A stretch of DNA of 47,478 nt, taken from Psammoneis japonica. Taxonomy: Eukaryota. Made by a program: the position numbers and the translations under genes. This document shows, one piece after another, positions 1 to 47,478 of this stretch (positions are counted from its first letter, which is position 1; each line of letters starts with the position of its first letter). The stretch lies in assembly GCA_008632985.1 (NCBI GenBank), contig QPGO01000089.1, forward strand, positions 310,001 through 357,478, in the 5' to 3' direction. A model generated the notes under the pieces. That model had not been told where the DNA came from and ran no database searches. It was given only the letters and a program-made list of their open reading frames with translations.

Positions 1-2
1 TC

Positions 3-518
3 TCATGGGGTCCGCCGCCGTGTACCGGTAGGCTGTATCTTCTCACTTGTTGAGTAGAGAAATAAAACGAGTGCGTCGCTCCATCCAGCCTCATTTTCGG
101 CGACTGTTGCTGGACGAGTATCATATGATACGGAGTTGACGGTTTGCTTTGACATCCTCATTATTTGTAATGTGTAGTTTCCCGATAATCTTGACAAGCA
201 TCCCCACACCTTCCCAACCTCCGAGAATTCCAAAGTGTGACGTTTCTTCTTGTAGTCTTGTTCGTAAAAGAGGCGAGTCAATAACGGTGATTATTGCGGT
301 TTGACGCGGTAAAACGGCAAGGTCTTCCATGACAACCAACGGGAGTCTAGTCGACTGCTTGCAACACCTTCGAATTTTTCTCTGAAGGAACGACATGGAA
401 ACACTATTGCTCGACAGATGAATCCGAGCTTCTGGTCGTCGACTTGATAATAATGCCGGAGCGAACCCAGTTTGTTGTCAGCCCAAATAATAAAAGGCAA
501 CTGAAGAACCAGTTGCAT
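3..518 (-). other. Possible hypothetical coding remnant (two in-frame ORFs separated by one stop)
   Basis: ORFs 291..518 and 3..281 are in the same minus frame, separated by a TAA at 291-293. No family motif recognised. Confidence 0.2.
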
Positions 519-740
519 CGCAAAGTTAATTTTCTTTTTGTGATGACGTTACCTGGTGATCAAACTTTCGGATGACCAGCTTTTGCGTTGGCGGCTCAAA
601 CGCGTTCTGGCATTTCTGCAAAGAAGCAGTCGCCGCCACGTCCAATTGCATGAGCATTTGCCTTTCGTTGCAGCGGCGTGTATTTCGCTGAGACCACAGA
701 CATTCATTCAAAAGCTGCAAAGCGGCCAAAATTCAACTGC

Positions 741-1982
741 TCAATCCCCGGCACTACTACTGGCCAACAATCCAATGCCAGATAGATAGGCGAGATACAT
801 CCCGACCAGTACGAGTGCCATGGTGGACCGCAATTTCACCTGGACGAATTCGCCAAAGAGAAAAACGTCCCAAAGGGTAGACACGAGTGGATATGCCTGC
901 ACAAGATCTGCGGTTGCAAATCCTACCAGCTTGCCACCCTGAAATTGTAGCACGTTGCCCAAGGCACATAAAGCACCCGCCAAAACAGCCAGTCTCCGAT
1001 TCCAACAGCCCTCGCCAAGAGCAAAGTACTTGCACAAGACCTGCCCAAGCGTAGTTTCACTACTCTCTCGGCACAATAGCGTAGTATTTCCAACAAGGCT
1101 TGCAACCCAAAAACTCCCACTAAACCATACATTGGCTTGTACGACACTCAGCGGACTACCGTCGCTCCAGCCAAATGGATCATTGACGGCAATGTTGAAG
1201 GCCGGCGAGAAGAATCCAAAGCACAGCCCGCCCAAAAACGCAACCACTAGTCCTCGCCTTTGATTCTCGCCAGATTTTATAAGGTCGCAAGGCAAGCCAT
1301 CATCACGCCAAGTATCCTCTTCTTCCCCAGCATTGACTGTCGCACCGTACTGCTCGTTTGACTTCATTTCAATTTCAGTGTATTGAACAGAACCTGCCTT
1401 GCTGCTGCCATGATCCTTATTTCTTCTGGTTGATACCGTGTACATGAGCTGCGCCTTGGTTGCCAACGCAATGGCAAGCATGAATACAAAGACACCCGTC
1501 CATAGTAAAACTGGATGGTGCGTCATGTTTGGTTCCAAGAGATAATTGATAGACGTGCCAAGACACACCGTGAGCGATGCTTGAATGGCCAAGACCGTTG
1601 TAATGGGTGCTCCGAAAACTGCTGTAGCCCATTGCAGAGACAAATTCCCACAGCTAAGCAAAATACCGCCAATTATCGCAGCGACGAGCAGTAAAACGGA
1701 CGTCTTTCCAGATTCGGCGTTGTTGTGAGATAGCAACAGGACTAACAAGAAGGGTATGCAGCTGATCAAAAAGTACGTCAGCGAGTAGTCCAAGTAAACA
1801 TGGCAGACGTGCCGATGAGTAGGCTCGAGAAGTCCAGATCTACAGCAAGAACTCGATTCTGACTGCTGATCGCTGTCGTCCTCACTCATGGAACCGAGTC
1901 GAAGCAGCGCTGGCCATGTTCCGAGACAGAAAAGGCTGAAAATAAGCAGCAAAATACCGAGCGCTTCGTCAGAAGAAACCAT
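741..1982 (-). CDS. UPS: Ureide permease (UPS family, DMT-superfamily membrane transporter)
   Basis: 413-aa multi-TM ORF with the plant UPS hallmark motifs LFCLGTWPALL, HVYLDYS, GLCFGFFSPAFNIAVND, GNVLQFQGG and ADLVQAYPLVSTLWDVFLFGEF. Confidence 0.9.
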   Translation of the reverse strand: MVSSDEALGILLLIFSLFCLGTWPALLRLGSMSEDDSDQQSESSSCCRSGLLEPTHRHVCHVYLDYSLTYFLISCIPFLLVLLLSHNNAESGKTSVLLLVAAIIGGILLSCGNLSLQWATAVFGAPITTVLAIQASLTVCLGTSINYLLEPNMTHHPVLLWTGVFVFMLAIALATKAQLMYTVSTRRNKDHGSSKAGSVQYTEIEMKSNEQYGATVNAGEEEDTWRDDGLPCDLIKSGENQRRGLVVAFLGGLCFGFFSPAFNIAVNDPFGWSDGSPLSVVQANVWFSGSFWVASLVGNTTLLCRESSETTLGQVLCKYFALGEGCWNRRLAVLAGALCALGNVLQFQGGKLVGFATADLVQAYPLVSTLWDVFLFGEFVQVKLRSTMALVLVGMYLAYLSGIGLLASSSAGD

Positions 1983-2570
1983 ATGTCGACAACAAAACGC
2001 TTGTCGCTTTCAATCAATCACAAATCATACGAGTCATCTAAACCCTATTGTATGATCGATGTGACAGGGAGAGCTCTACTCTCATGGTTAGTTATGTGGT
2101 TGACACCGCCACCCAGAGCCCAGAGCAGAAGCCGCAAGCCAGCCACATACCGGTAGTCCTAGCTACTAGAGTGGCGTAGTGGAGCGCGACGATACGAGCG
2201 AGTGCGAATTGTCAGAATGGGCGCGCGATGGTTCGTTGGGTTTTGCCTGTACAACGAAATTACCGTATTTAAATAAATTTTCATATAGAAAAAGTGATAT
2301 CGATAAATAATAATTTCTCCCTTTAAATACGTAAGAGGAGTGAAAAGAAAGCAAGTCCTGCATTGCTTGGTTGACCGTTGCTCATAATCGACACAACAAT
2401 TGAAATAACTGACGGGTCGAGTTGTGGAGCTCATATTCACCATGACAGAACGACAGCACTCCACCAACATGTCATTTCTGACAGTGAGACAGGTGAGGAC
2501 ACATTTTCTTACAAGCTCTAGAACACTGAGAGGGAGAGCTGAAGCCGAGAACTGAGCACATTCAACTCAC

Positions 2571-4667
2571 ATGCGCTGTGCGCTGATTGACTCTTGCGTG
2601 AAGCAGAAATGGACCAAGGCGAAAAAATACATCCAAGAGTACCCGCAGGCTATGCATGATCTCACAACTTTGTTTGGTGGAGAATCTTTGATTCATTTTC
2701 TCTGTCGCTGCGATTGTGGTTGTTGGCTGAAACTGTGCGAATTGTCTGGTTGTGAAGGAGTTAAAAGGGGAGCGGAAACGGAAGATGAATCATCCCTTCA
2801 AAGACTTGCCTTTGTGCAGTCGGAAGATGGGTTCGAGATTTCCCGTCAAATGTGTGACTTTGTGCAGTCAATTTTTGATGTGGCTTTCAGCAGAGACGAT
2901 TTGGATTCATCCGAGAGACGGGAACTCGCACGATCAATGCTGTTCTGTCACGATGGATTTGGAAATGCGCCGCCACACACCCACTTTGACGAGAATGGTC
3001 GTGCATTGAATCAAGCGCTTGCTGAGACTTTTCTGGACTCAGCTCGAAAGATCTCTCCCACAACTCCGCACGAGTTGGTGACTGCTGCAAACGACGCTGG
3101 CTTTGCAGTGTTGCACTGTGCTTGTTTTTCTGAAAACAACGATGTTCCCCATGTTGACTTTATGCAGTCAATGTTTGACATGGCTTTCAGTGGAGACGGT
3201 TTGGATTCATCCAAGAAACTGGAACTCACGCGATCAGTGTTGTTCTGCCGCGACAGATCTGGACGCACGCCGCTGCTCATCCACTTTGACTGCATTTGGG
3301 GTGCGAAAAATCCAGCACTTGCAAAGACTCTTCTGGATTCGGCTCGAAAGATCCATCCCACAACTCCGCATGAATTGGTGACTTCTGCAAACGACGATGG
3401 CTTTGCAGCGTTGCACCGTGCTTGTCGCTCTAGAGATGACGATGCTTCCCATCAAATGTGTGACTTTTTGCAGTCAACATTTGATGTGGCTTTCAGTGGA
3501 GACAGTTTGGATTCATCCGAGAAACTGGAACTCGCGCGATCAATGTTGTTCTGCTGTGATAGATCTGGAAACACGCCGCTGCTCCTCCACTTTTACAGCA
3601 GCTTTGCAAGCAGCTTGGACAGTCCGAATCTGGCTCTTGCAAAGTTTCTTCTGGATTCGGCTCGCAAGATCTCTCCCACAACTCCGTGCGAATTGGCAAC
3701 TGCTGCAAACGACAGCGGCGTGACACCATTCCACTGCACATTCGATGGGAGGTGCTCAGAGCTTCTTGTGGCTTGTTGCAGTGATGCTCCGTCAGAGGAT
3801 CCCACTTTAATTCTAACTGCAGAAGGTGATTCTTGTCTGGACTGGGTGGGTGAACTTGGTGCATCCCCAAGGCACTGGAAGCTGCTGTTGGGATGTGGCG
3901 CTGGAGGACTTGTGCATCAAGACAATCGGGGGTGTTTTCCGGTTGACGCGATCATGGTTGTGGATGACGATCATCTTCATGAGTGACCACGAGAGTCTGT
4001 CCATGAAATCGTCGATCTCATGTTGCGTGCTCACTTTGAAAAACTTGAAGCAGCATCAGAAGACTGGTTTCCACTTCATGCTCTAGCGCAAGCACCCTTT
4101 TGTCGCCCACACGTGTTGAGGGTTCTCCTTGACATTTCTGACTGGAGCAGCCAGCTTTTGACCTTTGATCATCAAGGCATGTTGCCACTTCACATGGCGG
4201 CAGCACAGCCGGACTCGAAGGTTGTGAGTGCCCGGCGGCCCCCGCCGTTTTACCCGGACCTTTTAATCCCGTTGTTGATTGATGCGGAAATGCCGGAAGG
4301 CGAAAACAACATGATTCTTGTGTTGCTGAATGCTTGTCCTCAGGCTGCGGCTCTTTCAGTAAAAAAGACTGGTGGTCGGCTGGCACTTCACTGTGCCATT
4401 GAATCGGGTCATGAGTGGGAAGCAACAAGGCCGTTGTGGAAGGCTGGTCCAGATTCGGCTGGTCTAGATTCGGCGACTGCTCTCGACCCAATGACTGCTC
4501 TCGATCCAAAGACAAGATTGTTTCCATTCTTGCTGGCTGCGTCAGCTCCTGAGAAGCCTCCTTTGGACTTCAAGAGGATGTCTGACGGTGGACTGGATGT
4601 GACACTCGAGTTGGCTCGCCTTCGTCCGGAGCTGCTTGAGTCAGGAACACCCAAGCATTTTTCTCCC
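2571..4667 (+). pseudogene. Ankyrin-like repeat protein gene, hypermutated: in-frame premature stop and 3' MITE insertion
   Basis: ORFs 2571..3986 and 4020..4769 share a frame, broken by TGA at 3984-3986 (probably CGA->TGA). Motifs DRSGNTPLL, DHQGMLPLHMAA, GGRLALHCAIESG and DPKTRLFPFLLAAS. Only 3 Tyr in the first 471 aa, with many Cys/His. A MITE begins at 4668. Confidence 0.75.
2830..3740 (+). repeat. Three tandem ~300-bp (~100-aa) intragenic repeats
   Basis: Recurring CDF.QS.FD.AFS.D.LDSS...EL.RS.LFC.D..G..P....F...LLDSARKI.PTTP(H/C)EL at ~300-bp period (e.g. caactccg at 3061, 3361 and 3679). Confidence 0.9.
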
Positions 4668-5066
4668 GACGGGCTCCAGTCCCAGGTGGGACTTTTTGTG
4701 ACATTGGGCCCGTGGAATTCTGCATGCGAGCTCCGCAGTAAAATCACCAAGCAATGGACACATGAATGATCGCCAACAGAAAAAGAGGCAATTTTGCGAA
4801 CGCATCTCCTCCTCCACACTTGAAGCACATTCTTTGCAGCATGCCCGGGCACACTCTTTGGACATTGAAGAATGTGCCCAGCGCATTTTTGTTGACATGA
4901 GTGCAGATGACAGAAAGCCTTTGGCTTCACAAAACAGGCAGTGTGGAACAATTTTTTTTTATAATGGAACACGTAGAAATGTGCGTGTGAAACATGCGAC
5001 GGGTGACAAAAAACAATTGTGTCACAGCCCAGCAGTGCGAGGTCCCACCTGGAGCTGGAACACGTC
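4668..5066. mobile_element. ~400-bp MITE, GAC...GTC termini, 4-bp TSD TCCC (mutated copy)
   Basis: Left end gacgggctccagtcccaggtgggac, right end gtcccacctggagctggaacacgtc. TCCC at 4664-4667 and 5067-5070. Colinear with 30532..30927. Confidence 0.9.
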
Positions 5067-5562
5067 TCCCTGAGCCAATTCAATGACTGAGATGGCCATG
5101 TGTTTGTCATGCATGCAGAGACAGCCTGAACCACAGCATCACGTAGAAGCAGACAATTCTTTTTAAACACAACAAAGCAGAAGGCACAGTCGACACGCAT
5201 TGCAGCACCCCCGCTCTGAAGCACACGACAGAAGGGAGAAAGAAATCAACTGTCATGAGTGCCGAGCTTGTTTCTGGCAATGAAACGTTTGTAATCACCC
5301 CCCCCCCCCCCCCATTTTTTACCACAATGCATTTCCAGCCGACTGAATGCCATGCCAACAGGGCCCTGCTGAGCTCCTGATGACTTTTGGGGTCACAAGC
5401 AGAGGTTGGCGTTAGTCACAGCTATCACTAAAAATCGTCCCTCGTACTTTCACGTGTGATAAAGGTGCTCCGCGAAAAGTTAGTTTCATTTTCAAATACC
5501 CGGCACCATGAACAATACATGCCTGTTCTACCGGCATTCTCGAACAAAAAGAAAATAGCTCC

Positions 5563-6101
5563 ATCGTTTAGTCGTGGCGCCAGAACCCCGGGTGCGGCAC
5601 CCGTTTTTTTTTTAATTTTTTTAATAAGGAAATTATGCATTCGACCAAGAAATTACTGTTTTTAATACGGAACAATAGCCGTTGACAAATGACACATGCG
5701 TCCGTTGAATCGATAAGATGTCAACACGATTGTTTACAATCATTTGGGGCCTCATATATGTACTCTTACTTTAATAATTGAAGATCAAAATGAGGTTGAT
5801 ATATCCAAAAATGAAAAACCCGGGCGCCACGCCCTATTTCTGGTGACAGCTGTATCTCTTGTAGAGTGCACACTTTGCCGTTGAGTTTCTATTGAGAAAT
5901 CTACAGAACTAGACAGAGTATCAGAGGGTGGCGTTATGTTATATCGAAAGAGTGTTGGTAATGCCGAACAAAGTAGCCGAAAATATTAGTGCTCCGTATG
6001 AAAAAATCAATTTCTTGGTCGAATGCATAATTTCCGTATTAAAAAAATTGAATAAAAACCCGGGTGCCGCACCCGGGGTTCTGGCGCCACGACTAAACGA
6101 T
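5563..6101. mobile_element. ~540-bp MITE with ~95-bp terminal inverted repeats (unmutated)
   Basis: atcgtttagtcgtggcgccagaaccccgggtgcggcacccg...ggaaattatgcattcgaccaagaaatt on the left is the reverse complement of ~6009-6101. Imperfect flanking duplication (agctcc / agctgc). Confidence 0.85.
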
Positions 6102-6140
6102 AGCTGCTATTTCTAATCTAGTTTAACTTTTAAAACGAAT

Positions 6141-7394
6141 CTACAAATGATAACTGCATACGCTGGGGTTGGCAATTAAGAGCTGGTAAACGACATCCAT
6201 TCCAATGCAATTGGCATCTCCCCCCTGATCCCGTGCTTCATTCTCGTCTTGCTCTGACCTTTCCAACAAACGTGCAGTACTTGATGAAAGGTTCTGCGCA
6301 GGATACAGCCCGGTAACCGGGTCTTGTGCAGCCAATGCACTAGGGTTGGCATCCACGAAAGCAAGGATGAGGTGGTCGGGATGACGACCATCATCACCAC
6401 CCGTCGATCCAGCGGCTATCAAGCCTGGATTATCCACGGCATAATGAAGAGGCAACCGACCTAAAGAGTCAACAGCAAAAGACGCTTCTGGATAACAGTC
6501 GACCAAAACATCTATGACGGTGGGATGGCTCACAAGATTCGACAAGAGCTTGTCAGACATGGGCTGTGCTGCAGCTGCGACATGCAATGGCAGGCGTCCG
6601 GCTTTGTCTTGTTCATCGACATTTATACCAAACACGTAGTGCTCATGTTGATGTACAAGCATGTGTACAATCAACGGCGGACATCTTGGTGTCGCACAGA
6701 CTGAATGTAGTGACAAGGATTGGCCGGAACTACCGCAGCCAGTTTGCAGGAGCGTCAGGGACCACTTGAGATACTGGCTGGGTGAAATGACACCAGTAGA
6801 ACTTATGTCCATGCTTTTCTCAATGCTCTGCTTGTTGTCCATCCAGTTGCGAGCCCACTGAAACCTTACGACACTCTTGTAAAGCAAGGACAACGGAGTG
6901 TCCCCGTTACAATCTTGTCTTGTCGCAACTTCAGGTGCCGCCTTTAACAGTGTTCGAAGAGTCGAGTCGTAGCCAGCAATGTTTGTCAAGGCCTGTCCTG
7001 TCAAAATGTGAAGAGGGTAGCTTCCGCATTTCATGGGTTTTGACGCTAGTTGAGGCTCAATATCCAAAAGCATGCTGACAACTTCATGCATATCCCAAGA
7101 GTTTCTCATAACGGCCACATGCAACACTGTAGCTCCAGCTCGGTTCCTCGCAATCAAGTAGTCTCTGTCCGGCACTTCAAGACCGGGATACTGCTCTGGA
7201 TTTTCCCTGTGTTGCTTGTAATGTTGAAGAAACGTACGAATGGCATTTGCTGAAACGCTCTGGGCCACGAGACGGTGCAAGGCTGTTTCACCCGTCGATG
7301 TTGTGGTGGGAAACTCCTTTTCATAATATGTGTCGGCAGCTCCGAACCAATGATTCGAAAGAAGCGGTTTCAACTCACGACGGGCAATATCCAT
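6141..7394 (-). CDS. Ankyrin-like repeat protein (intact)
   Basis: 417-aa ORF with GETALH, GATVLHVAV, GSYPLH, GDTPL, GRLPLHVAAA, GRLPLHYAV and the C-terminal DPVTGLYP...VYQLL.ANP motif seen in diatom ankyrin-like proteins. Normal Tyr content (15). Confidence 0.85.
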   Translation of the reverse strand: MDIARRELKPLLSNHWFGAADTYYEKEFPTTTSTGETALHRLVAQSVSANAIRTFLQHYKQHRENPEQYPGLEVPDRDYLIARNRAGATVLHVAVMRNSWDMHEVVSMLLDIEPQLASKPMKCGSYPLHILTGQALTNIAGYDSTLRTLLKAAPEVATRQDCNGDTPLSLLYKSVVRFQWARNWMDNKQSIEKSMDISSTGVISPSQYLKWSLTLLQTGCGSSGQSLSLHSVCATPRCPPLIVHMLVHQHEHYVFGINVDEQDKAGRLPLHVAAAAQPMSDKLLSNLVSHPTVIDVLVDCYPEASFAVDSLGRLPLHYAVDNPGLIAAGSTGGDDGRHPDHLILAFVDANPSALAAQDPVTGLYPAQNLSSSTARLLERSEQDENEARDQGGDANCIGMDVVYQLLIANPSVCSYHL

Positions 7395-7782
7395 AATTTC
7401 TCTACTGGATTAGAATGAGAAAAGCATTACAAATTTTCACAACAATGACAGTTAGTGAGATGATGATGTTACAGGATGTTCGGCTGTTATTGGGTTTGTT
7501 GGCACTTTTCGAGAATCGTGAGAGTCCCGCGTCATTTCGAAACGATGACGTGTGCCACAACATGAAAATTCTTTAAATGAGGATGACGCATGTGGCTTCA
7601 TATTTCGCGCGCCGGCCCTTCTTAGTCAGATTAGTCGAACAGTCCCTCCTTCATTCCGTCGAATACTGTAGACCTATGTAGACCTACCGTAGTCTACGAA
7701 GCACGAAACAACAAACAACAACACATACCATAACCCCAGCACACCCCGACACAACTCGAGTCGGCCCTAGGACGACAGAACG

Positions 7783-10700
7783 ATGATGAAAAGTGACAAT
7801 GACGTGCCTGAAGCGGGCAATGCATTAGATAGTATCATCGCAGAGACCAGTTCGAGAACGTCGAGGAGTAGCAGCAGTGCCGACAACAGAGACTACGAAA
7901 ATGCCGACAATCTCATCAGTCCCGCATCGTCCCTTCAAGATGAGCCGGGAGTCAATGAAAGTATCAAGGCTGACAACGATGGTTCCAAAAGGAGAAAACA
8001 TGGCGAGAGAAACGAGAGGCATGATCTCTTTAATGACCTGGGCGATGCAGTCACGTGGACGACGAACCAAGATAGGACTAAGGCATGTTGCTGCGGGCGG
8101 TTTGTGAATGGCGAGTTATGCGTGACTCGAGACCCTTGCGAAGCATGTCAGCGCCACGCTGCATCCTTTCGACTTGATATCCTTCGAGAACGATTTTCAT
8201 TGTCCGATCAGATCCTTGTTGCTGCCATGCGTAAAAGCGGCGGCAATATCAGTAGTACTACTGCTATGTTGATCGGCGCCGGTGCTCGTGCCAAGCCAGA
8301 TGAGTCCATCTTGAAGCAAGCCATGGATACCCTGGCATTACCACGTCACATGGTTCAAGTTGCATTACAAAGAAATAATATATCAATAATGGGTGCGGTT
8401 CAGTGGCTGGAGGATCCCGAACATGTTCAAGCTTGCTTTGAAGCTGCAGTCGATGCTCATTTGCACGACGACGTTGGAGAAAGTACCAACGAAGAAGCGG
8501 AAGAATTGACGCCGGCTTTGATGTGTTTAGCCGAGACATGTGAAGAGATAACCCCCAGCACATTAGTGGAGGGTATAGATGGGCATCATTTCCTTGTGGA
8601 TGTTTCGGCCAACAAATACCAGCAACACTGCGTTCTATGTGCCAGCCCCTTCCCAAGCCTTTACGCTGGAAACCGACAGTGCAAAGCTTGCCGGCTCTGT
8701 GAGGGCTGCATCAAGTATGGCGCCGTACATGTGTGTCCAAGTCTAGCCAATGGGACTTCAAATTTGCATGATCACCCTCTAACCTTCACACTTGCTAGAG
8801 AGCAGTGCATCTGCGATCCGGAGATTCGTGGTGTCTGTATCGACTACGATGGAAACGACGACGAAGTTTATCATGACAACCGATCCTTTTGGTCGTGCAC
8901 TGAGTGTGACTATGACGTTTGTACAAATTGTATACGACATGATTTTCAATCGAATGGAGCTCGGAAACGTCATAATGCGCCGTGGTACAGCATCTTTGAA
9001 TCTCATCTCGAAACAGACCGACAAACGAGCAAGAGTTTTATGAAGATCCATATGATGACTGCCACTATCCATCTGAAAGTGTGTGCTTGAGTATCAGTGA
9101 CAGCGATGACAACATCAACGATAGTGACAGCTGCAGCGAAGATAGCGAGGAGGATAGTGACTCGTCGATAGATTCCTCGGATGTGAGCGAATGCAACAGC
9201 GAAGATAGCGAGGCGTACTGTTGTTGCCCAAAACATCTGGGCAGCTTTGACTCTACTAAGGCTTCGCGAACTCTTGCTTTGCTTTGGAACGAGGCATTGT
9301 TAAGGCAGTCAAAAACAGGCGTGGACATTATTTTGGGAACTGGGCAGATTGGAACTACAGCGCCTAGCGCATCGAATGGAGTTGCCACAGTGGCGACTAG
9401 ATACGACGATAGCGAAGTGCTTAGTCCGATTGCGGGAACGCAGCTCTCACTGGAGGCGACCGAGGCACTTCGATTCTTCAAAGAATTAGATGGGGTTTCC
9501 GCTGCCTGTGCGACTTACGCGGAGCACTTCTTGCACCAAGCGGAACAAAAGATGAATCAAGAGAAACCGTCAGAACTTTGCCCGATCTCAAAGCGTTCTC
9601 TACGCTTTCAAATATACAATGCTGTTGCATGTGGTAGTTTGGATATTGCATCTGCACTTCTTTTCTTCCACTCGTACTTCTTCGACGACAACACGAAGCA
9701 GGATGTAGTATGCTGGTGCGGGGATCCGATCCAGCAACACGGAAGTGAGCCTGTGACGTGTCTCGGTGGTCATGGCATGCACGCGGCTTGTGCCGCAGAT
9801 TTGGCGTTAGGCGGTGGCTCGTGTCCAACGTGTCGTAGTCCTATGTTTCTATCAGAGCTGTCCCGAACAGAGTTTGAGGCGGCGGATTCTCTTGTGGATG
9901 ATACTCCTCCTGAGATCAAAAACCAGATAGTGGACGGAGAATCGACTGAGGAAGCTACTAAGGCCAAAATAGCGGTCGGGGATGTTGTTGAAATTCATGC
10001 TGATGTGAAGCACTGTGCGGATGTTCAGAGACGCAGTCCATTGTCCGGCGGCTGGAACAAGTCGATGGAATTAGCGTGTGGATCAAAGGGGGAAATCATG
10101 TCAGTAGTGACGGATATGCACGGAAAAACGACATCAGCTCGTTTAAAGACACTCCCCAAGGTTGGAAGGGATGGACAATCGCACCATGTCCTTCGTAGGG
10201 AGGACGACTTTGCTTGTGATGGGTGTGATATGGTTGGTCCATCAGATCAGACTGGTTCTAGGGTGTGTATAAATTGTAATTTATGTGGCAGATGCTGTGC
10301 CATGCCGACGCGCACGCGCTGTCAGGCGTCTCGGCTAAATCAATGGAGCTGGGATCTCTCACTCTTGTCTCTTACTCGAGCCCCTCCGGAGAAAGGCGTT
10401 GTAAACAGCGATGACTTGGACGGTCCCGCTTCTTCTGTACAAAGCGCTGACCAAGACATGTCACGCTTGCGTGCGGAGCTTGTTGCTGTCAAGACGGCTC
10501 GCGAAAGTGTCACGAAGCGACTTGATCAAGTCGACCTTAGGAAATCTTTGCCGATCTTGTCAGGTTTCTTGAGTCTAGCAACGACTCCGACAACGCGTTG
10601 TCCGCTCTATCTTCTCCGGATATCCTCAGGGCGGCTCATCTTGTTAAGTTGGGGAATGAGGCACTGATTGACGTACGACAAGAAGATCTACAGGCTGGTC

Positions 10701-12474
10701 ACTTGGATACCATAGCTCGTAGCATTCGCCGTGAAAATGCAGAACAGGTCATCGAAGCCGCCAAGTGGGATGATGCATCAAGTGAAACGAGTCTCTATGT
10801 AGTTAAACCTTTTGCAAGGATTCCCCTTTTGTCCTCCCAGCGCTTGATGCTCCGAAAACAGGATACGCTCTTGAACCGCTCTCTCAATTTCAGAGTTGTC
10901 AGGAGCTTTTGGACTCCGAGACGGGTTTGCTTTGGATCCGGGTTTCTGAAGGGTTGAAAAAGGACGAAAAGTTGTGTGGAAGTGTCTCCGTGGATCCCGC
11001 GATGCCAAATACTTTGGTCGGAGCACGTGTCTGCAGGGGTAGGGATTGGGACGAGAGAAGGCACGGAAACAAAGATGGCGGTGACGGTAAGGAGGGGACG
11101 ATTCTCAAGGGCTACTCTGATCAAAATGTAGCCGTCAAGTGGGACAGCGCCGCCACTACATCAGGGAATCCTATTCATTATCGTGCAGGAAAGGATGGCT
11201 TTCACGACCTTTCTTTTTCGAAGACTACGCCGCCTCAGGGCTGGCTGTGCGTATCTCCCTGGGGTTGTGCCGGTCTGTCTATCGTTACCAGGATAAACGA
11301 CGCAGTCAGCTGTTGTGGTTGTGGTGAGGAATTAGAGAGCCACAAGAAGAGGAACGCGTCGAAGGCTGGAGAAGTAATTGTTGGAGACTGCGCCTTAGTC
11401 GCCGCTACACTAGAGTGCGTAACTGTGGAGTCGATTGATGCCAACGGTCGTGTTCTTTGCTCCTTTTCGTCCGTCGCACGATCTCTTGGAGCCGGCAAGA
11501 AAGAATTTTGCGGTTCTTTCTCTGTCTGGTATAAACCTGAAGATTTGGTAAAGCTGGACGATGAAGCTCACTCAGAAGATGGCGAGGAACGTAGAATACT
11601 AGATGGAAAGTCAAGAACAAGGCGTGAATTCGTGCTTCATTTCGACCGCAATGTTGTACGCGCACGAAAGGAGTGGGAGACCTCTGTATTCCGTGAGCAG
11701 CCGGATACCGGTACGTCTTGCGAATATGCGACGTGTCTTAGGGGTCACCTCCTTCATTCAAGATGTTTTCAAATGGCGTTGATGAAGGGTGGTCGCTGCC
11801 CTGAGATGGGATGCAATGAACGGCTGTGGATGCCAAAAGTTCAGCGTGTGAGAAACCATTCTGTCGACGAAATGGACTGTGGGATTGACCATCAAGCAAC
11901 TACGGAGGCCCAAGTATTGCAGGCATCTTCGCAGCTAAGACAAGTAGCAGATGCTGTGGCACTGAGAGAGCGAGAAGTCGGAAGCATTGGAAACGTAGAA
12001 GCTGCACTAGCCACATCAGGGGATCTGAGAATGTGTCCCTCGTGCTTTGCAGGACCCCTGTATAATTCTGATTGCTCCAATATGACACGCCATCATGGTG
12101 AATGCACAGCGGCCTTGTTTCAAGTAGGCATCGGGCAATGTACCCCCAATGGCATCTTTCAAGCCTCCCATGCTGAGATTGCAGCCTCGGTGATGCAACT
12201 CGCTGACACAAAATCTGTGCCGGAACGTTTACCACGGTGTCCCACGCATGCTGCGATTGTGATGTTTAACGGTTGTATGGCCTGCGGCCATCTGTTTGCA
12301 AATATGGAATGGTATGAACTACCTCCGTGGGACCCACTAGCAAAGGATCGATTGAACCTTGACAAGTCAAAAATGCAGGCCACGAGATTGCTGGCACAGC
12401 AAGTTCGACAAGAAGCGACACTTTTGGAGTTTGAACGCGACGCTCTTGTGGAACTGGAAAAGCTAGAGGAATAG
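7783..12474 (+). CDS. Large putative E3 ubiquitin ligase (UBA-like, zinc fingers, RING, Mind-bomb SH3 repeat, MIB/HERC2 domain), split by three frame breaks
   Basis: Overlapping ORFs 7783..9090, 9081..10667, 10598..10957 and 10909..12474. RING CCWC...CLGGHGMHAAC...CPTCR; Mib repeat VGDVVEIHADV...GGWNKSM...GSKGEI; MIB/HERC2 GARVCRGRDW...DGGDGKEGTI...VAVKWD...YRAGKDGFHDL. Breaks near 9000-9040, 10535 and 10835. May be a pseudogene or assembly indels. Confidence 0.75.
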
Positions 12475-12486
12475 GTAAAATGACAG

Positions 12487-12880
12487 AGACCTGAGCTAAA
12501 TGGCACGACGTCTTATTCGGTTCCTCCCTGGCATAAACTCTTGTTGATTGCATAGCCCAGGAGACCGGTAGAAGTAAAATGAATGCTCTTTGTCATTCTT
12601 ACTCTTGTCTATTCCCCTCTACTAACTTGTGGATGCAACACTACAATTCCGATTTGTTTCGCGGACGTGGCCGGGATTACCACAAGTCCCGGCCCAGAAA
12701 CCAACACCGTGTCATTTCCAAAGGCGGTGCATCTGCCTTTTTTGTCCATATCTTAAAAGCTTCGAAACCGCGTTTCCTAATCTTCTTCTTCTTCTTCTGT
12801 ACTATCCACAGGATGTCGGACTCATAAGTTCTATATAGCTGGCTTACCCCGCTTGGTTTTATCGAAGTTAATACAGTCAT
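12487..12880 (-). pseudogene. Duplicated 3' fragment (C-terminus plus 3' flank) of the lipase gene
   Basis: ctgagctaaatggcacga.gtcttattcggttcc, acaagtcc.gg.ccagaaaccaaca and gcttcgaaaccgcgt match 16350-16660. Confidence 0.7.
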
Positions 12881-13253
12881 GATTCTGGAGAAGAAGCAAG
12901 CACCTTGTGCTGTAAAAATGAAATTGTGAGCGCGCCAAAATCTATTATTGCGTAATGACGCACGCACGATTCAAACTTATTTAGTGTATACAAAGTTGAA
13001 TATGATGATTCTTTTGCCTACTTAAAATGAATAATTGAGTTATGAATACGTTTAAAAAAAAGCCGTTTGCATTTTGCAGAACGCGCACGTAGTTCCCAAT
13101 ACAAATTCTACGTAAGTACTTGAGACATGCCTTCCAACCGCCAAGGATTGCAGCGCAAAAGCTGACTGAATCTCGCCCACAGCCACAACCCACAACGACA
13201 ACAGCTCCGTCATTTTCAAACCAGAGAGCAAGTGAGAAGTTAGGATTACTACC

Positions 13254-15956
13254 ATGGTCGAACAGCAATTGGACTCTTCGTATCCACGTAAGTTGCTCGA
13301 GAATATTGCGGCGGACGTCCTAGGCGTGGGAGGGAAGAAGGATCGCGCTGGCCTCAACGGCAAGCAGTTGGGTGAATTCTGCGTGGACGAACTCACGGTA
13401 TTCCGAAACAAGTTCGGTCAGTCTCTGATATTGAGCTACGCTTTTACTTTCACGGGCGAGAATGGTGATGAGTGTGTGTTGGCAGCGGGAGGAAAGCAAA
13501 ACGAGAAGAGCAAAGCCAGGGTCTTTGTCGCGAAGGAGATAAAGAAAGACATGTTGGTTGCCGTCAAGAATGACCCTACAGCATGGGTTCCTGCCGACGA
13601 CAACGGTTATCTCAAAGCGTTAGAAAGCAGCAGCTACCAAGGAATGTTCGCCTCGTATGTTTCATCCCACGTTGCCAATTGCTCAGCTCAAGAAGCAGGA
13701 GAGTGGTTTGAAAAGGGTAAATATACGGAGGAAGTGGAAAGACATGTCGGCAATATCCGGCAAGGGGAGGAGGAAGTAAGTATACGCGCATATGAATTTG
13801 TTCAAATGACATGATACTGCACTTCTGCATGCTCATCTAACTCCTTGTTTTCTTTCCTTGAAACTTGTTCCTCATCTCTAGCGTCGTACCGCGGCATCTA
13901 CTACACAGCGGACCGTACCGGCACAGGTGCAAGAGACTCGTTCGAGTACCGACGATGAACAGTTGCCGGTGAGTACATATTGTTATATTGTACTTTAGCA
14001 TACACGCCGTATGATACTTTGTAGCATTCTATCCCATGTGTGCTGACTTATTCATTTTGTATGCCGTTTCTCAATGGAACTCTCCGCAGATTGTATCATC
14101 TTCCGAGTCGACGGCGGCACAACGCACTGGTGCTCCTTCCGTAGTGACGGGCTCCGCTTCAAATCAAACTGAGTTACTTGCGTCCTTGCTGGCTGGTGCT
14201 GGCCAAGGAACGGGGGTCAACATCACCATTAATCAATATCAAGGCGGAAACACCATTAATCAATATCAAGGCGAAAACATGCATGTCGGCGACAACATCA
14301 GCAGCGACGCCGCTCCATCCAGCACTGACGGTAGCACCGCCGCTCCATCCAGTACTGACGGTAACAACGCCGCTCCATCCAGTACTTCTGACGGTAGCAA
14401 CGCCGCTCCAACCGGCACCGACGGTGGTGACCGCACTCCTAGTTGGGTGGAACGAATCTTGGAGGGACAGGAACTCCAAGGCAAACGAATCGTGGCGGAG
14501 CAGGGTCGCCAAGGCGAACGAATCTTGGCGGAACAGGGTCGAGTCTTGGCAGAACAGGGACGCCAAGGCGAACGAATCTTGGCGGAACAGGAACGCCAAG
14601 GCGTGCAGCTAAGCGAGGTGCACAAACAGGCGACTACCAAGAAGCCGCCTGCTAGTGCCAGTCGCTACAACCATCATACCCCCGAAGATACTTCACGGTA
14701 CGAAAATAATGATGTATCCTCTCCACAGTGAGTTTCCGAGATTGTTTCTTTTTGTTATTTTGCGATTACAGTCATTAATTGTTGTGACTTACTTGTTTCT
14801 CATGTGTTGTTGGCAGGCGCAAGGAGGAGCCCTCGGTGCCCCATCGGAGTAGCGTCCGCGAAGAACCTGGCCTTCGGACGAAGCTGGAATACGACGACAA
14901 CGTCCCGGATCCGACTAACACAAACGTCGCGCAGATGGCGTTAAAATTTAAGGATAAGGTACTCGAGAAAACGATAAAGGTGAATCCCGATGTCCCGATT
15001 CAACGAGTTTTTGATCAGTACAATGAATGGCGAATCGATGTGAATTCTCCCGACAGGTTGATCTTCATATTTGAAGGAGATGAAATCAAAGACACCAGTC
15101 AAACACCAAACAAGTTACAAATGATAGACGGAGATCTTATTTGGGTGGTATTGAAGAAAGGCGTCAAGAACCACGAGATCATTGAGCTTTCAAGTGATGA
15201 GGACGATAAGGACGAAGACGCACCACCAAAGGAGGATAAGACCCCCCCTTCTTTTTGTTGCTTAGGTGACAAATGCAAGCATAATCGTCCGGGCCATGTG
15301 CCTCACGAATGCCACGCAGCGGGTTGCAAAGCGCAAATCCACCACCTTTGCGCCCTTGAAGAAAAGCTACTCGGTCAAAATGAGAATCATGCCTATTGCT
15401 GCAAGGAGCACCAGATCTCCGGTGAGCTCAAGGAGCAACAGCAGTCTTCCGAAAACAAGCCAAAGGCAGACAGTCTTGCTGATGTTATCTACGGAGCAGC
15501 AGCGGTGGCTGGAAATGACAGTCGCCTTGTCGCTGCAATGCAGCCTACGTTTGATGTAGATCCGAAGCTCCGTTCGAGTTCGAATTCTAGCACGCCCGTC
15601 AATATGGTATGTGGTTTTCTTTTCATATTTTTCTCATTCTCAAACACTACACCCCCTAATCAAATGCTTTTGTCTTTGCTGTGATTGCTTTGCTCAAGAA
15701 TACGAACGTCGATAGTGGTCCCGTCAACGAGGTATGTGTGAGCGTCGATAGAGAAGATGATGGTGCCTCCGAGGGTGACGCGAAGCCGAGTGGCGATGGC
15801 GACGCTGCTGCCACCGCAGGTTCTCGAAAGGCCCCAGCTGGCACGGCGACGATCCGATGCGAAGCGAAAGTCAAGGGCGGGCATCGTCGCTGCAAAAATA
15901 AATTCACGCCCAAATGTGAAGGGGAGAAATTCTGTGCCTTGCACACTCCCAAGTGA
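13254..15956 (+). CDS. Spliced gene encoding a SUMO-like (Rad60-SLD-type) ubiquitin-fold domain plus Cys/His zinc fingers and low-complexity repeats
   Basis: Phase-compatible exons 13254-13775, 13882-13968, 14090-14727, 14817-15606 and ~15699-15956. Donors GTAAGT, GTGAGT, GTGAGT, GTATGT; AG acceptors; ctaac/ctgac branch-like sites. LIFIFEGDEIKDTSQTPNKLQMIDGDLI is SUMO-like. FCC...C...C...C...HHLC...CCKEH and a terminal C-x10-C...C..H finger. Confidence 0.75.
14305..14600 (+). repeat. Coding tandem repeats (AAPSSTDG.. x4; RILAEQGRQG x3-4)
   Basis: Direct repeats gccgctccatccag.actgacggta and gaatcttggcggaacagg, also present in the paralog at ~46160-46460. Confidence 0.85.
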
Positions 15957-16528
15957 GCGAAAATTCCATTTTCGACTCTGCGTTGCCTCTGTGTTGGTCT
16001 TCGTGATGTGGCAAAATAATCGTACTCGTATTTGATATGTTGGCGTTCGAGAGTACTACTTGATATTGAGAAATAGCAACTAAAGTCAACATTCTGTATC
16101 TTTGAATTGAAAACGAAATGACTCTATTTTCTTACGCTGTCTACCAAGCCGCACACTACCAATAGCATGGATTTAACACCCCGAAAGGATAAGCCGATCA
16201 CAGAAACCGAGCTAGCATTATCGATGGCGGGAGTGGCATTGGGCGTGCCATTGCCGTCGTCCCGCTTCCTCCTCGAGACGTCGTCACTCATTACTCTCCT
16301 GCGCAAATCGATGCCATTTGTGCGTCGTGATCTCGTTTTTTGTATGGCCCTGAGCTAAATGGCACGAAGTCTTATTCGGTTCCTTCATGAGTCGTAGTCC
16401 TGGCATAAAATCTTGTTGATTGCATTGTCCAAGGGACCGGTAGACGTAAAATGAATACCCTTTATCATTCTTACTCGTATCAACCTCCCTCTACTAACTA
16501 CTAGCGGATGCAACACTATCATTATGAT

Positions 16529-17979
16529 CTATTTCGCAGACGTAGCCGGACTGGCTACAAGTCCTGGTCCAGAAACCAACATAATGTGATTTTCCAAGGC
16601 GGTATCTGCCACTTTGGTTTTGGGTCCATATCTTATGCTTCGAAACCGCGTCTTCTCATCCGCTTCTTTTGAACTATCCACATACAAGACCGGCACAGAG
16701 ACCGGTTTGTCGTAACAAATGAGCTTACCGACACGTCGATAGAGCTTGGCTTGTTCCATCATTACTCTCATTTTAAACAAACTCAAATGCAAATTGACGA
16801 AGGACCTGGCAAACTGATCGGCAACGTCAGACGACGCCTTGGTTGCATCGTCCAGGAAGGCATTCAAAAAGTCATCAATAAACTCAACATCCGAGTATCC
16901 TCTTGGTACAACGTCAGCATTAAACACAACGTTGCGCATATAAGTTCAATCGAGTCATGAAAAAAGCTTAAAGTATCCTCGGAAGGCTTGTCCAAGACTG
17001 TCGTCACGAGCGCAGAGATTGCAATGCCTATGATATCGACGTCCTTCAACGCTCCGACAAGTTTAGTCCAAAAGGATCCACGATGATCCGGCGGAGCTCT
17101 TGTACAAAGGTGTGCAACTTGAGCTAACCCTCCACCAAGAGAGTATCCGGCGAGAATCACTCTCTAGTAATGGGAGTTCCATCCCGTTTGAATCGATTTG
17201 AGTCTTGCTGTATTTTCCATTGGCGTAATTGACGATATCCGTGGCGTGCTTTTTGAGATAGACATACCTGCTCATTTCATAATATGCTTTCTGTACACCA
17301 AGTCCCTGCAACTTGTTTCCATGGCGACACCCCATCAACATTGGCATCGACAATGATATCTTTGATTGTCACTGTCGCTCGGCACCCCATAACGAGTGCC
17401 GAGCCTGTAATTATTCCAACAAAGGTGGGAGCATTCAAAGACAGTCGTTCCGTTACCAAATCCCGTCCAAACGCGACTCCATTCTGAAAGAAGCGTACCG
17501 TCAAGTCTGGAAACATGTCTCGGATGTTGACTTCTTCTAAAACCTTTTCAAAGCCTCGCCGCGATGCAGCTTCATAAACACCTCCATCGACCGTGTGTCT
17601 TCTTCCACACCAAAAAATTCTTGGATGAAAGATGCTTGATTCCCTCAATATCGATTGGAGTAGAAGCGTCTAAAACTTCAGCGGCGGCAGCAGCGCACTC
17701 TTTGGTTTCCAATTCTTGCCACGCTTCAATCTTTCGAGCCGTGTCCTGATAGCGTTTCTCGAGTACCACCATGTAGTCGTCCGATTCTTGTTTCTCGTTG
17801 CCTTTTGGTGCTGCTCTTGTGACTCTCGCGTTTCTCGGATTCAACAAGCAAAGTGCTAGAGCTCTTTTCCACTTCTGATGTGAGTGCTCTGCCTCTTCTC
17901 GTTTCATATCCTGACACGTGACATTGTGCTCCCCACTCCCCAACTTGCGCCTTCCGCAGAATGGCATCCACCACACCAT
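16529..17979 (-). pseudogene. Class 3 lipase-like (alpha/beta hydrolase) gene with about four frame breaks
   Basis: Successive minus ORFs supply LVMGCRATVTIKDIIVD (FRGT-like), GVQKAYY, the nucleophile elbow ILAGYSLGGGLAQV (GxSxG) and NVVFNADVVPR. The frame changes between each ORF. Confidence 0.75.
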
Positions 17980-18430
17980 CGGCCGGTTAGGTTACCGGAT
18001 AGGTTCACCAACTACAAACACGGCACTTTCCCTACAAACAAGGTGTTTTTTTTTTTCAGGTAAGTTTCCGGAACGTTTGGCAACATGCATGCATGGCCCA
18101 ATCTCAACTTCTCCTCGTCTTGTTCGTTACTCGCGCCATGGTGTCGAGAGATAGTCATTCAGTTTTAGATTAACTTCCACCTCTTTTGGTTGGTTGCTTG
18201 GCGTTGCGTTCGCTCTCCATGCACTTGCATGACAGACATGACGGTCCATGCAGATTGATTCATGGCCGATGGCCGGATGGCCGCCATACACCCCTGTGGT
18301 AGGGGAGAATATGGTGATGTCATGGTTACGTGGCAGTTTATATCTTATTCATTATATTTTTATATAAATGTCCTCACATTCATTTATGCATTTGTACACA
18401 AATGCTAATAGTAGCAGGAAAAATCCTGAA

Positions 18431-20382
18431 CCACATTCTCCCCTAAAACTCTAACCACCAAAAACCGAGGGGTCGGAAGCGCACTTTTGGGAGCTCTTTT
18501 TCTCCGCACAAAAAACACGCGTTTCGTCGACTCGACCATGACGACCTCCCGTTCTTCGTCCCCCACACCACCTGATGCATCCCCGCCTGCCATGTCTGAT
18601 GCGGCAGTCCCTCCTGCATTGGCCAGCACCGTCACACCCGCTGTCGTTACCCAAACACAGCCGATTTGCCATCCGGAGGATTTGGGCTTCTGTTCGCCGG
18701 ATCCTGTGCCTGAAACACAAACACAGCGCCATGATTGGTCTGCTCCTGTCATTGCGTCCCCGGAGAAACTAGATTCTCGTTCACATCGCCGTGTTGTGGA
18801 AGGCACTGATGAGCCTTCTCTCAAACGGTCTGGGGTGCAGCTCCAAAACCAGGTCAAAAAACAAAAGCAACAAACCGACGTCAAGGTTCAGTGGGCATGG
18901 CAGAGGAGCATCTATGACAGGAGGCATGGTGACAACCTTTCTCAGGATGATCATTCCCAAGCAGAACCTTGTCCATCTGGAGGTGATTGAGACTCACCCA
19001 GAGCCCAGCGGAACCAATCGGAGCCAACAACAAGTGTCAAGATGAACCGCAGCAACATGTGAAGGAGGATGTAGCCAATGGAGTGTGGGCAGAGAAGGTG
19101 CCGGCATGCAAAGTGGCAGCATGGCTGTTGACAAGGCACCAGTTTTGAAGGTCTGACAGTGACAAACACAAAGAGCATTTGCCAAAAGCACGTTGCTGCC
19201 TGCCTCCATTTTAGCAACATGCAAAAACAGCATGTTGCACATCACATGTAGAACTCAAACGGCAAGAGTGGCCTCTTGTGGAACTGCACATGATGACCCA
19301 GTCCTGGAAAATGGAGCAGTGTCCAAGTCACATGCACCATTTGAAACCTTGCCAAATCGCCTGCAAACAAATGCCAACTCGCTGACCTCTCCAACTTGAA
19401 ACTAAAAAACTGTGAAAGCATGCCTGCCATCTAATTGTCATCAGGTTTCTAATTTACAGAGAGCTGCACAATGTGTCTGCATGTTCTAAAGATTAGACTG
19501 CACTCGAGAGCCAACCAAGAGGCACCATTCATGTCCATTGATGTGTCATCCATCAGCAGGCCGTGGTTGTGTGGGTTTCCTGGTCCGCCGTCATCCGTCA
19601 TCCATTGTGTTCCTTCCAAAGCAAAAACAACAACAGTGTCAACAGCACCTGCGGCAGCAAGGGCAGGAGCAACAGTGCCGGGCATGCCAGGGGGCCGAAA
19701 CGCAGGTGCGGCACTGGAATTCGTGACAGCATCTGTGGGAGGTGGTGGGGCGAGAATGAAAGAAGTGTGAGTTGTTGGCATTTCATTGTGGACGTTGTTG
19801 GCAAAATGCAACAACAGCATCAACAGCACCTGCGGCAGTGAGGGCAGGAGCAACAGCATTGGGCATGCTGGGGGGCCAAAACGCAGGTGCGGCATTGGAA
19901 TTCGTGACAGCATCTGTGGGAGGCGGTGGGGCGAGAATGAAAGAAGTGTGAGTTGTCAGCATTTCATTGTGGACGTCATTGGCAAAATGCAATGACAGCA
20001 TCAACAGTGCCTGCGGCAGCAAGGGTGGGAGCAACAGCATCGGGCATGCTGGGAGCCCGAAACACAGGTGCGGCGCTGGAATTCGTGACAGCATCTGTGG
20101 GAGGCGGTGGAGCGTGCAAACAACAGTGTGAGTTTGCAGCATCTTATTTTGTGCGCATCAAACCCACGAGAACCGGAATGATGACATTGCCTGTTGTGTC
20201 AGTGTCATTGGCAACGGTGTCAGCAGGATCGGCGTCCTGGGAAGGCGATGGGGAAGAACCACGAGGCATCGTCATGGTCGAGTCAACAAAAACGCGTGTT
20301 TTTTGTGCGGAGAAAAAGAGCTCCCGAAAGTGCGCTTCCGACCCCTTGGTTTTTGGTGGTTAGAGTTTTAGGGGAGCTGTGG
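18431..20382. mobile_element. ~1.95-kb non-autonomous DNA transposon with ~140-bp TIRs
   Basis: ctcccctaaaactctaaccaccaaaaacc.aggggtcggaagcgcacttt.gggagctctttttctccgcacaaaaaacacgcgttt (from 18438) is inverted at ~20290-20376. No clear TSD. Confidence 0.85.
19629..20112. repeat. About 2.7 tandem copies of a ~181-bp unit
   Basis: Unit starts ...cagc(a/g)tcaacag..cctgcggcag at ~19629, 19810 and 19991, each followed by ggaattcgtgacagcatctgtggga. Confidence 0.85.
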
Positions 20383-23300
20383 AATGGGAATTTTTGCTTG
20401 TGGAACACACACATTCGTGTGGATGTTAAGTGGGCGCACCACAGTTCTCGGCCCGTTCATTTTCTACGTGGCCTGGTGCAACCCAAATCTGTGTAGATTC
20501 AGTGCATTTCGCCCTGTAGAACAGTTTTTGGGTGTGTTTTCTGGCTCGCGACGCAAAACAACACGCAAAATAACACGGACAATGGCGTTTCGCCGATTTC
20601 AAAAATGCGGTTGTTTCTGAGGTACTTTGTAGTGTGCTCTCAACGGAATGTCACACGTCACAGCATGGGGCATGTGACAAGCTCGAGAGCACACAGGTTC
20701 ACATGGGTGGATCATGGTGAAATTTTGAACTGAAGATTGGTGTTGACACCGCCGATTTTGTTGCATCAACACGCAACTCATGCATCACCATTCATGCTGT
20801 GCATTTCGTTGAGCACTCACACGCTCACATTCTTTCAACTTACACACATGTTGTCTTTCCTCATTGTTGTTTTGTTCTGCAGGGTCTCCCTTGCCATGGG
20901 CCATCCCTGAGAGAGAAATGCTTGCTTTGAATGTCACTTCTACCTTGCAACGGCCACGGCAGTCTGACGACAAGTCCAAGTCACAGATGCAGCATCCGGA
21001 TGACTTCACAACAAACACAGAAGCTTGGGTCTGTGGTGTCTGAAGATGTTCAAGCTCTTGGCAGCTCAGATTTGTCGTCGAGCAATTTTGACGCGCATTT
21101 GACGTGCCTCCAGAAGGTGATGCGGAGTTTCATTCGACAGAGAAATGAGCCATGGCGATTGTGATGGCTTGCATTGAGTCTCACAGATGCAAGGCAGTTT
21201 ACAATGTAGAAATGTGTGACTCATTTGCCTCATCTGCTAAGCCTGTGCAACACATTTAGATGTCAAAGTTGGGGCAAATTATGCACAATGCCAAGTCTCC
21301 AAAAACAGCACAAGAGTGCAAGCCCAAAAGAAGAATCAGCTTCACAACTCATCATGGGAGTGTAGAGCTCATTTTTCTGGGGCATCATGTCTCTGTTGTT
21401 TTCATGGAGTGGACATTCACTGGTGTTGTTGCCGCCAACGTGCGAGTTCGCCTTGACAACATGTTGCACTGCATTCTGAGAGTTTGGAATGAAAAAACAA
21501 CTTGCGTTTGCATTGTTCTGTCATGACAGAAATGCACGAGCCATCCCTGGCCCTTTTGGAGAAATGGGGCAAGTGAAAGAGGAGCTACAGAAAGACACGG
21601 ATGATGCCATTTTGATGGATTGTCGTCAGGTGGTGTGTCGAGAGGAGTCGTGATGGAGTGCCGCTTTGTGTTTTTGCACTGCGTCCATGTGGGAATGTAC
21701 GTGCTTGGCTCTCGTGTAGTTTCTGCGTAAAAAGTGCACCAGGCGATCTCTGGACTGCCCTCTTAACATTGAAACTCAACGCACGGCGAAGCCGTGTGCG
21801 CACAACCACGCACACACACACAGCTCCCCTGCCACAGGGGTGGCCGCCACAGCGATTCAGGCTCGGTCCAAACGCTTTCAGTTTTTCGAAATCGGGCAAG
21901 TGGGGGACTGCGTCACTCAAACAGAGTGGAACTCTGCTCAACGCACTTCACCGTGTTGTAAATTGAAATCATGTGGCGAAAGCACGGTGAAACTGGCAAG
22001 TGGCGGAGAATGTCCAAATGACAATTGGCAGGAAAGTGGCATCATCGAGCCTGTCCTAGACACATGTTCTCTAAGGAGAACCAGAAAACGCATCCGCGGC
22101 ATGGCAAGTGCGGTCATGACGGCGGCATGGAAATCTGATTGGACAAACAACATCAGCCATGAACTGCACTCTTCACAACAAGTGATGTTGACATCATTGT
22201 TGCCCCCCAGCACCTGCCAGCATCGCGCAGACCCCAGTCTGCCGACCGGCAGGCACACACCAGGTTCTAGAGCAGTCCCCCATTTGATCGACTGAAAGCG
22301 TTTCCACTGCTGGCACAGGTGAGCCGTGCTGGATCGGATCGACGGATCGCACCCCTGTGGACTTCAGGTCTCACCCATTCCCAGCACTTTGTCGTGCATT
22401 GCATTGGTGGATCTCGTCGTCACTCCCCAACATTTGTCATTGCTCACCACATCAGCACTTCGCGCACTGTCCATTGCAGACATCCGGAATGTTCCGTTCA
22501 TCAACAAAGTCTTGGAAGACGATGGCACCTGTGTGCACCACCACACGAGTGGGAAGAGACCGTTGTTGATCTCTCTCACGTTGCCTTGCTGGTGGATCTT
22601 GTGCCAAAGCACTGTCCTGTGGATTTGGCTCAAAAATCATTGATGGCTCACTCTTCTTCCACCATGCACCCACTCAAAAATGCCCTTCCGGCTGACAGTC
22701 CAGTCAGCTTCATCCGCAAAAGATCAGCCCTTGCGCGCCAATTTCTGCACCATCAAAACTCCTTGTGACAGTGCCAAAGACATGTTCCATGCCTTGTTAG
22801 AAGTTCTCAAAGAACATCCTCTTGCAATGGTTTTGTCCTGCTGGCGCTGTTCCCAACCAGAAGCTTTCGACAAAGCAGTGCAAAAACAATGTGCAAAACA
22901 AGTGCCAAGACCCATGTCGCTCCGGTCATTCATTGCACGGAAGCCATCTCCTTTTGCTTGTCCACTGCAATTGAACAAGTTGCAAGAGTGTTGGATGTGG
23001 TGCCATCCAAGAATCTCACTGCTGCCCAGAGGTGCAACATTCTCTGGTCAACAAGGATTGTTTTCATCAAGCAAAGCATTGCATTTCAGAGCATCTTCCA
23101 GAATGGTTCAAAGAGGTCACCATCAATGCAGGGATTCCTGACAGTCAGCCCAACCCATGATTTCTGGAATCAGCAATGACATGCCCGACACTGTTCAATC
23201 CATTTCTTCTGCCAGTGTCCAGAGTTGGGTGTCACTTGACATGTCTCCAACAACTCACCTGCTGGATCCACACCACCACCCAAGTTTGCACATTCTGCAG

Positions 23301-25652
23301 TGCCTCAAGCTCCTCCAGATCCAAAAAGTGTGGGAGTCCACGGTGGTTTTCTGACTCATTCTCAAGTTTTGAAGAACACACCTGGAGCGGTCATCCCCGG
23401 CACCATCCCAGTCTCAGAAATGTCAACTCAGTTGACTGAAATTGCTGAACTGCAATTGCTTGTTCTCAAAAACCAACAGGAGCAAGAAAAGCATTTTGAA
23501 GCTCTGGAAAAGAAGCGTCAAGAGTCCATTTCTCTTCTTTCTGTCCAGCTGCAAAACACCTGTGCTGCTCAGCTGCACAAACTGCTCTGGCCACTCAGGT
23601 GCAGAAAATGACTCAAGAGACCTTTGCTTCAGCAGTTCACAATGATCCAACCTCTCGTCCTCAATGGAAAAAGCCGGCTTCATCAGCACCCGCCGGGGCT
23701 TCAGCACACAACCCTCCCAAAGACACTTCCATGACCGAAGCAGACAGTTCGGATTTTCTGTGAGGCAGGCCCAGTTGTCTCACACCTGCCTGTCTCTTCC
23801 ATGACACAGATGCAAGCCCTTTTTCCCAGTCTTCCTTCAAGGAAGCATGGCCTCAAAATGAGGGGTGACACCCCTTCATCCACAGCTGGTCCCGCTGCCC
23901 AGTGGTGGACCCAGTTGTTGTCAGGTGGAAGTCACGCACCTCCCTCCAGTGCCATCAACCACACCAAACTGTCGTCAAATGAACCAACATGGAGGCAACT
24001 TTAACAAGTGCACCCAAGCAGCCACCAAAATTCAGGCCAGCACAATTAGAGCATCAGAGACATGTCTTGACACTGCACAATTTCAAGTTTGTCACACCTG
24101 CACCTCAGTGGTGAAATGCTCTTCACACCATGGGAAACTCACTTGCTTGTCCTCAAAGACTGCCTTCTCCATCCCGCACAAACCAGGTGGGACAGAGCTC
24201 ACACCATGCAGCTCTCTCTCTCTCTGCAAGGTGCTGAACTCAACTTGAAGACCCCCTTGGATGCTGCTGGTCAATGCAGATTTTTTGCGGGAAACGCGGT
24301 TGACAAGTTGTGTTTGTTTTGTGTTGCCCAGTTTGTTTTGACTCTTTGTCACTGGCAGGCAAGACAACCACATGTGCTCAGCAAAGGGCTTCACTCCATC
24401 AGCAAGGCCGCGTAAATCCAGACCCTCTTTGCACCTTTTGCACCAATCTGACTCTCATTGTTGAATGGTCCTTGGATGACCCAAACCAAGAAGCGATTTT
24501 TTTTGGAGTTTTTCACGCAGATTTCTGCCACAACTTCGACACACTGGCTTCCATGGCCCAACAATTTAACATGTTGGATGTCATGCACCACCAACATGAA
24601 GATCTTGACTTTTTGACTCATGCATTTGAGGTTCTTGATGCCTTGATTACATCCCGGTGACTCCTGGTGCTTCAGCCACTGTGCAACTCTGCAGATGTGA
24701 ATCTTTTGGCTGCAGAATGTTGTGAGATCACCGCAGCTGCTTTGTTTGGAAACCCTTCAGTTGATCTGCCAAAATTCCAGTTCTGAGATCTTCAAGCATC
24801 TTTGCCCAAACTTGTGACTGCATGTCTTGAAGCAATGGATTCTTTGATTGCAAGTCAAAACATCCTTGCCAGAACAGAAGCCCTCCTTCATTCAGAGGCC
24901 CCAGACCATCATCTTGCTGAGAGATTGGACCAAGACATGCTCCAGTTGTTGCTGTCAGCAGCTGACAAATGCAAATGATGCAAAGACCCAGAGTGGTCAG
25001 CCAAGCCAGCCAAGCTTTGGAAGCAAGTGTTCATGTCATCGCGGATGGTGGCTGTGTTCTGCAACAGAAAGGACATGGTCCCCTCCACTCTCCAAGCTGA
25101 GTGCAGACAGTCAACTTTGTTCCTTCTCCCTGCAATGATTAAAGAATGTACAACGGCCTTGCTTTTGGCCTGTCCGGAGTGTTGCCAGGTTGCAAAGGAG
25201 AGTCAGAAACATTGAGGCACGGAACGTGACACAAGAGAATTGCCAAATTAGAACTCAAAGGCACCAAACAGTCCAAGGCTCAGGCAGAAATTCTTCACAA
25301 TTTATGCTGTGTGGAAGAAACAAAGCAAGTCTTTAGAAAAATCAATGCCTGCAAAAGAAGTGGGAAGACTCTGGCACATTGTTCAGAGATCACAGAGTGA
25401 CAGGGCTGTGTTGCTTGGCATGTTGGCATTAAAGTCAATGAGTGCACATTAAATCACACACATCCAGGAGCAACAAGCATGAAATGCACCAATCAGGATG
25501 GTGAAATTAAACAAAAACATTCCACCCCCAAAACCAGTGGATGTCGATTTCAACATGAAGGGGGGTCAGCAAACATTTGCGTGCATGCACACACCATGAG
25601 ATGGTGGGGTTTGATGACACTGGTGACTTGTGGCCCCTTCTGCGGGTCTCTG

Positions 25653-26670
25653 ATGTGATCTTGCACATTGGCTTGCAAGTTGACTTGCCCAAAACAATTG
25701 TGTTGCCTGCCACATGCTGCTTTCACCACCTGGCTCACATCGTTGATTTTTGCTTCTCATGCATCTCCGCTGCTCCCTGTGTTTGCAACATGAACAACAA
25801 CACCTCAGTTCACTGCAGGAAATGATTGCCCCATGCTTGGCAAACATTTCCTTCCAGCTGGTCTTCAACATCACCTCAGAACTTGTTTGCCTTGCAACCT
25901 TGCAAACTCTCCTTTTTTTCAACACATTTGTGGTGTTTCTGGCAACAAATCAACAGACTCTCATTGCACAGAGCTGCCAATGGGAGAATCTGAAGAACCC
26001 AGTGAAGCCATTGCCTCTTCTGCCTTTNACGCCCCCCCCCCCCCCCCCCCTCCTGCTGAAATGGCTGCAACAGGAGTTGGTTTGTCTCATTCCAGCACCA
26101 CCGCGCCCACTCCACAGGCTCATTTGTGACACAGCCCCCAGGCCATTGAGACCCAACATTGCTGTTGTGCAGGCACAAGAGTCATGCCCTTCTCATGACA
26201 CTGCCATTTGGCCAGGTGCCAATGATGTCTCAGAACACCAGCACCCAGACAACAGAGAAGAATTTGTTTCTGCTTCATTTGATGGTGGTGTGTCTTCTTT
26301 TGTTGCCAAGGGGCTTGCTGCTGTTGTTGATTTGGGCTCTTTTGCCACACTGGATTGAGTTGAGTCCTTTTCTCCTGACAAAGATCTCATTGTCCTTGAA
26401 GTTTGTAACAGCAAAACCATCTCCATGGCTGGCATGTTGGAAAACTGTGTTGCTCCAAGGGTGCCCCAATTGAGTGTGCAGCTGAGGAACTTCTCAGAAA
26501 TGTGCAAGAGGAGTGCTTGTGTGGTGGGTTGTCCACCAACTGACAAATCTCCTGTTCTCGCACTTTCATTTCAAAGCTTCTTGGGTCCATGTTGCTCAGC
26601 ATTGTCGCTGCATGGCAGGTGGCAAGATTGTTTTGGATGAGTCAACTTGCAAGTCAATGTGCAAGAACAT
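25653..26670. mobile_element. ~1-kb degenerate TIR element
   Basis: tcttgcacattggcttgcaagttgacttgcccaaaacaat...cctgcca (25659-25712) is inverted at 26613-26666 (tggcagg...attgttttggatgagtcaacttgcaagtcaatgtgcaaga). Confidence 0.6.
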
Positions 26671-27099
26671 GCCATGAATTGATGCACAAGATTTGTTGTC
26701 TCCACACTGGTCTGACAGGCTTGCATCAAGCAATTGACAATTTAAGACAAATCCAGCTGGTCACAACAACAGACATTTTGTCATGCTGGCGTGCATCTTG
26801 GATTTGTGCACAACCAAATGTGCACGTCAGCACCATGCTCATCATGCAGCTTGTCCCCCCCAATGCTGTTGTGGGGTGCATTGGCCTGGGCTGTCAACTG
26901 GCAATGAAGAGCATGATTGTCATCATGTTCCATCACGACAATGATCTTTTGTGATGCAATGGATGGTGCAAGTGAAGAGTGAAAGCAGCGCACCTGCTCA
27001 CATTCACAAACACTGATGGTTCATTGAGAGAATTGGCTGATGTCTTTGGCGCATGCCAGCACACAACAATTCCTCCCTTTGCACTGAAGCATCAGTGAG

Positions 27100-27420
27100 A
27101 GGCCCCCCCATTTCACTGGGGGTGTGAGTTCCAGGCATGAAAGACTTTCCAAGACCTCCTGGGTTGGCTTGTGTGAATCAAAGACTGGCGCAACACCTTG
27201 CAGAGACAAAAGAGTCCCAATCTTTGAGTTGGGAAAGGCAACAGAGTGAGCGCCATTCTTGTCAAACTGTTGGGAAGTGCTGTGAATTGTGAGGAGCGTG
27301 TGTGTCCTCAATGGGCCCACGCTCTTCTGACACGCGGCTGGCACTGGAGAACATGACAAAATTGGGCCCCAAAGCACAAGCACAAGCACATGAGTCCAAG
27401 TCATTTGTCACTGCCTGCAA
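27100..27420 (-). mobile_element. Fragment of a second Ty1/copia element (protease-integrase linker region)
   Basis: QQFDKNGAHSVAFP...LSLQGVAPVFDSHKPTQEVLESLSCLELTPPVKW parallels MPLEAMG...TPAEQELREFPKIQMTSQQPWDP of the main copia at ~40340-40460. Confidence 0.55.
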
Positions 27421-27634
27421 AAGCAGCAGACACATCTTTCAGGAACAACCTCTGTGTCAACTGCATTCCTGTTCCAGCTCCAGCAGGTGATTGCAAGTGG
27501 TGGCAATGAGATGTGTGAATGCAACAAGGCAGGGCCCTGCTGGTGTGACCCTCATCATTGTCAACGTGAAAAATCAGAGTCATTGTCACAAGTCAAGGGC
27601 TGGCATGTGAGCTCTGGCAAGTGGAAAAATGGTT

Positions 27635-27860
27635 CCAGATTGTCCCTGTCTTCAGAACTTCTTGATTCTAGATTGTCCCAATCCAGAACTGTGCAGCTCT
27701 AGATTGTTCTGATCTGGAGCTGTTCTGATCTGGAGCTGCTCAGCTCCAGCTGGAGTGCCCCAATCTTGAGCTGTGCAATTCTGATTTGTGCCCCAATCAG
27801 CTGGAGCCACACAACTCTAGATTGTCCCATCTGCAGCTGCATTTGGCCAATCTGGAACTG
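27635..27860. repeat. Degenerate short-period repeat (agattgtccc / tctggagctg motifs)
   Basis: Repeated ctagattgtcc, gttctgatctggagctg and gtgccccaatc motifs. Confidence 0.55.
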
Positions 27861-27889
27861 TGGTCTGCCTCACAGAAGGAAGTCATTTG

Positions 27890-28300
27890 CTTGATTTAGC
27901 CAGAAATGACTGTTTCACATCATGTTGGGAAAATTGTCCAGTGGTGCAGCAGATGTCCATCAGTGTGTCAGGGCCCACAGCATGTTTGTGCGACTGTGCG
28001 TGTTGGCCTTGTGCACCACCCACTTGCTGGAAGATGGAAGGACAAGCAAGGTTGGTTTTGTTGGTGGTTTTAGTGGCCCATTGAGTGAATCTAGATGCCA
28101 GATGGGCTCAGCCACCCACAGTCTTAGTGCAATGACGTGAGTGCAACCAACGAGATGCTTCTGGGCCTGTTGCAACTGCTGAAGTTGCAAAAAGTGAGAG
28201 TGTTTCATGGCATTGAGTTGTTCCCCTCTGATGCCACATCACAGCTGCACCAGCTCAACTTTTAGAGCACAGAAGACAATCCCTGATGCTCCAGATTTCT
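27890..28300 (-). repeat. Putative 3' LTR of the copia element
   Basis: Lies just downstream of RNase H, preceded on the minus strand by a purine run (ttcaagggggaccaag). Segments recur at 41421-41750 (gagcacagaagacaatccctgatgctccagatttc; gttggccttgtgcac). Confidence 0.45.
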
Positions 28301-30531
28301 CTTGGTCCCCCTTGAAATGTTCCCAGCAGACTTGACAGGGACAATTTGATCTGGTGCTGACCCAGTGACTCCCAAACAACAACCACAATCTCTGAGCATG
28401 GTGCAAACCCTCGCTGAGGAAGAAAATTGCTTGCTCCATGCATCGAACTCAACACGTGAACTTGTCTGTCAGAAAATTCTGTCTGACAGACGACGTGACC
28501 ATTTGTGAACAGATCACTCAGGTTTGTCTCCGTTCCTTCCTTTGCAATCCCAACAGCCCCTGCAGCAACAGCTTTGCAGTTGAGGTGATGCACAATGGAG
28601 TGATGCTTCTTCTTGAGTGCAGACTCAGGAAGAGAGCAGTTGTTGTTGCAGATGGCCTTGTTGTCAAAAAGAAAATCGTCGGCCCTTTGATCAGCACACC
28701 AAACATTTGGAGTTTGTGTCACAGACCCTCTGCAATCTCAGCGGCATTCTTGAGTGCAACAATCTCAGCTCTGAATGTGCTGGCCTTCACAGCATCCTGA
28801 CGTTTTGAGCACCACATGACAGGTGCCCAATTGACAAACATCAGGACACCTGCATGGCTGCAATGATTGGCAACATTGCCAGCATGGCTGCCATCCACAA
28901 AACAATGTGTTGACACTGCACCACCTCAAGCAGGCAGTGCATTGGTTGGGATGGCTTCCATTGCATCTTGGCAGAAGTCACACCAGCCACATTTTGTGAA
29001 TCACGACTCAAATGTCATTGGATGTGAAACAGGTCAAATGCAACTTGGCACTTTGGAACCCATTTAAGATGTGCAAAGACATGCAGCACCTGTTCCAGAT
29101 GACCAATGCAAGGCAGCACAAGGTGGGCAGACATCAACGAAACTTCCAAATGTGTGTCCACTCTGCTGAGTTTTGTGGCCCAAACCAACACACCCATCAA
29201 TGCTTGGCAGCAGTTCAGTCCTTTGGCATCCAACTCACCAGTCATGTCCAACATGGGTTTGTGCCCACTGCCCAGCAGGGTTGTTGCCTCACCAGCAGGC
29301 AAATGTTTCCCTTCCTCCTTGCCAAGTCCATCCTCAATGTTCTGAACAGTGGCTTTGCAGTGCTTTTCTGCAGAAGTTGCCCAACAGGTGGTCCCGTTGG
29401 TCAGAGTCATCTTTGACAGTGTGGTGCTGAGGCAAGAATCTGGCGCAGCTGCCCTGTCATCTTTGAGCTTGAACTTGGACCTGATGCCATCCATTGTGTC
29501 TTCATGGGTTCATGACTGATCAACAGCACATTGTCAACACAAACCAGAATGTGTTTGCAGCACTCAAATCCACCGGGTTTCACTGCAGGTCTCATCCATG
29601 CATCCGGATCGGCCTTGCTTGGTTTGCACCCTGGATCACACAGCTTTTCTGCCAGAAATGCTCTGAGTGCTGCTTCAGAACTCTTCAATCTGCAAAGAGC
29701 CCCAACCACAATCATGATGCAGCTTTCATCCTTGCCAAATTTGGAACCTGCATGGGTCCAAATCTTCTTCCTGCAAGGGGCAGCAAGGTGAGCATTCTGG
29801 ATGTCACACACAAAAACTTGCAAGCCGTTGAGTGTGGCAAGCATGAGTGCAATTCTTGCCAAATCCCAAGAGATGACAGAAGAGGAGGTGATGTGTGCAG
29901 GGGGTGCAGCAGTGTGGCTTCCTGCTGCCATGCGAGCTTTGCGGCGGAAGTTTTCTCCCATCTTGATGTCAAAAATCACATGGCACTTCACTTCCTGGAA
30001 CCCAGGTGCCATGTCATCAAGCTCCCCTTGTGCTTTTCAAACACAACCTGTGCATTCTTCATCTGCATGCAAGTGGGCATCCCACCAGAGGGTGTTGCTG
30101 TTTGCATGATCAATCTGAATTGCCTCCTTGACGCTCTTTGGAAACCAAGTGCCAAGCTCATGTGTCCAAAGCCAGCACTTTGACTTGACCTTTGCAATGG
30201 AATGCTTGTGGGTTCTCATGACATGAGGGACCCACCAAGCAAATGCTGCCTCTTTTGAGATCCTGCATCAAATGGCAAACTTGGCAACTTGCACAGGAAA
30301 ACTCTCTTTGGCACCCTTCAAGTCGATCCAAGTTGTGCTTCGATCCTTCTGTTGGAGCAAAAATTCCCATCCTTTGGCAGACTTGCGCCTCTTCTGAATG
30401 CCCTGCTCAGTCTCAAAGAACACAGATTCAGGAATGTCCCCATTTGTGCAGCAATCTGCTGTCTCGTCAAATGGGACATGCTGACTCCTGTCCTTGTCAA
30501 TCTGTGCAAATGTGCTCATGATGGCAGCGGA

Positions 30532-30927
30532 GACGCGTTCCAGACGCAGGTGGGAATCCGTGTGACATTGGGCCCGTAGACTTCTACGTGCGAGCTCCGT
30601 ATTAAAATTATACGGTAATTAAAATGTCAATGATCGCCAACAGAAAATGAGGCAATTTTGCGAACGCACAAACTCGCACATGATTGAAGTACATCATTTT
30701 TTACTTAGCCAGTTACATTCTTCAGACATTGAAGAATTTAACTGGCGCATTGTTGTTTCTATAAATTTGTTATATAAAACGTCTGGGGCTTCGCAAAACA
30801 GCGAGTCTGGACAATTTTTTTTAAATGTCACACGTAGAAATCTACGTACGAAACATACGACGGATGATAAAAATTATTGTTGTCACACGTCAGCACTACG
30901 AGCTCCCACCTAGGGCTGGAACGCGTC
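30532..30927. mobile_element. ~396-bp MITE, GAC...GTC termini, 4-bp TSD CGGA (young, unmutated copy inserted in copia pol)
   Basis: gacgcgttccagacgcaggtggga ... tcccacctagggctggaacgcgtc. CGGA at 30528-30531 and 30928-30931. TA- and CG-rich interior. Confidence 0.92.
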
Positions 30928-31683
30928 CGGAGTTGGCAGAGAGCGCTGTGTGGTGCCTGGTGCCCATCAGGGTGCTCTGCCTCACACATCCTTGTGTCAA
31001 GCCTGTCAGAATGCTGCTGGCATCTCTCAACCTCTTCATGACACAAGCAAACTTGGGGCCATCATCATCTCTTGTGAGAGCCACTTCCATGTTCAGACAC
31101 CCCCAGTCAGCTGCCTCCAGCGAGGCTTCCTTGTCCTTCTTCTCATTGTCGTCATTGGCTGCCTCCTCTGAGGACATGACATGATCACACTCATCAAGGA
31201 ATTCATTGTTGCACCCAAGGCAGTCTTTCCAGTCCTCAGGGCTGATCTTGCGGTCCTCGTTGTGTCAGGGAAATCTTGTTCCCTTGACTGGCACTTGATC
31301 TCCTCATCACAGCTGTCGAACTTTGCCTTGTTCTCTTGTGCAGTGGCTTCTAGATTGGTGACCCATTGAACGGAGGTCCTCAAAATGACACTTCCTGTCT
31401 GTGTTGAAATGCAGTGCGACACATGAGACTCCCTGTTCTGTGAGGTGCGCCAAGCCACCTGCCAAGCTTCTTGTCGCCAAGACCCGTGTTCTCCCTGTGC
31501 CAGACCCAATCACAAAATCCAAAGTCATGGTGCTCTGAGATGCCCACAGTCTCCCCAAGGATGTTCTCCAGCCTTGGTCCAGCATCTGAATGATGTGCTC
31601 TTGGGAACGTGCAAGACATGGTTTCACAGGCCCGTGCAAATCAGCAGTCCCACAGTCGCCGTGGTGCTTGCTTCTTGACCATG

Positions 31684-34600
31684 GACGGGTTCCAGTCCCA
31701 GGAACACTGACGAAAATGTCGCCAACACGGAAAACTGAGACATTTTGCACTGTCTTGCGACAATCAAGAAACAATGCATTCTCTCCAGCTCGGCAGATCC
31801 ACATGCTTGACTCCGCAGAAAAATCATTTGTCGCCAGTTTGATGAGACATTTCCAAAAATGTCGCCAAAATTGCCAGTGGCACTCAAGCAACTGGTTCAC
31901 ACAACATGTCATGCTTTTAACACATGTGTGAGTTTTAGCGAAGGAAGACACATGGAGACAACGTGAGACAAAGTGAGACAATTTGAGACAAAGTGAGACA
32001 ACTTGAGACAAAGTGAGACAAATTGAGACAACTTGAGACAAAGTGAGACAAAGTGAGACAAATTGAGACAAAGTGAGACAACGTGAGACAAAGTGAGACA
32101 TTGTTGGCGATTGGCGATCAATGCAATGGCCAATGGTCGTGCCACACTCCTCGCTGTGAGCACTGAGCTGGCAGCCACCTTGCTGCTCTGCTCTCTGGCA
32201 GAGTGGCTGCTGTTTTGCTCCAGCTGCTATCTGCCACTGGAGCAGAAAGTGGCTAGAGTGGCAGTGGCAGTTGGCACAGCAGCGGGCAGGCAGTGGGACT
32301 GGCACTGCACCGCACCGACCGGGCGGCAGTCGCAGTCGTACTGCCGCTTGTTCATCGTTGCTCAAATGACATGAAAAACATCTGCACACAAATTAATGAT
32401 TGTCTTGCTTTGTCTCAATTTGTCTCACTTTGTCTCAATTTGTCTCACTTTGTCTCAAGTTGTCTCACTTTGTCTCACTTTGTCTCAATTTGTCTCACTT
32501 TGTCTCGCGTTGTCTCCATGTGTCTTCCTTTGCTAAAACATCACACATGCACCAATTTGCATTGCATTGCATTTTTTCATTGTCGGAAATGTCTCATTGA
32601 ACTGGCGACAAATGATTGTTCCAGCATGTGTGCAGATCTACCGAGCTGAAGAGAATGCATTGTTTCTTGATTGTCGCAAGACAATAAAAAATGTCTCAGT
32701 TTTCCGTTTTGGCGACATTTTCGTCAGTGTTCCAGGTGGGAGTTTTTGTGACATTTGCCCCACAGAATTCTGCGTGCGAGCTCTGTAGTTCGCACTCTGA
32801 TTGATGCATGTGTTCATCTTCGACATAAAACAAACGGCCAAGTTTGTAGCACATGTGTCTCTGTTTGCACCAGTGTTTCCCGAATGTGCATTTTGGGTCG
32901 GACCAAATTGGCATTTTGGTCGAACCAAAATGCTTTTGTCGACCAAATTGCCGGACCGACCAAATCAATTTGGACGACCAAATTGACATTTGCGAAATCT
33001 CGACCAAATTGATTTCAGGCACATTTCTGCACAAACAACACCAACGCAGCTTCTACGAAATTTTTGCACAGCATGCCAACATGCGCGTTTTCCAACAGAA
33101 TCTTCCCGTGAAAGCACGCCAAATTCCCCCGACCAAAATGACATTTTCGGGGAAACAAAATCATTTTGGTTGCAAGCATCAAATTTGTCAACAAATTCGG
33201 TTTGACCAAAATGCCCAACAGGAATCATTCGAAAATGTCGCGTGTGGGTCATCTCGCACACGTGTGCGCGGTTGTTAAACTGTGCAGGCATGCGCATGTG
33301 TGCGAGGTGTGAGTGGAACATGCGCAGAATTGCTGCTGAGTGAGTTGACATGCAGTGGATTTTCCGCCGGTGCACAACCTGCGTGGTCTGCACAAAAGAT
33401 GAGTTTGTGCTGGTCTCTGAAGCTTTCGCATGTCACAAAATTGTGTTGTGCTTTTAACAGACACATGCAGCAATTCAAAAATCTTGCAGAACACCCCGAA
33501 AGAACTCTGGAATCTGCACAAAAAAATTTCCATTTAACGGTGCGAACAGAGTTGTCGCGAAGCGCTTCTCAAAACAACTTCAGATTGAACACAGTGAAAC
33601 ATCGACTGTTGGCAAAACAGAGTCACCATCGGACAAATAGATCCCGTGTTCTTCGCGCGCAAACAACGCGACAACGCACAACAACGCCATGGCGAGAAAC
33701 GCAAATGCCACCCCCCCATCTACAAGCTGGGAATGCGAGATGCTGTTGAAGTGGTTGGACAATGTGCATGCGCTGCATTCATGGGTCAAGTTGGGTTTCT
33801 TCTCACTGCTTGTTGTTGTGTCATTTTACAACGTTTTGACCCACACCGTGTTCTTTGCTTTGTTGCTTTCTGCTCGCGCGCCACCAACAGCTCTTCCTGC
33901 AGGGTGTGGCCAGTTGCACGGCTGCATTGAACCCAAACGTGCGTGACCAACTGGCCCCACCCTGGCTGACTCATGACTGACATTTTGCACAAGGAAAAAC
34001 ACAAAATCGTGTGGAAATGTGCACAATGTCATGCGAGAGAGTGATTGGAGCTAACAACTTTTCGGGAACTGAGCTGAAATGCCATCTGGTTGACGGCATT
34101 GGCCTTCACCATGTGAATCAAAATGCCGTCAATCAGATGGCATTTCAATTGATTTCCCGAGAAGTTGACATTCGCACTCAGATGGATGGACAGACTGACA
34201 TTAATTGTTTTCAGCACTCTCCTGCAAGCAAAAAAAGGTCTGTCCTCTGCCTTTTGGCATCTGTGTAAAAGTCGATTTTGTTTCCAAAATCGATGGTTTT
34301 TTCACCATGTGACGCTTCCCACGTCTTCTGACATTGTCAATTGACATGCCCCCCCATGCCTGCATTTGCCAGGTTCACGGTTCTGAACACCATTGCTGCT
34401 GGTGCAAGAAGGGCCTTTTTTTGCTCCAAGAGGACAGACCGGTCATCAGCAGAGTTCTGCGTGGCAATGTGCCGAGAAATTTACACAGATTTTTTTTGCA
34501 TCCGACGTCAAACGCTTTGCCATTGTCTCTCACAACGGCAGCATGGTGAGTCCACAATGCACACTCTTGTCGAACAACATGGGCCCACAAGCTCTCATTC

Positions 34601-35184
34601 ATTGTTGTTTTGCCTTGTTGCTCGCATTGTGCATGCAGGTGTTTGTCACCAGTTGCACTGACATGGTGCAGCCACTTGTTGTCATCGGTGGAGAAACCAA
34701 CGAAAGGCTGTGGCGACAGCAATGTCATGCTGGACTCCAGCAAATTCATGAGCTGGATGTCCTGCCGGTGTGCAAGTTTGGTGATGCAATGATTCTGTCA
34801 AAAAGAAAAAGGCAGGAATGCATGGTGCAGGTGCATTGTTTGACATGCATGGCTCGCCAATTGTGGGGTTGTGGGTGGTGCTGATGCATCTGAAAGCTTT
34901 TCTTCGACACACAATCACATCCTCCAAATTCTCTGGGTGCTGCCATGTGATCTTTGAATGGGTTTCCTTCCCACTTGGACATTTCATCAATTTTCTTCTG
35001 GTGGGAAAAGGCGATGGATTTGCTGGTGTGCTCAATGCCGCCGTCTTCAAATGGCAAGTTCATTTGAGAAGCCTTGCATGCCAGACGTGCCAATGTCTTT
35101 GTCTTGCATGTGTCAGGTTGCACTGCCTTTGGGACATGCTCCCGATCAAATGGGAACTCCCAAAAATGCAGGCTGGCCTGGACC
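31684..35184. mobile_element. Right-truncated copy of the long GAC-terminus DNA transposon
   Basis: Left terminus gacgggttccagtcccagg(...)tgggag after CATG. No right terminus before the duplication junction. Confidence 0.75.
31702..32732. mobile_element. Foldback-type element (~1.03 kb) with long TIRs and 10-bp tandem arrays, copy 1
   Basis: gaacactgacgaaaatgtcgccaa...ttggcgacattttcgtcagtgttc. (gagacaaagt)n at ~31955-32100 is mirrored by (actttgtctc)n at ~32400-32520. Inserted into the ccagg of the GAC-element terminus. Confidence 0.9.
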
Positions 35185-35645
35185 CAGTCTTTCCAGTCCT
35201 CGGGGCTGATCTTACGGTCCTCGTTGTCAGGGAAATCTTGTTCCCTTGACTGGTGCTTGATCTCCTCATCACAGCTGTCGAACTTTGCCTTGTTCTCTTG
35301 TGCAGTGGCTTCTAGATTGGTGGCCCATTGAACGGAGGTCCTCAAAATGACACTTCCTGTCTGTGTTGAAATGCAGTGCGACACATGAGACTCCCTGTTC
35401 TGTGAGGTGCGCCAAGCCACCTGCCAAGCTTCTTGTCGCCAAGACCCGTGTTCTCCCTGTGCCAGACCGAATCATAAAATCCAAAGTCATGGTGCTCTGA
35501 GATGCCCACAGTCTCCCCAAGGATGTTCTCCAGCCTTGGCCCAGCATCTGAATGGTGTGCTCTTGGGAACGTGCAAGACATGGTTTCACAGGCCCGTGCA
35601 AATCAGCAGTCCCACAGTCGCCGTGGTGCTTGCTTCTTGACCATG

Positions 35646-38600
35646 GACGGGTTCCAGTCCCAGGAACACTGACGAAAATGTCGCCAACATGGAAAACTGA
35701 GACATTTTGTGTTGTCTTGCGACAATCAAGAAACAATGCATTCTCTCTGGCTCGGCAGATCCACATGCTTGACTCCGTAGAAAAATCATTTGTTGCCAGT
35801 TTGATGAGACATTTCCAAAAATGTTGCCAAAATCGCCAGTGGCACTTCAGCAACTAGTTTGCACAACATGCCATGCTTTTAACACATGTGTGAGTTTTGG
35901 CAAAGGAAGACACATGGAGACAACGTGAGACAAAGTGAGACAACTTGAGACAAAGTGAGACAAAGTGAGACAACTTGAGACAAAGTGAGACAAAGTGAGG
36001 CAAATTGAGACAAAGTGAGACAACGTGAGACAAAGTGAGACAAAGTGAGACATCGTTGGCGATTGGCGATCAATGCAATGGCCAATGGTCGTGCCACACT
36101 CCTCACTGCGAGCACTGAGCTGGCAGCCACCTTGCTGCTCTACTCTCTGGCAGAGTGGCCACTGTTTTGCTCTGGCTGCTCTCTGCTGCCAGAGCAGAAA
36201 GTGGCCAGAGCAGCAGCGGCAGTTGGCACAGCAGTGGGCAGGCAGCAGGACTGGCACTGCACCGCACCGACAGGGCGGCAGTCGCAGTCGTGCTGCTGCT
36301 TGTTCATCGTTGCTCAAACAATGTAAAAAACATCTGCACACAAACCAATGATTGTCTCACTTTGTCTCAATTTGTCTCACTTTGTCTCAAGTTGTCTCAC
36401 TTTGTCTCACGTTGTCTCCATGTGTCTTCCTTCGCTAAAACGTTGCACATGCATCAATTTGCATTGCATTGCATCAACTGGTCACTCGAGTGCCACTGGC
36501 GATTTTGGCGACATTGTCGGAAATGTCTCATTGAACTGGCGACAAACAATTGTTCCAGCATGTGTGCAGATCTGCCAAGCCAAAGAGAATGCATTGTTTC
36601 TTGATTGTCGCAAGACAACAAAAAATGTCTCAGTTTTCCGTTTTGGTGACATTTTCGTCAGTGTTCCAGGTGGGACTTTTTGTGACATTTGCTGCCCCGC
36701 AGAATTCCACGTGCGAGCTCTGTAGTTCGCACTCTGATTGATGGACACATTTGTCTTTGACACAAAACAAACGGCCAAGTTTGCAGCACATGTGTCTCTG
36801 TTTGCACTGGTGTTTCCTGAGTGTGCATTTTGGTCGGACCAAATTGGCATTTTGGTCGAACCAAAATGCTTTTGTCGACCAAATTGCCGGACCGACCAAA
36901 TCAATTTGGTTGACCAAATTGACATTTGCGAAATCTTGACCACATTGATTTCAGGCACATTTCTGCACAAACAACACCAACGCAGCTTCTACGAAATTTG
37001 CGTGGCGTGTCGACATGCATGTTTTCCAATGGAATCTTCCCGCGAAAACACGCCAAATTCCCCCAACCAAAATGACGTTTTCGGGAAACAAAATCATTTT
37101 GGTTGCAAGCATCAAATTTGTCAACAAATTCGGTTTGACCAAAATGCCCAACAGGAATCATTCGAAAATGTCGCGTGTGGGTCATCTCGCGCACGTGTGC
37201 ACGGTTGTCAGACTGTGCAGGCGTGCGCATGTGTGCGAGGTGTGAGTGGAACATGCGCAGAATTGCTGCTGAGTGAGTTGACATGCGGTGGATTTTCCGC
37301 CGGTGCACAACCTGCATGGTCTGCACAAAACTTTTCTATGCAAGCACCCACTGGCAACCCCTGCGTGTGTTTCTGCGTGTGCTCTCGCACTGATGTCGCC
37401 CTTTTCAGATGGCATTTCGCTGAGTCCCCTGTCAACCTTTTGGCCCCTTCTGCCATTGGTGCACCCTTTTATTTCCATGATGCACAACAATTTTCAGTGG
37501 AAAACGACTGGCGTCGACACTTTGTGGTTCGTGTGCTTGTTGTCTTGTTTGGCAATTTTTTGCGGATTCAGTGCGATTTCTACACAGAATCCAGTGCAAG
37601 TTCTATGCGCTTCAGAAATGTGTGCCGACAGTCATTGCGTCTCCGATGCGATCAACTTCCATCCTTGCCTGAAAGCCCCCAACAATTTCTTTTGCTCCTG
37701 CTGGCCACTCAAGTTCTTCACCTCATGTGGTGAAAGTGCTGTCCCTGTTGTGGCGCCTGCGAGTGTTCGCATGGACAAACCATCGGCATCATCTGACGAC
37801 CGTCCATTTGCTGCGTGGATCGGCTTTTCTGTGCAAGATTCAGTGTCAATTCTACGTGAGAACAATGTTTCTTCCGATGACCTTCTCGTCACATCACCAA
37901 GACTTCCTGTTTCATCCTTGCAAGTCACAAACATCCCCTTTTCCACTTGCTGGCCCACCAAGATCACTGTTCCGAGCAGTGAACTGCACATTGTTGTTCT
38001 GGTTCATGCAATTGTGAAATTCAATCAGTCTTTGTTGAAGACAAGATTCTCCCTCAGAGGCAAAGATTTTCTCTCAGAGCATGCGCTGACTTTGAATTCT
38101 CTGCTTGGCTTGATTGTCCTTTGCTGTGGTGGTTTGGGTGCCTTGCATCCTCTCTGAAAGAAAGCAATGATCTCATTCTGGTGCAATTTTTCCTTGACCT
38201 TTTATCACTGGTGCGCGTCGCTGCAAAGCGGCGCGTTGACCGACTGATCGCACGACATTCTGCCGCACTCTCCTCGCAGGGTGCACTGGAAGTGTGGGTT
38301 GGCCGGCGCCGGTGTTGCTGGGCAAAGGTGTGACAGCACTTAAAATTGGGTTTTGGTTTTTTTTTCTGCGTGGTCTGCACAAAAGATAAATTTGTGTTGG
38401 TCTCTGAAGCTCTCACATGTCACAAAATTGTGTTGTGCTTTTAACAGACACACGCAGCAATTCAAAAATCTTGCAGAACACCCCAAAAGAACTCTGGAAT
38501 CTGCACAAAAAAATTTCCATTTAACGGTGCAAACAGAGTTGTCGCGAAGTGCTTCTCAAAACAACTTCAGATTGAACACAGTGAAACATCGACTGTTGGC

Positions 38601-39532
38601 AAAACAGAGTCACCATCGGACAAATGGATCCCGTGTTCTTCACGCGCAAACAACGCGACAACGCACAACAACGCCATGGCCAGAAACGCAAACGCCGTCC
38701 CCTCATCTACAAGCTGGGAATGCAAGATGCTGTTGAAGTGGTTGGACAATGTGCATGCGCTGCATTCATGGGTCAAGTTGGGTTTCTTCTCGCTGCTTGT
38801 TGTTGTGTCATTTTACAGCGTTTTGACCCGCGCCGTGTTCTTTGCTTTGTTGCTTCTGCTCACGCGCCACCAACAGCTCTTCCTGCAGGGTGTGGCCAGC
38901 TGCACGGCTGCATCGAACCCAAACGTGCGTGACCAACTGGCCCCACCCCGGCTGACTCACAATTGACATTTTGCACAAGGAAAAACACAAAATCGTGTGG
39001 AAATGTGCGCAATGTCATACGAGAGAGTGATTGGAGCTAACAACTTTTCGGGAACTGAATTGAAATGCCATCTGGTTGACGGCATTGGCCTTCACCATGT
39101 GAATCAAAATGCCGTCAATCAGATGGCATTTCAATTGATTTCCTGAGAAGTTGACATTCGCACACGGACAGATGGACAGACTGACATCAATTGTTTTTAG
39201 CACTCTCCTGCACAATTTCTGCGTGATGACTCTCAGGACCCGAATGATTCCCATTGAATTTGGTCCGACCAAAATGCACATTCGGGAAACACTGCTCAAA
39301 GTTTTTGACAATGCGCCTGCCCTGCGCCATTCTTAAGACACTCGAGAATGGCGCAGAAGAAAAAAATGTCAAAAGTTGTTGAATGGATCGCCTGACAATT
39401 GCACCACAAAATGATGCAAAATTTCTCCAAAATCACGTAGAAATGTACGTGCGCGACATACGACGCGATTCAAAAAACCATCGATGTCACAGTTCAGCAG
39501 TGGAGGTCCCACCTGGAGACCTGGAACGCGCC
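35646..39532. mobile_element. Long (~2.9 kb without the foldback) GAC-terminus DNA transposon with 4-bp TSD CATG, inserted in copia integrase
   Basis: Left end gacgggttccagtcccagg|tgggactttttgtgaca, right end tgtcaca...ggtcccacctggagacctggaacgcgcc. CATG at 35642-35645 and 39533-39536. Removing it rejoins integrase KWFCIM-VKKQAPRRLWD. Confidence 0.88.
35664..36666. mobile_element. Foldback-type element, copy 2
   Basis: Same TIRs and 10-bp arrays (35917-36052 and 36352-36420) as 31702..32732. Confidence 0.9.
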
Positions 39533-41420
39533 CATGATGCAAAACCACTTGCATTGAACCTCACGCACAACTCCCTCTACAGGATTCTGGTTGTGCTTGT
39601 CAGGTTCAATGACATGGCAATCAATGCCCTCCTTGCACACCATCTTCATGAACTCCATGCCTGGCTTTGTTTGCTCCTTGGATCCATCTGTCAGGAGTTT
39701 CTCAGGCATGCCAAATTCTTGGCAAAATGCCTTGAGAGCTTTGCCAGCCTTGCTCTTCTTGTCCATGGGAAGATTGCAGCAAAATGGTGTTTGTTCACAA
39801 AGATCTGGGCACATCAATTGCCTTCCAATGAAATCACCTTGCCATTGGCTGTGTTGGTTGCCTGCTCACCTTGCAACCTTGGTTTTGTGAACATCCAATC
39901 CACTCAATGATGCCAACCCAGCATGGGCATCAGTGCTGATCTCACAAGCCTTTGCGTGGTCTTCTTGAGTGTGCTCGCTGCTTGCTTGAGTCCAGTGCAC
40001 CATCGTTTGCTTGAGTCAGCAGCTGTTGCATCACTGTGTCTCTCTTTAGACATGAACATCTTCTGGAGCACTGAGTCTTTAGTTCCATCACCAATCATTT
40101 CTGCAGCAGAGATCTGCACTTCCTTTGACTCTACATTGACCACCACTGTGAGCCCAGATTGGACTTGATCGGCTCCATGGACGAATCTCCCATTGCAACA
40201 GTGCCTGGACTGAGGGTTGCTGTGGACAGGATTGGCTTTGAACTCATGTGTCAGATTGGTGTGAACCATTGCAATTGATTGAACTGGCTCCATTTCCTCC
40301 TCTGCAGATTGTCAAGTGCCAATGGACTTGAGCTCAATGTTCTGTGGATCCCAAGGTTGTTGGGAGGTCATCTGGATCTTGGGGAATTCGCGCAACTCCT
40401 GCTCTGCAGGAGTGCAAGTTGCTGCAACGATGTTGGTCCCCATGGCCTCAAGTGGCATCATGAATGATTTGTCCTCCACAAGGACACACAATGACGAGTC
40501 AGAGCAGGGATTGTCCTGAACCTTGATGCCAAAGTGCTGCAATTGGTTTTGGTTGACCAATGGGTGCTCCATGGAATCAGGCACCCACAATCCCTCATGG
40601 AAGACCAGAACAAACATTGCTCCCGATGTTGGTGATGTCCACGCCATGGCCACTGAAACTGTTGTGGGACACTGTTGATGGAATGGCACCCCTTGTTGAA
40701 AGGTGACACATTGCACTCTTATCCAGAACAACCCAAGAGGGCAAAGTTTTGACCAAAAACAGTGGTGTCAGCCTGCGAATCCATTTCAAGGCATCCATGC
40801 TGTGCCTTGTTCATGTCGCGGATGTGAGTCGTGATTCATGTGTCACACACCATGCTGTTGAGATGTGCAGTGTCAAGGTGACAACTTCACAGATGCATTT
40901 GCTGCAGCTGTGTGGATTGTGCTTGTCTGATTGATGTGGCTGTCCCCCACCCAAATGTGGCAACCAACCACAACACAAAGTTCATGATGCTGCAGAGCAG
41001 GGTCCAGCTCAGCAGTCAATTCTTCTTTGCTCTGCACCTTTTGCTGTGACCACTGAATGCATCCCCGGCATTGTTTCCATCTTGACCATCATCCCTTGAA
41101 TCATCATTGCCAGAGTCGGTGCTGGCGCTGGTGTTCAAGCAGAGATTTTACGGTTTGCTTCTTCAAGCTGTGACGACAGCTTCCAACTCTTCTTTTTGAG
41201 CACCTTGACAGATGCACAAAGGCATTTGGGATTTCCAGGTTGTTTGGAAACACCCAGATGCACACGCTTGTTGACAACCTTCTGTTTGTCCTCCTCACTC
41301 AACTGGCACCAATCCTTGTGGCACCCAGTGTCAATGGACCCGTCTTCATTGCAGATGGTTGTGCCACCAACTCTTCCTCCTCCAGAGGCAACTGCGGCAA
41401 TGGCGCGGTGATGTGATGCG

Positions 41421-41750
41421 TGCAACTGCCAAAGTCACAACAAGTGATCATGTTTTGTGGCAGTGAGTCATTTTCCTCCAATGCCATGTCACAGTTCCAC
41501 CACTTCAACATTTGGAGCACAGAAGACAATCCCTGATGCTCCAGATTTCACTTGCCATCAGCATCAAGCCCATCAAAAACTTTGGTTGTGCCAGAAATGG
41601 AAGCGGCTTGAGCAAAAACCCGCTTCAGTCAGTGCATTGTTTGCAACCATGTTGGCCTTGTGCACACCACCCATTGCAGCATTGCTGGAAGACAGAAGGA
41701 CAAGCAATGTCAGTTTTGTTGTCAGCCCTTTTAAAAACAAAACTTGACAA
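41421..41750 (-). repeat. LTR-like segments homologous to 27890-28300, in permuted order
   Basis: 41421-41550 matches 28171-28300, and ~41585-41740 matches ~27891-28075. Confidence 0.5.
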
Positions 41751-43419
41751 CAGCTGCACTGGTTGTCAGATCTGCAGACAAGAATGAAGCCCAGATTCTG
41801 ATGAATCATGCAATGAATCTCCCAAAAATGGAGCCCAAGAAGTGTTCAAAGAGGAGCTTGTGTGATGCAGAACAGCAACACAATGCTCAGCTCTAAAAGG
41901 CATTGGCTGCCAAGGCTCCAAGAATGTGTTGCCATTCCTTGCAATCTTGACTGCAATGAGGATGAGTTTGGCTTTGATGTCTTCTCTCACTCTGTCAAGT
42001 GCACTGGGTGCATGCAGCCACTGACACACATCCCAACAAGGTTGCTGATGATGCCAAGGAGGCTCTGCGGTTCAAGAGACAAAGTGCTTGACAACATTTT
42101 GCCTTGTCCAAGTGATTCATTCAACAAGTGCACCTCCAACGGATGCAGTTCTGGCTGCGGAGAGTGGGGTTAGAGTCAGGTGAACACCTTGAGGCAGTCA
42201 CCAAGTTTGATGAAGAATGCATGGATGACAGAGTTTGCAAATGCAGCTCCCAATGCATCCAGGCCACTGAAGATCAAGAAGCCACAGCTGCAAAGATTTC
42301 CAAGGAAATGAAGCTGAAAGCAAAGCTGACACTGCAGAGGAGGAAGAACTGGCCTGTGAACACATTGATGAATGTCAAGATTGCAACAAGAGCTCATCAT
42401 GTGGTGCCACAATGAAGCCGGGGACATGGGTGATTTCATGAAATGTGCAGAAAATCACTGCGGACAATCAAGCATGGCCCAGTGCAGCATTGAAGCCCTC
42501 TCTGATTTTCAACATTGCTCCAACTGTGATGGAGGCAAAGTGTCCCTCCAGGAACTCATTGGAGTGCAGTTCAATGTGACCAACTCTCTCTCACAACAAA
42601 GATGAGTGTGTTTCCTGTCTTGACAACAAAGAAGGGGTGCGTTTGTCTTCTTTGACTGCCTTCTGTTTGCTTTGCATTTCGTTTGATCACTTTCTGTTTG
42701 TGAAGCAGCAAAGCTCACCTTTGCCCCTTCCATTTTGTGCACAGCAATTCTGCATGGCTGTGATGAACAGCAAGATGAACAGAGCACAAAGCGTCAACAA
42801 AATGTTGTCTTTGACCCCAGTGAATGTTGATGCAATGGGTGTCAAGTGTGTGATCATCTGCAAACCACGTTCCACCTCATAAATTTCAATTTTGCCTCAA
42901 TGACTTGAATCTCTCTCATTCTTGTGTTTGCATTGCACAGACCGCCAACCAAAAGGCTCATGAAAAGCAAGTCTGTCAATGACATGATGACCTTAAAGCA
43001 AGGAGCTTAAAACAAAAATGACGAGTTTGTTGTCGGCTGCAATGCCCATTTCACATTTCTGGTTGGAACAACAAACAAGCTGACATTGATGAGTTCTCCT
43101 TTGTCAAGGAACAGGCGTCAAAAGTGTCTGACAACCACGTTGCTTCCCTTGTCATCTTCAGAACTGGCTGCTTGCTTGGGGGCATTGTGGGTCACGGCAT
43201 GTGTCCTTTGCGCTCAGCTCGCCAACTGGATCATGCCTTGAAGGTGGCCTCGCACAGAGGAAAGCATGCTGACCCGACCAATGTCACAAGGCAGACCTCT
43301 GGCATTGTCCTCGGAAGGTCTGGCAGCAGCAACAAAACAGTGGCTCCAGCAAAAAAAGCCCCTGTCATCCAATGTTGGCATTTCGGGGTTTGAACTGTCC
43401 AAGGACAAGAAAAGATGCA

Positions 43420-44572
43420 AAGGTTGTGTGGGAGGCACTGTGTCCATGACACCGACCCGCGCGCACTCTCAGGCATCTTGGCCAAATCAATGGAGCTGGG
43501 ATCTCTCACTCTTGTCTCTTGCTTGAGAGCCTCTGGAGAATGGTGTTGCAAACAGTGATGACTTGGACGGCCCTGCTTCTTCTGTGCAAAGCGCTGACCA
43601 AGACATGCTGTGCTTGTGTGCGGAGCTTGTTGCTGTCAAGACGGCTCGCGAAAGTGTCACGAAGCAACTTGATCAAGTTGACCTCAGGAAATCTTTGCTG
43701 ATCTTGTCATGTTTTTTGAGGCTGGCAACAACTCTGACAACGCATTGTCCACTCTGTCTTCTCTGGATGTCCTCAGGGCCGCTCATCTTGTTAAGTTGGG
43801 GAACGAGGCACTGACTGACGTGCGACCAGAAGATCTGCAGGCTGGTCACTTGGATGCCACAGCTCACAGCATTCACCACAAAAATGCAGAACAGGTCATT
43901 GAAGCTGCCAAGTGGGATGACGAATCAAGCAAAACGAGTCTCCATGCAGCCAGCCTTTTGCAAAGATTTCCCTTTTGTCCTTCCCAACCCTTGGTGCTCC
44001 GAAAACAGGATGCGCTCTTGAACCACTCTCTCAGTTTCAGAGCTGTCAGGAGACTCTGGACTCTGAGATGGGTTTGCATTGGATCTGGGTTTCTCAAGGG
44101 TTCAAAAAGGATGAAGAGTTCTGTGGAACTGTCTCTGTGGATCCCGCGATACCAAGCGCATTGGTTGGAGCATGTGTCTGCAGGGGCAGGGCTTGGGACA
44201 AAAGGAGGCATGGAAACAACAATGGCTCTGTGACATCAAGGAGGAGACAGATCAGGAGGCAGCCATCAAGTGGGGCAGCACTGTGACTGCATCAGGGCAT
44301 CCTGTTCATTGTTGTCATGCTGCAGGAAAATGTGGCTTTCACAGCCTTTCTTTTTCTGAGACTGCGCCGCTTCAGGGCTGGCTGTGCACATCTCCCTGGG
44401 TTGGTGCCGGGCTGTCGATCATTGCCAGGGCAAATGAATCATTGTGCTGTTGTGGTTGTGGTGAGGAACTGGAGAGCCAGCCAAAAGAGAAGAGGAGCGC
44501 ATCGAAGTCTGGAGAGAAGTGGTTGTCTGAGACTGCGCCTTGGTTGCCACCACGCTGGAGAGCGAAACTGTG
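43420..44572 (+). pseudogene. Hypermutated partial duplicate of the RING/MIB-HERC2 gene (homologous to ~10290-11428)
   Basis: Colinear alignment (aatcaatggagctgggatctctcactcttgtctctt; gcggagcttgttgctgtcaagacggctcgcgaaagtgtcacgaagc). Differences are dominated by TA->TG/CA and CG->TG/CA. Confidence 0.92.
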
Positions 44573-45092
44573 CATCCAGACATTGTTCTGGAGAACAAGC
44601 TCAGCAACCTTGTGCTCTCTCCACTGGCTTGACTAGAGGGCCTCTACTCCAGCCAGGCTCTCTCTAGCTAGCTAGAGTAGCTGCTGCCAGCAGCAGAGAG
44701 TAGAGCCAGCTGTAAACAATGGAGTTTGTGTGAGCGCGCAATGCATCATCACGCGCGCATGCGATTCAAATTTCAGAAATTTGAATGAATCGCATGTTTT
44801 ATGACGCGTGAATATGATTCAAATGTATTCCTCATATTAATTGCTATATATGGCTTACTTTTTGTCACTTAAAATGAAGCATTCAGTCATTTAGAACCTC
44901 AAAAATAACCGTTGCTGGTTTCCGAGCGCGCACGCACGTTGGTCTCTCGTAGAAGTTATGTGTGACTTTCCAACCGGAGACAGCGTGCACTTACCCAGCA
45001 AAATCCCGCGGCCGCACAACCGCAAACGACACAACACCGTGTGCTCATTGTTCATAAAGTATCCAAGCAAGTGAAGAACTCTTCTTACCACC

Positions 45093-47478
45093 ATGGTCAA
45101 ACGAGGACTTATCTCTTCCTCTTCACGTGAGGACCTCGACAAGCTCGCAAAGGACTTGTTACTCGTGGAAAACCGGTATGATCCAGTTCACACTGGCCTC
45201 GACGCAAAGCAGTTGAGGCGGGCTTTCAAATTACCGGTACGCAAGCGCACGGAACTCCCAGCATCGGTCGCTACGCCTCTGATCTTGAGGCACGCTTTTG
45301 TTTACACGGACGAGAATGGCGATGAGCGTATGGTTACAAAGAAAGCAACAAAAAGTGGTGTTAAAACGGAGAAGGTGTTCGTCGAGGACGGGGATTACGA
45401 AGACTTGATGAATGCCGTTATGAATGACCCCGCGGAATGGGTGCCTCGCGACGATCAAGGCAATGTCGCGGGATTAGAAAACAATTACGAAAGAGAGTTC
45501 GGCTCATATATTGAAACTCACGTTGCCAACATCCAAGCTCAAGTTGCAGAAAAGTGGTTGAACGGTGAGCGCAAGAAGGAAGTGAAAAGACTGGTCGGCA
45601 TCATCAAGGACAGGGAGAAGGAAGTAAGTATACGCGCATATGAATTTGTTTAAATGGCATGACACTGTATGTTTCTATGCTTTTCTAACTTGTTGTTTTC
45701 TTTCCTTGCAACTTGTTCCTCATCTCTATCGTCGTACCGCGGCATCTACTACACAGCGGACCGTACCGGCACGGGTGCAAGAGACTCGTTCGAGTACCGA
45801 CGATGAACAGTTGCCGGTGAGTACATATTGTTATATTGTACTTTAGCATGCACGCCGTGTGATACTTTGTGGCGTTCTATCCACTTGTGTGCTGACTTAT
45901 TCATTTTGTATTCCGTTTCTAAATTGAACTCTCCGCAGATTGTATCATCTTCCGAGTCGACGGCGGTACCACGCACTGGTCGCACTGGTGCTCCTTCCGT
46001 AGCTACGGGCGCCGTTCCAACTGAAGTTGTTGCGTCCGTTCTGGCTGGTGCTGCTGGCCAAGGAACGGGGGTCAACATCACCATTAATCAATATCAAGGC
46101 GAAAACACCATTAATCAATATCAAGGCGAAAACATGCATGTCGGCGACAACATCAGCAGCGACGCCGCTCCAACCAGCACTGACGGTCGCAACGCCGCTC
46201 CATCCAGTACTGACGGTAGCAGCGCCGCTCCATCCAGTACTTCTGACGGTAGCAACGCCGCTCCAACCAGCACCGACGGTGGTGACCGCACTCCTAGTTG
46301 GGTGGAACGAATCTTGGAGGGACAGGAACTCCAAGGCAAACGAATCGTGGCGGAACAGGGTCGCCAAGGCGAACGAATCTTGGCGGAACAGGGTCGAGTC
46401 TTGGCAGAACAGGGACGCCGAGGCGAACGAATCTTGGCGGAACAGGAACGCCAAGGCGTGCAGCTAAGCGAGGTGCACAAACAGGCGACTACCAAGAAGC
46501 CGCCTGCTAGTGCCAGTCGCTACAACCATCATACCCCCGAAGATACTTCGCGGTACCAAAATGATGTATCCTCTCCACAGTAAGTTTCCGAGATTGTTTC
46601 TTTTTGTCACTTTGCGATTACAGTCATTAATTGTTGTGACTTGCTTGTTTCTCATGTGTTGTTGGCAGGCGCAAGGAGGAGCCCTCGGTGCCCCATCAAA
46701 GCAGCGTCCGCGAAGAACCGGCCCCTCGGACGAAGCTGGAATACGACGAGATTACGTTGGTCTTTCAGGAGAAGGAGATGGAAACCCCTATCGCGCTTCA
46801 TCCCGATGACACATTTCAAGGCGTTTTTCACCGGTACAATAAAGGGCGAATTGATGTTAAGGTGGACAAGTTCATCTTCAAGTATGACGGACACGAAATC
46901 GAACCAACCGAAACACCAAGAAGCTTAGACATGGAAGATGGATTCGTCATTGATGTGGAATTGAAGAAAGGCGTCTGCAAAGACGCGCCCATTGAGCTTC
47001 TCGACTCCTCCAGCGACGAGAATGAAGATGCCCCACCAATGGAGGACAAGGCCCTCCCCACTTTTTGTTGCTTGCGTGAGAACTGCAAGCATCCGTTTCT
47101 GGGGCACGAACCTCACGAGTGCCACGAAGAGGGTTGCACCCTGCAAATCCACCACCTTTGTGCCAGTGAGAAAAACCTAACTAGCAAAGATCATGACCTG
47201 GAAGTGTATTGCTGCATGGAGCACAAGCTCTCCGCGGAGCGCAAGAAGGAAGAGCGCAAGGAGCAACAACGCGAGAAGCAAGAGCTCTCTTGCGAAAACA
47301 AACCAAAGGCAGACAGTCCTGCTGATTTTGTCTCTGGAGCAACGGCGGTGTCTGGAAATGATAGACGCCTTGTCGTTACAGCGCCGCCTAAGTTTGACGT
47401 AGATTCGAAGCCCACTTCGAGTTCGAAGGGTAGAACGCTCGTCGATATGGTATGTGGTTTTCTTTTCATATTTTCTCT
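45093..47478 (+). CDS. Paralog of the SUMO-like-domain/zinc-finger gene (runs off the window; intron-1 acceptor altered)
   Basis: Exons 45093-45623, ~45730-45816, 45939-46579 and 46669-47449. Exon 4 reads FIFKYDGHEIEPTETPRSLDMEDGFVIDV (SUMO-like), then FCCLRENC...IHHLC. The acceptor ctctag (13876-13881) is ctctat here (45724-45729). Confidence 0.7.

Follow-up and report, generated by a model that had tools for sequence, protein, structure and literature searches.

Probable TpA-specific hypermutation of an ankyrin-like gene and the repeat at its 3' end in a diatom-like genome

Introduction

Three tandem repeats within an ankyrin-like gene carry, at one equivalent position, the codons CAC, CAT and TGC, which encode His, His and Cys. 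How did a single ancestral codon come to be resolved in two ways? A preliminary description of this locus proposed that the ancestor was TAC (Tyr), hit on the bottom strand in two repeats and on the top strand in the third, and that this reflects a process acting on double-stranded DNA and reaching host genes. Here, we analysed the flagged column, the gene that contains it and the whole surrounding stretch of 47,478 nucleotides, hereafter the window. The features discussed below are collected in Table 1.

Table 1. Positions in the window of the features discussed in the text
Feature	Position	Strand	Remarks
First ORF of the ankyrin-like gene	2571..3986	+	471 aa, terminated by in-frame TGA
Block A, TA-poor	2661..5410		20 TA in 2750 bp; observed/expected TpA 0.12, TG+CA 1.48, CpG 0.71
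Three tandem intragenic repeats	2840..3753	+	R1 ~2840-3139, R2 ~3140-3445, R3 ~3446-3753
Flagged column, R1: CAC (His)	3069..3071	+	Context CCG (3066-3068) CAC GAG, TTPHEL
Flagged column, R2: CAT (His)	3369..3371	+	Context CCG (3366-3368) CAT GAA, TTPHEL
TA surviving in R3	3560..3561	+	R2 has CA (3254), R1 has TG (2954)
Flagged column, R3: TGC (Cys)	3687..3689	+	Context CCG (3684-3686) TGC GAA, TTPCEL
TGT (Cys)	3774..3776	+	Tyr in 3/3 homologue units
Lone in-frame TGA	3984..3986	+	Divides one ancestral reading frame; ORFs 2571 and 4020 in same frame
Second ORF of the same gene	4020..4769	+	249 aa; final ~100 bp enter the high-copy repeat
CAC (His)	4032..4034	+	Tyr in 2/3 homologue units
Mutated copy of high-copy dispersed repeat	4668..5066		At the gene's 3' end; 73% identical to 30532-30927
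Sites polarised between X1 and window	3405, 3839, 4118; 2571, 3213, 3961		TA in X1 at the first three; CG in X1 at the last three
Intact partner of duplicated host segment	10281..11427	+	Within ORFs 9081-10667 and 10909-12474; 38 TA
Block B, degraded repeat DNA	~18500..44600		26 kb; observed/expected TpA 0.09, TG+CA 1.70; CpG 0.15-0.23 in sub-blocks
Less-mutated copy of high-copy repeat, within block B	30532..30927		27 TA; comparator for direction
Mutated copy of duplicated host-gene segment	43424..44572		Right edge of block B; 2 TA

Results

The gene lies in one of two sharply bounded TA-poor blocks

The window contains two TA-poor blocks with sharp edges, at 2661 and 5410 for block A and at about 18500 and 44500 for block B. 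The observed/expected ratio of TpA, which is 0.54-0.67 in the genes flanking block A and 0.5-0.7 elsewhere in the window, falls in windowed counts to 0.10-0.15 in 3001-5000 and to 0.00-0.20 across most of 19-44 kb. Block A comprises a host-type gene and a high-copy repeat. In the gene part (2661-4667), 12 TA remain in 2007 bp; five intact window ORFs together hold 251 in 6952 positions (odds ratio 0.16, P = 6e-16). TA was lost in every codon phase, its density per kb dropping from 6.6 to 1.0, from 13.3 to 3.0 and from 16.0 to 2.0, and the non-coding tail is depleted too. We also considered purifying selection as the agent that sorted the outcomes, and rejected it: the phase-specific gains of TG and CA do not favour silent outcomes.

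The repeat at the gene's 3' end stands out by its summed word depth, 57,515 in the bin 4670-5336 versus about 60 elsewhere, with loose ends at 4668, 4671 and 4765. The family to which the copy at 30532-30927 belongs has roughly 1000 copies. Surrounding that copy, the interval 30501-31000 holds 27 TA per 500 bp inside block B. A Pfam scan of block B and the duplicated genes took in 38 frames; the 31 in block B yielded no match related to transposable elements except a single weak RVT_2 at 29407-30033 on the minus strand (E = 0.0064, under the cut-off), and viral genes were not recognised.

TA sites became TG or CA in paired copies

The direction of change was read from two internal comparators. 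Between the intact host segment at 10281-11427 and its duplicate at 43424-44572, 32 of 34 aligned TA sites were converted to TG (19) or CA (13), with one change in the reverse direction; between the repeat copies at 30532-30927 and 4668-5066, the figure was 19 of 21 (10 TG, 9 CA). Over both comparators, CA or TG, in about equal shares, replaced TA at 51/55 aligned sites. The two outcomes alternate along the sequence without long runs, and no flank requirement was found around the changed sites. The palindrome GTAC, suggested earlier as the target, does not hold: a preceding G and a following C accompany only 4 of the 50 mutated TA sites with tabulated flanks, and the target is TpA. By contrast, the DNA-level, double-strand process itself was borne out by the polarised sites, which show both outcomes. 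So was its reach into host genes, given the host-type gene in block A and the conversion of Tyr codons in the host segment, where TAT became TGT at both alignable codons.

The host-segment copies share 84.5% identity, with many further substitutions and indels, and the mutated one shows 46 changes from CG to TG or CA against 4 in reverse. In the repeat at 4668-5066, CG changed at 4/18 sites versus TA at 19/21. The CpG component and the TpA process may be separate. A further 2.2-kb pair, 13423-15631 and 45277-47474, is not depleted of TA in either copy (92 and 78 TA).

These pairs bear on how the DNA is chosen. The same TpA process could be triggered by recognition of repeats, as in fungal RIP, the gene having been hit for its three tandem 300-bp repeats, and the mutated block does hold a tandem array and a high-copy repeat, just as block B is repeat DNA. 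However, block A also takes in about 900 bp of unique gene sequence past the array (3754-4667), one member of the host-segment pair was mutated and the other was not, the 2.2-kb pair was wholly spared, and a member of a family of roughly 1000 copies is almost unmutated at 30532-30927. We consider such a trigger unlikely. Targeting looks positional instead, by domain or by spread from repeat DNA rather than by paired homology, and the untouched repeat copy at 30501-31000 within block B argues against a purely domain-wide, continuous process.

One reading frame, interrupted once

The gene spans 2571-4769 on the plus strand, and its frame is interrupted once, by TGA at 3984. Alignment with units of homologues continues through this codon; frame 1 contains 2 TGA, versus 10-36 in the other five frames. 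The X1 contig, which covers 2920-4076, has no listed difference at 3984-3986. An intron across the TGA was rejected on visual inspection, which revealed no plausible GT..AG of suitable length. Since a TpA process never makes stops, this TGA would have to stem from another kind of change.

Both ORFs match Ank_2, the first with 20.6 bits (E = 6.6e-4) and the second with 24.1 bits (E = 5.6e-5), under the Pfam gathering cut-off of 27.3, and the intact ankyrin-like neighbour scores 44.5 bits. The second ORF matches this neighbour (E = 6e-5); the first has no significant match to it (E = 7.3), so that the neighbour cannot serve as an unmutated reference. HMMER searches against 1.84 billion representatives returned 6 weak homologues at E <= 0.001, the best from Nitzschia sp. 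(E = 2.8e-8, 30% identity). Word-indexed protein searches gave nothing at E <= 0.001, whether the 471-aa ORF was compared with proteins of near length or the 249-aa ORF with longer ones, and five window ORFs, the gene's first ORF and four others, were absent from the collection on exact protein look-up. Among the matches to two window genes, all those with organism names are diatoms, except the green alga Chloropicon primus, ranked near the bottom. The kinship of the gene to a diatom ankyrin-like family is based on the neighbour match, the homologue search and the alignment.

The flagged column belongs to a significant class of CA/TG alternations

The codons CAC, CAT and TGC, with the peptides attributed to them, were found in frame in ORF 2571-3986. 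The repeats recur every 300-318 bp and are about 80% identical; without the YpR-alternating columns, their pairwise divergence is 0.19, 0.22 and 0.20, a star-like pattern, and 101 of the 294 ungapped columns vary. Eight columns, the flagged one among them, mix CA and TG. At a further position, TA survives in R3 where R2 has CA and R1 has TG, one TA visibly resolved both ways, and no invariant TA column is left among the three repeats. Over these columns, TG occurs 15 times and CA 11 times. Alternations of CA with TG account for 14 of the 27 adjacent-column double-transition alternations, CA and TG together making up 18.5% of the dinucleotides there (binomial P = 9e-5). The flagged column alone cannot reach significance; its CA/TG class does.

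If the repeats once had TA as often as intact ORFs do, the 294 ungapped columns should have included about 10.6 ancestral TA, and independent hits would leave three quarters of these mixed, which fits the 9 seen. A rough model with a star tree and equal rates gives 0.83-0.92 for TAC (Tyr) as the ancestor of the flagged column and 0.06-0.17 for CGC (Arg). Most likely, the column derives from an ancestral TAC hit independently in each repeat. That each site was resolved independently into CA or TG points to a single struck strand per site and to a process that postdates the duplication; the triplicated repeats thereby offer three independent trials for each ancestral TA. The check proposed earlier, a search for Tyr in unmutated paralogues or orthologues, yielded three distant homologue units with L, Q and V at this column, neither Tyr nor His or Cys. 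The libraries searched contained no close paralogue or orthologue, and the ancestral codon is therefore unobserved.

An ancestral CGC (Arg) deserves consideration because decay of methylated CpG also resolves two ways in the same repeats: bottom-strand decay would give CAC and CAT in R1 and R2, top-strand decay TGC in R3, and the codon would never have encoded Tyr. In thirteen repeat columns, one or two copies read CG where the rest read CA or TG, and two of these columns show all three dinucleotides together, such as CA/CG/TG at 2949/3249/3555. A CG/TG alternation also lies at 3117/3417/3735 (TG/CG/TG), where R1 reads TGT, R2 CGT (Arg) and R3 TGC. This is the column of the LHY motifs that the preliminary description took to have lost Tyr: LHCA in R1, FHCT in R3 and LHCAIESG in the second ORF are present as stated, but R2 reads LHRA. 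Among homologues, the residue after LH differs, being I/Y/F and I/T/L at the gene's two aligned LH motifs. The homologues further have Arg where the gene has His in ASPRH, change of CG to TG or CA is massive in block B (the 46 versus 4 above), and the model disfavouring CGC is rough. Against this, with an estimated per-copy CpG decay of about 0.32, CG columns that have decayed in all three repeats should number about 0.7 and those of mixed outcome about 0.5, where 8 mixed were seen; CpG in the gene part, at an observed/expected ratio of 0.77, is near that of the intact ORFs (0.78-1.00); and the repeat copy at the 3' end changed at far fewer of its CG than of its TA sites (4/18 versus 19/21). 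An Arg ancestor is thus conceivable, though we hold it to be distinctly improbable.

Ordinary divergence, in which CAC changed to TGC in two steps, perhaps with Cys or His favoured by selection, is very hard to sustain even for repeats as old as these (19-22% divergence outside the YpR-alternating columns, about a third of columns variable), given the excess of CA/TG among the double-transition alternations, an expectation of well below one two-step column, a posterior of 0.02-0.06, and a TA loss that ignores codon phase and reaches non-coding DNA.

Tyrosine is depleted and His is not raised

The tyrosine counts reported earlier proved correct, with 3 Tyr in the 471 residues of the first ORF and 15 in the 417 residues of the intact ankyrin-like neighbour. 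Of the codons inside the block, 2/669 encode Tyr; the neighbour and two homologues have 1.7-3.6%. Two columns have Tyr in at least two of three homologue units, and both are non-Tyr in the gene (TGT and CAC; Table 1). The predicted Tyr-poor, Cys/His-rich signature thus stands in part: the gene is poor in Tyr and its Cys content exceeds that of the family, but His is not raised (4.0%, the family range being 3.8-4.8%). Its Cys content is equalled by three intact neighbouring ORFs (4.8-5.5%).

Reads of run X1 carry the same TA-poor sequence

In run X1, a contig with a depth of about 70 spans 2920-4076 and differs from the window at 6 letters in 1157 bp; the TA-poor sequence is therefore not peculiar to this assembly, with the reservation that X1 may be the very sample behind it, its library type not being on record. 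Among the 40 listed of 438 differences between the window and X1, alternations of TA or CG with TG or CA make up 9/10 in block A and 8/30 outside, and at least 4 of the listed differences are TA/TG in or near block A. That base-calling or consensus errors in silenced DNA created the blocks, at modified bases such as 5mC in CpG or an altered T or A in TpA, has in its favour that the window carries the derived TG or CA, and X1 the TA or CG, at 6 of the 7 polarisable block A sites listed, and that the library type is missing from the record; it is nevertheless highly improbable, as the X1 contig is TA-poor itself, the mutated duplicate also differs by many other substitutions and indels, and the less-mutated repeat copy lies inside block B.

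Discussion

Our analysis makes it probable that the ankyrin-like gene and the repeat at its 3' end share one bounded domain of 2.75 kb (2661-5410) that underwent TpA-specific transition hypermutation, near saturation, strand by strand and after the triplication. At each TA:TA step, one of the two strands would be hit, with TG and CA arising at about the same frequency, and the changed site would no longer be a target. Hits that postdate the intragenic triplication would have left each repeat to resolve each ancestral TA independently. Such a process would strip Tyr codons, turning them into His or Cys, together with xTA codons, and, as it never makes a stop in an open frame, the frame would stay open. 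By the leading hypothesis, the underlying chemistry would be deamination of A beside a 5' T in DNA, with A converted to inosine and read as G; a preprint on the chlorarachniophyte Bigelowiella natans proposes deamination of A to account for the same signature (10.64898/2026.01.13.699255).

In that alga, integrated DNA of giant viruses and virophages undergoes TpA-specific A:T to G:C hypermutation (Mettrop et al., bioRxiv 10.64898/2026.01.13.699255). Its spectrum consists almost entirely of A to G and T to C changes, CpG decay is not reported, the de novo rate is raised in mutation-accumulation lines, activity is episodic, and reverse-transcriptase and DDE domains are over-represented among TpA-depleted coding sequences; affected windows are defined there by TpA <= 0.43 and CpA+TpG >= 1.52 (10.64898/2026.01.13.699255). 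Compared with this account, the locus studied here is similar in three respects. TpA alone changes to TpG or CpA according to the strand, with both outcomes in each region (here 19:13 and 10:9); the effect is regional, combining low TpA with high CpA+TpG (clusters of 1-kb windows there, 0.12/1.48 and 0.09/1.70 here); and the direction is GC-ward, against the usual mutation bias. It departs from it in that the organism is diatom-like, in that the hits fall on degraded repeat DNA, on a host-type ankyrin gene and on a duplicated host-gene segment rather than on identified viral inserts, in that depletion is near-saturating (0.09-0.12, versus 0.45 in the NCLDV region of B. natans), and in that parts of the blocks show strong decay of CpG to TpG or CpA, small in block A (4/18 sites).

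With repeat-induced point mutation (RIP) of ascomycetes (PMC2621366, PMC3017866), our locus shares regional, near-saturating transitions in repeat DNA with a dinucleotide context. RIP changes C to T at CpA or CpG, which builds up TpA, and makes stop codons, whereas the process inferred here destroys TpA and cannot make stops; RIP mutates both duplicates, whereas here one copy keeps 38 TA and the other 2. Work on Leptosphaeria maculans reportedly found that RIP can spill into single-copy neighbouring genes. Decay of methylated CpG, by deamination of 5-methylcytosine, likewise acts on a palindromic YpR-type step that yields TG or CA by strand, is visible in 13 columns of the same repeats and is strong in block B. 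There, however, the target is CG and Arg becomes His, Cys, Gln, Trp or a stop, whereas here TA is hit and Tyr becomes His or Cys, and CpG in block A is mildly low (0.71-0.77) where TpA is at 0.10-0.12. Hyper-editing by ADAR and APOBEC editing of retroelements also leave clustered deaminase-type transitions. ADAR favours U before the edited A. These enzymes work on dsRNA or single-stranded cDNA, and the traces that they leave in retro-copies are strand-asymmetric; at the present locus, TG and CA occur in roughly equal numbers (19:13 and 10:9), and the affected DNA includes intergenic sequence as well as a non-retro host gene.

The literature that we searched contains no report of a TpA hypermutation process in diatoms. 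To date, a TpA-only, GC-ward mutation process is known from one 2026 preprint on one rhizarian alga (10.64898/2026.01.13.699255). Its presence, at saturation, in a diatom-like genome would mean that the process is no curiosity of one species. The case is evenly poised for a broader proposition: that diatoms possess a TpA-specific DNA-editing genome defence, which acts on bounded silenced domains rather than on paired repeats, works to near saturation, may still be active, as the TA/TG differences between the window and X1 hint, and spills from transposons into host genes, where it converts Tyr to His or Cys and erases TAA and TAG without making stops. If so, transposon-rich DNA would be marked, beyond viral inserts, and host genes adjoining repeats could be damaged. 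As the process makes no stops and removes TAA and TAG, mutated pseudogenes and junk DNA would retain long open frames that gene-calling programs would annotate as proteins; a simple flag for them would be scarce Tyr combined with low TpA and high TG/CA. The process would then be widespread in the SAR supergroup, with Tyr-poor, stop-poor open frames as its proteome-level footprint.

TpA is depleted in two bounded blocks

The window carries two sharp-edged TA-poor stretches, blocks A and B (see table). The TpA observed/expected ratio is 0.10-0.15 at 3001-5000 and 0.00-0.20 across most of 19-44 kb, versus 0.5-0.7 elsewhere, and TG and CA reach 1.4-1.9 where TpA is depleted. The gene part of block A, which belongs to an ankyrin-like gene, holds 12 TA in 2007 bp, compared with 251 in 6952 positions of five intact ORFs (odds ratio 0.16, P = 6e-16). 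Since all codon phases share the loss, as does the non-coding tail, it is mutational and not a matter of codon usage. The presence of both TG and CA outcomes, together with TA loss across the gene part, supports the earlier proposal of a DNA-level process that acts on both strands and reaches a host-type gene.

CpG in block B is at 0.45 of expectation overall, and is nearly gone (0.15-0.23) in the sub-blocks 23001-30000 and 39501-43000. TA-free sub-blocks at 33-34 kb and 37-39 kb retain CpG at 0.78-0.90, indicating that the TpA and CpG processes are separable in space. The 151 TA sites surviving in 2660-5410, 18500-30000 and 31000-44000 favour TTA and TAA contexts (TTAA 29, TTAG 18), and a preceding A or following T is rare (ATAN in 11 of 151, versus 217 of 746 in normal DNA), possibly a secondary context preference of the process. 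The sole recognisable mobile-element trace in block B is a sub-threshold Copia-type reverse transcriptase match at 29407-30033 on the minus strand (RVT_2, E = 0.0064, 16.5 bits, cut-off 31.6). To the right of block A, a 127-bp inverted repeat (5553-5677 / 5987-6112, 89% identical) lies in TA-rich intergenic DNA and is untouched by the process.

Features of the ankyrin-like gene, its repeats (R1-R3) and the TA-poor blocks
Feature	Coordinates	Strand	Remarks
First ORF, ankyrin-like gene	2571-3986	+	471 aa, contains flagged codons
In-frame TGA between two same-frame ORFs	3984-3986	+	single stop
Second ORF, ankyrin-like gene	4020-4769	+	249 aa, same frame as first ORF
Three tandem repeats	2840-3753	+	300-318 bp each, ~80% identical
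CA/TG-mixed column (first bases R1/R2/R3)	2879 / 3179 / 3485		
CA/TG-mixed column	2891 / 3191 / 3497		
CA/TG-mixed column	2966 / 3266 / 3572		
CA/TG-mixed column	2974 / 3274 / 3580		
CA/TG-mixed column	3002 / 3302 / 3620		
CA/TG-mixed column	3069 / 3369 / 3687		flagged column
CA/TG-mixed column	3079 / 3379 / 3697		
CA/TG-mixed column	3119 / 3419 / 3737		
Block A	2661-5410		20 TA / 2750 bp; obs/exp TpA 0.12, TG+CA 1.48, CpG 0.71
Block B	~18500-44500		159 TA / 26.1 kb (counted 18500-44600); obs/exp TpA 0.09, TG+CA 1.70

Duplicated sequences polarise the change

Polarity was read from two pairs within the window, a duplicated host-gene segment and copies of a high-copy repeat. TA steps number 38 in the host-segment copy at 10281-11427, which lies in intact ORFs, and 2 in the duplicate at the block B edge (43424-44572). 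At 34 aligned TA sites, the duplicate shows 19 TG, 13 CA, 1 kept TA and 1 CG, with a single reverse change, and at CG sites 46 changes to TG or CA are set against 4 in reverse. The high-copy repeat lies at the 3' end of the gene (4668-5066; summed word depth 57,515 versus ~60 elsewhere; contig loose ends at 4668, 4671 and 4765) and has a less-mutated copy at 30532-30927; of the 21 aligned TA sites of that copy, 10 read TG and 9 CA in 4668-5066; only 4 of 18 CG sites are altered in this pair. TG and CA outcomes are interleaved along the sequence, and no flanking-base requirement was apparent around the changed sites of both pairs. The target is thus TpA itself, not GTAC as first proposed. A control pair outside the blocks (13423-15631 / 45277-47474, 2.2 kb) is without asymmetry. 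Taken together, these results show that a transition process specific to TpA works on both strands, is confined to domains and comes close to saturation.

The two host-gene matches form one segmental duplication (10281-11427 / 43424-44572 and 13423-15631 / 45277-47474, 80-84% identical) carrying Mib/HERC2-like and Rad60-SLD ORFs. In its second copy the stretch nearer block B is hit and the farther one spared, because the block edge (~44500) falls between them. Within otherwise TA-free block B, positions 30501-31000 form an island of normal composition (27 TA and 29 CG per 500 bp), a copy, almost without mutations, of the high-copy repeat hit at 4668-5066.

Intragenic repeats probably resolved TA sites independently

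Alignment of R1-R3 leaves 101 of 294 ungapped columns variable. Besides the eight CA/TG-mixed columns, one still displays the ancestor (TG at 2954, CA at 3254, TA at 3560), 13 combine CG in one or two of the repeats with CA or TG in the remainder, and no TA column is invariant among the three. CA/TG accounts for 14 of 27 double-transition alternations, against an 18.5% share of CA+TG among dinucleotides (P = 9e-5). The TA density of intact ORFs predicts ~10.6 ancestral TA sites for the 294 columns; with independent resolution per copy, three quarters of these would be mixed, in keeping with the 9 columns seen. Outside these columns the repeats are roughly equidistant (0.19, 0.22, 0.20).

The flagged codons read as first described: CCG CAC GAG (3066), CCG CAT GAA (3366) and CCG TGC GAA (3684), giving TTPHEL, TTPHEL and TTPCEL. 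A rough star-tree model, with per-copy CpG decay of 0.32 (estimated from the CG columns) and TA conversion of 26/27, expects ~0.5 mixed columns from CG ancestors; for the pattern CA,CA,TG it puts the posterior of a TA ancestor at 0.88-0.92, that of CG at 0.06 and that of a two-step change at 0.02-0.06, and the TA posterior is 0.83 if R1 and R2 share one hit. The model thus favours the proposed Tyr, but the homologues, aligned as two units of a Nitzschia protein and one JGI protein, carry L, Q and V there, which neither refutes Tyr (as His or Cys would have done) nor confirms it. Tyr is the probable ancestral residue of this column. At two other columns Tyr occurs in at least two of the three homologue units, and the gene has TGT (3774) and CAC (4032); in the hit host-segment duplicate, both alignable Tyr codons changed from TAT to TGT.

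The Tyr counts of the preliminary description are correct (3/471 in the first ORF versus 15/417 in the intact ankyrin-like neighbour), and the second ORF has 1/249. The gene's supposed Cys/His richness holds for Cys (5.5% in the first ORF versus 1.9-2.3% in the family) but not for His (4.0% versus 3.8-4.8%), and Cys is just as frequent in three intact but unrelated ORFs of the window. The suggested LHY ancestry fails: the repeat 'LHC' column is TGT / CGT / TGC, R2 reading LHRA, and a CG/TG change, not Tyr, is its simplest history. Family members vary in the residue that follows LH (I/Y/F and I/T/L in homologue units at the two aligned LH motifs of this gene). Overall, the observation is confirmed and the core of its interpretation supported, with three sub-claims rejected.

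The gene's reading frame was coding until recently

The 471-aa ORF retrieved only 6 proteins at E <= 0.001 in a full HMMER search, led by one of a Nitzschia species (30% identical, E = 2.8e-8). With the Pfam ankyrin model the two ORFs reach 20.6 and 24.1 bits, under the cut-off of 27.3, versus 44.5 for the neighbour, which the second ORF matches at E = 6e-5; no match of that kind to the neighbour was found for the first. Alignment to the three homologue units continues across the TGA, indicating that both ORFs were one ancestral gene. Frame 1 contains 1 internal TGA compared with 10-36 in the other five frames, indicating that it still coded for protein in the recent past. No stop can arise in an open frame through TA to TG/CA changes, which also remove TAA and TAG; openness is thus only a weak sign of function, and the TGA at 3984 would have arisen through some other kind of change. 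The family C-terminus aligns to ~4640-4670, where the high-copy repeat starts, placing the repeat at or inside the gene's end.

Window genes are long ORFs without interruption. For the adjacent ureide-permease gene (741-1982) there are 116 hits, the best at 42-52% identity; those named by organism are the diatoms Seminavis, Amphora, Epithemia and Ditylum and one green alga, Chloropicon primus, near the bottom of the ranking (36%). These matches and the gene structure lead to a reading of the window as diatom-like, and not as Bigelowiella DNA.

A read-set contig closely matches the TA-poor sequence

X1, a DNA read set examined as Logan contigs (depth about 60), contains 80% of sampled window words. 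One of its contigs spans 2920-4076 and differs at 6 letters, every one a transition: TA/TG at 3405 and 3839, CG/CA or CG/TG at 3213 and 3961, and a TG/CA double site at 3191-3192. Among the 40 differences listed of 438, such alternations account for 9 of the 10 letters within or at block A versus 8 of 30 outside. This comparison speaks against an artefact of assembly and gives a hint of recent activity, with the caveats that X1 may be the assembly's own sample and that its library type is not recorded. Short X1 contigs at single-copy depth join 2508-2822, 2890-3671 and 2986-3646, skipping 313, 780 and 659 bp; such contigs could stem from alleles or paralogues that have fewer repeats, or from shortcuts of the k-mer graph through the repeats.

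A signature like that of Bigelowiella natans, and a probable mechanism

Each TA site would be hit on one strand and be immune afterwards, and the hits would postdate the intragenic triplication. Targeting would be positional, either because the domain is silenced or because the process spreads out of repeat DNA, rather than by paired homology, since one copy alone of the duplicated pair was hit. A model of constant activity in a domain is strained by the nearly unmutated copy at 30501-31000, which speaks for either a recent insertion or episodic activity.

The chemistry may be adenine deamination beside a 5' T, the leading idea, borrowed from a preprint on B. natans. That preprint reports de novo mutations, A to G and T to C, confined to TpA and located in two integrated viral regions, clusters of TpA-poor, CpA+TpG-rich windows, and an ADAT2-like deaminase as candidate (Mettrop et al., bioRxiv 10.64898/2026.01.13.699255). 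The signature agrees with the window, but the organism here is diatom-like, the targets are repeat DNA, a host-type gene and a duplicated host segment, TpA observed/expected is 0.09-0.12 versus 0.45, and CpG decay is added in parts of the blocks. Fungal RIP is alike in logic but runs in the opposite direction, and tests for its defining features were negative. Literature searches found no TpA hypermutation process reported for diatoms.

Across the gene region (2571-4769), TAA and TAG number 0-6 per frame in six frames, with 10-36 TGA in the non-coding ones. Owing to this TAA/TAG scarcity, both strands carry spurious ORFs (85-271 aa) that overlap the gene, and gene callers would over-predict ORFs in TA-poor blocks.

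Follow-up and report, generated by a model that had tools for sequence, protein, structure and literature searches.

A TpA-depleted block with the footprint of A-to-G change in selfish and gene-fragment DNA of the diatom Psammoneis japonica

Hypermutation targeted to TpA has been described in the integrated viral DNA of the alga Bigelowiella natans (Mettrop et al., bioRxiv 10.64898/2026.01.13.699255, 2026 preprint). According to the available sections of that preprint, 230 of 231 single-nucleotide mutations in two integrated viral regions of mutation-accumulation lines were A>G or T>C, every one of the GC-biased mutations fell on TpA, and TpA-poor clusters are enriched for RT and DDE domains; the same sections cite DNA activity of ADAT2 from amphioxus and trypanosomes. 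A different group of proteins, the stramenopile-specific Deaminase-SAM-Tudor proteins, combines a deaminase domain with arrays of reader-type Tudor domains and is placed, in the accessible part of its description, in a CDD/CDA-like (cytidine-type) clade of predicted small-RNA editors (Iyer et al. 2011, PMC3239186). Literature searches found no report of TpA hypermutation in diatoms, and a term search found no mention of diatoms in the available text of the B. natans preprint. The initial annotation of the DNA considered here had known of no account of such a process in diatoms; the literature searches agree with this, but TpA-only A:T>G:C hypermutation as such had, on the evidence of that preprint, already been described.

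Here we analyze a window of 47,478 nucleotides from Psammoneis japonica, whose place among the diatoms is supported by similarity of its encoded proteins, and the evidence base is a fossil footprint within this one 47-kb window of one assembly (Table 1). The depletion of TpA in its main block is real and extreme. TpA density is 5.2/kb compared with 41.7/kb in the flanks and, when an intact island is left aside, the block holds 132 TA in 25,500 bp and the flanks 770 in 18,478 bp (Fisher p 3.6e-163). The observed/expected ratio (o/e) of TpA lies between 0.03 and 0.23 in all 2-kb windows between 19 and 43 kb, whereas the flanks have 0.49-0.73, and the longest TA-free stretch reaches 1,512 bp. TG and CA are in excess (o/e 1.74 and 1.69), and gains match losses: relative to the flanks, TA and CG together are down by 69.8/kb while TG and CA are up by 68.9/kb. 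The gain is shared between the products (TG 34.7/kb, CA 34.2/kb), giving an even strand split, and TG and CA labels follow each other along the block without long runs (autocorrelation at most 0.08 in size, windowed variance 0.7-1.4 of binomial). The near-elimination of TpA over ~26 kb and its replacement by TpG or CpA, as first claimed from the sequence, are borne out.

Table 1. Positions of features in the 47,478-nucleotide window.
Feature	Position	Strand	Remarks
Second, smaller TpA-depleted block	2520..5291 (approximate)		TA o/e 0.06-0.18 in 500-bp windows
Hypermutated MITE copy in the second block	4668..5066		73% identical to island MITE 30532..30927
Intact paralogue, polarising reference	10281..11427	+	Overlaps ORF 10807-12474, MIB_HERC2 domain
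TIR-bounded element, left edge of main block	18438..20376		87-nt inverted arms, 85/87 positions complementary
Main TpA-depleted block, both strands affected	18453..44633		Edges from TA positions; TA o/e 0.08 vs 0.63 in flanks
Sub-block with heavy CpG loss too	22501..30500		CpG o/e 0.09-0.44
Ty1/Copia reverse-transcriptase remnant, hypermutated	29410..30036	-	phmmer relatives; own Pfam score just 16.5 bits
High-copy MITE-like element, unmutated, bearing terminal inverted repeats; sole interruption of main block	30532..30927		396 bp
First copy of ~3-kb internal direct repeat, mutated	31221..34226		90-95% identical to 35185-37330 + 38366-39212
Second copy of internal direct repeat, mutated	35185..39212		~1-kb insertion, 37331-38365
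Second sub-block with heavy CpG loss	39501..43000		CpG o/e 0.08-0.36
Hypermutated 5' fragment of gene paralogue	43424..44572	+	82% identical to intact counterpart 10281-11427

The edges of the main block are abrupt and coincide with element junctions. The last dense TA lies at 18452 and the first TA beyond 44150 at 44634, making the limits even sharper than the 18500 and 44630 given at first. On the left, the arms of the TIR element keep TA only in the survival-prone context CTAA; on the right, homology between the gene fragment and its intact counterpart stops at ~44572, ~60 bp before the first TA past the edge. The description of the contents as nested transposable elements holds for one Copia reverse transcriptase (RT) remnant, one MITE and one TIR element, together with multi-copy read depth, but an ordinary gene paralogue fragment is also present.

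An unmutated MITE forms an island within the block, where the window 30501-31000 has 27 TA and 29 CG. Its summed contig depth is ~69,000, compared with ~34 for single-copy DNA, and many read contigs begin at 30532 and join at 30927, the ends of the element. With an intact high-copy MITE at this place, the process cannot be described simply as a continuous regional one. In the second depleted block there are one mutated MITE copy and ankyrin-like open frames that contain internal tandem repeats; Ank_2 matches of the frames are weak, and the two long ones are 0.4-0.6% Tyr. Both the island and the second block were absent from the features first listed for this DNA.

Comparisons between mutated copies and intact relatives give the direction of change. 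In the gene paralogue pair, the intact copy has 38 TA and the in-block fragment 2; 34 of 36 TA steps were lost, and the changes include TA>TG (19), TA>CA (13), CG>TG (26) and CG>CA (20). A>G is found at 34 of 72 positions after T, compared with 14/144 after A, 11/143 after C and 10/172 after G, or 6-10% elsewhere (odds ratio 10.8, p 2.6e-15). For the MITE pair, TA falls from 27 in the island to 4 in the copy, with A>G at 22/54 after T and 6-12% in other contexts, while in a control pair outside both blocks the same comparison gave 0.10-0.14 against 0.07-0.08. The intact gene paralogue and intact MITE have TA where the in-block copies read TG or CA, and these two relatives and the Tyr residues of Copia RT relatives agree that TA is the ancestral state. 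The pattern of change, its direction, context and strand symmetry, and its occurrence after duplication are thereby shown for this DNA. A second process apart from CpG decay, converting TA to TG or CA on both strands, is upheld by the paralogue, MITE and Copia RT comparisons, and enrichment of A>G specifically after T, on which the initial annotation had staked its proposal beforehand, is what the counts show. General GC-biased change was considered as a cause and rejected, as A>G exceeds background only after T.

The consequence for coding is seen in the Copia RT remnant, for which phmmer returned 3,367 relatives, with RVT_2 in 8 of 8 tested. Its 209-aa frame contains no Tyr. Conserved-Tyr columns, used as an outgroup, were defined as those in which 50% or more of 109 Copia RT relatives have Tyr; the nine such columns read F, S, H, C, C, C, H, C and I in the remnant (Cys four times, His twice), and the RT motif YVDD is now CVDN. 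The expected erasure of Tyr codons is evident, with Cys or His in six of the nine columns. Among public Copia RT relatives, 5 of 242 have His or Cys in place of Tyr at 5-7 of 6-8 scorable conserved-Tyr columns, and a metagenome contig (L001, one of two loci fetched) has o/e values of 0.26 for TA, 0.09 for CG, 1.76 for TG and 1.86 for CA.

The two copies of the internal direct repeat bear on timing. At 23 sites one copy has CA and the other TG, and 95 of their 129 differences belong to the TA/CG/TG/CA class, which suggests a post-duplication excess over other sites of roughly 100-fold for TpA and 13-fold for CpG. One segment (33379-34226 and 38366-39212) is TA-poor in both copies (7 and 8 TA) and has just 2 discordant sites, so that some of the loss would be older than the duplication or the segment was always TA-poor. 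Paralogous contigs of the public read run X1 contain 8 adjacent CA<->TG doublets in 40 listed differences, and transitions at 256 of 315 differing places.

Survival of TA depends on its neighbours. Taking ancestral NTAN frequencies as approximated by the gene-rich flanks, survival as a fraction of flank density is best for YTAR (TTAA 0.44, CTAA/TTAG 0.33, CTAG 0.22), while RTAY is erased (ATAC/GTAT 0.019; ATAT 0 against ~99 expected). An additive flank model fits the six mixed classes, with observed values of 0.328, 0.153, 0.138, 0.081, 0.051 and 0.019 and predicted values of 0.313, 0.120, 0.169, 0.066, 0.047 and 0.025. These fractions agree with the earlier impression that survivors are mostly YTAR and that TAY and RTA are the preferred targets.

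CpG decay forms a layer of its own, patchier than TpA loss and distinguishable from it. In the main block CpG o/e is 0.44 overall, with a range of 0.08 to 1.0, and it is kept at 0.75 or more in 11 of 51 block windows where TA o/e is 0.05-0.22. Deamination of 5mC at CpG in silenced transposons accounts for the CG>TG/CA part, the C of CpG having changed at 45 of 151 sites against 3-4% of C in other contexts, and has the same TG/CA products, but it is unable to touch TpA; its extent differs from place to place in the block independently of TA o/e, which nowhere exceeds 0.27. Across the 51 windows the two ratios are correlated (Spearman 0.53), which leaves room for a common cause other than age.

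With moderate confidence, we read the footprint as that of a DNA-level nuclear process that changes A:T to G:C at TpA in selfish or dead DNA by enzymatic adenine deamination. The most likely source is a DNA-acting adenine deaminase, and we infer from the footprint the class of enzyme, a targeting signal and a role in defence. An enzyme whose pocket requires T 5' of the target A would convert adenine in DNA to hypoxanthine, which the following round of replication would take for G, and each strand of the palindromic TpA would be hit independently to give TG or CA. The rate would follow the base 5' of TA in the order A > G > C > T or, equivalently, the 3' base in the order T > C > G > A. Putative targets are the Copia remnant, TIR elements and the MITE copy, as well as attached pieces of genes or pseudogenes, with a process that would run near saturation and halt no more than tens of bases from element junctions. 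Element proteins would be killed by the loss of Tyr codons and of TA-containing motifs, and methyl-CpG deamination would form a second, slower and patchier layer over the same DNA.

Adenine deamination and a thymine-side lesion have an identical sequence outcome. In the latter, the T of TpA would be modified, for example by TET/JBP oxidation to 5-hydroxymethyl- or 5-formyluracil, and mispair with G, leading to T>C; by symmetry, all the composition, strand and context patterns fit equally. Dinoflagellate DNA contains 5hmU preferentially at TpA and TpC, and 5-formyluracil causes A:T>G:C transitions. We consider thymine-side chemistry unlikely, as the sole experimental precedent, the B. natans preprint, proposes an ADAT2-like deaminase as a candidate in its available sections.

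Further explanations are disfavoured. The initial annotation had offered error-prone repair of the Pol-eta type (WA>WG), drawn in heterochromatin by the T:G mismatches that deamination of methyl-CpG leaves, and the correlated loss of TA and CpG in the same DNA speaks for it. The mutational motif of Pol eta is WA, yet ApA is spared here, A>G after A being like that after C or G and AA o/e being higher in the block (1.26) than in the flank (1.13); the 11 windows with TA almost gone keep CpG intact, and near-complete, strand-symmetric loss at every TA is ill-suited to patches seeded at CpG. Such repair is a poor fit and very unlikely. Editing of element RNA from A to I by an ADAR-like or fungal TAD-like enzyme, fixed through reverse transcription and reintegration, is more improbable still. 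At least one retrotransposon element lies in the block, and ADAR-type editing prefers U 5' of the edited A according to the discussion in the B. natans preprint, but TG and CA sites are interleaved in a 1.1-kb non-retroelement gene fragment, the gains in TG and CA are equal, strand-specific tracts are absent, and two resident copies took different outcomes after duplication.

An artefact of sequencing or assembly, in which A after T is systematically miscalled on modified DNA, is just as hard to credit. The window has a single N, at 26028, and run X1, the sole run that contains the stretch, is of unrecorded library type and perhaps from the assembly's own sample; with that proviso, its k-mer contigs show 0 differences from the window over 1,807 bp within the block and 776 bp over the right edge, at a depth of 33-36 that is single-copy and alike in block, across the edge and in the flank. 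Miscalling would not spare a 396-bp mid-block MITE with all its TA, nor would it be expected to leave CA in one repeat copy and TG in the other or to remove CpG, and the Tyr>His/Cys signature is also found in the five public proteins (other assemblies) and the metagenome contig. Least credible of all is that foreign or repeat DNA always avoided TA through intrinsic composition or selection, without mutation in place, as the duplicate segment that is TA-poor in both copies might suggest, given TA at homologous sites of three intact relatives (gene paralogue, MITE and Copia RT Tyr) and the balance between TA+CG loss and TG+CA gain.

Adenine deamination at TpA can be set beside several known systems. 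TadA/ADAT2-ADAT3, ADAR and fungal TAD2/TAD3 are alike in preferring U/T on the 5' side of an A that they convert to I, which is read as G, and in tRNA the target A34 is, as far as is known, always preceded by U33; they differ in that their natural substrates are RNA. ADAR prefers a 3' G, whereas a 3' pyrimidine is favoured here if the flank effect is on that side. The Deaminase-SAM-Tudor architecture, as far as its description was available, is of the sort that the initial annotation proposed to look for but, unlike the TpA signature, is not known in Rhizaria, and these proteins may be taken as a lead only to a candidate enzyme.

RIP in ascomycete fungi is similar in that regional, two-stranded, dinucleotide-specific transitions occur in repeats and adjoining DNA and destroy reading frames, with sharp edges and the possible inclusion of neighbouring non-TE sequence. 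It is opposite in direction, since C>T makes TpA from CpA/TpG while A>G here destroys TpA, and its target base, and hence its chemistry, is unlike that here. To our knowledge, the TpA process has no link to a sexual stage, unlike RIP. The sparing of a high-copy MITE here and the single-copy target in the accessible account of B. natans make dependence on repeats doubtful.

B. natans itself, in the available sections of the preprint, resembles this locus in several respects. Mutation is exclusively A:T>G:C at TpA, giving TpG or CpA by strand; it is restricted to particular non-host or selfish stretches, with TpA-poor clusters rich in CpA+TpG; and it is apparently episodic, affecting just some accumulation lines there and leaving a MITE in the block untouched here. 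The two cases differ in lineage (a rhizarian there, a stramenopile diatom here), in kind of evidence (measured mutation there, a fossil footprint without a rate here) and in saturation (TA o/e 0.08 here, 0.45 in the B. natans NCLDV region). Targets here are DNA of a retrotransposon, TIR elements and gene fragments, and viral genes were not seen, whereas those of B. natans are viral DNA. CpG decay is superimposed here and is absent as a topic from the accessible text of the preprint, in which an extended context hierarchy such as the RTAY > YTAR given here was likewise not found. The process in this diatom would be of the same kind as that in B. natans, the unrelated alga in which alone, on present reports, a TpA-targeted A-to-G footprint has so far been described, and we rate the diatom case as a further instance.

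TpA is nearly eliminated from a large part of the window (the main block), where its observed/expected ratio (o/e) falls to 0.03-0.23 in 2-kb windows across 19-43 kb, compared with 0.49-0.73 in the flanks. With an unmutated island element set aside, the main block holds 132 TA steps in 25,500 bp (5.2/kb, o/e 0.08), against 770 in 18,478 bp of flank (41.7/kb, o/e 0.63; Fisher p 3.6e-163), and its longest TA-free run is 1,512 bp. The o/e of TA is at most 0.27 in 51 of the 51 500-bp block windows, where that of TG + CA is 1.4-2.1; over the main block as a whole the ratios are 1.74 for TG, 1.69 for CA and 0.44 for CpG. Losses of TA (36.5/kb) and CG (33.3/kb) come to 69.8/kb, which closely matches the 68.9/kb gained as TG (34.7/kb) and CA (34.2/kb), and G + C is steady at 0.49. 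These values uphold the replacement of TpA by TpG or CpA described in the initial annotation. Both edges are abrupt: on the left, 26 TA in 18001-18500 (the last dense one at 18452) give way to 3 in the next 500-bp window, and on the right, 1 TA in 44001-44500 is followed by 23, with the next TA after 44150 lying at 44634. A single N is present at 26028, amid the hypermutated block. Two features were absent from the initial annotation, namely a smaller depleted block at ~2.5-5.3 kb (block 1) and the untouched island at 30.5-30.9 kb.

Principal features of the window and their positions
Feature	Position	Strand	Description
Main block, TpA-depleted	18453-44633		
Block 1, smaller depleted block	~2520-5291		
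TIR-bounded element	18438-20376		87-nt inverted repeat, 85/87 positions complementary
MITE-like island element	30532-30927		396 bp, inverted ends (read by eye), AT-rich
Two long frames (476, 260 aa)	2556-4769	+	Weak ankyrin-repeat matches, 0.4-0.6% Tyr
Ty1/Copia reverse-transcriptase remnant	29410-30036	-	phmmer relatives with RVT_2
Hypermutated gene-paralogue copy	43424-44572		82% copy of 10281-11427
Intact paralogue	10281-11427		Overlaps intact ORF with MIB_HERC2 domain

The direction of change is visible in the pair of gene paralogues, with 38 TA steps in the intact member and 2 in that of the block. The changes comprise TA>TG (19), TA>CA (13), CG>TG (26) and CG>CA (20). With the adenines of both strands counted, A>G occurs at 34/72 positions after T, with 34 of 36 TA steps gone, and at 14/144 after A, 11/143 after C and 10/172 after G, or 6-10% (odds ratio 10.8, p 2.6e-15). 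Among cytosines, C>T is found at 45/151 CpG positions and at 6/142 (CpA), 4/128 and 7/158 in the other contexts. A control pair (13423-15631 and 45277-47474), part of the same duplication and outside the depleted blocks, shows A>G at 0.10-0.14 after T and 0.07-0.08 otherwise. When the island element is compared with its 73% copy at 4668-5066 in block 1, A>G after T reaches 22/54, with 6-12% elsewhere. Because the paralogue pair, the MITE pair and a Copia reverse-transcriptase (RT) outgroup agree, TA is the ancestral state and TG/CA the derived one; both the direction and the enrichment of A>G after T had been proposed initially.

The paralogues belong to an old segmental duplication (10281-15631 and 43424-47474, 80-82% identity) of a MIB_HERC2 + Rad60-SLD gene region, the second copy of which is without ~1.3 kb between its two homologous parts. 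Hypermutation is found in the 5′ part only of this second copy; in its 3′ part any excess of TA>TG/CA is slight (25/178, compared with 15/156 in the reverse direction). The flank genes are ordinary and intron-poor, encoding a ureide permease and ankyrin, MIB_HERC2 and Rad60-SLD proteins. Named relatives of the permease are all from diatoms (Seminavis robusta, Amphora coffeaeformis, Epithemia clementina and Ditylum brightwellii), with a best full-length identity of 52%; together with the Nitzschia relative of the RT described below, they assign the window to a diatom. A dispersed repeat of ~330 bp (12490-12810 and 16349-16682, 76% identity) lies in the unmutated gene region and has normal TA content.

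The outgroup is provided by the relatives of the Copia RT frame, of which a phmmer search of 1.84 billion proteins returned 3,367, including 54 at E 1e-30 or better. The frame's own Pfam RVT_2 match is below the cut-off (16.5 vs 31.6 bits); the domain exceeds the cut-off in 8/8 relatives tested, placed as expected in 1,300-aa polyproteins. No LTRs, integrase or gag were identified for the remnant. Its 209 residues include no Tyr, which averages 4.7% among the relatives, and the catalytic YVDD has become CVDN. Nine columns in which Tyr is present in 50% or more of 109 aligned relatives read Cys (TGC, TGC, TGC, TGT), His (CAC, CAC), Phe, Ser and Ile in the window, so that Cys or His stands at 6 of 9; the erasure of Tyr codons anticipated by the initial annotation is borne out.

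Survival of TA depends strongly on its neighbours. Expressed as a fraction of flank density, with the gene-rich flanks standing in for ancestral frequencies, it is 0.44 for TTAA, 0.33 for CTAA/TTAG, 0.22 for CTAG, 0.15 for CTAC/GTAG, 0.14 for GTAA/TTAC, 0.08 for ATAA/TTAT, 0.065 for GTAC, 0.05 for ATAG/CTAT, 0.019 for ATAC/GTAT and 0 for ATAT, of which about 99 were expected. The earlier impression that survivors are mostly YTAR, with RTA and TAY preferred as targets, holds. An additive flank model with rates of 0.41 (T), 0.75 (C), 1.37 (G) and about 2.3 (A) by the base 5′ of TA fits closely, predicting 0.313/0.120/0.169/0.066/0.047/0.025 for the six mixed NTAN classes, which are observed at 0.328/0.153/0.138/0.081/0.051/0.019. 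Contributions of the flanks at -2 and +1 are inseparable in these survival data, and the division between Cys and His at Tyr codons did not settle the matter.

Both strands were affected, as first suggested, since TG and CA were gained almost equally and the two outcomes are interleaved. A search along the block for strand-coordinated tracts, as left by processive single-strand deamination, found none: the order of TG and CA has no long runs (autocorrelation at most 0.08 in size), and its windowed variance of 0.7-1.4 times binomial is not above that of the flank. The pattern is unlike that of processive deamination on a single exposed strand or on a single RNA strand. Within the block, the two copies of an internal repeat (31221-33397 and 35185-37330) differ at 129 sites. 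Of these, 95 are exchanges among TA, CG, TG and CA, and at 23 of the 95 CA in one copy faces TG in the other; the remainder are 16 other transitions and 18 transversions. Mutation took place in situ, after duplication. Assuming 50:50 outcomes and that discordant sites derive from TA, about 66 TA steps would have been present at duplication, with 81% per copy since lost. Estimated from these two resident copies, TpA may have mutated at ~100-fold and CpG at ~13-fold the rate of other sites since then. Other genomic copies in X1, a public sequencing run, have transitions at 256/315 differing places, with at least 8 adjacent CA<->TG doublets among the 40 differences listed.

Loss of CpG is a layer separate from loss of TA. 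For example, CpG o/e drops to 0.08-0.36 in two stretches, 22.5-30.5 kb and 39.5-43 kb, and is 0.8-1.0 at 32.5-34 kb and 37-39.5 kb, where TA o/e is still at most 0.27, and 11/51 windows combine CpG o/e of at least 0.75 with TA o/e of 0.05-0.22. Across windows the two ratios are correlated (Spearman 0.53), which is what age alone would produce. Deamination of 5-methylcytosine, which yields CG>TG/CA and leaves C in other contexts at background level, has its sequence footprint here too (45/151 at CpG) and would account for the CpG component only, as originally argued.

The edges of the main block coincide with structural junctions. On the left the edge lies just inside the 87-nt inverted repeat, in the arms of which the only TAs are in the resistant CTAA context, and on the right homology to the intact paralogue ends at ~44572, within ~60 bp of the edge (first TA at 44634). 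Tandem direct repeats of ~180 bp (82-87% identity) occupy 19621-20151 within the left-edge TIR element. A 127-bp inverted repeat (5553-5677 and 5987-6112, 89% identity), which may mark another TIR element, lies just past the right edge of block 1.

The island keeps 27 TA and 29 CpG. Its inverted ends have a shared core ACGCGTTCCAG, followed a few bases inward by AGGTGGGA, and copies or fragments of it are found at 4668-5066, 39434-39530 and 4970-5064. Given these ends and a summed contig depth of ~69,000, compared with ~34 for single-copy sequence (run X1), this diatom probably carries it as a very abundant MITE that was active recently. No clean target-site duplication was identified. Either it arrived later than the mutation event or it escapes recognition; the older copy in block 1 is mutated. 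Taken with the edges at junctions, these observations show that the process is neither continuous nor simply regional.

The nested transposable elements (TEs) of the initial annotation are only partly borne out. This description is supported by the Copia remnant, the MITE copy, the TIR element and, from 27.5 to 41 kb, read depth of multi-copy level (run X1), but a fragment of a gene paralogue and ankyrin-like frames also lie in the blocks, and 134 of the 135 block frames of at least 88 aa had no usable Pfam match. The total Pfam yield from block frames (25 of at least 150 aa; 135 of at least 88 aa) was one sub-threshold RVT_2 and two chance-level matches (SARG, Ycf1). Long frames persist at 2556-4769 because TAA and TAG stops disappear along with TA, and gene finders could annotate such mutated DNA as genes.

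Similar footprints occur in public data. Among 242 Copia RT relatives, five proteins (P0133, P0168, P0202, P0236 and P0125) have His or Cys at 5-7 of 6-8 scorable conserved-Tyr columns; Tyr is kept at none of these columns in four of them and at one in P0125. The His/Cys pattern differs in each, and their identity to the window's frame is 40-46%. A relative from Nitzschia sp. Nitz4 (57% identity), the only organism name among the matches listed (120 of 1,560), is not Tyr-depleted. Of two metagenome loci examined, L001 (1-1052, 42% G + C) has o/e values of 0.26 for TA, 0.09 for CG, 1.76 for TG and 1.86 for CA, and L002 is normal (TA 0.82). A search of metagenome contigs for P0125-like loci gave 67 pattern matches, 0 of which were confirmed. 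From the five Tyr-poor proteins and L001, the footprint is not confined to this assembly.

These properties suggest an activity at the level of DNA that would recognise the TpA step, convert A:T to G:C, act on either strand independently and be addressed to particular elements. Deamination of adenine to hypoxanthine would be the most economical chemistry, and we give it slightly under an even chance. In tRNA, the adenine targeted by TadA and ADAT2 (A34) is not known to be preceded by anything but U33, and on DNA this would translate into a TpA rule. The available text of a preprint on TpA hypermutation in Bigelowiella natans also proposes adenine deamination, naming a candidate ADAT2-like protein (Mettrop et al., bioRxiv 10.64898/2026.01.13.699255). 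One lead to the enzyme is a stramenopile-only family of the cytidine-deaminase-like clade, described in the accessible part of an earlier survey, in which a deaminase domain is followed by SAM and 1-22 Tudor domains (Iyer et al. 2011, PMC3239186).

A lesion on the thymine side of TpA, in which oxidised thymine pairs with G, would yield the same letters as adenine deamination; we consider it unlikely. Error-prone repair of the Pol-eta type (WA>WG), a candidate of the initial annotation, fits poorly, because ApA is spared (AA>AG 14/144, compared with TA>TG 34/72; AA o/e 1.26 in the block) and TA is lost without CpG loss in 11/51 windows. Editing of transcripts followed by retrotransposition also fits poorly, because both strands are changed in one 1.1-kb fragment that is not a retroelement (TA>TG 19 and TA>CA 13, interleaved), strand tracts are absent, and changes accrued in resident copies.

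Sequencing data bear on whether the TA poverty belongs to the DNA itself or arose in the assembly. In run X1, 72% of sampled words of 37.5-47.4 kb are present, and contigs built from its reads inside the block (806, 407, 501, 500 and 1,807 bp) and over the right edge (776 bp, 44314-45089) have zero differences from the window, at equal depths of 33-36 in interior and edge. Accurate reads thus carry the letters of the block, with the proviso that X1, of unrecorded library type, may derive from the sample used for the assembly and does not count as an independent replicate; two further public runs, X2 and X3, cover almost none of this DNA. Miscalling is argued against more strongly by the pattern's internal logic: a 396-bp element with 27 TA is untouched mid-block, CA stands in one resident copy where the other has TG, and a like signature occurs in unrelated public data. 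A real TpA-specific mutator acting in vivo is, in our judgement, highly probable.

Several implications follow. The block provides a natural substrate map (context hierarchy, strand independence, element-level edges and CpG independence), all of which any candidate enzyme must reproduce. TEs mutated in this way escape domain searches (134/135 frames), so the repeat content of diatom genomes may be greater than estimated, and predicted proteins that lack Tyr and are rich in Cys/His may be mutated elements. Furthermore, a natural DNA adenine deaminase would be of interest for base editing, which now relies on evolved TadA.

Among known systems, fungal RIP is a functional analogue of opposite direction, as the initial annotation had stated: RIP makes TpA by C>T at CpA, whereas the diatom block destroys it, with C>T at CpA at background (6/142 in the paralogue pair). 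This opposite direction indicates that the diatom process is not a member of the RIP family. RIP is triggered by duplications that exceed a threshold of length and identity; in the window, judged from present-day copies, the intact MITE (~69,000 depth) escapes and a diverged gene fragment is mutated. Full-text literature searches found no description of TpA hypermutation in diatoms, in agreement with the initial annotation; PMC4504042 was rejected as a TpA report, the matched word being 'Tpase'. The phenomenon itself is not new, however, as TpA-directed A-to-G hypermutation of invading DNA has, from the literature available, been reported once, in a rhizarian alga, in the 2026 preprint on B. 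natans. According to its available text, 230/231 single-nucleotide mutations in two integrated viral regions are A>G or T>C, every GC-biased mutation of these regions is at TpA, the regions mutate ~1000-fold faster than the remaining genome, with the effect present in some lines only, and 124 TpA-poor, CpA + TpG-rich clusters are enriched in RT and DDE domains; the same text makes no mention of diatoms, stramenopiles or CpG (bioRxiv 10.64898/2026.01.13.699255).

A saturated footprint in a diatom would extend TpA hypermutation to another major lineage, of high ecological importance, which would argue for a widespread defence and not an oddity. As a tentative proposal, which could be right but which we would not yet favour, diatoms and chlorarachniophytes may share a dedicated TpA-specific genome-defence pathway based on DNA adenine deamination, a mirror of fungal RIP that is older than the Stramenopila/Rhizaria split or has spread between them. 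It would recognise individual selfish elements instead of chromatin regions and act episodically, in diatoms to saturation and independently of cytosine methylation, by means of a natural enzyme that deaminates adenine in DNA with RTAY preference. The rate was measured directly in B. natans, whereas the diatom case is a footprint with a ~100-fold estimate from two resident copies. As far as the available text of the preprint goes, the two share A>G / T>C change on TpA only, on either strand (34/72 after T in the diatom), and clustered TpA depletion coupled to CpA + TpG enrichment; they differ in host lineage, degree of saturation, the kinds of target seen and the CpG decay superimposed in the diatom.

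Follow-up and report, generated by a model that had tools for sequence, protein, structure and literature searches.

Tyrosine Loss in a copia Element of the Diatom Psammoneis japonica Is a By-product of TpA Hypermutation

A fragmented copia element and its tyrosine codons

The window analyzed here is a stretch of 47,478 nucleotides (G000:C88:310001-357478) from the Psammoneis japonica assembly, which comprises 91.4 Mb in 597 contigs. An RVT_2-type reverse transcriptase (RT) core on the minus strand identifies its central feature as a CoDi-like Ty1/copia retrotransposon (Table 1). At E ≤ 1e-20 the core has 313 RVT_2-type homologs; among the best 120 listed, most matches show 56–63% identity and belong to RVT_2 polyproteins of about 1400 residues. 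The outside protein P0104 served as reference. It finds the window copy by tblastn with E 2e-162, and the two are colinear over P0104 residues 51–1420. Of the profiles proposed for comparison in a preliminary description of this locus, RVT_2 (PF07727) does match, with a sub-cut-off score in the window and E 5.5e-19 on P0104, and no Pfam rve or RNase H match was obtained even on P0104. The regions before and after RT are presumably integrase and RNase H, respectively.

The polyprotein lies in pieces (40823–39506, 31683–30929, and 30520–28083). Other copies run across both junctions, and in copies L009, L010, and L017 the 5′ part is contiguous with the rest. An LTR-like repeat flanks the polyprotein on both sides; a second match is not colinear. 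The MITE that interrupts pol is bounded by a 4-bp target duplication (CGGA), L010 and L017 cover the empty site, and a read-set contig from one run, possibly the assembly source, spans the copia–MITE junction. A further repeat at 31955–33397, 35185–37330, and 38366–39212 contains inverted 10-bp tandem arrays and is present in several copies, with a TpA-normal relative at L087:7704–9749. Between 18438 and 20376, 87-bp inverted repeat arms (98%) enclose 181-bp tandem repeats, and the left arm forms the left edge of a block from which TpA is erased. TpA is also near zero from about 2500 to 5500 and normal between about 5500 and 18438. An ankyrin-like host gene (2556–4769) with internal 300-bp tandem repeats adjoins an old MITE and keeps a long open frame though it is TpA-erased beyond its first codons. 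A ureide permease at 744–2009 has 101 matches, the named ones being from the diatoms Amphora, Seminavis, Epithemia, and Ditylum (38–50% identity), which points to a pennate, probably raphid, diatom host. At 26029–26050 one N precedes a long C run, a possible local assembly weakness.

Table 1. Features of the window, with positions counted from its first nucleotide
Feature	Position	Strand	Remarks
RT core frame, CoDi-like Ty1/copia	29407–30036	-	209 aa, no Tyr; PF07727 E 0.0065, below curated cut-off
YVDD site, read as CVDN	29530–29541	-	GTT TGT GTT GAC AAT here; most sisters GTT TAY GTN GAY GAY
RT to C-terminal part of pol	28083–30520	-	frame change near 29497
pol segment upstream of RT	30929–31683	-	holds RRLWDC; partly duplicated at 35185–35645
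5′ part of polyprotein	39506–40823	-	P0104 residues 51–496; ~7.8 kb of other repeats separate it from the remainder
GFECCKHILVCVDNVLLISH motif	29512–29571	-	inside 29400–30050
PGCKPSKADPD	29602–29634	-	inside 29400–30050
ALCRLKSS	29677–29700	-	inside 29400–30050
DIQNAHL	29785–29805	-	inside 29400–30050
PVMWCSKRQ	28797–28823	-	outside 29400–30050
RRLWDC	31644–31661	-	outside 29400–30050; second copy at 35606–35623
LTR-like direct repeat	28171–28304		134 bp, 81% identical to 41421–41554
LTR-like repeat, second copy	41421–41554		upstream of polyprotein
Young non-coding MITE	30532–30927		396 bp, terminal inverted repeats; inserted in pol; 27 TpA and 26 CpG kept
Older MITE, sister subfamily	4668–5066		4 TpA left vs 33 in natural copy L068
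TpA-erased block, sharp edges	18438–44630		TpA 161 vs 1707 expected; CpG 710 vs 1567
Host-gene copy (MIB_HERC2 region)	43424–44572	+	in erased block; 35/36 aligned TpA lost
Donor of host-gene copy	10281–11427	+	TpA normal (38)
Control duplicate of 13423–15631	45277–47474	+	both copies TpA-normal; 55/88 shared TpA retained

The preliminary description had located within 29400–30050 a copia RT destroyed by systematic recoding of tyrosine to cysteine or histidine. The minus strand indeed carries the six motifs that it listed, although two of them fall beyond that interval (Table 1). To score the fate of tyrosine we defined conserved columns from P0104 and 119 further outside homologs. Of 28 such columns 26 align in the window, where Cys stands in 12, His in 6, Phe in 5, Ser in 2, and Tyr in 1; four of the five Phe recur in sister copies and are family-level. 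With the five Phe and the one Tyr omitted, Cys or His accounts for 18 of 20 replacements against a null of 2 in 8 (p 1.6e-9). The direction TAY>TGY/CAY is systematic, as had been claimed, and not part of a random mix of replacements. The eight conserved columns within 29400–30050 read five Cys, one His, one Ser, one Phe, and no Tyr. The position in WYSK carries little weight, since His is native there in 26 of the 120 outside proteins. Other aromatic residues of the window copy are largely in place relative to P0104 (Trp in 20 of 22 conserved columns, Phe in 26 of 34). In 24 sister loci, chosen for likeness to the eroded copy, Tyr occupies only 53 of 540 cells (Cys 231, His 168), while Trp is retained in 384 of 406. 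The 120 CoDi-type relatives, unlike the Tyr-poor window copy, contain 2.7–4.6% Tyr.

These replacements have their origin at the level of DNA, where every Tyr codon contains TpA. The 651 nucleotides of 29400–30050 contain no TpA (40.7 expected) and eight CpG (40.5 expected). Over 28083–30520, 4 TpA remain of 157 expected and Tyr codons are absent from all three minus-strand frames. The change from YVDD to CVDN is composite: Y>C is a TpA>TpG change (TGT), as the preliminary reading implied, while D>N is a separate CpG>CpA change across the codon junction GAC|GAY that leaves AAT. Loss of the second Asp would be expected to abolish RT activity. That this copy is dead is borne out, and it also carries the frame change near 29497 and the MITE insertion. 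Logan contigs from the one public run found to hold this stretch, possibly the assembly source, agree with the assembly without any difference over 29086–29492, 29614–29957, 29999–30198, and 30274–30558; the CVDN codons fall outside all eight listed contig pieces, with no difference listed there, and no RNA run holding the stretch was among those listed.

TpA loss in sister copies, MITEs, and a host-gene duplicate

A search with an intact outside query gave 1651 candidates, of which 33 were scored; in the 30 best loci the TpA observed/expected ratio (o/e) is 0.06–0.22 throughout, with 0–11 Tyr and frames of up to 1512 aa. Such long Tyr-free open frames in dead copies follow from the loss of TAA and TAG stops. 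The absence of any TpA-normal copia copy is true of these 30 loci but not in general: of eight further loci, one has a normal TpA content (o/e 0.70, two stops listed) and another is half eroded (0.49). TpA-normal repeat copies include L258 and, for another repeat, L087.

Comparison of copies dates the loss. The closest copia pair shows differences at 12 of 2082 background positions, 40 TG/CA swaps, and 33 sites with TpA in one copy and TG or CA in the other; hence erasure came later than insertion. Assuming a TpA-normal start, we estimate that TpA is erased roughly 200 times faster than the background rate. Sister copies at 0.6–2.5% background divergence carry Cys in one and His in the other at shared sites, with 16–83 swaps per pair (60 of 78 pairs listed), and no Cys-bearing master was seen among the copia copies compared. 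Measured against one TpA-normal natural copy, five copia copies have converted 398 of 539 TpA (191 to TG, 207 to CA). In coding pairs AA>AG is also raised (123/1687, vs 39/1782 for GA), which is probably synonymous divergence.

Catalytic motifs are not the target, since few sites are hit less often than the YVDD Tyr, which is retained in 18 of the 24 sister copies. By family, it is kept in eight of nine copies of family A (three as TAT), six of six of B, and five of seven of D, and lost in 13 of 14 of C. In families A, B, and D this Tyr sits in a TNTACG context, and family C lacks the CG. Selection for YVDD was considered as the cause of survival and rejected because non-catalytic Tyr in the TNTACG context survive too; 45 of the 53 surviving Tyr cells in the 24 sister loci follow TT. 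The flank model described below does not separate family B (6/6) from family C (1/14), so selection on YVDD or search bias may still contribute to its retention.

The same erasure affects host DNA. The host-gene copy near the right edge of the block derives from a TpA-normal donor in the same window, which gives the direction of mutation without recourse to any retroelement sequence. Its 35 lost TpA became TG (18), CA (13), CG (1), or something else (3). In addition, 44 of 76 CpG became TG or CA, and A>G elsewhere amounts to 6–9%. In this pair TpA has become TG, CA, or CG at 32 of 36 sites; the control duplicate has 20 such sites among 88 (p 6e-12). Within the segmental duplication 10281–15631/43424–47474, erasure is confined to the 1.2 kb that adjoin the repeat block and ends sharply near 44630, which suggests limited spreading.

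Non-coding MITEs provide an age control. In 24 older copies of subfamily 2, picked by likeness to an eroded copy and compared with L068, conversion has reached 590 of 792 TpA cells (CA 322, TG 265, CG 3), whereas transversions at TpA number only 4 of 792 and CpG is retained in 363 of 408 cells. Other A>G changes are equally scarce after G (6/1006) and after A (13/1800; p 0.81). In these copies TpA is lost about 12-fold faster than CpG. For the young MITE we examined 24 other copies, the most similar of 1363 first-look candidates: all sit in TpA-erased flanks, and each holds 27–32 TpA. This confinement may reflect insertion preference or selection. Including the window's own copy, singleton transitions among these 25 young MITEs fall on 8 of 62 TpA positions and on none of 52 CpG positions, while A outside TpA is hit at 3 of 171 positions (p 0.0014 against TpA). 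Across MITE copies the loss is graded from 2 to 33 remaining TpA. Since MITEs and a host-gene copy are affected like the copia element, there is no recoding at the protein level, contrary to the preliminary description, and the loss of tyrosine is a by-product of DNA-level TpA>TpG/CpA hypermutation.

Genomic extent and flanking-base rule

To estimate the extent of erasure, we sampled the genome in 38 stretches of 10 kb at fixed offsets (40 sought, not length-weighted), which afforded 379 bins of 1 kb after one was dropped for N. The distribution of TpA o/e is bimodal, with 189 of the 379 bins below 0.2. In these erased bins TpA stands at 0.10 of its normal frequency, and CpG o/e is 0.41 compared with 0.97 in normal bins. 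The two losses correlate over bins (Spearman 0.75): of 127 CpG-poor bins only two have a TpA o/e above 0.4, and 25 erased bins hold CpG above 0.8. Depletion depends on the following base, TAT being 35 times and TAC 13 times rarer, and TAA and TAG 5 and 7 times, within a range of 5–8.

We fitted a flank model with per-strand rates twice, once to 784 MITE cells and once to 704 cells drawn from 11 further pairs, five of which have one shared reference. Relative to A at +1, the rates are 4.7 (MITE) and 3.9 (other pairs) for C, 4.8 and 3.2 for T, and 1.7 and 1.4 for G. T at -2 slows conversion by factors of 0.32 and 0.37, T at -1 by 0.51 and 0.43, and an adjoining 3′ CG by 0.6 and 0.8. Read along the strand that carries the changed A, TAY is thus converted about four times faster than TAA, and tetramer survival ranges from 0.004 (ATAT) to 0.43 (TTAA). 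A hot spot at TACG, the UACG context of TadA, was hinted at by strand counts and discarded, as the rate model and the survivor lists show CG-adjacent sites to be average or slow. Changes are not coordinated by strand (275/563, null 264 ± 9) and only weakly patchy (p 0.03), and distance to CpG does not predict TpA survival.

Candidate causes and known systems

It is highly probable that these observations reflect a targeted DNA-level process that turns TpA into TpG or CpA (A:T>G:C) in a repeat-rich compartment. The comparisons show that TpA is mutated after the DNA has landed there, on both strands, by many independent single events, and to near saturation; retrotransposons, MITEs, and the host-gene copy are all targets, with the donor gene spared. 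A separate and slower CpG decay in the same compartment produced the D>N change of CVDN. The affected compartment may be 5mC-silenced chromatin, because CpG decays there and because silencing in Phaeodactylum is DNMT5-dependent according to the available part of PMC9998398. As to chemistry, a tRNA-deaminase-type enzyme (ADAT2/TadA or ADAT1 fold) could convert adenine to hypoxanthine in DNA, and replication would fix G. The effect is to inactivate elements for good by missense changes, an analogue of RIP that runs in the opposite direction. We give adenine deamination in silenced DNA about an even chance of being the cause.

The deaminase set of this genome looks ordinary: one ADAT2, one TadA-like gene whose D108 site carries Asp, and two A_deamin genes. 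The latter (L245/L248, G000:C40; L246/L247, G000:C79) are of the ADAT1/ADAR type with intact HAE and PCG motifs, and no RNA-binding domain was seen on either. ADAT2 carries Asn at the site equivalent to TadA D108, a residue to which the Bigelowiella natans preprint discussed below draws attention, but so do all four eukaryotic ADAT2/Tad2 chains aligned, and this residue is therefore non-diagnostic. A MafB19-deam search of the genome returned nothing beyond these deaminase genes, an AAG/MPG search gave no candidate, and an atlas search with one A_deamin exon gave no usable match. C5-methylase (PF00145) has 27 matches in the genome. Several C5-methyltransferase gene copies (L128–L130 and L134; G000:C301, C297) lie in TpA-erased DNA (o/e 0.07–0.11), some with stops, and may be carried by a mobile element. 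A single frame at L118:313–1785 (G000:C79) fuses a CDA-fold deaminase to DIOX_N and a 2OG-Fe(II) oxygenase and probably serves nucleobase salvage.

A lesion on thymine would be an alternative chemistry for the same DNA-level process. Oxidation of T at RTA to 5-hydroxymethyl- or 5-formyluracil would lead to mispairing with G; 5-formyluracil does form such mispairs. In a duplex T>C at RTA is A>G at TAY, and sequence cannot tell the two apart. The available part of PMC11572971 also ties a dinoflagellate 5hmU enzyme to transposon silencing. A Tet_JBP search of the genome found 0 candidates, in an assembly that may be incomplete, and we consider this route unlikely.

Error-prone patch repair of the polymerase-eta type, set off by T:G mismatches from 5mC deamination, would explain why TpA and CpG losses co-occur. 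Pol eta prefers WA/TA, which are hotspots of such repair, and AA>AG is raised in the coding pairs. For somatic hypermutation, the accessible portion of PMC7884765 places Pol eta downstream of deamination. However, AA does not exceed GA in the non-coding MITEs, transversions at TpA are rare there, and TpA is lost far faster than CpG with no relation of survival to CpG distance. Moreover, CpG-poor CoDi-like loci elsewhere (L141, L210) retain TpA. These points make such repair a still less likely source than a thymine lesion.

An active copia family adapted to Cys and His would be compatible with several copies bearing long open frames and with the YVDD Tyr retained in families A, B, and D. Where one sister copy has Cys, however, another at 0.6–2.5% background divergence often has His, the open frames follow from the loss of TAA and TAG, and non-catalytic TNTACG Tyr are retained as well; this reading, which would need near-identical insertions with a common Cys/His pattern, none of which was seen among the copies compared, is very improbable. 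Even less credence can be given to a sequencing or assembly artefact such as a miscalled modified base. A single run, possibly the assembly source, holds the stretch, but the young MITE retains its TpA within the erased block, the loss is graded between copies, read-set contigs match without difference in the listed pieces, and outside proteins bear the same signature. ADAR-like A-to-I editing of element transcripts, fixed by reverse transcription, is the least plausible of all: ADAR favors U before the edited A (per the available parts of bioRxiv 10.64898/2026.01.13.699255) and the genome has two A_deamin genes, but the changes extend to a DNA element that codes for nothing and to the copy of a host gene, both strands contribute about equally and without coordination, and sister copies came to differ at individual sites once inserted.

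The nearest precedent is Bigelowiella natans. As reported in the parts of the preprint available (Mettrop et al., bioRxiv 10.64898/2026.01.13.699255), TpA-only A>G/T>C changes were measured de novo in two viral inserts at about 6e-7, and 124 TpA-poor clusters were described, with ADAT2 proposed as the enzyme. As in the NCLDV/virophage inserts of that rhizarian, changes here are TpA>TpG/CpA only, on both strands, in foreign or silent DNA, and the A>G/T>C changes are confined to TpA with both TpG and CpA as outcomes (265/322 in MITEs, 191/207 in copia copies). Targeting is likewise regional and directed at foreign or repeated DNA, judging from the bimodal bins, the sharp edges, and the 30 of 30 best copia loci. 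The B. natans clusters include transposon domains, and in the available text ADAT2 is proposed, not shown. There the targets are viral regions, with Rho only 0.45 for the large one; the elevated de novo rate is confined to some lines and goes with transcriptional silence, and the parts consulted contain neither a flank rule nor a link to CpG. Here the host is a diatom, about half of the sampled bins fall below 0.2, and the targets comprise LTR retrotransposons, MITEs, and the copy of a host gene, with a flank rule and coupled CpG decay; our rate is an estimate from the comparison of copies.

Ascomycete RIP resembles this process as a permanent, dinucleotide-specific transition hypermutation of repeats in sharp domains. 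RIP runs in the opposite direction, C>T, and creates TpA and stops, whereas TpA here falls to a tenth of normal. RIP is triggered by homology, mutates both copies, acts before meiosis, and involves the RID methyltransferase. In this window, by contrast, one copy of the host-gene duplicate, the donor at 10281–11427, is untouched, and both copies of the 13423/45277 duplicate, which lies outside the block, are TpA-normal, as are the repeat copies in L087 and L258. Diatom DNMT4 may group with RID, according to the part of PMC9998398 available. The strand-coordinated edits that ADAR or APOBEC would leave by way of RNA or cDNA were not found. TadA/ADAT2 and TadA-8e likewise have a 5′ T/U before the changed A. 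For TadA-8e the motif is UA, and native TadA depends on UACG in RNA (PMC12296453, available portion). Unlike with native TadA, TACG is not above other TAC here and the substrate is genomic DNA; TAY fits loosely. As in methylated diatom transposons, CpG>TpG/CpA occurs in the same compartment and explains D>N, but 5mCpG decay is unable to remove TpA and is slower than the TpA loss seen here.

Outside this genome, all 80 CoDi-like metagenome loci scored, of 323 relatives, have a TpA o/e of 0.44–1.05, CpG-poor ones included, and show no erasure; metagenome assemblies favor young collapsed copies. A viral contig collection yielded no relative. Three of 269 outside RT proteins carry the signature, with 11 of 12 (P0338), 11 of 13 (P0327), and 6 of 12 (P0279) conserved Tyr replaced by Cys or His. 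P0338 and P0327 share at most 47% and 50% identity with this genome, judging from roughly 110 scored among some 1000 candidates for each, and the best match of P0279 among 182 stretches of this genome reaches 55% identity. P0279 also resembles a TpA-normal metagenome family at 88.6% identity, and 8 of the 38 differences between them are Tyr>Cys/His. Judged by sequence, all three probably stem from other organisms.

The window feature conforms to the B. natans pattern in mutation spectrum, use of both strands, and regional targeting, in another lineage, with other targets, and to a far greater extent; it is RIP-like in outcome and is not RIP. Our literature search, which left most subscription papers outside its reach, found no diatom report of TpA hypermutation, and so far as it goes the process is in print only in the one B. 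natans preprint. Repeat-directed hypermutation has been known mainly as C>T (RIP, APOBEC, 5mC decay), and an A:T>G:C change at TpA, close to saturation in half of the eukaryotic DNA sampled here, runs counter to the usual AT bias. New with the diatom are the scale, the classes of target, a rule for flanking bases, and young and old MITEs that serve as an internal clock, all of which make the question of the enzyme testable. Among practical consequences, dead elements with erased stops appear intact, their Tyr-free proteins drop below Pfam cut-offs, and divergence-based dating of repeats is distorted; a CVDN-type motif is one footprint among many of the TpA process. Tentatively, and at somewhat less than even chances, we propose that diatoms and chlorarachniophytes share a DNA adenine deaminase pathway that acts on TpA of both strands at 5mC-silenced chromatin, that has rewritten about half of this genome, and that inactivates retrotransposons by missense changes before they reach 1% background divergence. 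If true, the pathway would defend genomes across SAR and act as a natural adenine base editor that prefers TAY.

Follow-up and report, generated by a model that had tools for sequence, protein, structure and literature searches.

The window analysed here, which is the whole stretch of 47,478 nucleotides, contains two host genes that are each present in two copies and a large transposon-filled domain. The first of these genes, gene A, is a MIB/HERC2-domain gene whose intact copy is found on the forward strand as two ORFs (9000-10667 and 10807-12474). A source-type stretch of it (10281-11427, forward strand; copy 1), with background TA and CG contents and codons that agree with those of an outgroup, is repeated on the same strand at 43424-44572 (copy 2) as a hypermutated and truncated duplicate in which 2 TA and 32 CG are left and the reading frames are broken. 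The 3' part of gene A and the DNA downstream of it (11428-12870, forward strand) are absent from copy 2, and homology resumes colinearly at positions 12871 and 44574. The second gene, gene B, encodes a Rad60-SLD domain and its paralogue at 45093-47478 (forward strand), which has a partner at 13254-15684, shows normal TA and CG contents. Copy 2 of gene A constitutes the right end of a TA-poor and TG/CA-rich domain of 26.2 kb with sharp edges (18453-44633). In addition, a second and smaller TA-poor block (block 1, 2763-5143) carries ankyrin-repeat ORFs (2556-3986 and 3987-4769) and an old MITE copy. The TA-poor regions contain a Copia reverse transcriptase remnant, an inverted-repeat element and MITEs, whereas the flanks are normal. 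No matches to Rfam at the gathering threshold were obtained within the window.

Self-BLAST aligned 10281-11427 with 43424-44572 at 82.0% identity over 1168 columns. The pairs of short words that the earlier note had quoted from the two copies are present as written, and its remark that few changes go the other way agrees with the counts. At the 36 aligned TA of copy 1 in the MAFFT alignment, copy 2 reads TG at 19 and CA at 13 and keeps TA at 1, and at the 77 aligned CG it reads TG at 26 and CA at 20 and keeps CG at 25. The reverse changes were one TG-to-TA and four TG/CA-to-CG, and consequently the asymmetry was 32 vs 1 for TA (binomial p = 7.9e-9) and 46 vs 4 for CG (p = 4.5e-10). Relative to the other sites of this alignment, the rate of loss was 23-75 times higher at TA and 12-23 times higher at CG. 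A further 80 substitutions and 40 gap columns separate the two copies, and the columns outside TA and CG comprised 31 A/T-to-G/C versus 16 G/C-to-A/T changes. Because of this weaker A-to-G excess outside TpA, the specificity for TpA is strong and not absolute.

The direction of the change was polarised with protein P0001 as the sole outgroup, which at 41-48% identity resolves 12 TA/CG codon changes and not every site. Copy 1 was matched at 31 of the 38 informative codons, and all 12 informative codon changes of the TA or CG type gave copy 1 as the ancestral one. Furthermore, the TA observed/expected ratio of copy 1 (0.48-0.60) is that of the background. These data support, as the earlier note had proposed, that the 43.4-kb copy is the mutated one and that the 10.3-kb copy keeps the ancestral state. 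The same direction emerges from the consensus-Tyr columns of the Copia reverse transcriptase remnant and from the two MITE copies, which are both described below.

The adjoining gene B offers an unmutated control to this polarised before/after pair, so that the locus can be read as a natural experiment. Its two copies aligned by self-BLAST at 13423-15631 and 45277-47474 with 80.3% identity, and the changes were symmetric both for TA (17 vs 11, p = 0.34) and for CG (13 vs 18, p = 0.47); the gene A pair differed from the gene B pair with Fisher p values of 1.3e-13 (TA) and 8.6e-15 (CG). The gene B copies had been described beforehand as unmutated. This is right for their TA and CG contents, but they are otherwise about 20% diverged and mosaic. 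With dN/dS values of 0.71-1.09 these paralogues are near-neutral and nevertheless retain TA, and for this reason the TA loss is not explained by selection.

The base context of the change was well defined. A-to-G changes occurred at 34 of 72 sites with T as the 5' neighbour, at 14/144 with A, 11/143 with C and 10/172 with G. According to the 3' neighbour, the changed fractions were 24/37 for TAC, 11/30 for TAG, 9/26 for TAT and 7/33 for TAA. When sites presented TAY on one strand and TAR on the other, the TAY strand was the changed one in 23 cases and the TAR strand in 9 (p = 0.02). With the flanks as reference, survival in the domain was 0.44 for TTAA, 0.33 for CTAA, 0.22 for CTAG, 0.06 for GTAC, 0.02 for ATAC and 0 for ATAT. 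The surviving TA of ttgttaagtt, which the earlier note had singled out, is located at 43,792 within TTAA, and no other context of the whole domain was more resistant. Based on the 51 polarised sites and on the comparison between domain and flanks, the latter assuming that both had a similar ancestral composition, the preference for the 3' neighbour is TAC/TAT over TAG over TAA. The outcomes were 29 TG and 22 CA, demonstrating that both strands were changed about equally.

The loss of TA extends along the whole domain. There were 132 TA in its 25.8 kb, the MITE island being excluded, versus 774 in the 18.5 kb of the flanks, and the observed/expected ratio per kb was approximately 0-0.2 for TA across most of 18,453-44,633 and 0.15-0.9 for CpG. 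TA survival among the domain sub-regions, relative to the flanks, was 0.04-0.21 and is thus near saturation. The single-copy spacer between the recognisable elements is equally TA-free. Single-copy DNA is indeed affected and the process does not depend on copy number, as demonstrated by run contigs at 41520-43326 (depth 36) and 44314-45089 (depth 34.6), values to be compared with those of repeats, which reach up to 47,000. The scope of these data is a single window, and the read support comes from contigs of one sample.

The edges of the domain were resolved to within about 170 bp. The left one coincides with the left terminus (18,438) of an element with terminal inverted repeats of 126 bp that are 90.5% identical (18438-20376), and the TA-rich flank beyond it is untouched. 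The right one (44617-44800) is intergenic and precedes the start codon of the intact gene B paralogue (ATG at 45093) by 290-480 bp; it lies inside the duplicated segment and not at any element end, and it is bridged by the second of the above contigs with 0 differences. The TA-poor zone therefore runs from the transposon island into the gene A fragment and stops upstream of gene B, which fits a positional or chromatin domain. To this extent the earlier proposal that adjacency to the transposon domain triggers the mutation holds. However, a MITE midway along the domain is unmutated and the left edge is set at a transposon terminus, with no spread beyond it, which indicates that position alone was not sufficient at all times. 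Besides position, either timing, as in an episodic process, or targeting unit by unit is also needed.

This MITE (30532-30927) is 396 bp long, has perfect terminal inverted repeats of 12 bp and an intact target duplication of 4 bp (CGGA), contains 27 TA and 26 CG, and belongs to a family with a depth of roughly 1000-fold in run X1. With respect to it, the older copy of the same family (4668-5066) has TG or CA in place of TA at 19 sites, with 0 changes in reverse, and is almost unchanged in CG (4 vs 1), although this comparison has no outgroup and, as some TG states are common to two old copies, it could reflect a subfamily difference. Since the later MITE insertion is untouched, the process appears to be episodic or old, and the insertion serves to date its activity.

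The domain also contains duplicated transposon segments (31221-39212), of which 31221-33397 and 35185-37330 are 90% identical and 33379-34226 and 38366-39212 are 95% identical, whose copies differ chiefly by adjacent CA/TG double differences. Adjacent CA/TG was the dominant double change between duplicates: the 2.2-kb pair of the domain shows 23 cases, the tandem located at 19.6 kb shows 10 and the ankyrin tandem 12. The run contigs present the same double differences among themselves. All these results evidenced that the change took place in situ and in each copy separately.

We consider it probable that two transition processes, each with its own sequence context, have acted directly on the DNA of a silenced and transposon-filled domain (18.45-44.63 kb) and mutated it where it lies. 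The faster of them would change the A of TpA into G on either strand, yielding TG or CA, with the 3' preference given above, and a nuclear adenine deaminase with a site preference similar to U33-A34 (TadA/ADAT-type) would be its expected source, this enzyme class being suggested by analogy. The slower one would be the ordinary decay of CpG to TpG/CpA that is expected from 5-methylcytosine deamination on putatively methylated transposons. A segmental duplication of 5.3 kb would have placed a copy of gene A, promoter-less and later truncated, together with a complete gene B beside the island. The gene A fragment, lying inside the targeted domain, would have been mutated along with it; the domain ends upstream of gene B, which would explain why neither gene B nor the distant source copy was changed. 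From the sequence, the edges may have a chromatin basis and methylation may have the role assigned to it here.

A different explanation, to which we give a minor but appreciable probability, is that targeting depended on unit and time, so that silenced elements or transcription units, for example guided by small RNAs or marked at insertion, were hypermutated in bursts and the gene A fragment changed as part of such a unit. The coincidence of the left edge with an element terminus next to an untouched flank, the unmutated young MITE and the composition of block 1, which consists of one unit the size of a gene and a MITE, are all in its favour. It also agrees with the fact that the comparable process of Bigelowiella natans was seen in just 11 of 15 lines according to the main text of the preprint describing it (Mettrop et al., bioRxiv 10.64898/2026.01.13.699255), and is hence not constitutive. 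However, if a homology-guided signal had acted in trans, the source copy of gene A should have been changed too, and it is unchanged; the single-copy spacer between elements is as TA-free as the elements themselves, and the right edge falls within the duplicated segment instead of at the end of an element.

The losses of TA and CG had been treated in the earlier note as one process, a view that the data of this locus do not favour. Survival of TA and CG was, respectively, 0.15 and 0.80 in block 1, 0.15 and 0.64 at 31-39.5 kb, and 0.08 and 0.19 at 23-30.5 kb. The decay of CpG is separable from the TA loss, which is faster and independent. It is accordingly improbable that a single process removed both self-complementary steps, either through one enzyme or repair bias or as an avoidance inherited from foreign or viral DNA. 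In favour of a single process, the products are the same for the two losses (TG/CA), which occur together in the fragment and across most of the domain. Nevertheless, block 1 and the old MITE copy lack TA and keep CG, and CG survival among the domain sub-regions spans 0.19-0.70 while that of TA spans only 0.08-0.21. The pattern is not an inherited one, because the gene A fragment, which derives from the host, acquired it in place. Cytosine-methylated transposons undergo CpG decay, in which CG becomes TG or CA through deamination of 5-methylcytosine. The excess of CG-to-TG/CA over the reverse in the gene A pair is what such decay predicts, and in the domain these changes likewise had no marked flanking preference and were most pronounced where the island looks oldest. 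In contrast, CpG decay alone cannot explain the TA loss.

It is very improbable that an ADAR-like editing of transposon transcripts, followed by reverse transcription, fixed A-to-G changes in new copies. The order of 5' neighbours (T > A > C > G) is similar to that preferred by ADAR according to the main text of the same preprint (10.64898/2026.01.13.699255). However, DNA transposons, a MITE, a segmentally duplicated fragment of a host gene and single-copy spacer were all affected, the strands were changed about equally instead of the sense strand alone, and neighbouring duplicates diverged at the same sites after their duplication.

We give hardly any credit to ordinary pseudogene decay under the normal mutation bias of the genome or to a classical RIP whose target would have been the 10.3-kb copy (CA/TG to TA). 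Copy 2 is certainly a truncated pseudogene and RIP likewise yields differences of TA versus TG/CA between duplicates, but the excess rates of TA and CG loss, the TA retained by the near-neutral gene B paralogues, the ancestral state of copy 1 relative to P0001 and its background TA content are all against them. A sequencing or assembly artefact, due to base-calling errors at modified bases or to a chimeric join, is just as hard to believe, since, although run X1 may be the assembly data of the window itself and hence not independent, its k-mer contigs (depth 33-36) are identical to the window over 41520-43326 and 44314-45089 and span the edge, and the other substitutions and gap columns of the fragment are typical of real divergence.

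The process that we propose, DNA-level mutation of a silenced domain in place, can be compared with other known systems. RIP, known from ascomycete fungi, produces C:G-to-T:A changes, mostly CpA to TpA, needs duplication and mutates both copies, with a RID-type methyltransferase and a premeiotic sexual stage as further attributes; in Leptosphaeria maculans it reportedly leaks into single-copy genes beside repeats. In both cases mobile DNA is degraded by a hypermutation that consists of transitions in a specific base context, leaves TA versus TG/CA differences between copies and can reach neighbouring sequences that are not repeated. The earlier note was nevertheless correct in separating this locus from RIP. 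The direction is the opposite one, TpA being destroyed here and made by RIP; a single copy of gene A and single-copy DNA such as 41520-43326 were changed, and the equally similar 2.2-kb duplicate of gene B was spared.

As regards the enzyme, TadA natively acts at U33-A34 with a preference for UAC, and the 3' C preference of the window presumably matches this anticodon-loop context. The tRNA adenosine deaminases TadA/ADAT2-ADAT3, as well as ADAR, convert A to I, which is read as G, with a strong need for a 5' T/U; unlike the process of the window, they act on RNA. We know of no enzyme tied to a TpA-to-TpG/CpA pattern in DNA. The present data give a first estimate of the flanking-base preference, which constrains the enzyme.

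The closest system is that of B. natans, where integrated DNA of viral and transposon-like nature undergoes a localised hypermutation from TpA to TpG/CpA, with de novo A/T-to-G/C changes at TpA only in delimited single-copy foreign regions of mutation-accumulation lines (main text of Mettrop et al., bioRxiv 10.64898/2026.01.13.699255). The B. natans data comprise 231 de novo mutations. Besides this preprint, our literature search found no report describing DNA hypermutated from TpA to TpG/CpA. On the basis of its main text, both cases share A/T-to-G/C transitions at TpA on both strands, the confinement to delimited foreign or mobile DNA with single-copy DNA affected, an apparently episodic activity, and clusters poor in TpA and rich in CpA+TpG, in which reverse transcriptase and transposase domains are enriched. 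TA loss is near saturation in the window, whereas the giant-virus insert of B. natans has a Rho of 0.45 (10.64898/2026.01.13.699255). Moreover, CpG decay accompanies the TA loss here, while the main text of the preprint does not mention CpG, contains no terms for 3' context or boundaries and describes no host gene fragment in a hypermutable region. The new elements here are the near-saturated TA loss, the 3' neighbour preference, the separable CpG decay, the swallowed fragment of a host gene and the spared young MITE.

The organism of the window probably differs from B. natans. The best homologue of a ureide permease encoded in the window was 52% identical, the matches with a named organism (5 of 105) were all from diatoms, and no identical protein was found for two ORFs of the window. 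Should the window come from a species other than B. natans, the process would have a broader phylogenetic range than has been recognised. It is then conceivable, and we put it forward tentatively with doubt slightly outweighing confidence, that a defence based on TpA-directed adenine deamination of DNA, with a TadA-like T-A-C/T preference, operates not in one chlorarachniophyte alone but also in a second and distantly related alga, alongside cytosine methylation on silent domains, erasing the host genes that land there, and that it could be a widespread eukaryotic counterpart of RIP acting in the opposite direction.

Finally, the hypermutation has consequences for annotation. TA-free DNA is devoid of TAA and TAG stops and, as a consequence, it gives many long spurious ORFs; 48 stop-to-stop ORFs of at least 150 amino acids were found, many of them within the domain, and the domain ORFs are nearly tyrosine-free. 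Pfam analysis of 105 domain ORFs gave a weak RVT_2 match (E = 0.0065) and two chance-level matches only. The Copia-type (RVT_2) reverse transcriptase remnant (29410-30036, reverse strand) has no tyrosine. Its motif at the position of the YVDD consensus reads CVDN, and all 8 columns with a consensus Tyr among 150 homologues were replaced, by C (4), H (2), F (1) and S (1). Metagenome scans yielded 0 matches with a 37-base MITE pattern and, when the Tyr-free reverse transcriptase P0134 alone was used, 80 pattern matches of which 0 were confirmed; the alignment of Tyr-free reverse transcriptases offered no conserved stretch usable for such a scan. A second homologue search, with P0134 as query, gave 1 low-Tyr protein among 116. 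P0134 and one other low-Tyr match are not evidence of a wider distribution, because they come from Logan assemblies that possibly belong to the same organism. Copia reverse transcriptases of this kind are already present in public protein sets, where 7 of 150 matches with at least 100 aligned residues have one Tyr or none and 5 of these 7 have zero tyrosine over their full length.

Self-BLAST of the window aligned positions 10281-11427, within gene A (MIB/HERC2 domains), with 43424-44572 at 82.0% identity over 1168 columns, and positions 13423-15631 with 45277-47474, belonging to the neighbouring gene B paralogues (Rad60-SLD), at 80.3%. The word pairs quoted in the earlier note were found in both stretches of the first pair on direct reading. 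After global alignment, the 36 aligned TA of the 10.3-kb copy were read in the 43.4-kb copy as TG (19), CA (13) or, in a single case, TA, and the 77 aligned CG as TG (26), CA (20) or CG (25). Differences in the opposite direction were restricted to one TG-to-TA and four TG/CA-to-CG, and the proposed one-sided loss was therefore confirmed (TA 32 vs. 1, p = 7.9e-9; CG 46 vs. 4, p = 4.5e-10). The losses of TA and CG were 23-75 and 12-23 times faster, respectively, than the change elsewhere in this alignment (889 other columns, K = 0.096). In contrast, differences between the gene B paralogues were symmetric (TA 17 vs. 11; CG 13 vs. 18; Fisher's test against the first pair, TA p = 1.3e-13, CG p = 8.6e-15), as expected if the adjacent duplicated gene had been spared. 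These paralogues retained 89 and 78 TA and gave dN/dS values of 1.06, 1.09, and 0.71, which ruled out selection as the cause of the TA contrast. They were also mosaic, since their middle parts (14015-14731 and 45807-46583) shared 88% protein identity with a dS of 0.06 and their first exons (13236-13814 and 45075-45653) 42% with a dS of 0.43 and a dN/dS of about 1. It points to gene conversion in the repeat-rich middle of the two copies, which lie 32 kb from each other, and to rapidly evolving ends.

A RIP-like reading of the asymmetry, in which the 10.3-kb copy gained TA, was ruled out by a protein outgroup, by composition and by a transposon outgroup. The protein outgroup was P0001, a database protein of 807 aa that was the sole homologue found for gene A, with 41-48% identity over the aligned parts. 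Among 292 codons compared, 38 were informative, and P0001 agreed with the 10.3-kb copy at 31 and with the 43.4-kb copy at 7. The 10.3-kb copy carried the P0001 state at all 12 codon changes of TA/CG type (TAC/TAT to TGC/TGT/CAT, GTA to GCA/ACA and arginine CGN to TGN/CAC), and none of the 7 exceptions was of these types. Moreover, the 10.3-kb copy matched the genes around it in TA and CG content (TpA observed/expected 0.48-0.60, CpG about 1), as anticipated for a source retaining its TA and CG, and the 43.4-kb copy matched its enclosing domain. The outgroups thus support the 10.3-kb copy as ancestral and the 43.4-kb copy as the mutated one. The alignment of P0001 to gene A shifted frame twice within the 10.3-kb copy (3 to 2 to 1, at 10511-10598 and 10828-10834) with no obvious intron, which may be due to short introns, to true frameshifts or to indels in the assembly.

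Listing of every TA delimited the TA-poor domain at 18,453-44,633 and a second TA-poor block at approximately 2,763-5,143. Excluding one island, the domain held 132 TA in 25.8 kb vs. 774 in 18.5 kb of flanks, and its per-kb ratios were 0.0-0.2 for TpA observed/expected and 1.5-1.9 for TpG/CpA. The left edge coincided with one end of an element (18438-20376) bounded by 126-bp inverted repeats, and the adjoining TA-rich flank was untouched. The right edge lay at 44,617-44,800, within the duplicated segment and 290-480 bp upstream of the gene B ATG. The 43.4-kb copy corresponded to the 10.3-kb copy without positions 11428-12870, and weak colinear homology resumed at 44574 and 12871, ran up to the gene B ATG (45093 and 13254) and extended into the gene, indicating that both pairs stem from one segmental duplication spanning 5.3 kb or more. 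Contigs of sequencing run X1, which served as an assembly check and, being maybe the window's own data set, are not an independent sample, reproduced 41520-43326 and 44314-45089 with 0 differences at a depth of 33-36 and bridged the right edge; the repeats reached depths of thousands. The pattern is consequently no assembly artefact and includes single-copy DNA. Long stop-to-stop ORFs filled the domain on both strands, because DNA free of TA lacks TAA and TAG; they were mostly tyrosine-free (0-3 Tyr in each of ten translated) and are prone to be miscalled as genes. Almost no family matches were obtained among the 105 domain ORFs of at least 100 aa scanned. Arrays of 55-85-bp units, direct and inverted, were present in duplicated transposon segments (31,900-32,540 and 35,950-36,430), giving many short self-BLAST matches of 83-97%. 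Outside the TA-poor regions, two further repeats had normal TA, namely a unit of 560 bp whose 125-bp inverted ends share 89% identity (5553-5677 and 5987-6112) and a 320-bp direct repeat of 76% identity (12490-12810 and 16349-16682), in which TG/CA-to-TA differences numbered 7 one way and 0 the other.

Between duplicates both lying in TA-poor DNA, the prevailing double difference was CA against TG (23 in a 2.2-kb pair, 10 in a tandem of 180-bp period and 12 in an ankyrin tandem, any other double change occurring 1-2 times), and X1 contigs of other family members showed the same. Such differences result from an ancestral TA or CG mutated on opposite strands in the two copies, and the changes arose in place in each copy. 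At polarised sites both strands were affected near-equally (TG 29, CA 22). The A-to-G change depended decisively on the 5' base (T 34/72, A 14/144, C 11/143, G 10/172) and was modulated by the 3' base (TAC 24/37, TAG 11/30, TAT 9/26, TAA 7/33); at sites with TAY on one strand and TAR on the opposite one, mutation had affected the TAY strand in 23 cases and the TAR strand in 9 (p = 0.02). In an independent comparison of domain and flanks, the relative survival of TA ranged from TTAA (0.44), CTAA (0.33), and CTAG (0.22) to GTAC (0.06), ATAC (0.02), and ATAT (0), and this 3' preference accounts for the ttgttaagtt that the earlier note had seen surviving in the 43.4-kb copy. No clear flanking preference was found for CG loss, and the two losses are separable: TA survival was 0.15 and CG survival 0.80 in the second block, and the corresponding values were 0.15 and 0.64 for 31-39.5 kb, 0.08 and 0.19 for 23-30.5 kb, and 0.04 and 0.44 for the 43.4-kb fragment.

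Adjacency to the transposon domain had been put forward as the trigger, and this was partly supported. The host-derived fragment had mutated, unlike its distant source, and the process was regionally bounded, its limit falling ahead of an intact gene. However, position alone is insufficient, as a 396-bp MITE in the middle of the domain (30532-30927), bounded by perfect 12-bp inverted ends (GACGCGTTCCAG) and flanked by an intact 4-bp target duplication (CGGA), kept 27 TA and 26 CG. Relatives were located at 4668-5066 and about 39362-39533, and the older copy at 4668-5066 had TG/CA at 19 TA sites of the 30532-30927 copy and 0 changes in the opposite direction, in a comparison made without an outgroup and in which some TG states were common to two old copies. 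The process therefore predates the 30532-30927 insertion and has been inactive on it since. The X1 contigs of this MITE family had a summed depth of 33,000-47,000, compared with some 35 for single-copy sequence, which corresponds to a copy number of around one thousand, and the family is probably active or recently active. The old copy lay at the 3' end of an ankyrin-repeat frame (2556-4769, plus strand; 477 and 261 codons separated by one in-frame TGA) overlapping the second block, which, with 4 Tyr, 30 Cys, and 31 His and a TA/CG survival of 0.15 vs. 0.80, looks like a gene-sized unit hypermutated on its own.

The simplest reading of the site preference and the sharp regional limits would be enzymatic deamination of adenine at T-A in double-stranded genomic DNA, guided by the state of the chromatin. 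In its T-A-C/T preference the process resembles TadA/ADAT enzymes, whose site in the anticodon loop is U33-A34. Methylated cytosine deaminates, which is a route to CG decay in silenced transposons, and the CG decay of the window would be most simply read in this way.

RIP is the nearest well-known analogue, but the process is not RIP, as had been claimed; it differs in direction, in requiring no duplication and in mutating one copy. A literature search for the TpA hypermutation signature returned only one report (Mettrop et al., 2026; bioRxiv 10.64898/2026.01.13.699255). In the B. natans mutation-accumulation lines it describes, two integrated viral regions, one of them single-copy, accounted for 231 of the 302 new substitutions; all but one of the 231 were A/T-to-G/C, and all of those at TpA. 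That genome has 124 TpA-poor, CpA+TpG-rich clusters, and its TpA-depleted coding sequences are enriched in reverse transcriptase and transposase domains. The process was present in only 11 of 15 lines, and the unmutated MITE of the window agrees with such an episodic nature. Every sequence-level feature in the passages seen was matched by the window. However, their main text does not mention CpG, whereas CG decays here alongside TA; nor does it contain any searched term for 3' context or boundaries, both of which the window gives, and those passages describe no hypermutable region that contains part of a host gene. The window probably comes from an organism other than B. natans: the collection contained no identical protein for either of two ORFs, identity to the best ureide permease homologue was 52%, and 5 of 105 matches were organism-named, all diatoms. 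Long ORFs free of introns likewise speak against B. natans, given its gene structure. The process is best classed as a new instance, in what is probably a new lineage, of TpA hypermutation, operating with CpG decay on an island of transposons.

The transposon outgroup came from the domain itself, which contained a Copia-type reverse transcriptase remnant (29410-30036, minus strand; weak Pfam match) with 3367 homologues in the representative library (best E = 4.8e-56). RVT_2 was present in all 7 homologues scanned against Pfam, 5 of them above the curated cut-off and the Tyr-free P0134 below it. Relative to the 150 best homologues, all 8 consensus-tyrosine columns were replaced in the window (C 4, H 2, F 1, S 1), which reads CVDN where the consensus is YVDD. 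Among these 150 (at least 100 aligned residues), 7 had at most one tyrosine, 5 being Tyr-free over their full length; a second search gave 1 of 116. These public sequences may derive from the same organism as the window. Six predicted Copia reverse transcriptases (P0134, P0169, P0203, P0237, P0248, and P0289) had 0-1 tyrosine and raised Cys/His, low-tyrosine members reading ALCGLK/ALHGLK in place of ALYGLK and HVDD/CVDD/CIDD in place of YVDD; P0134 and P0289 derive from Logan assemblies.
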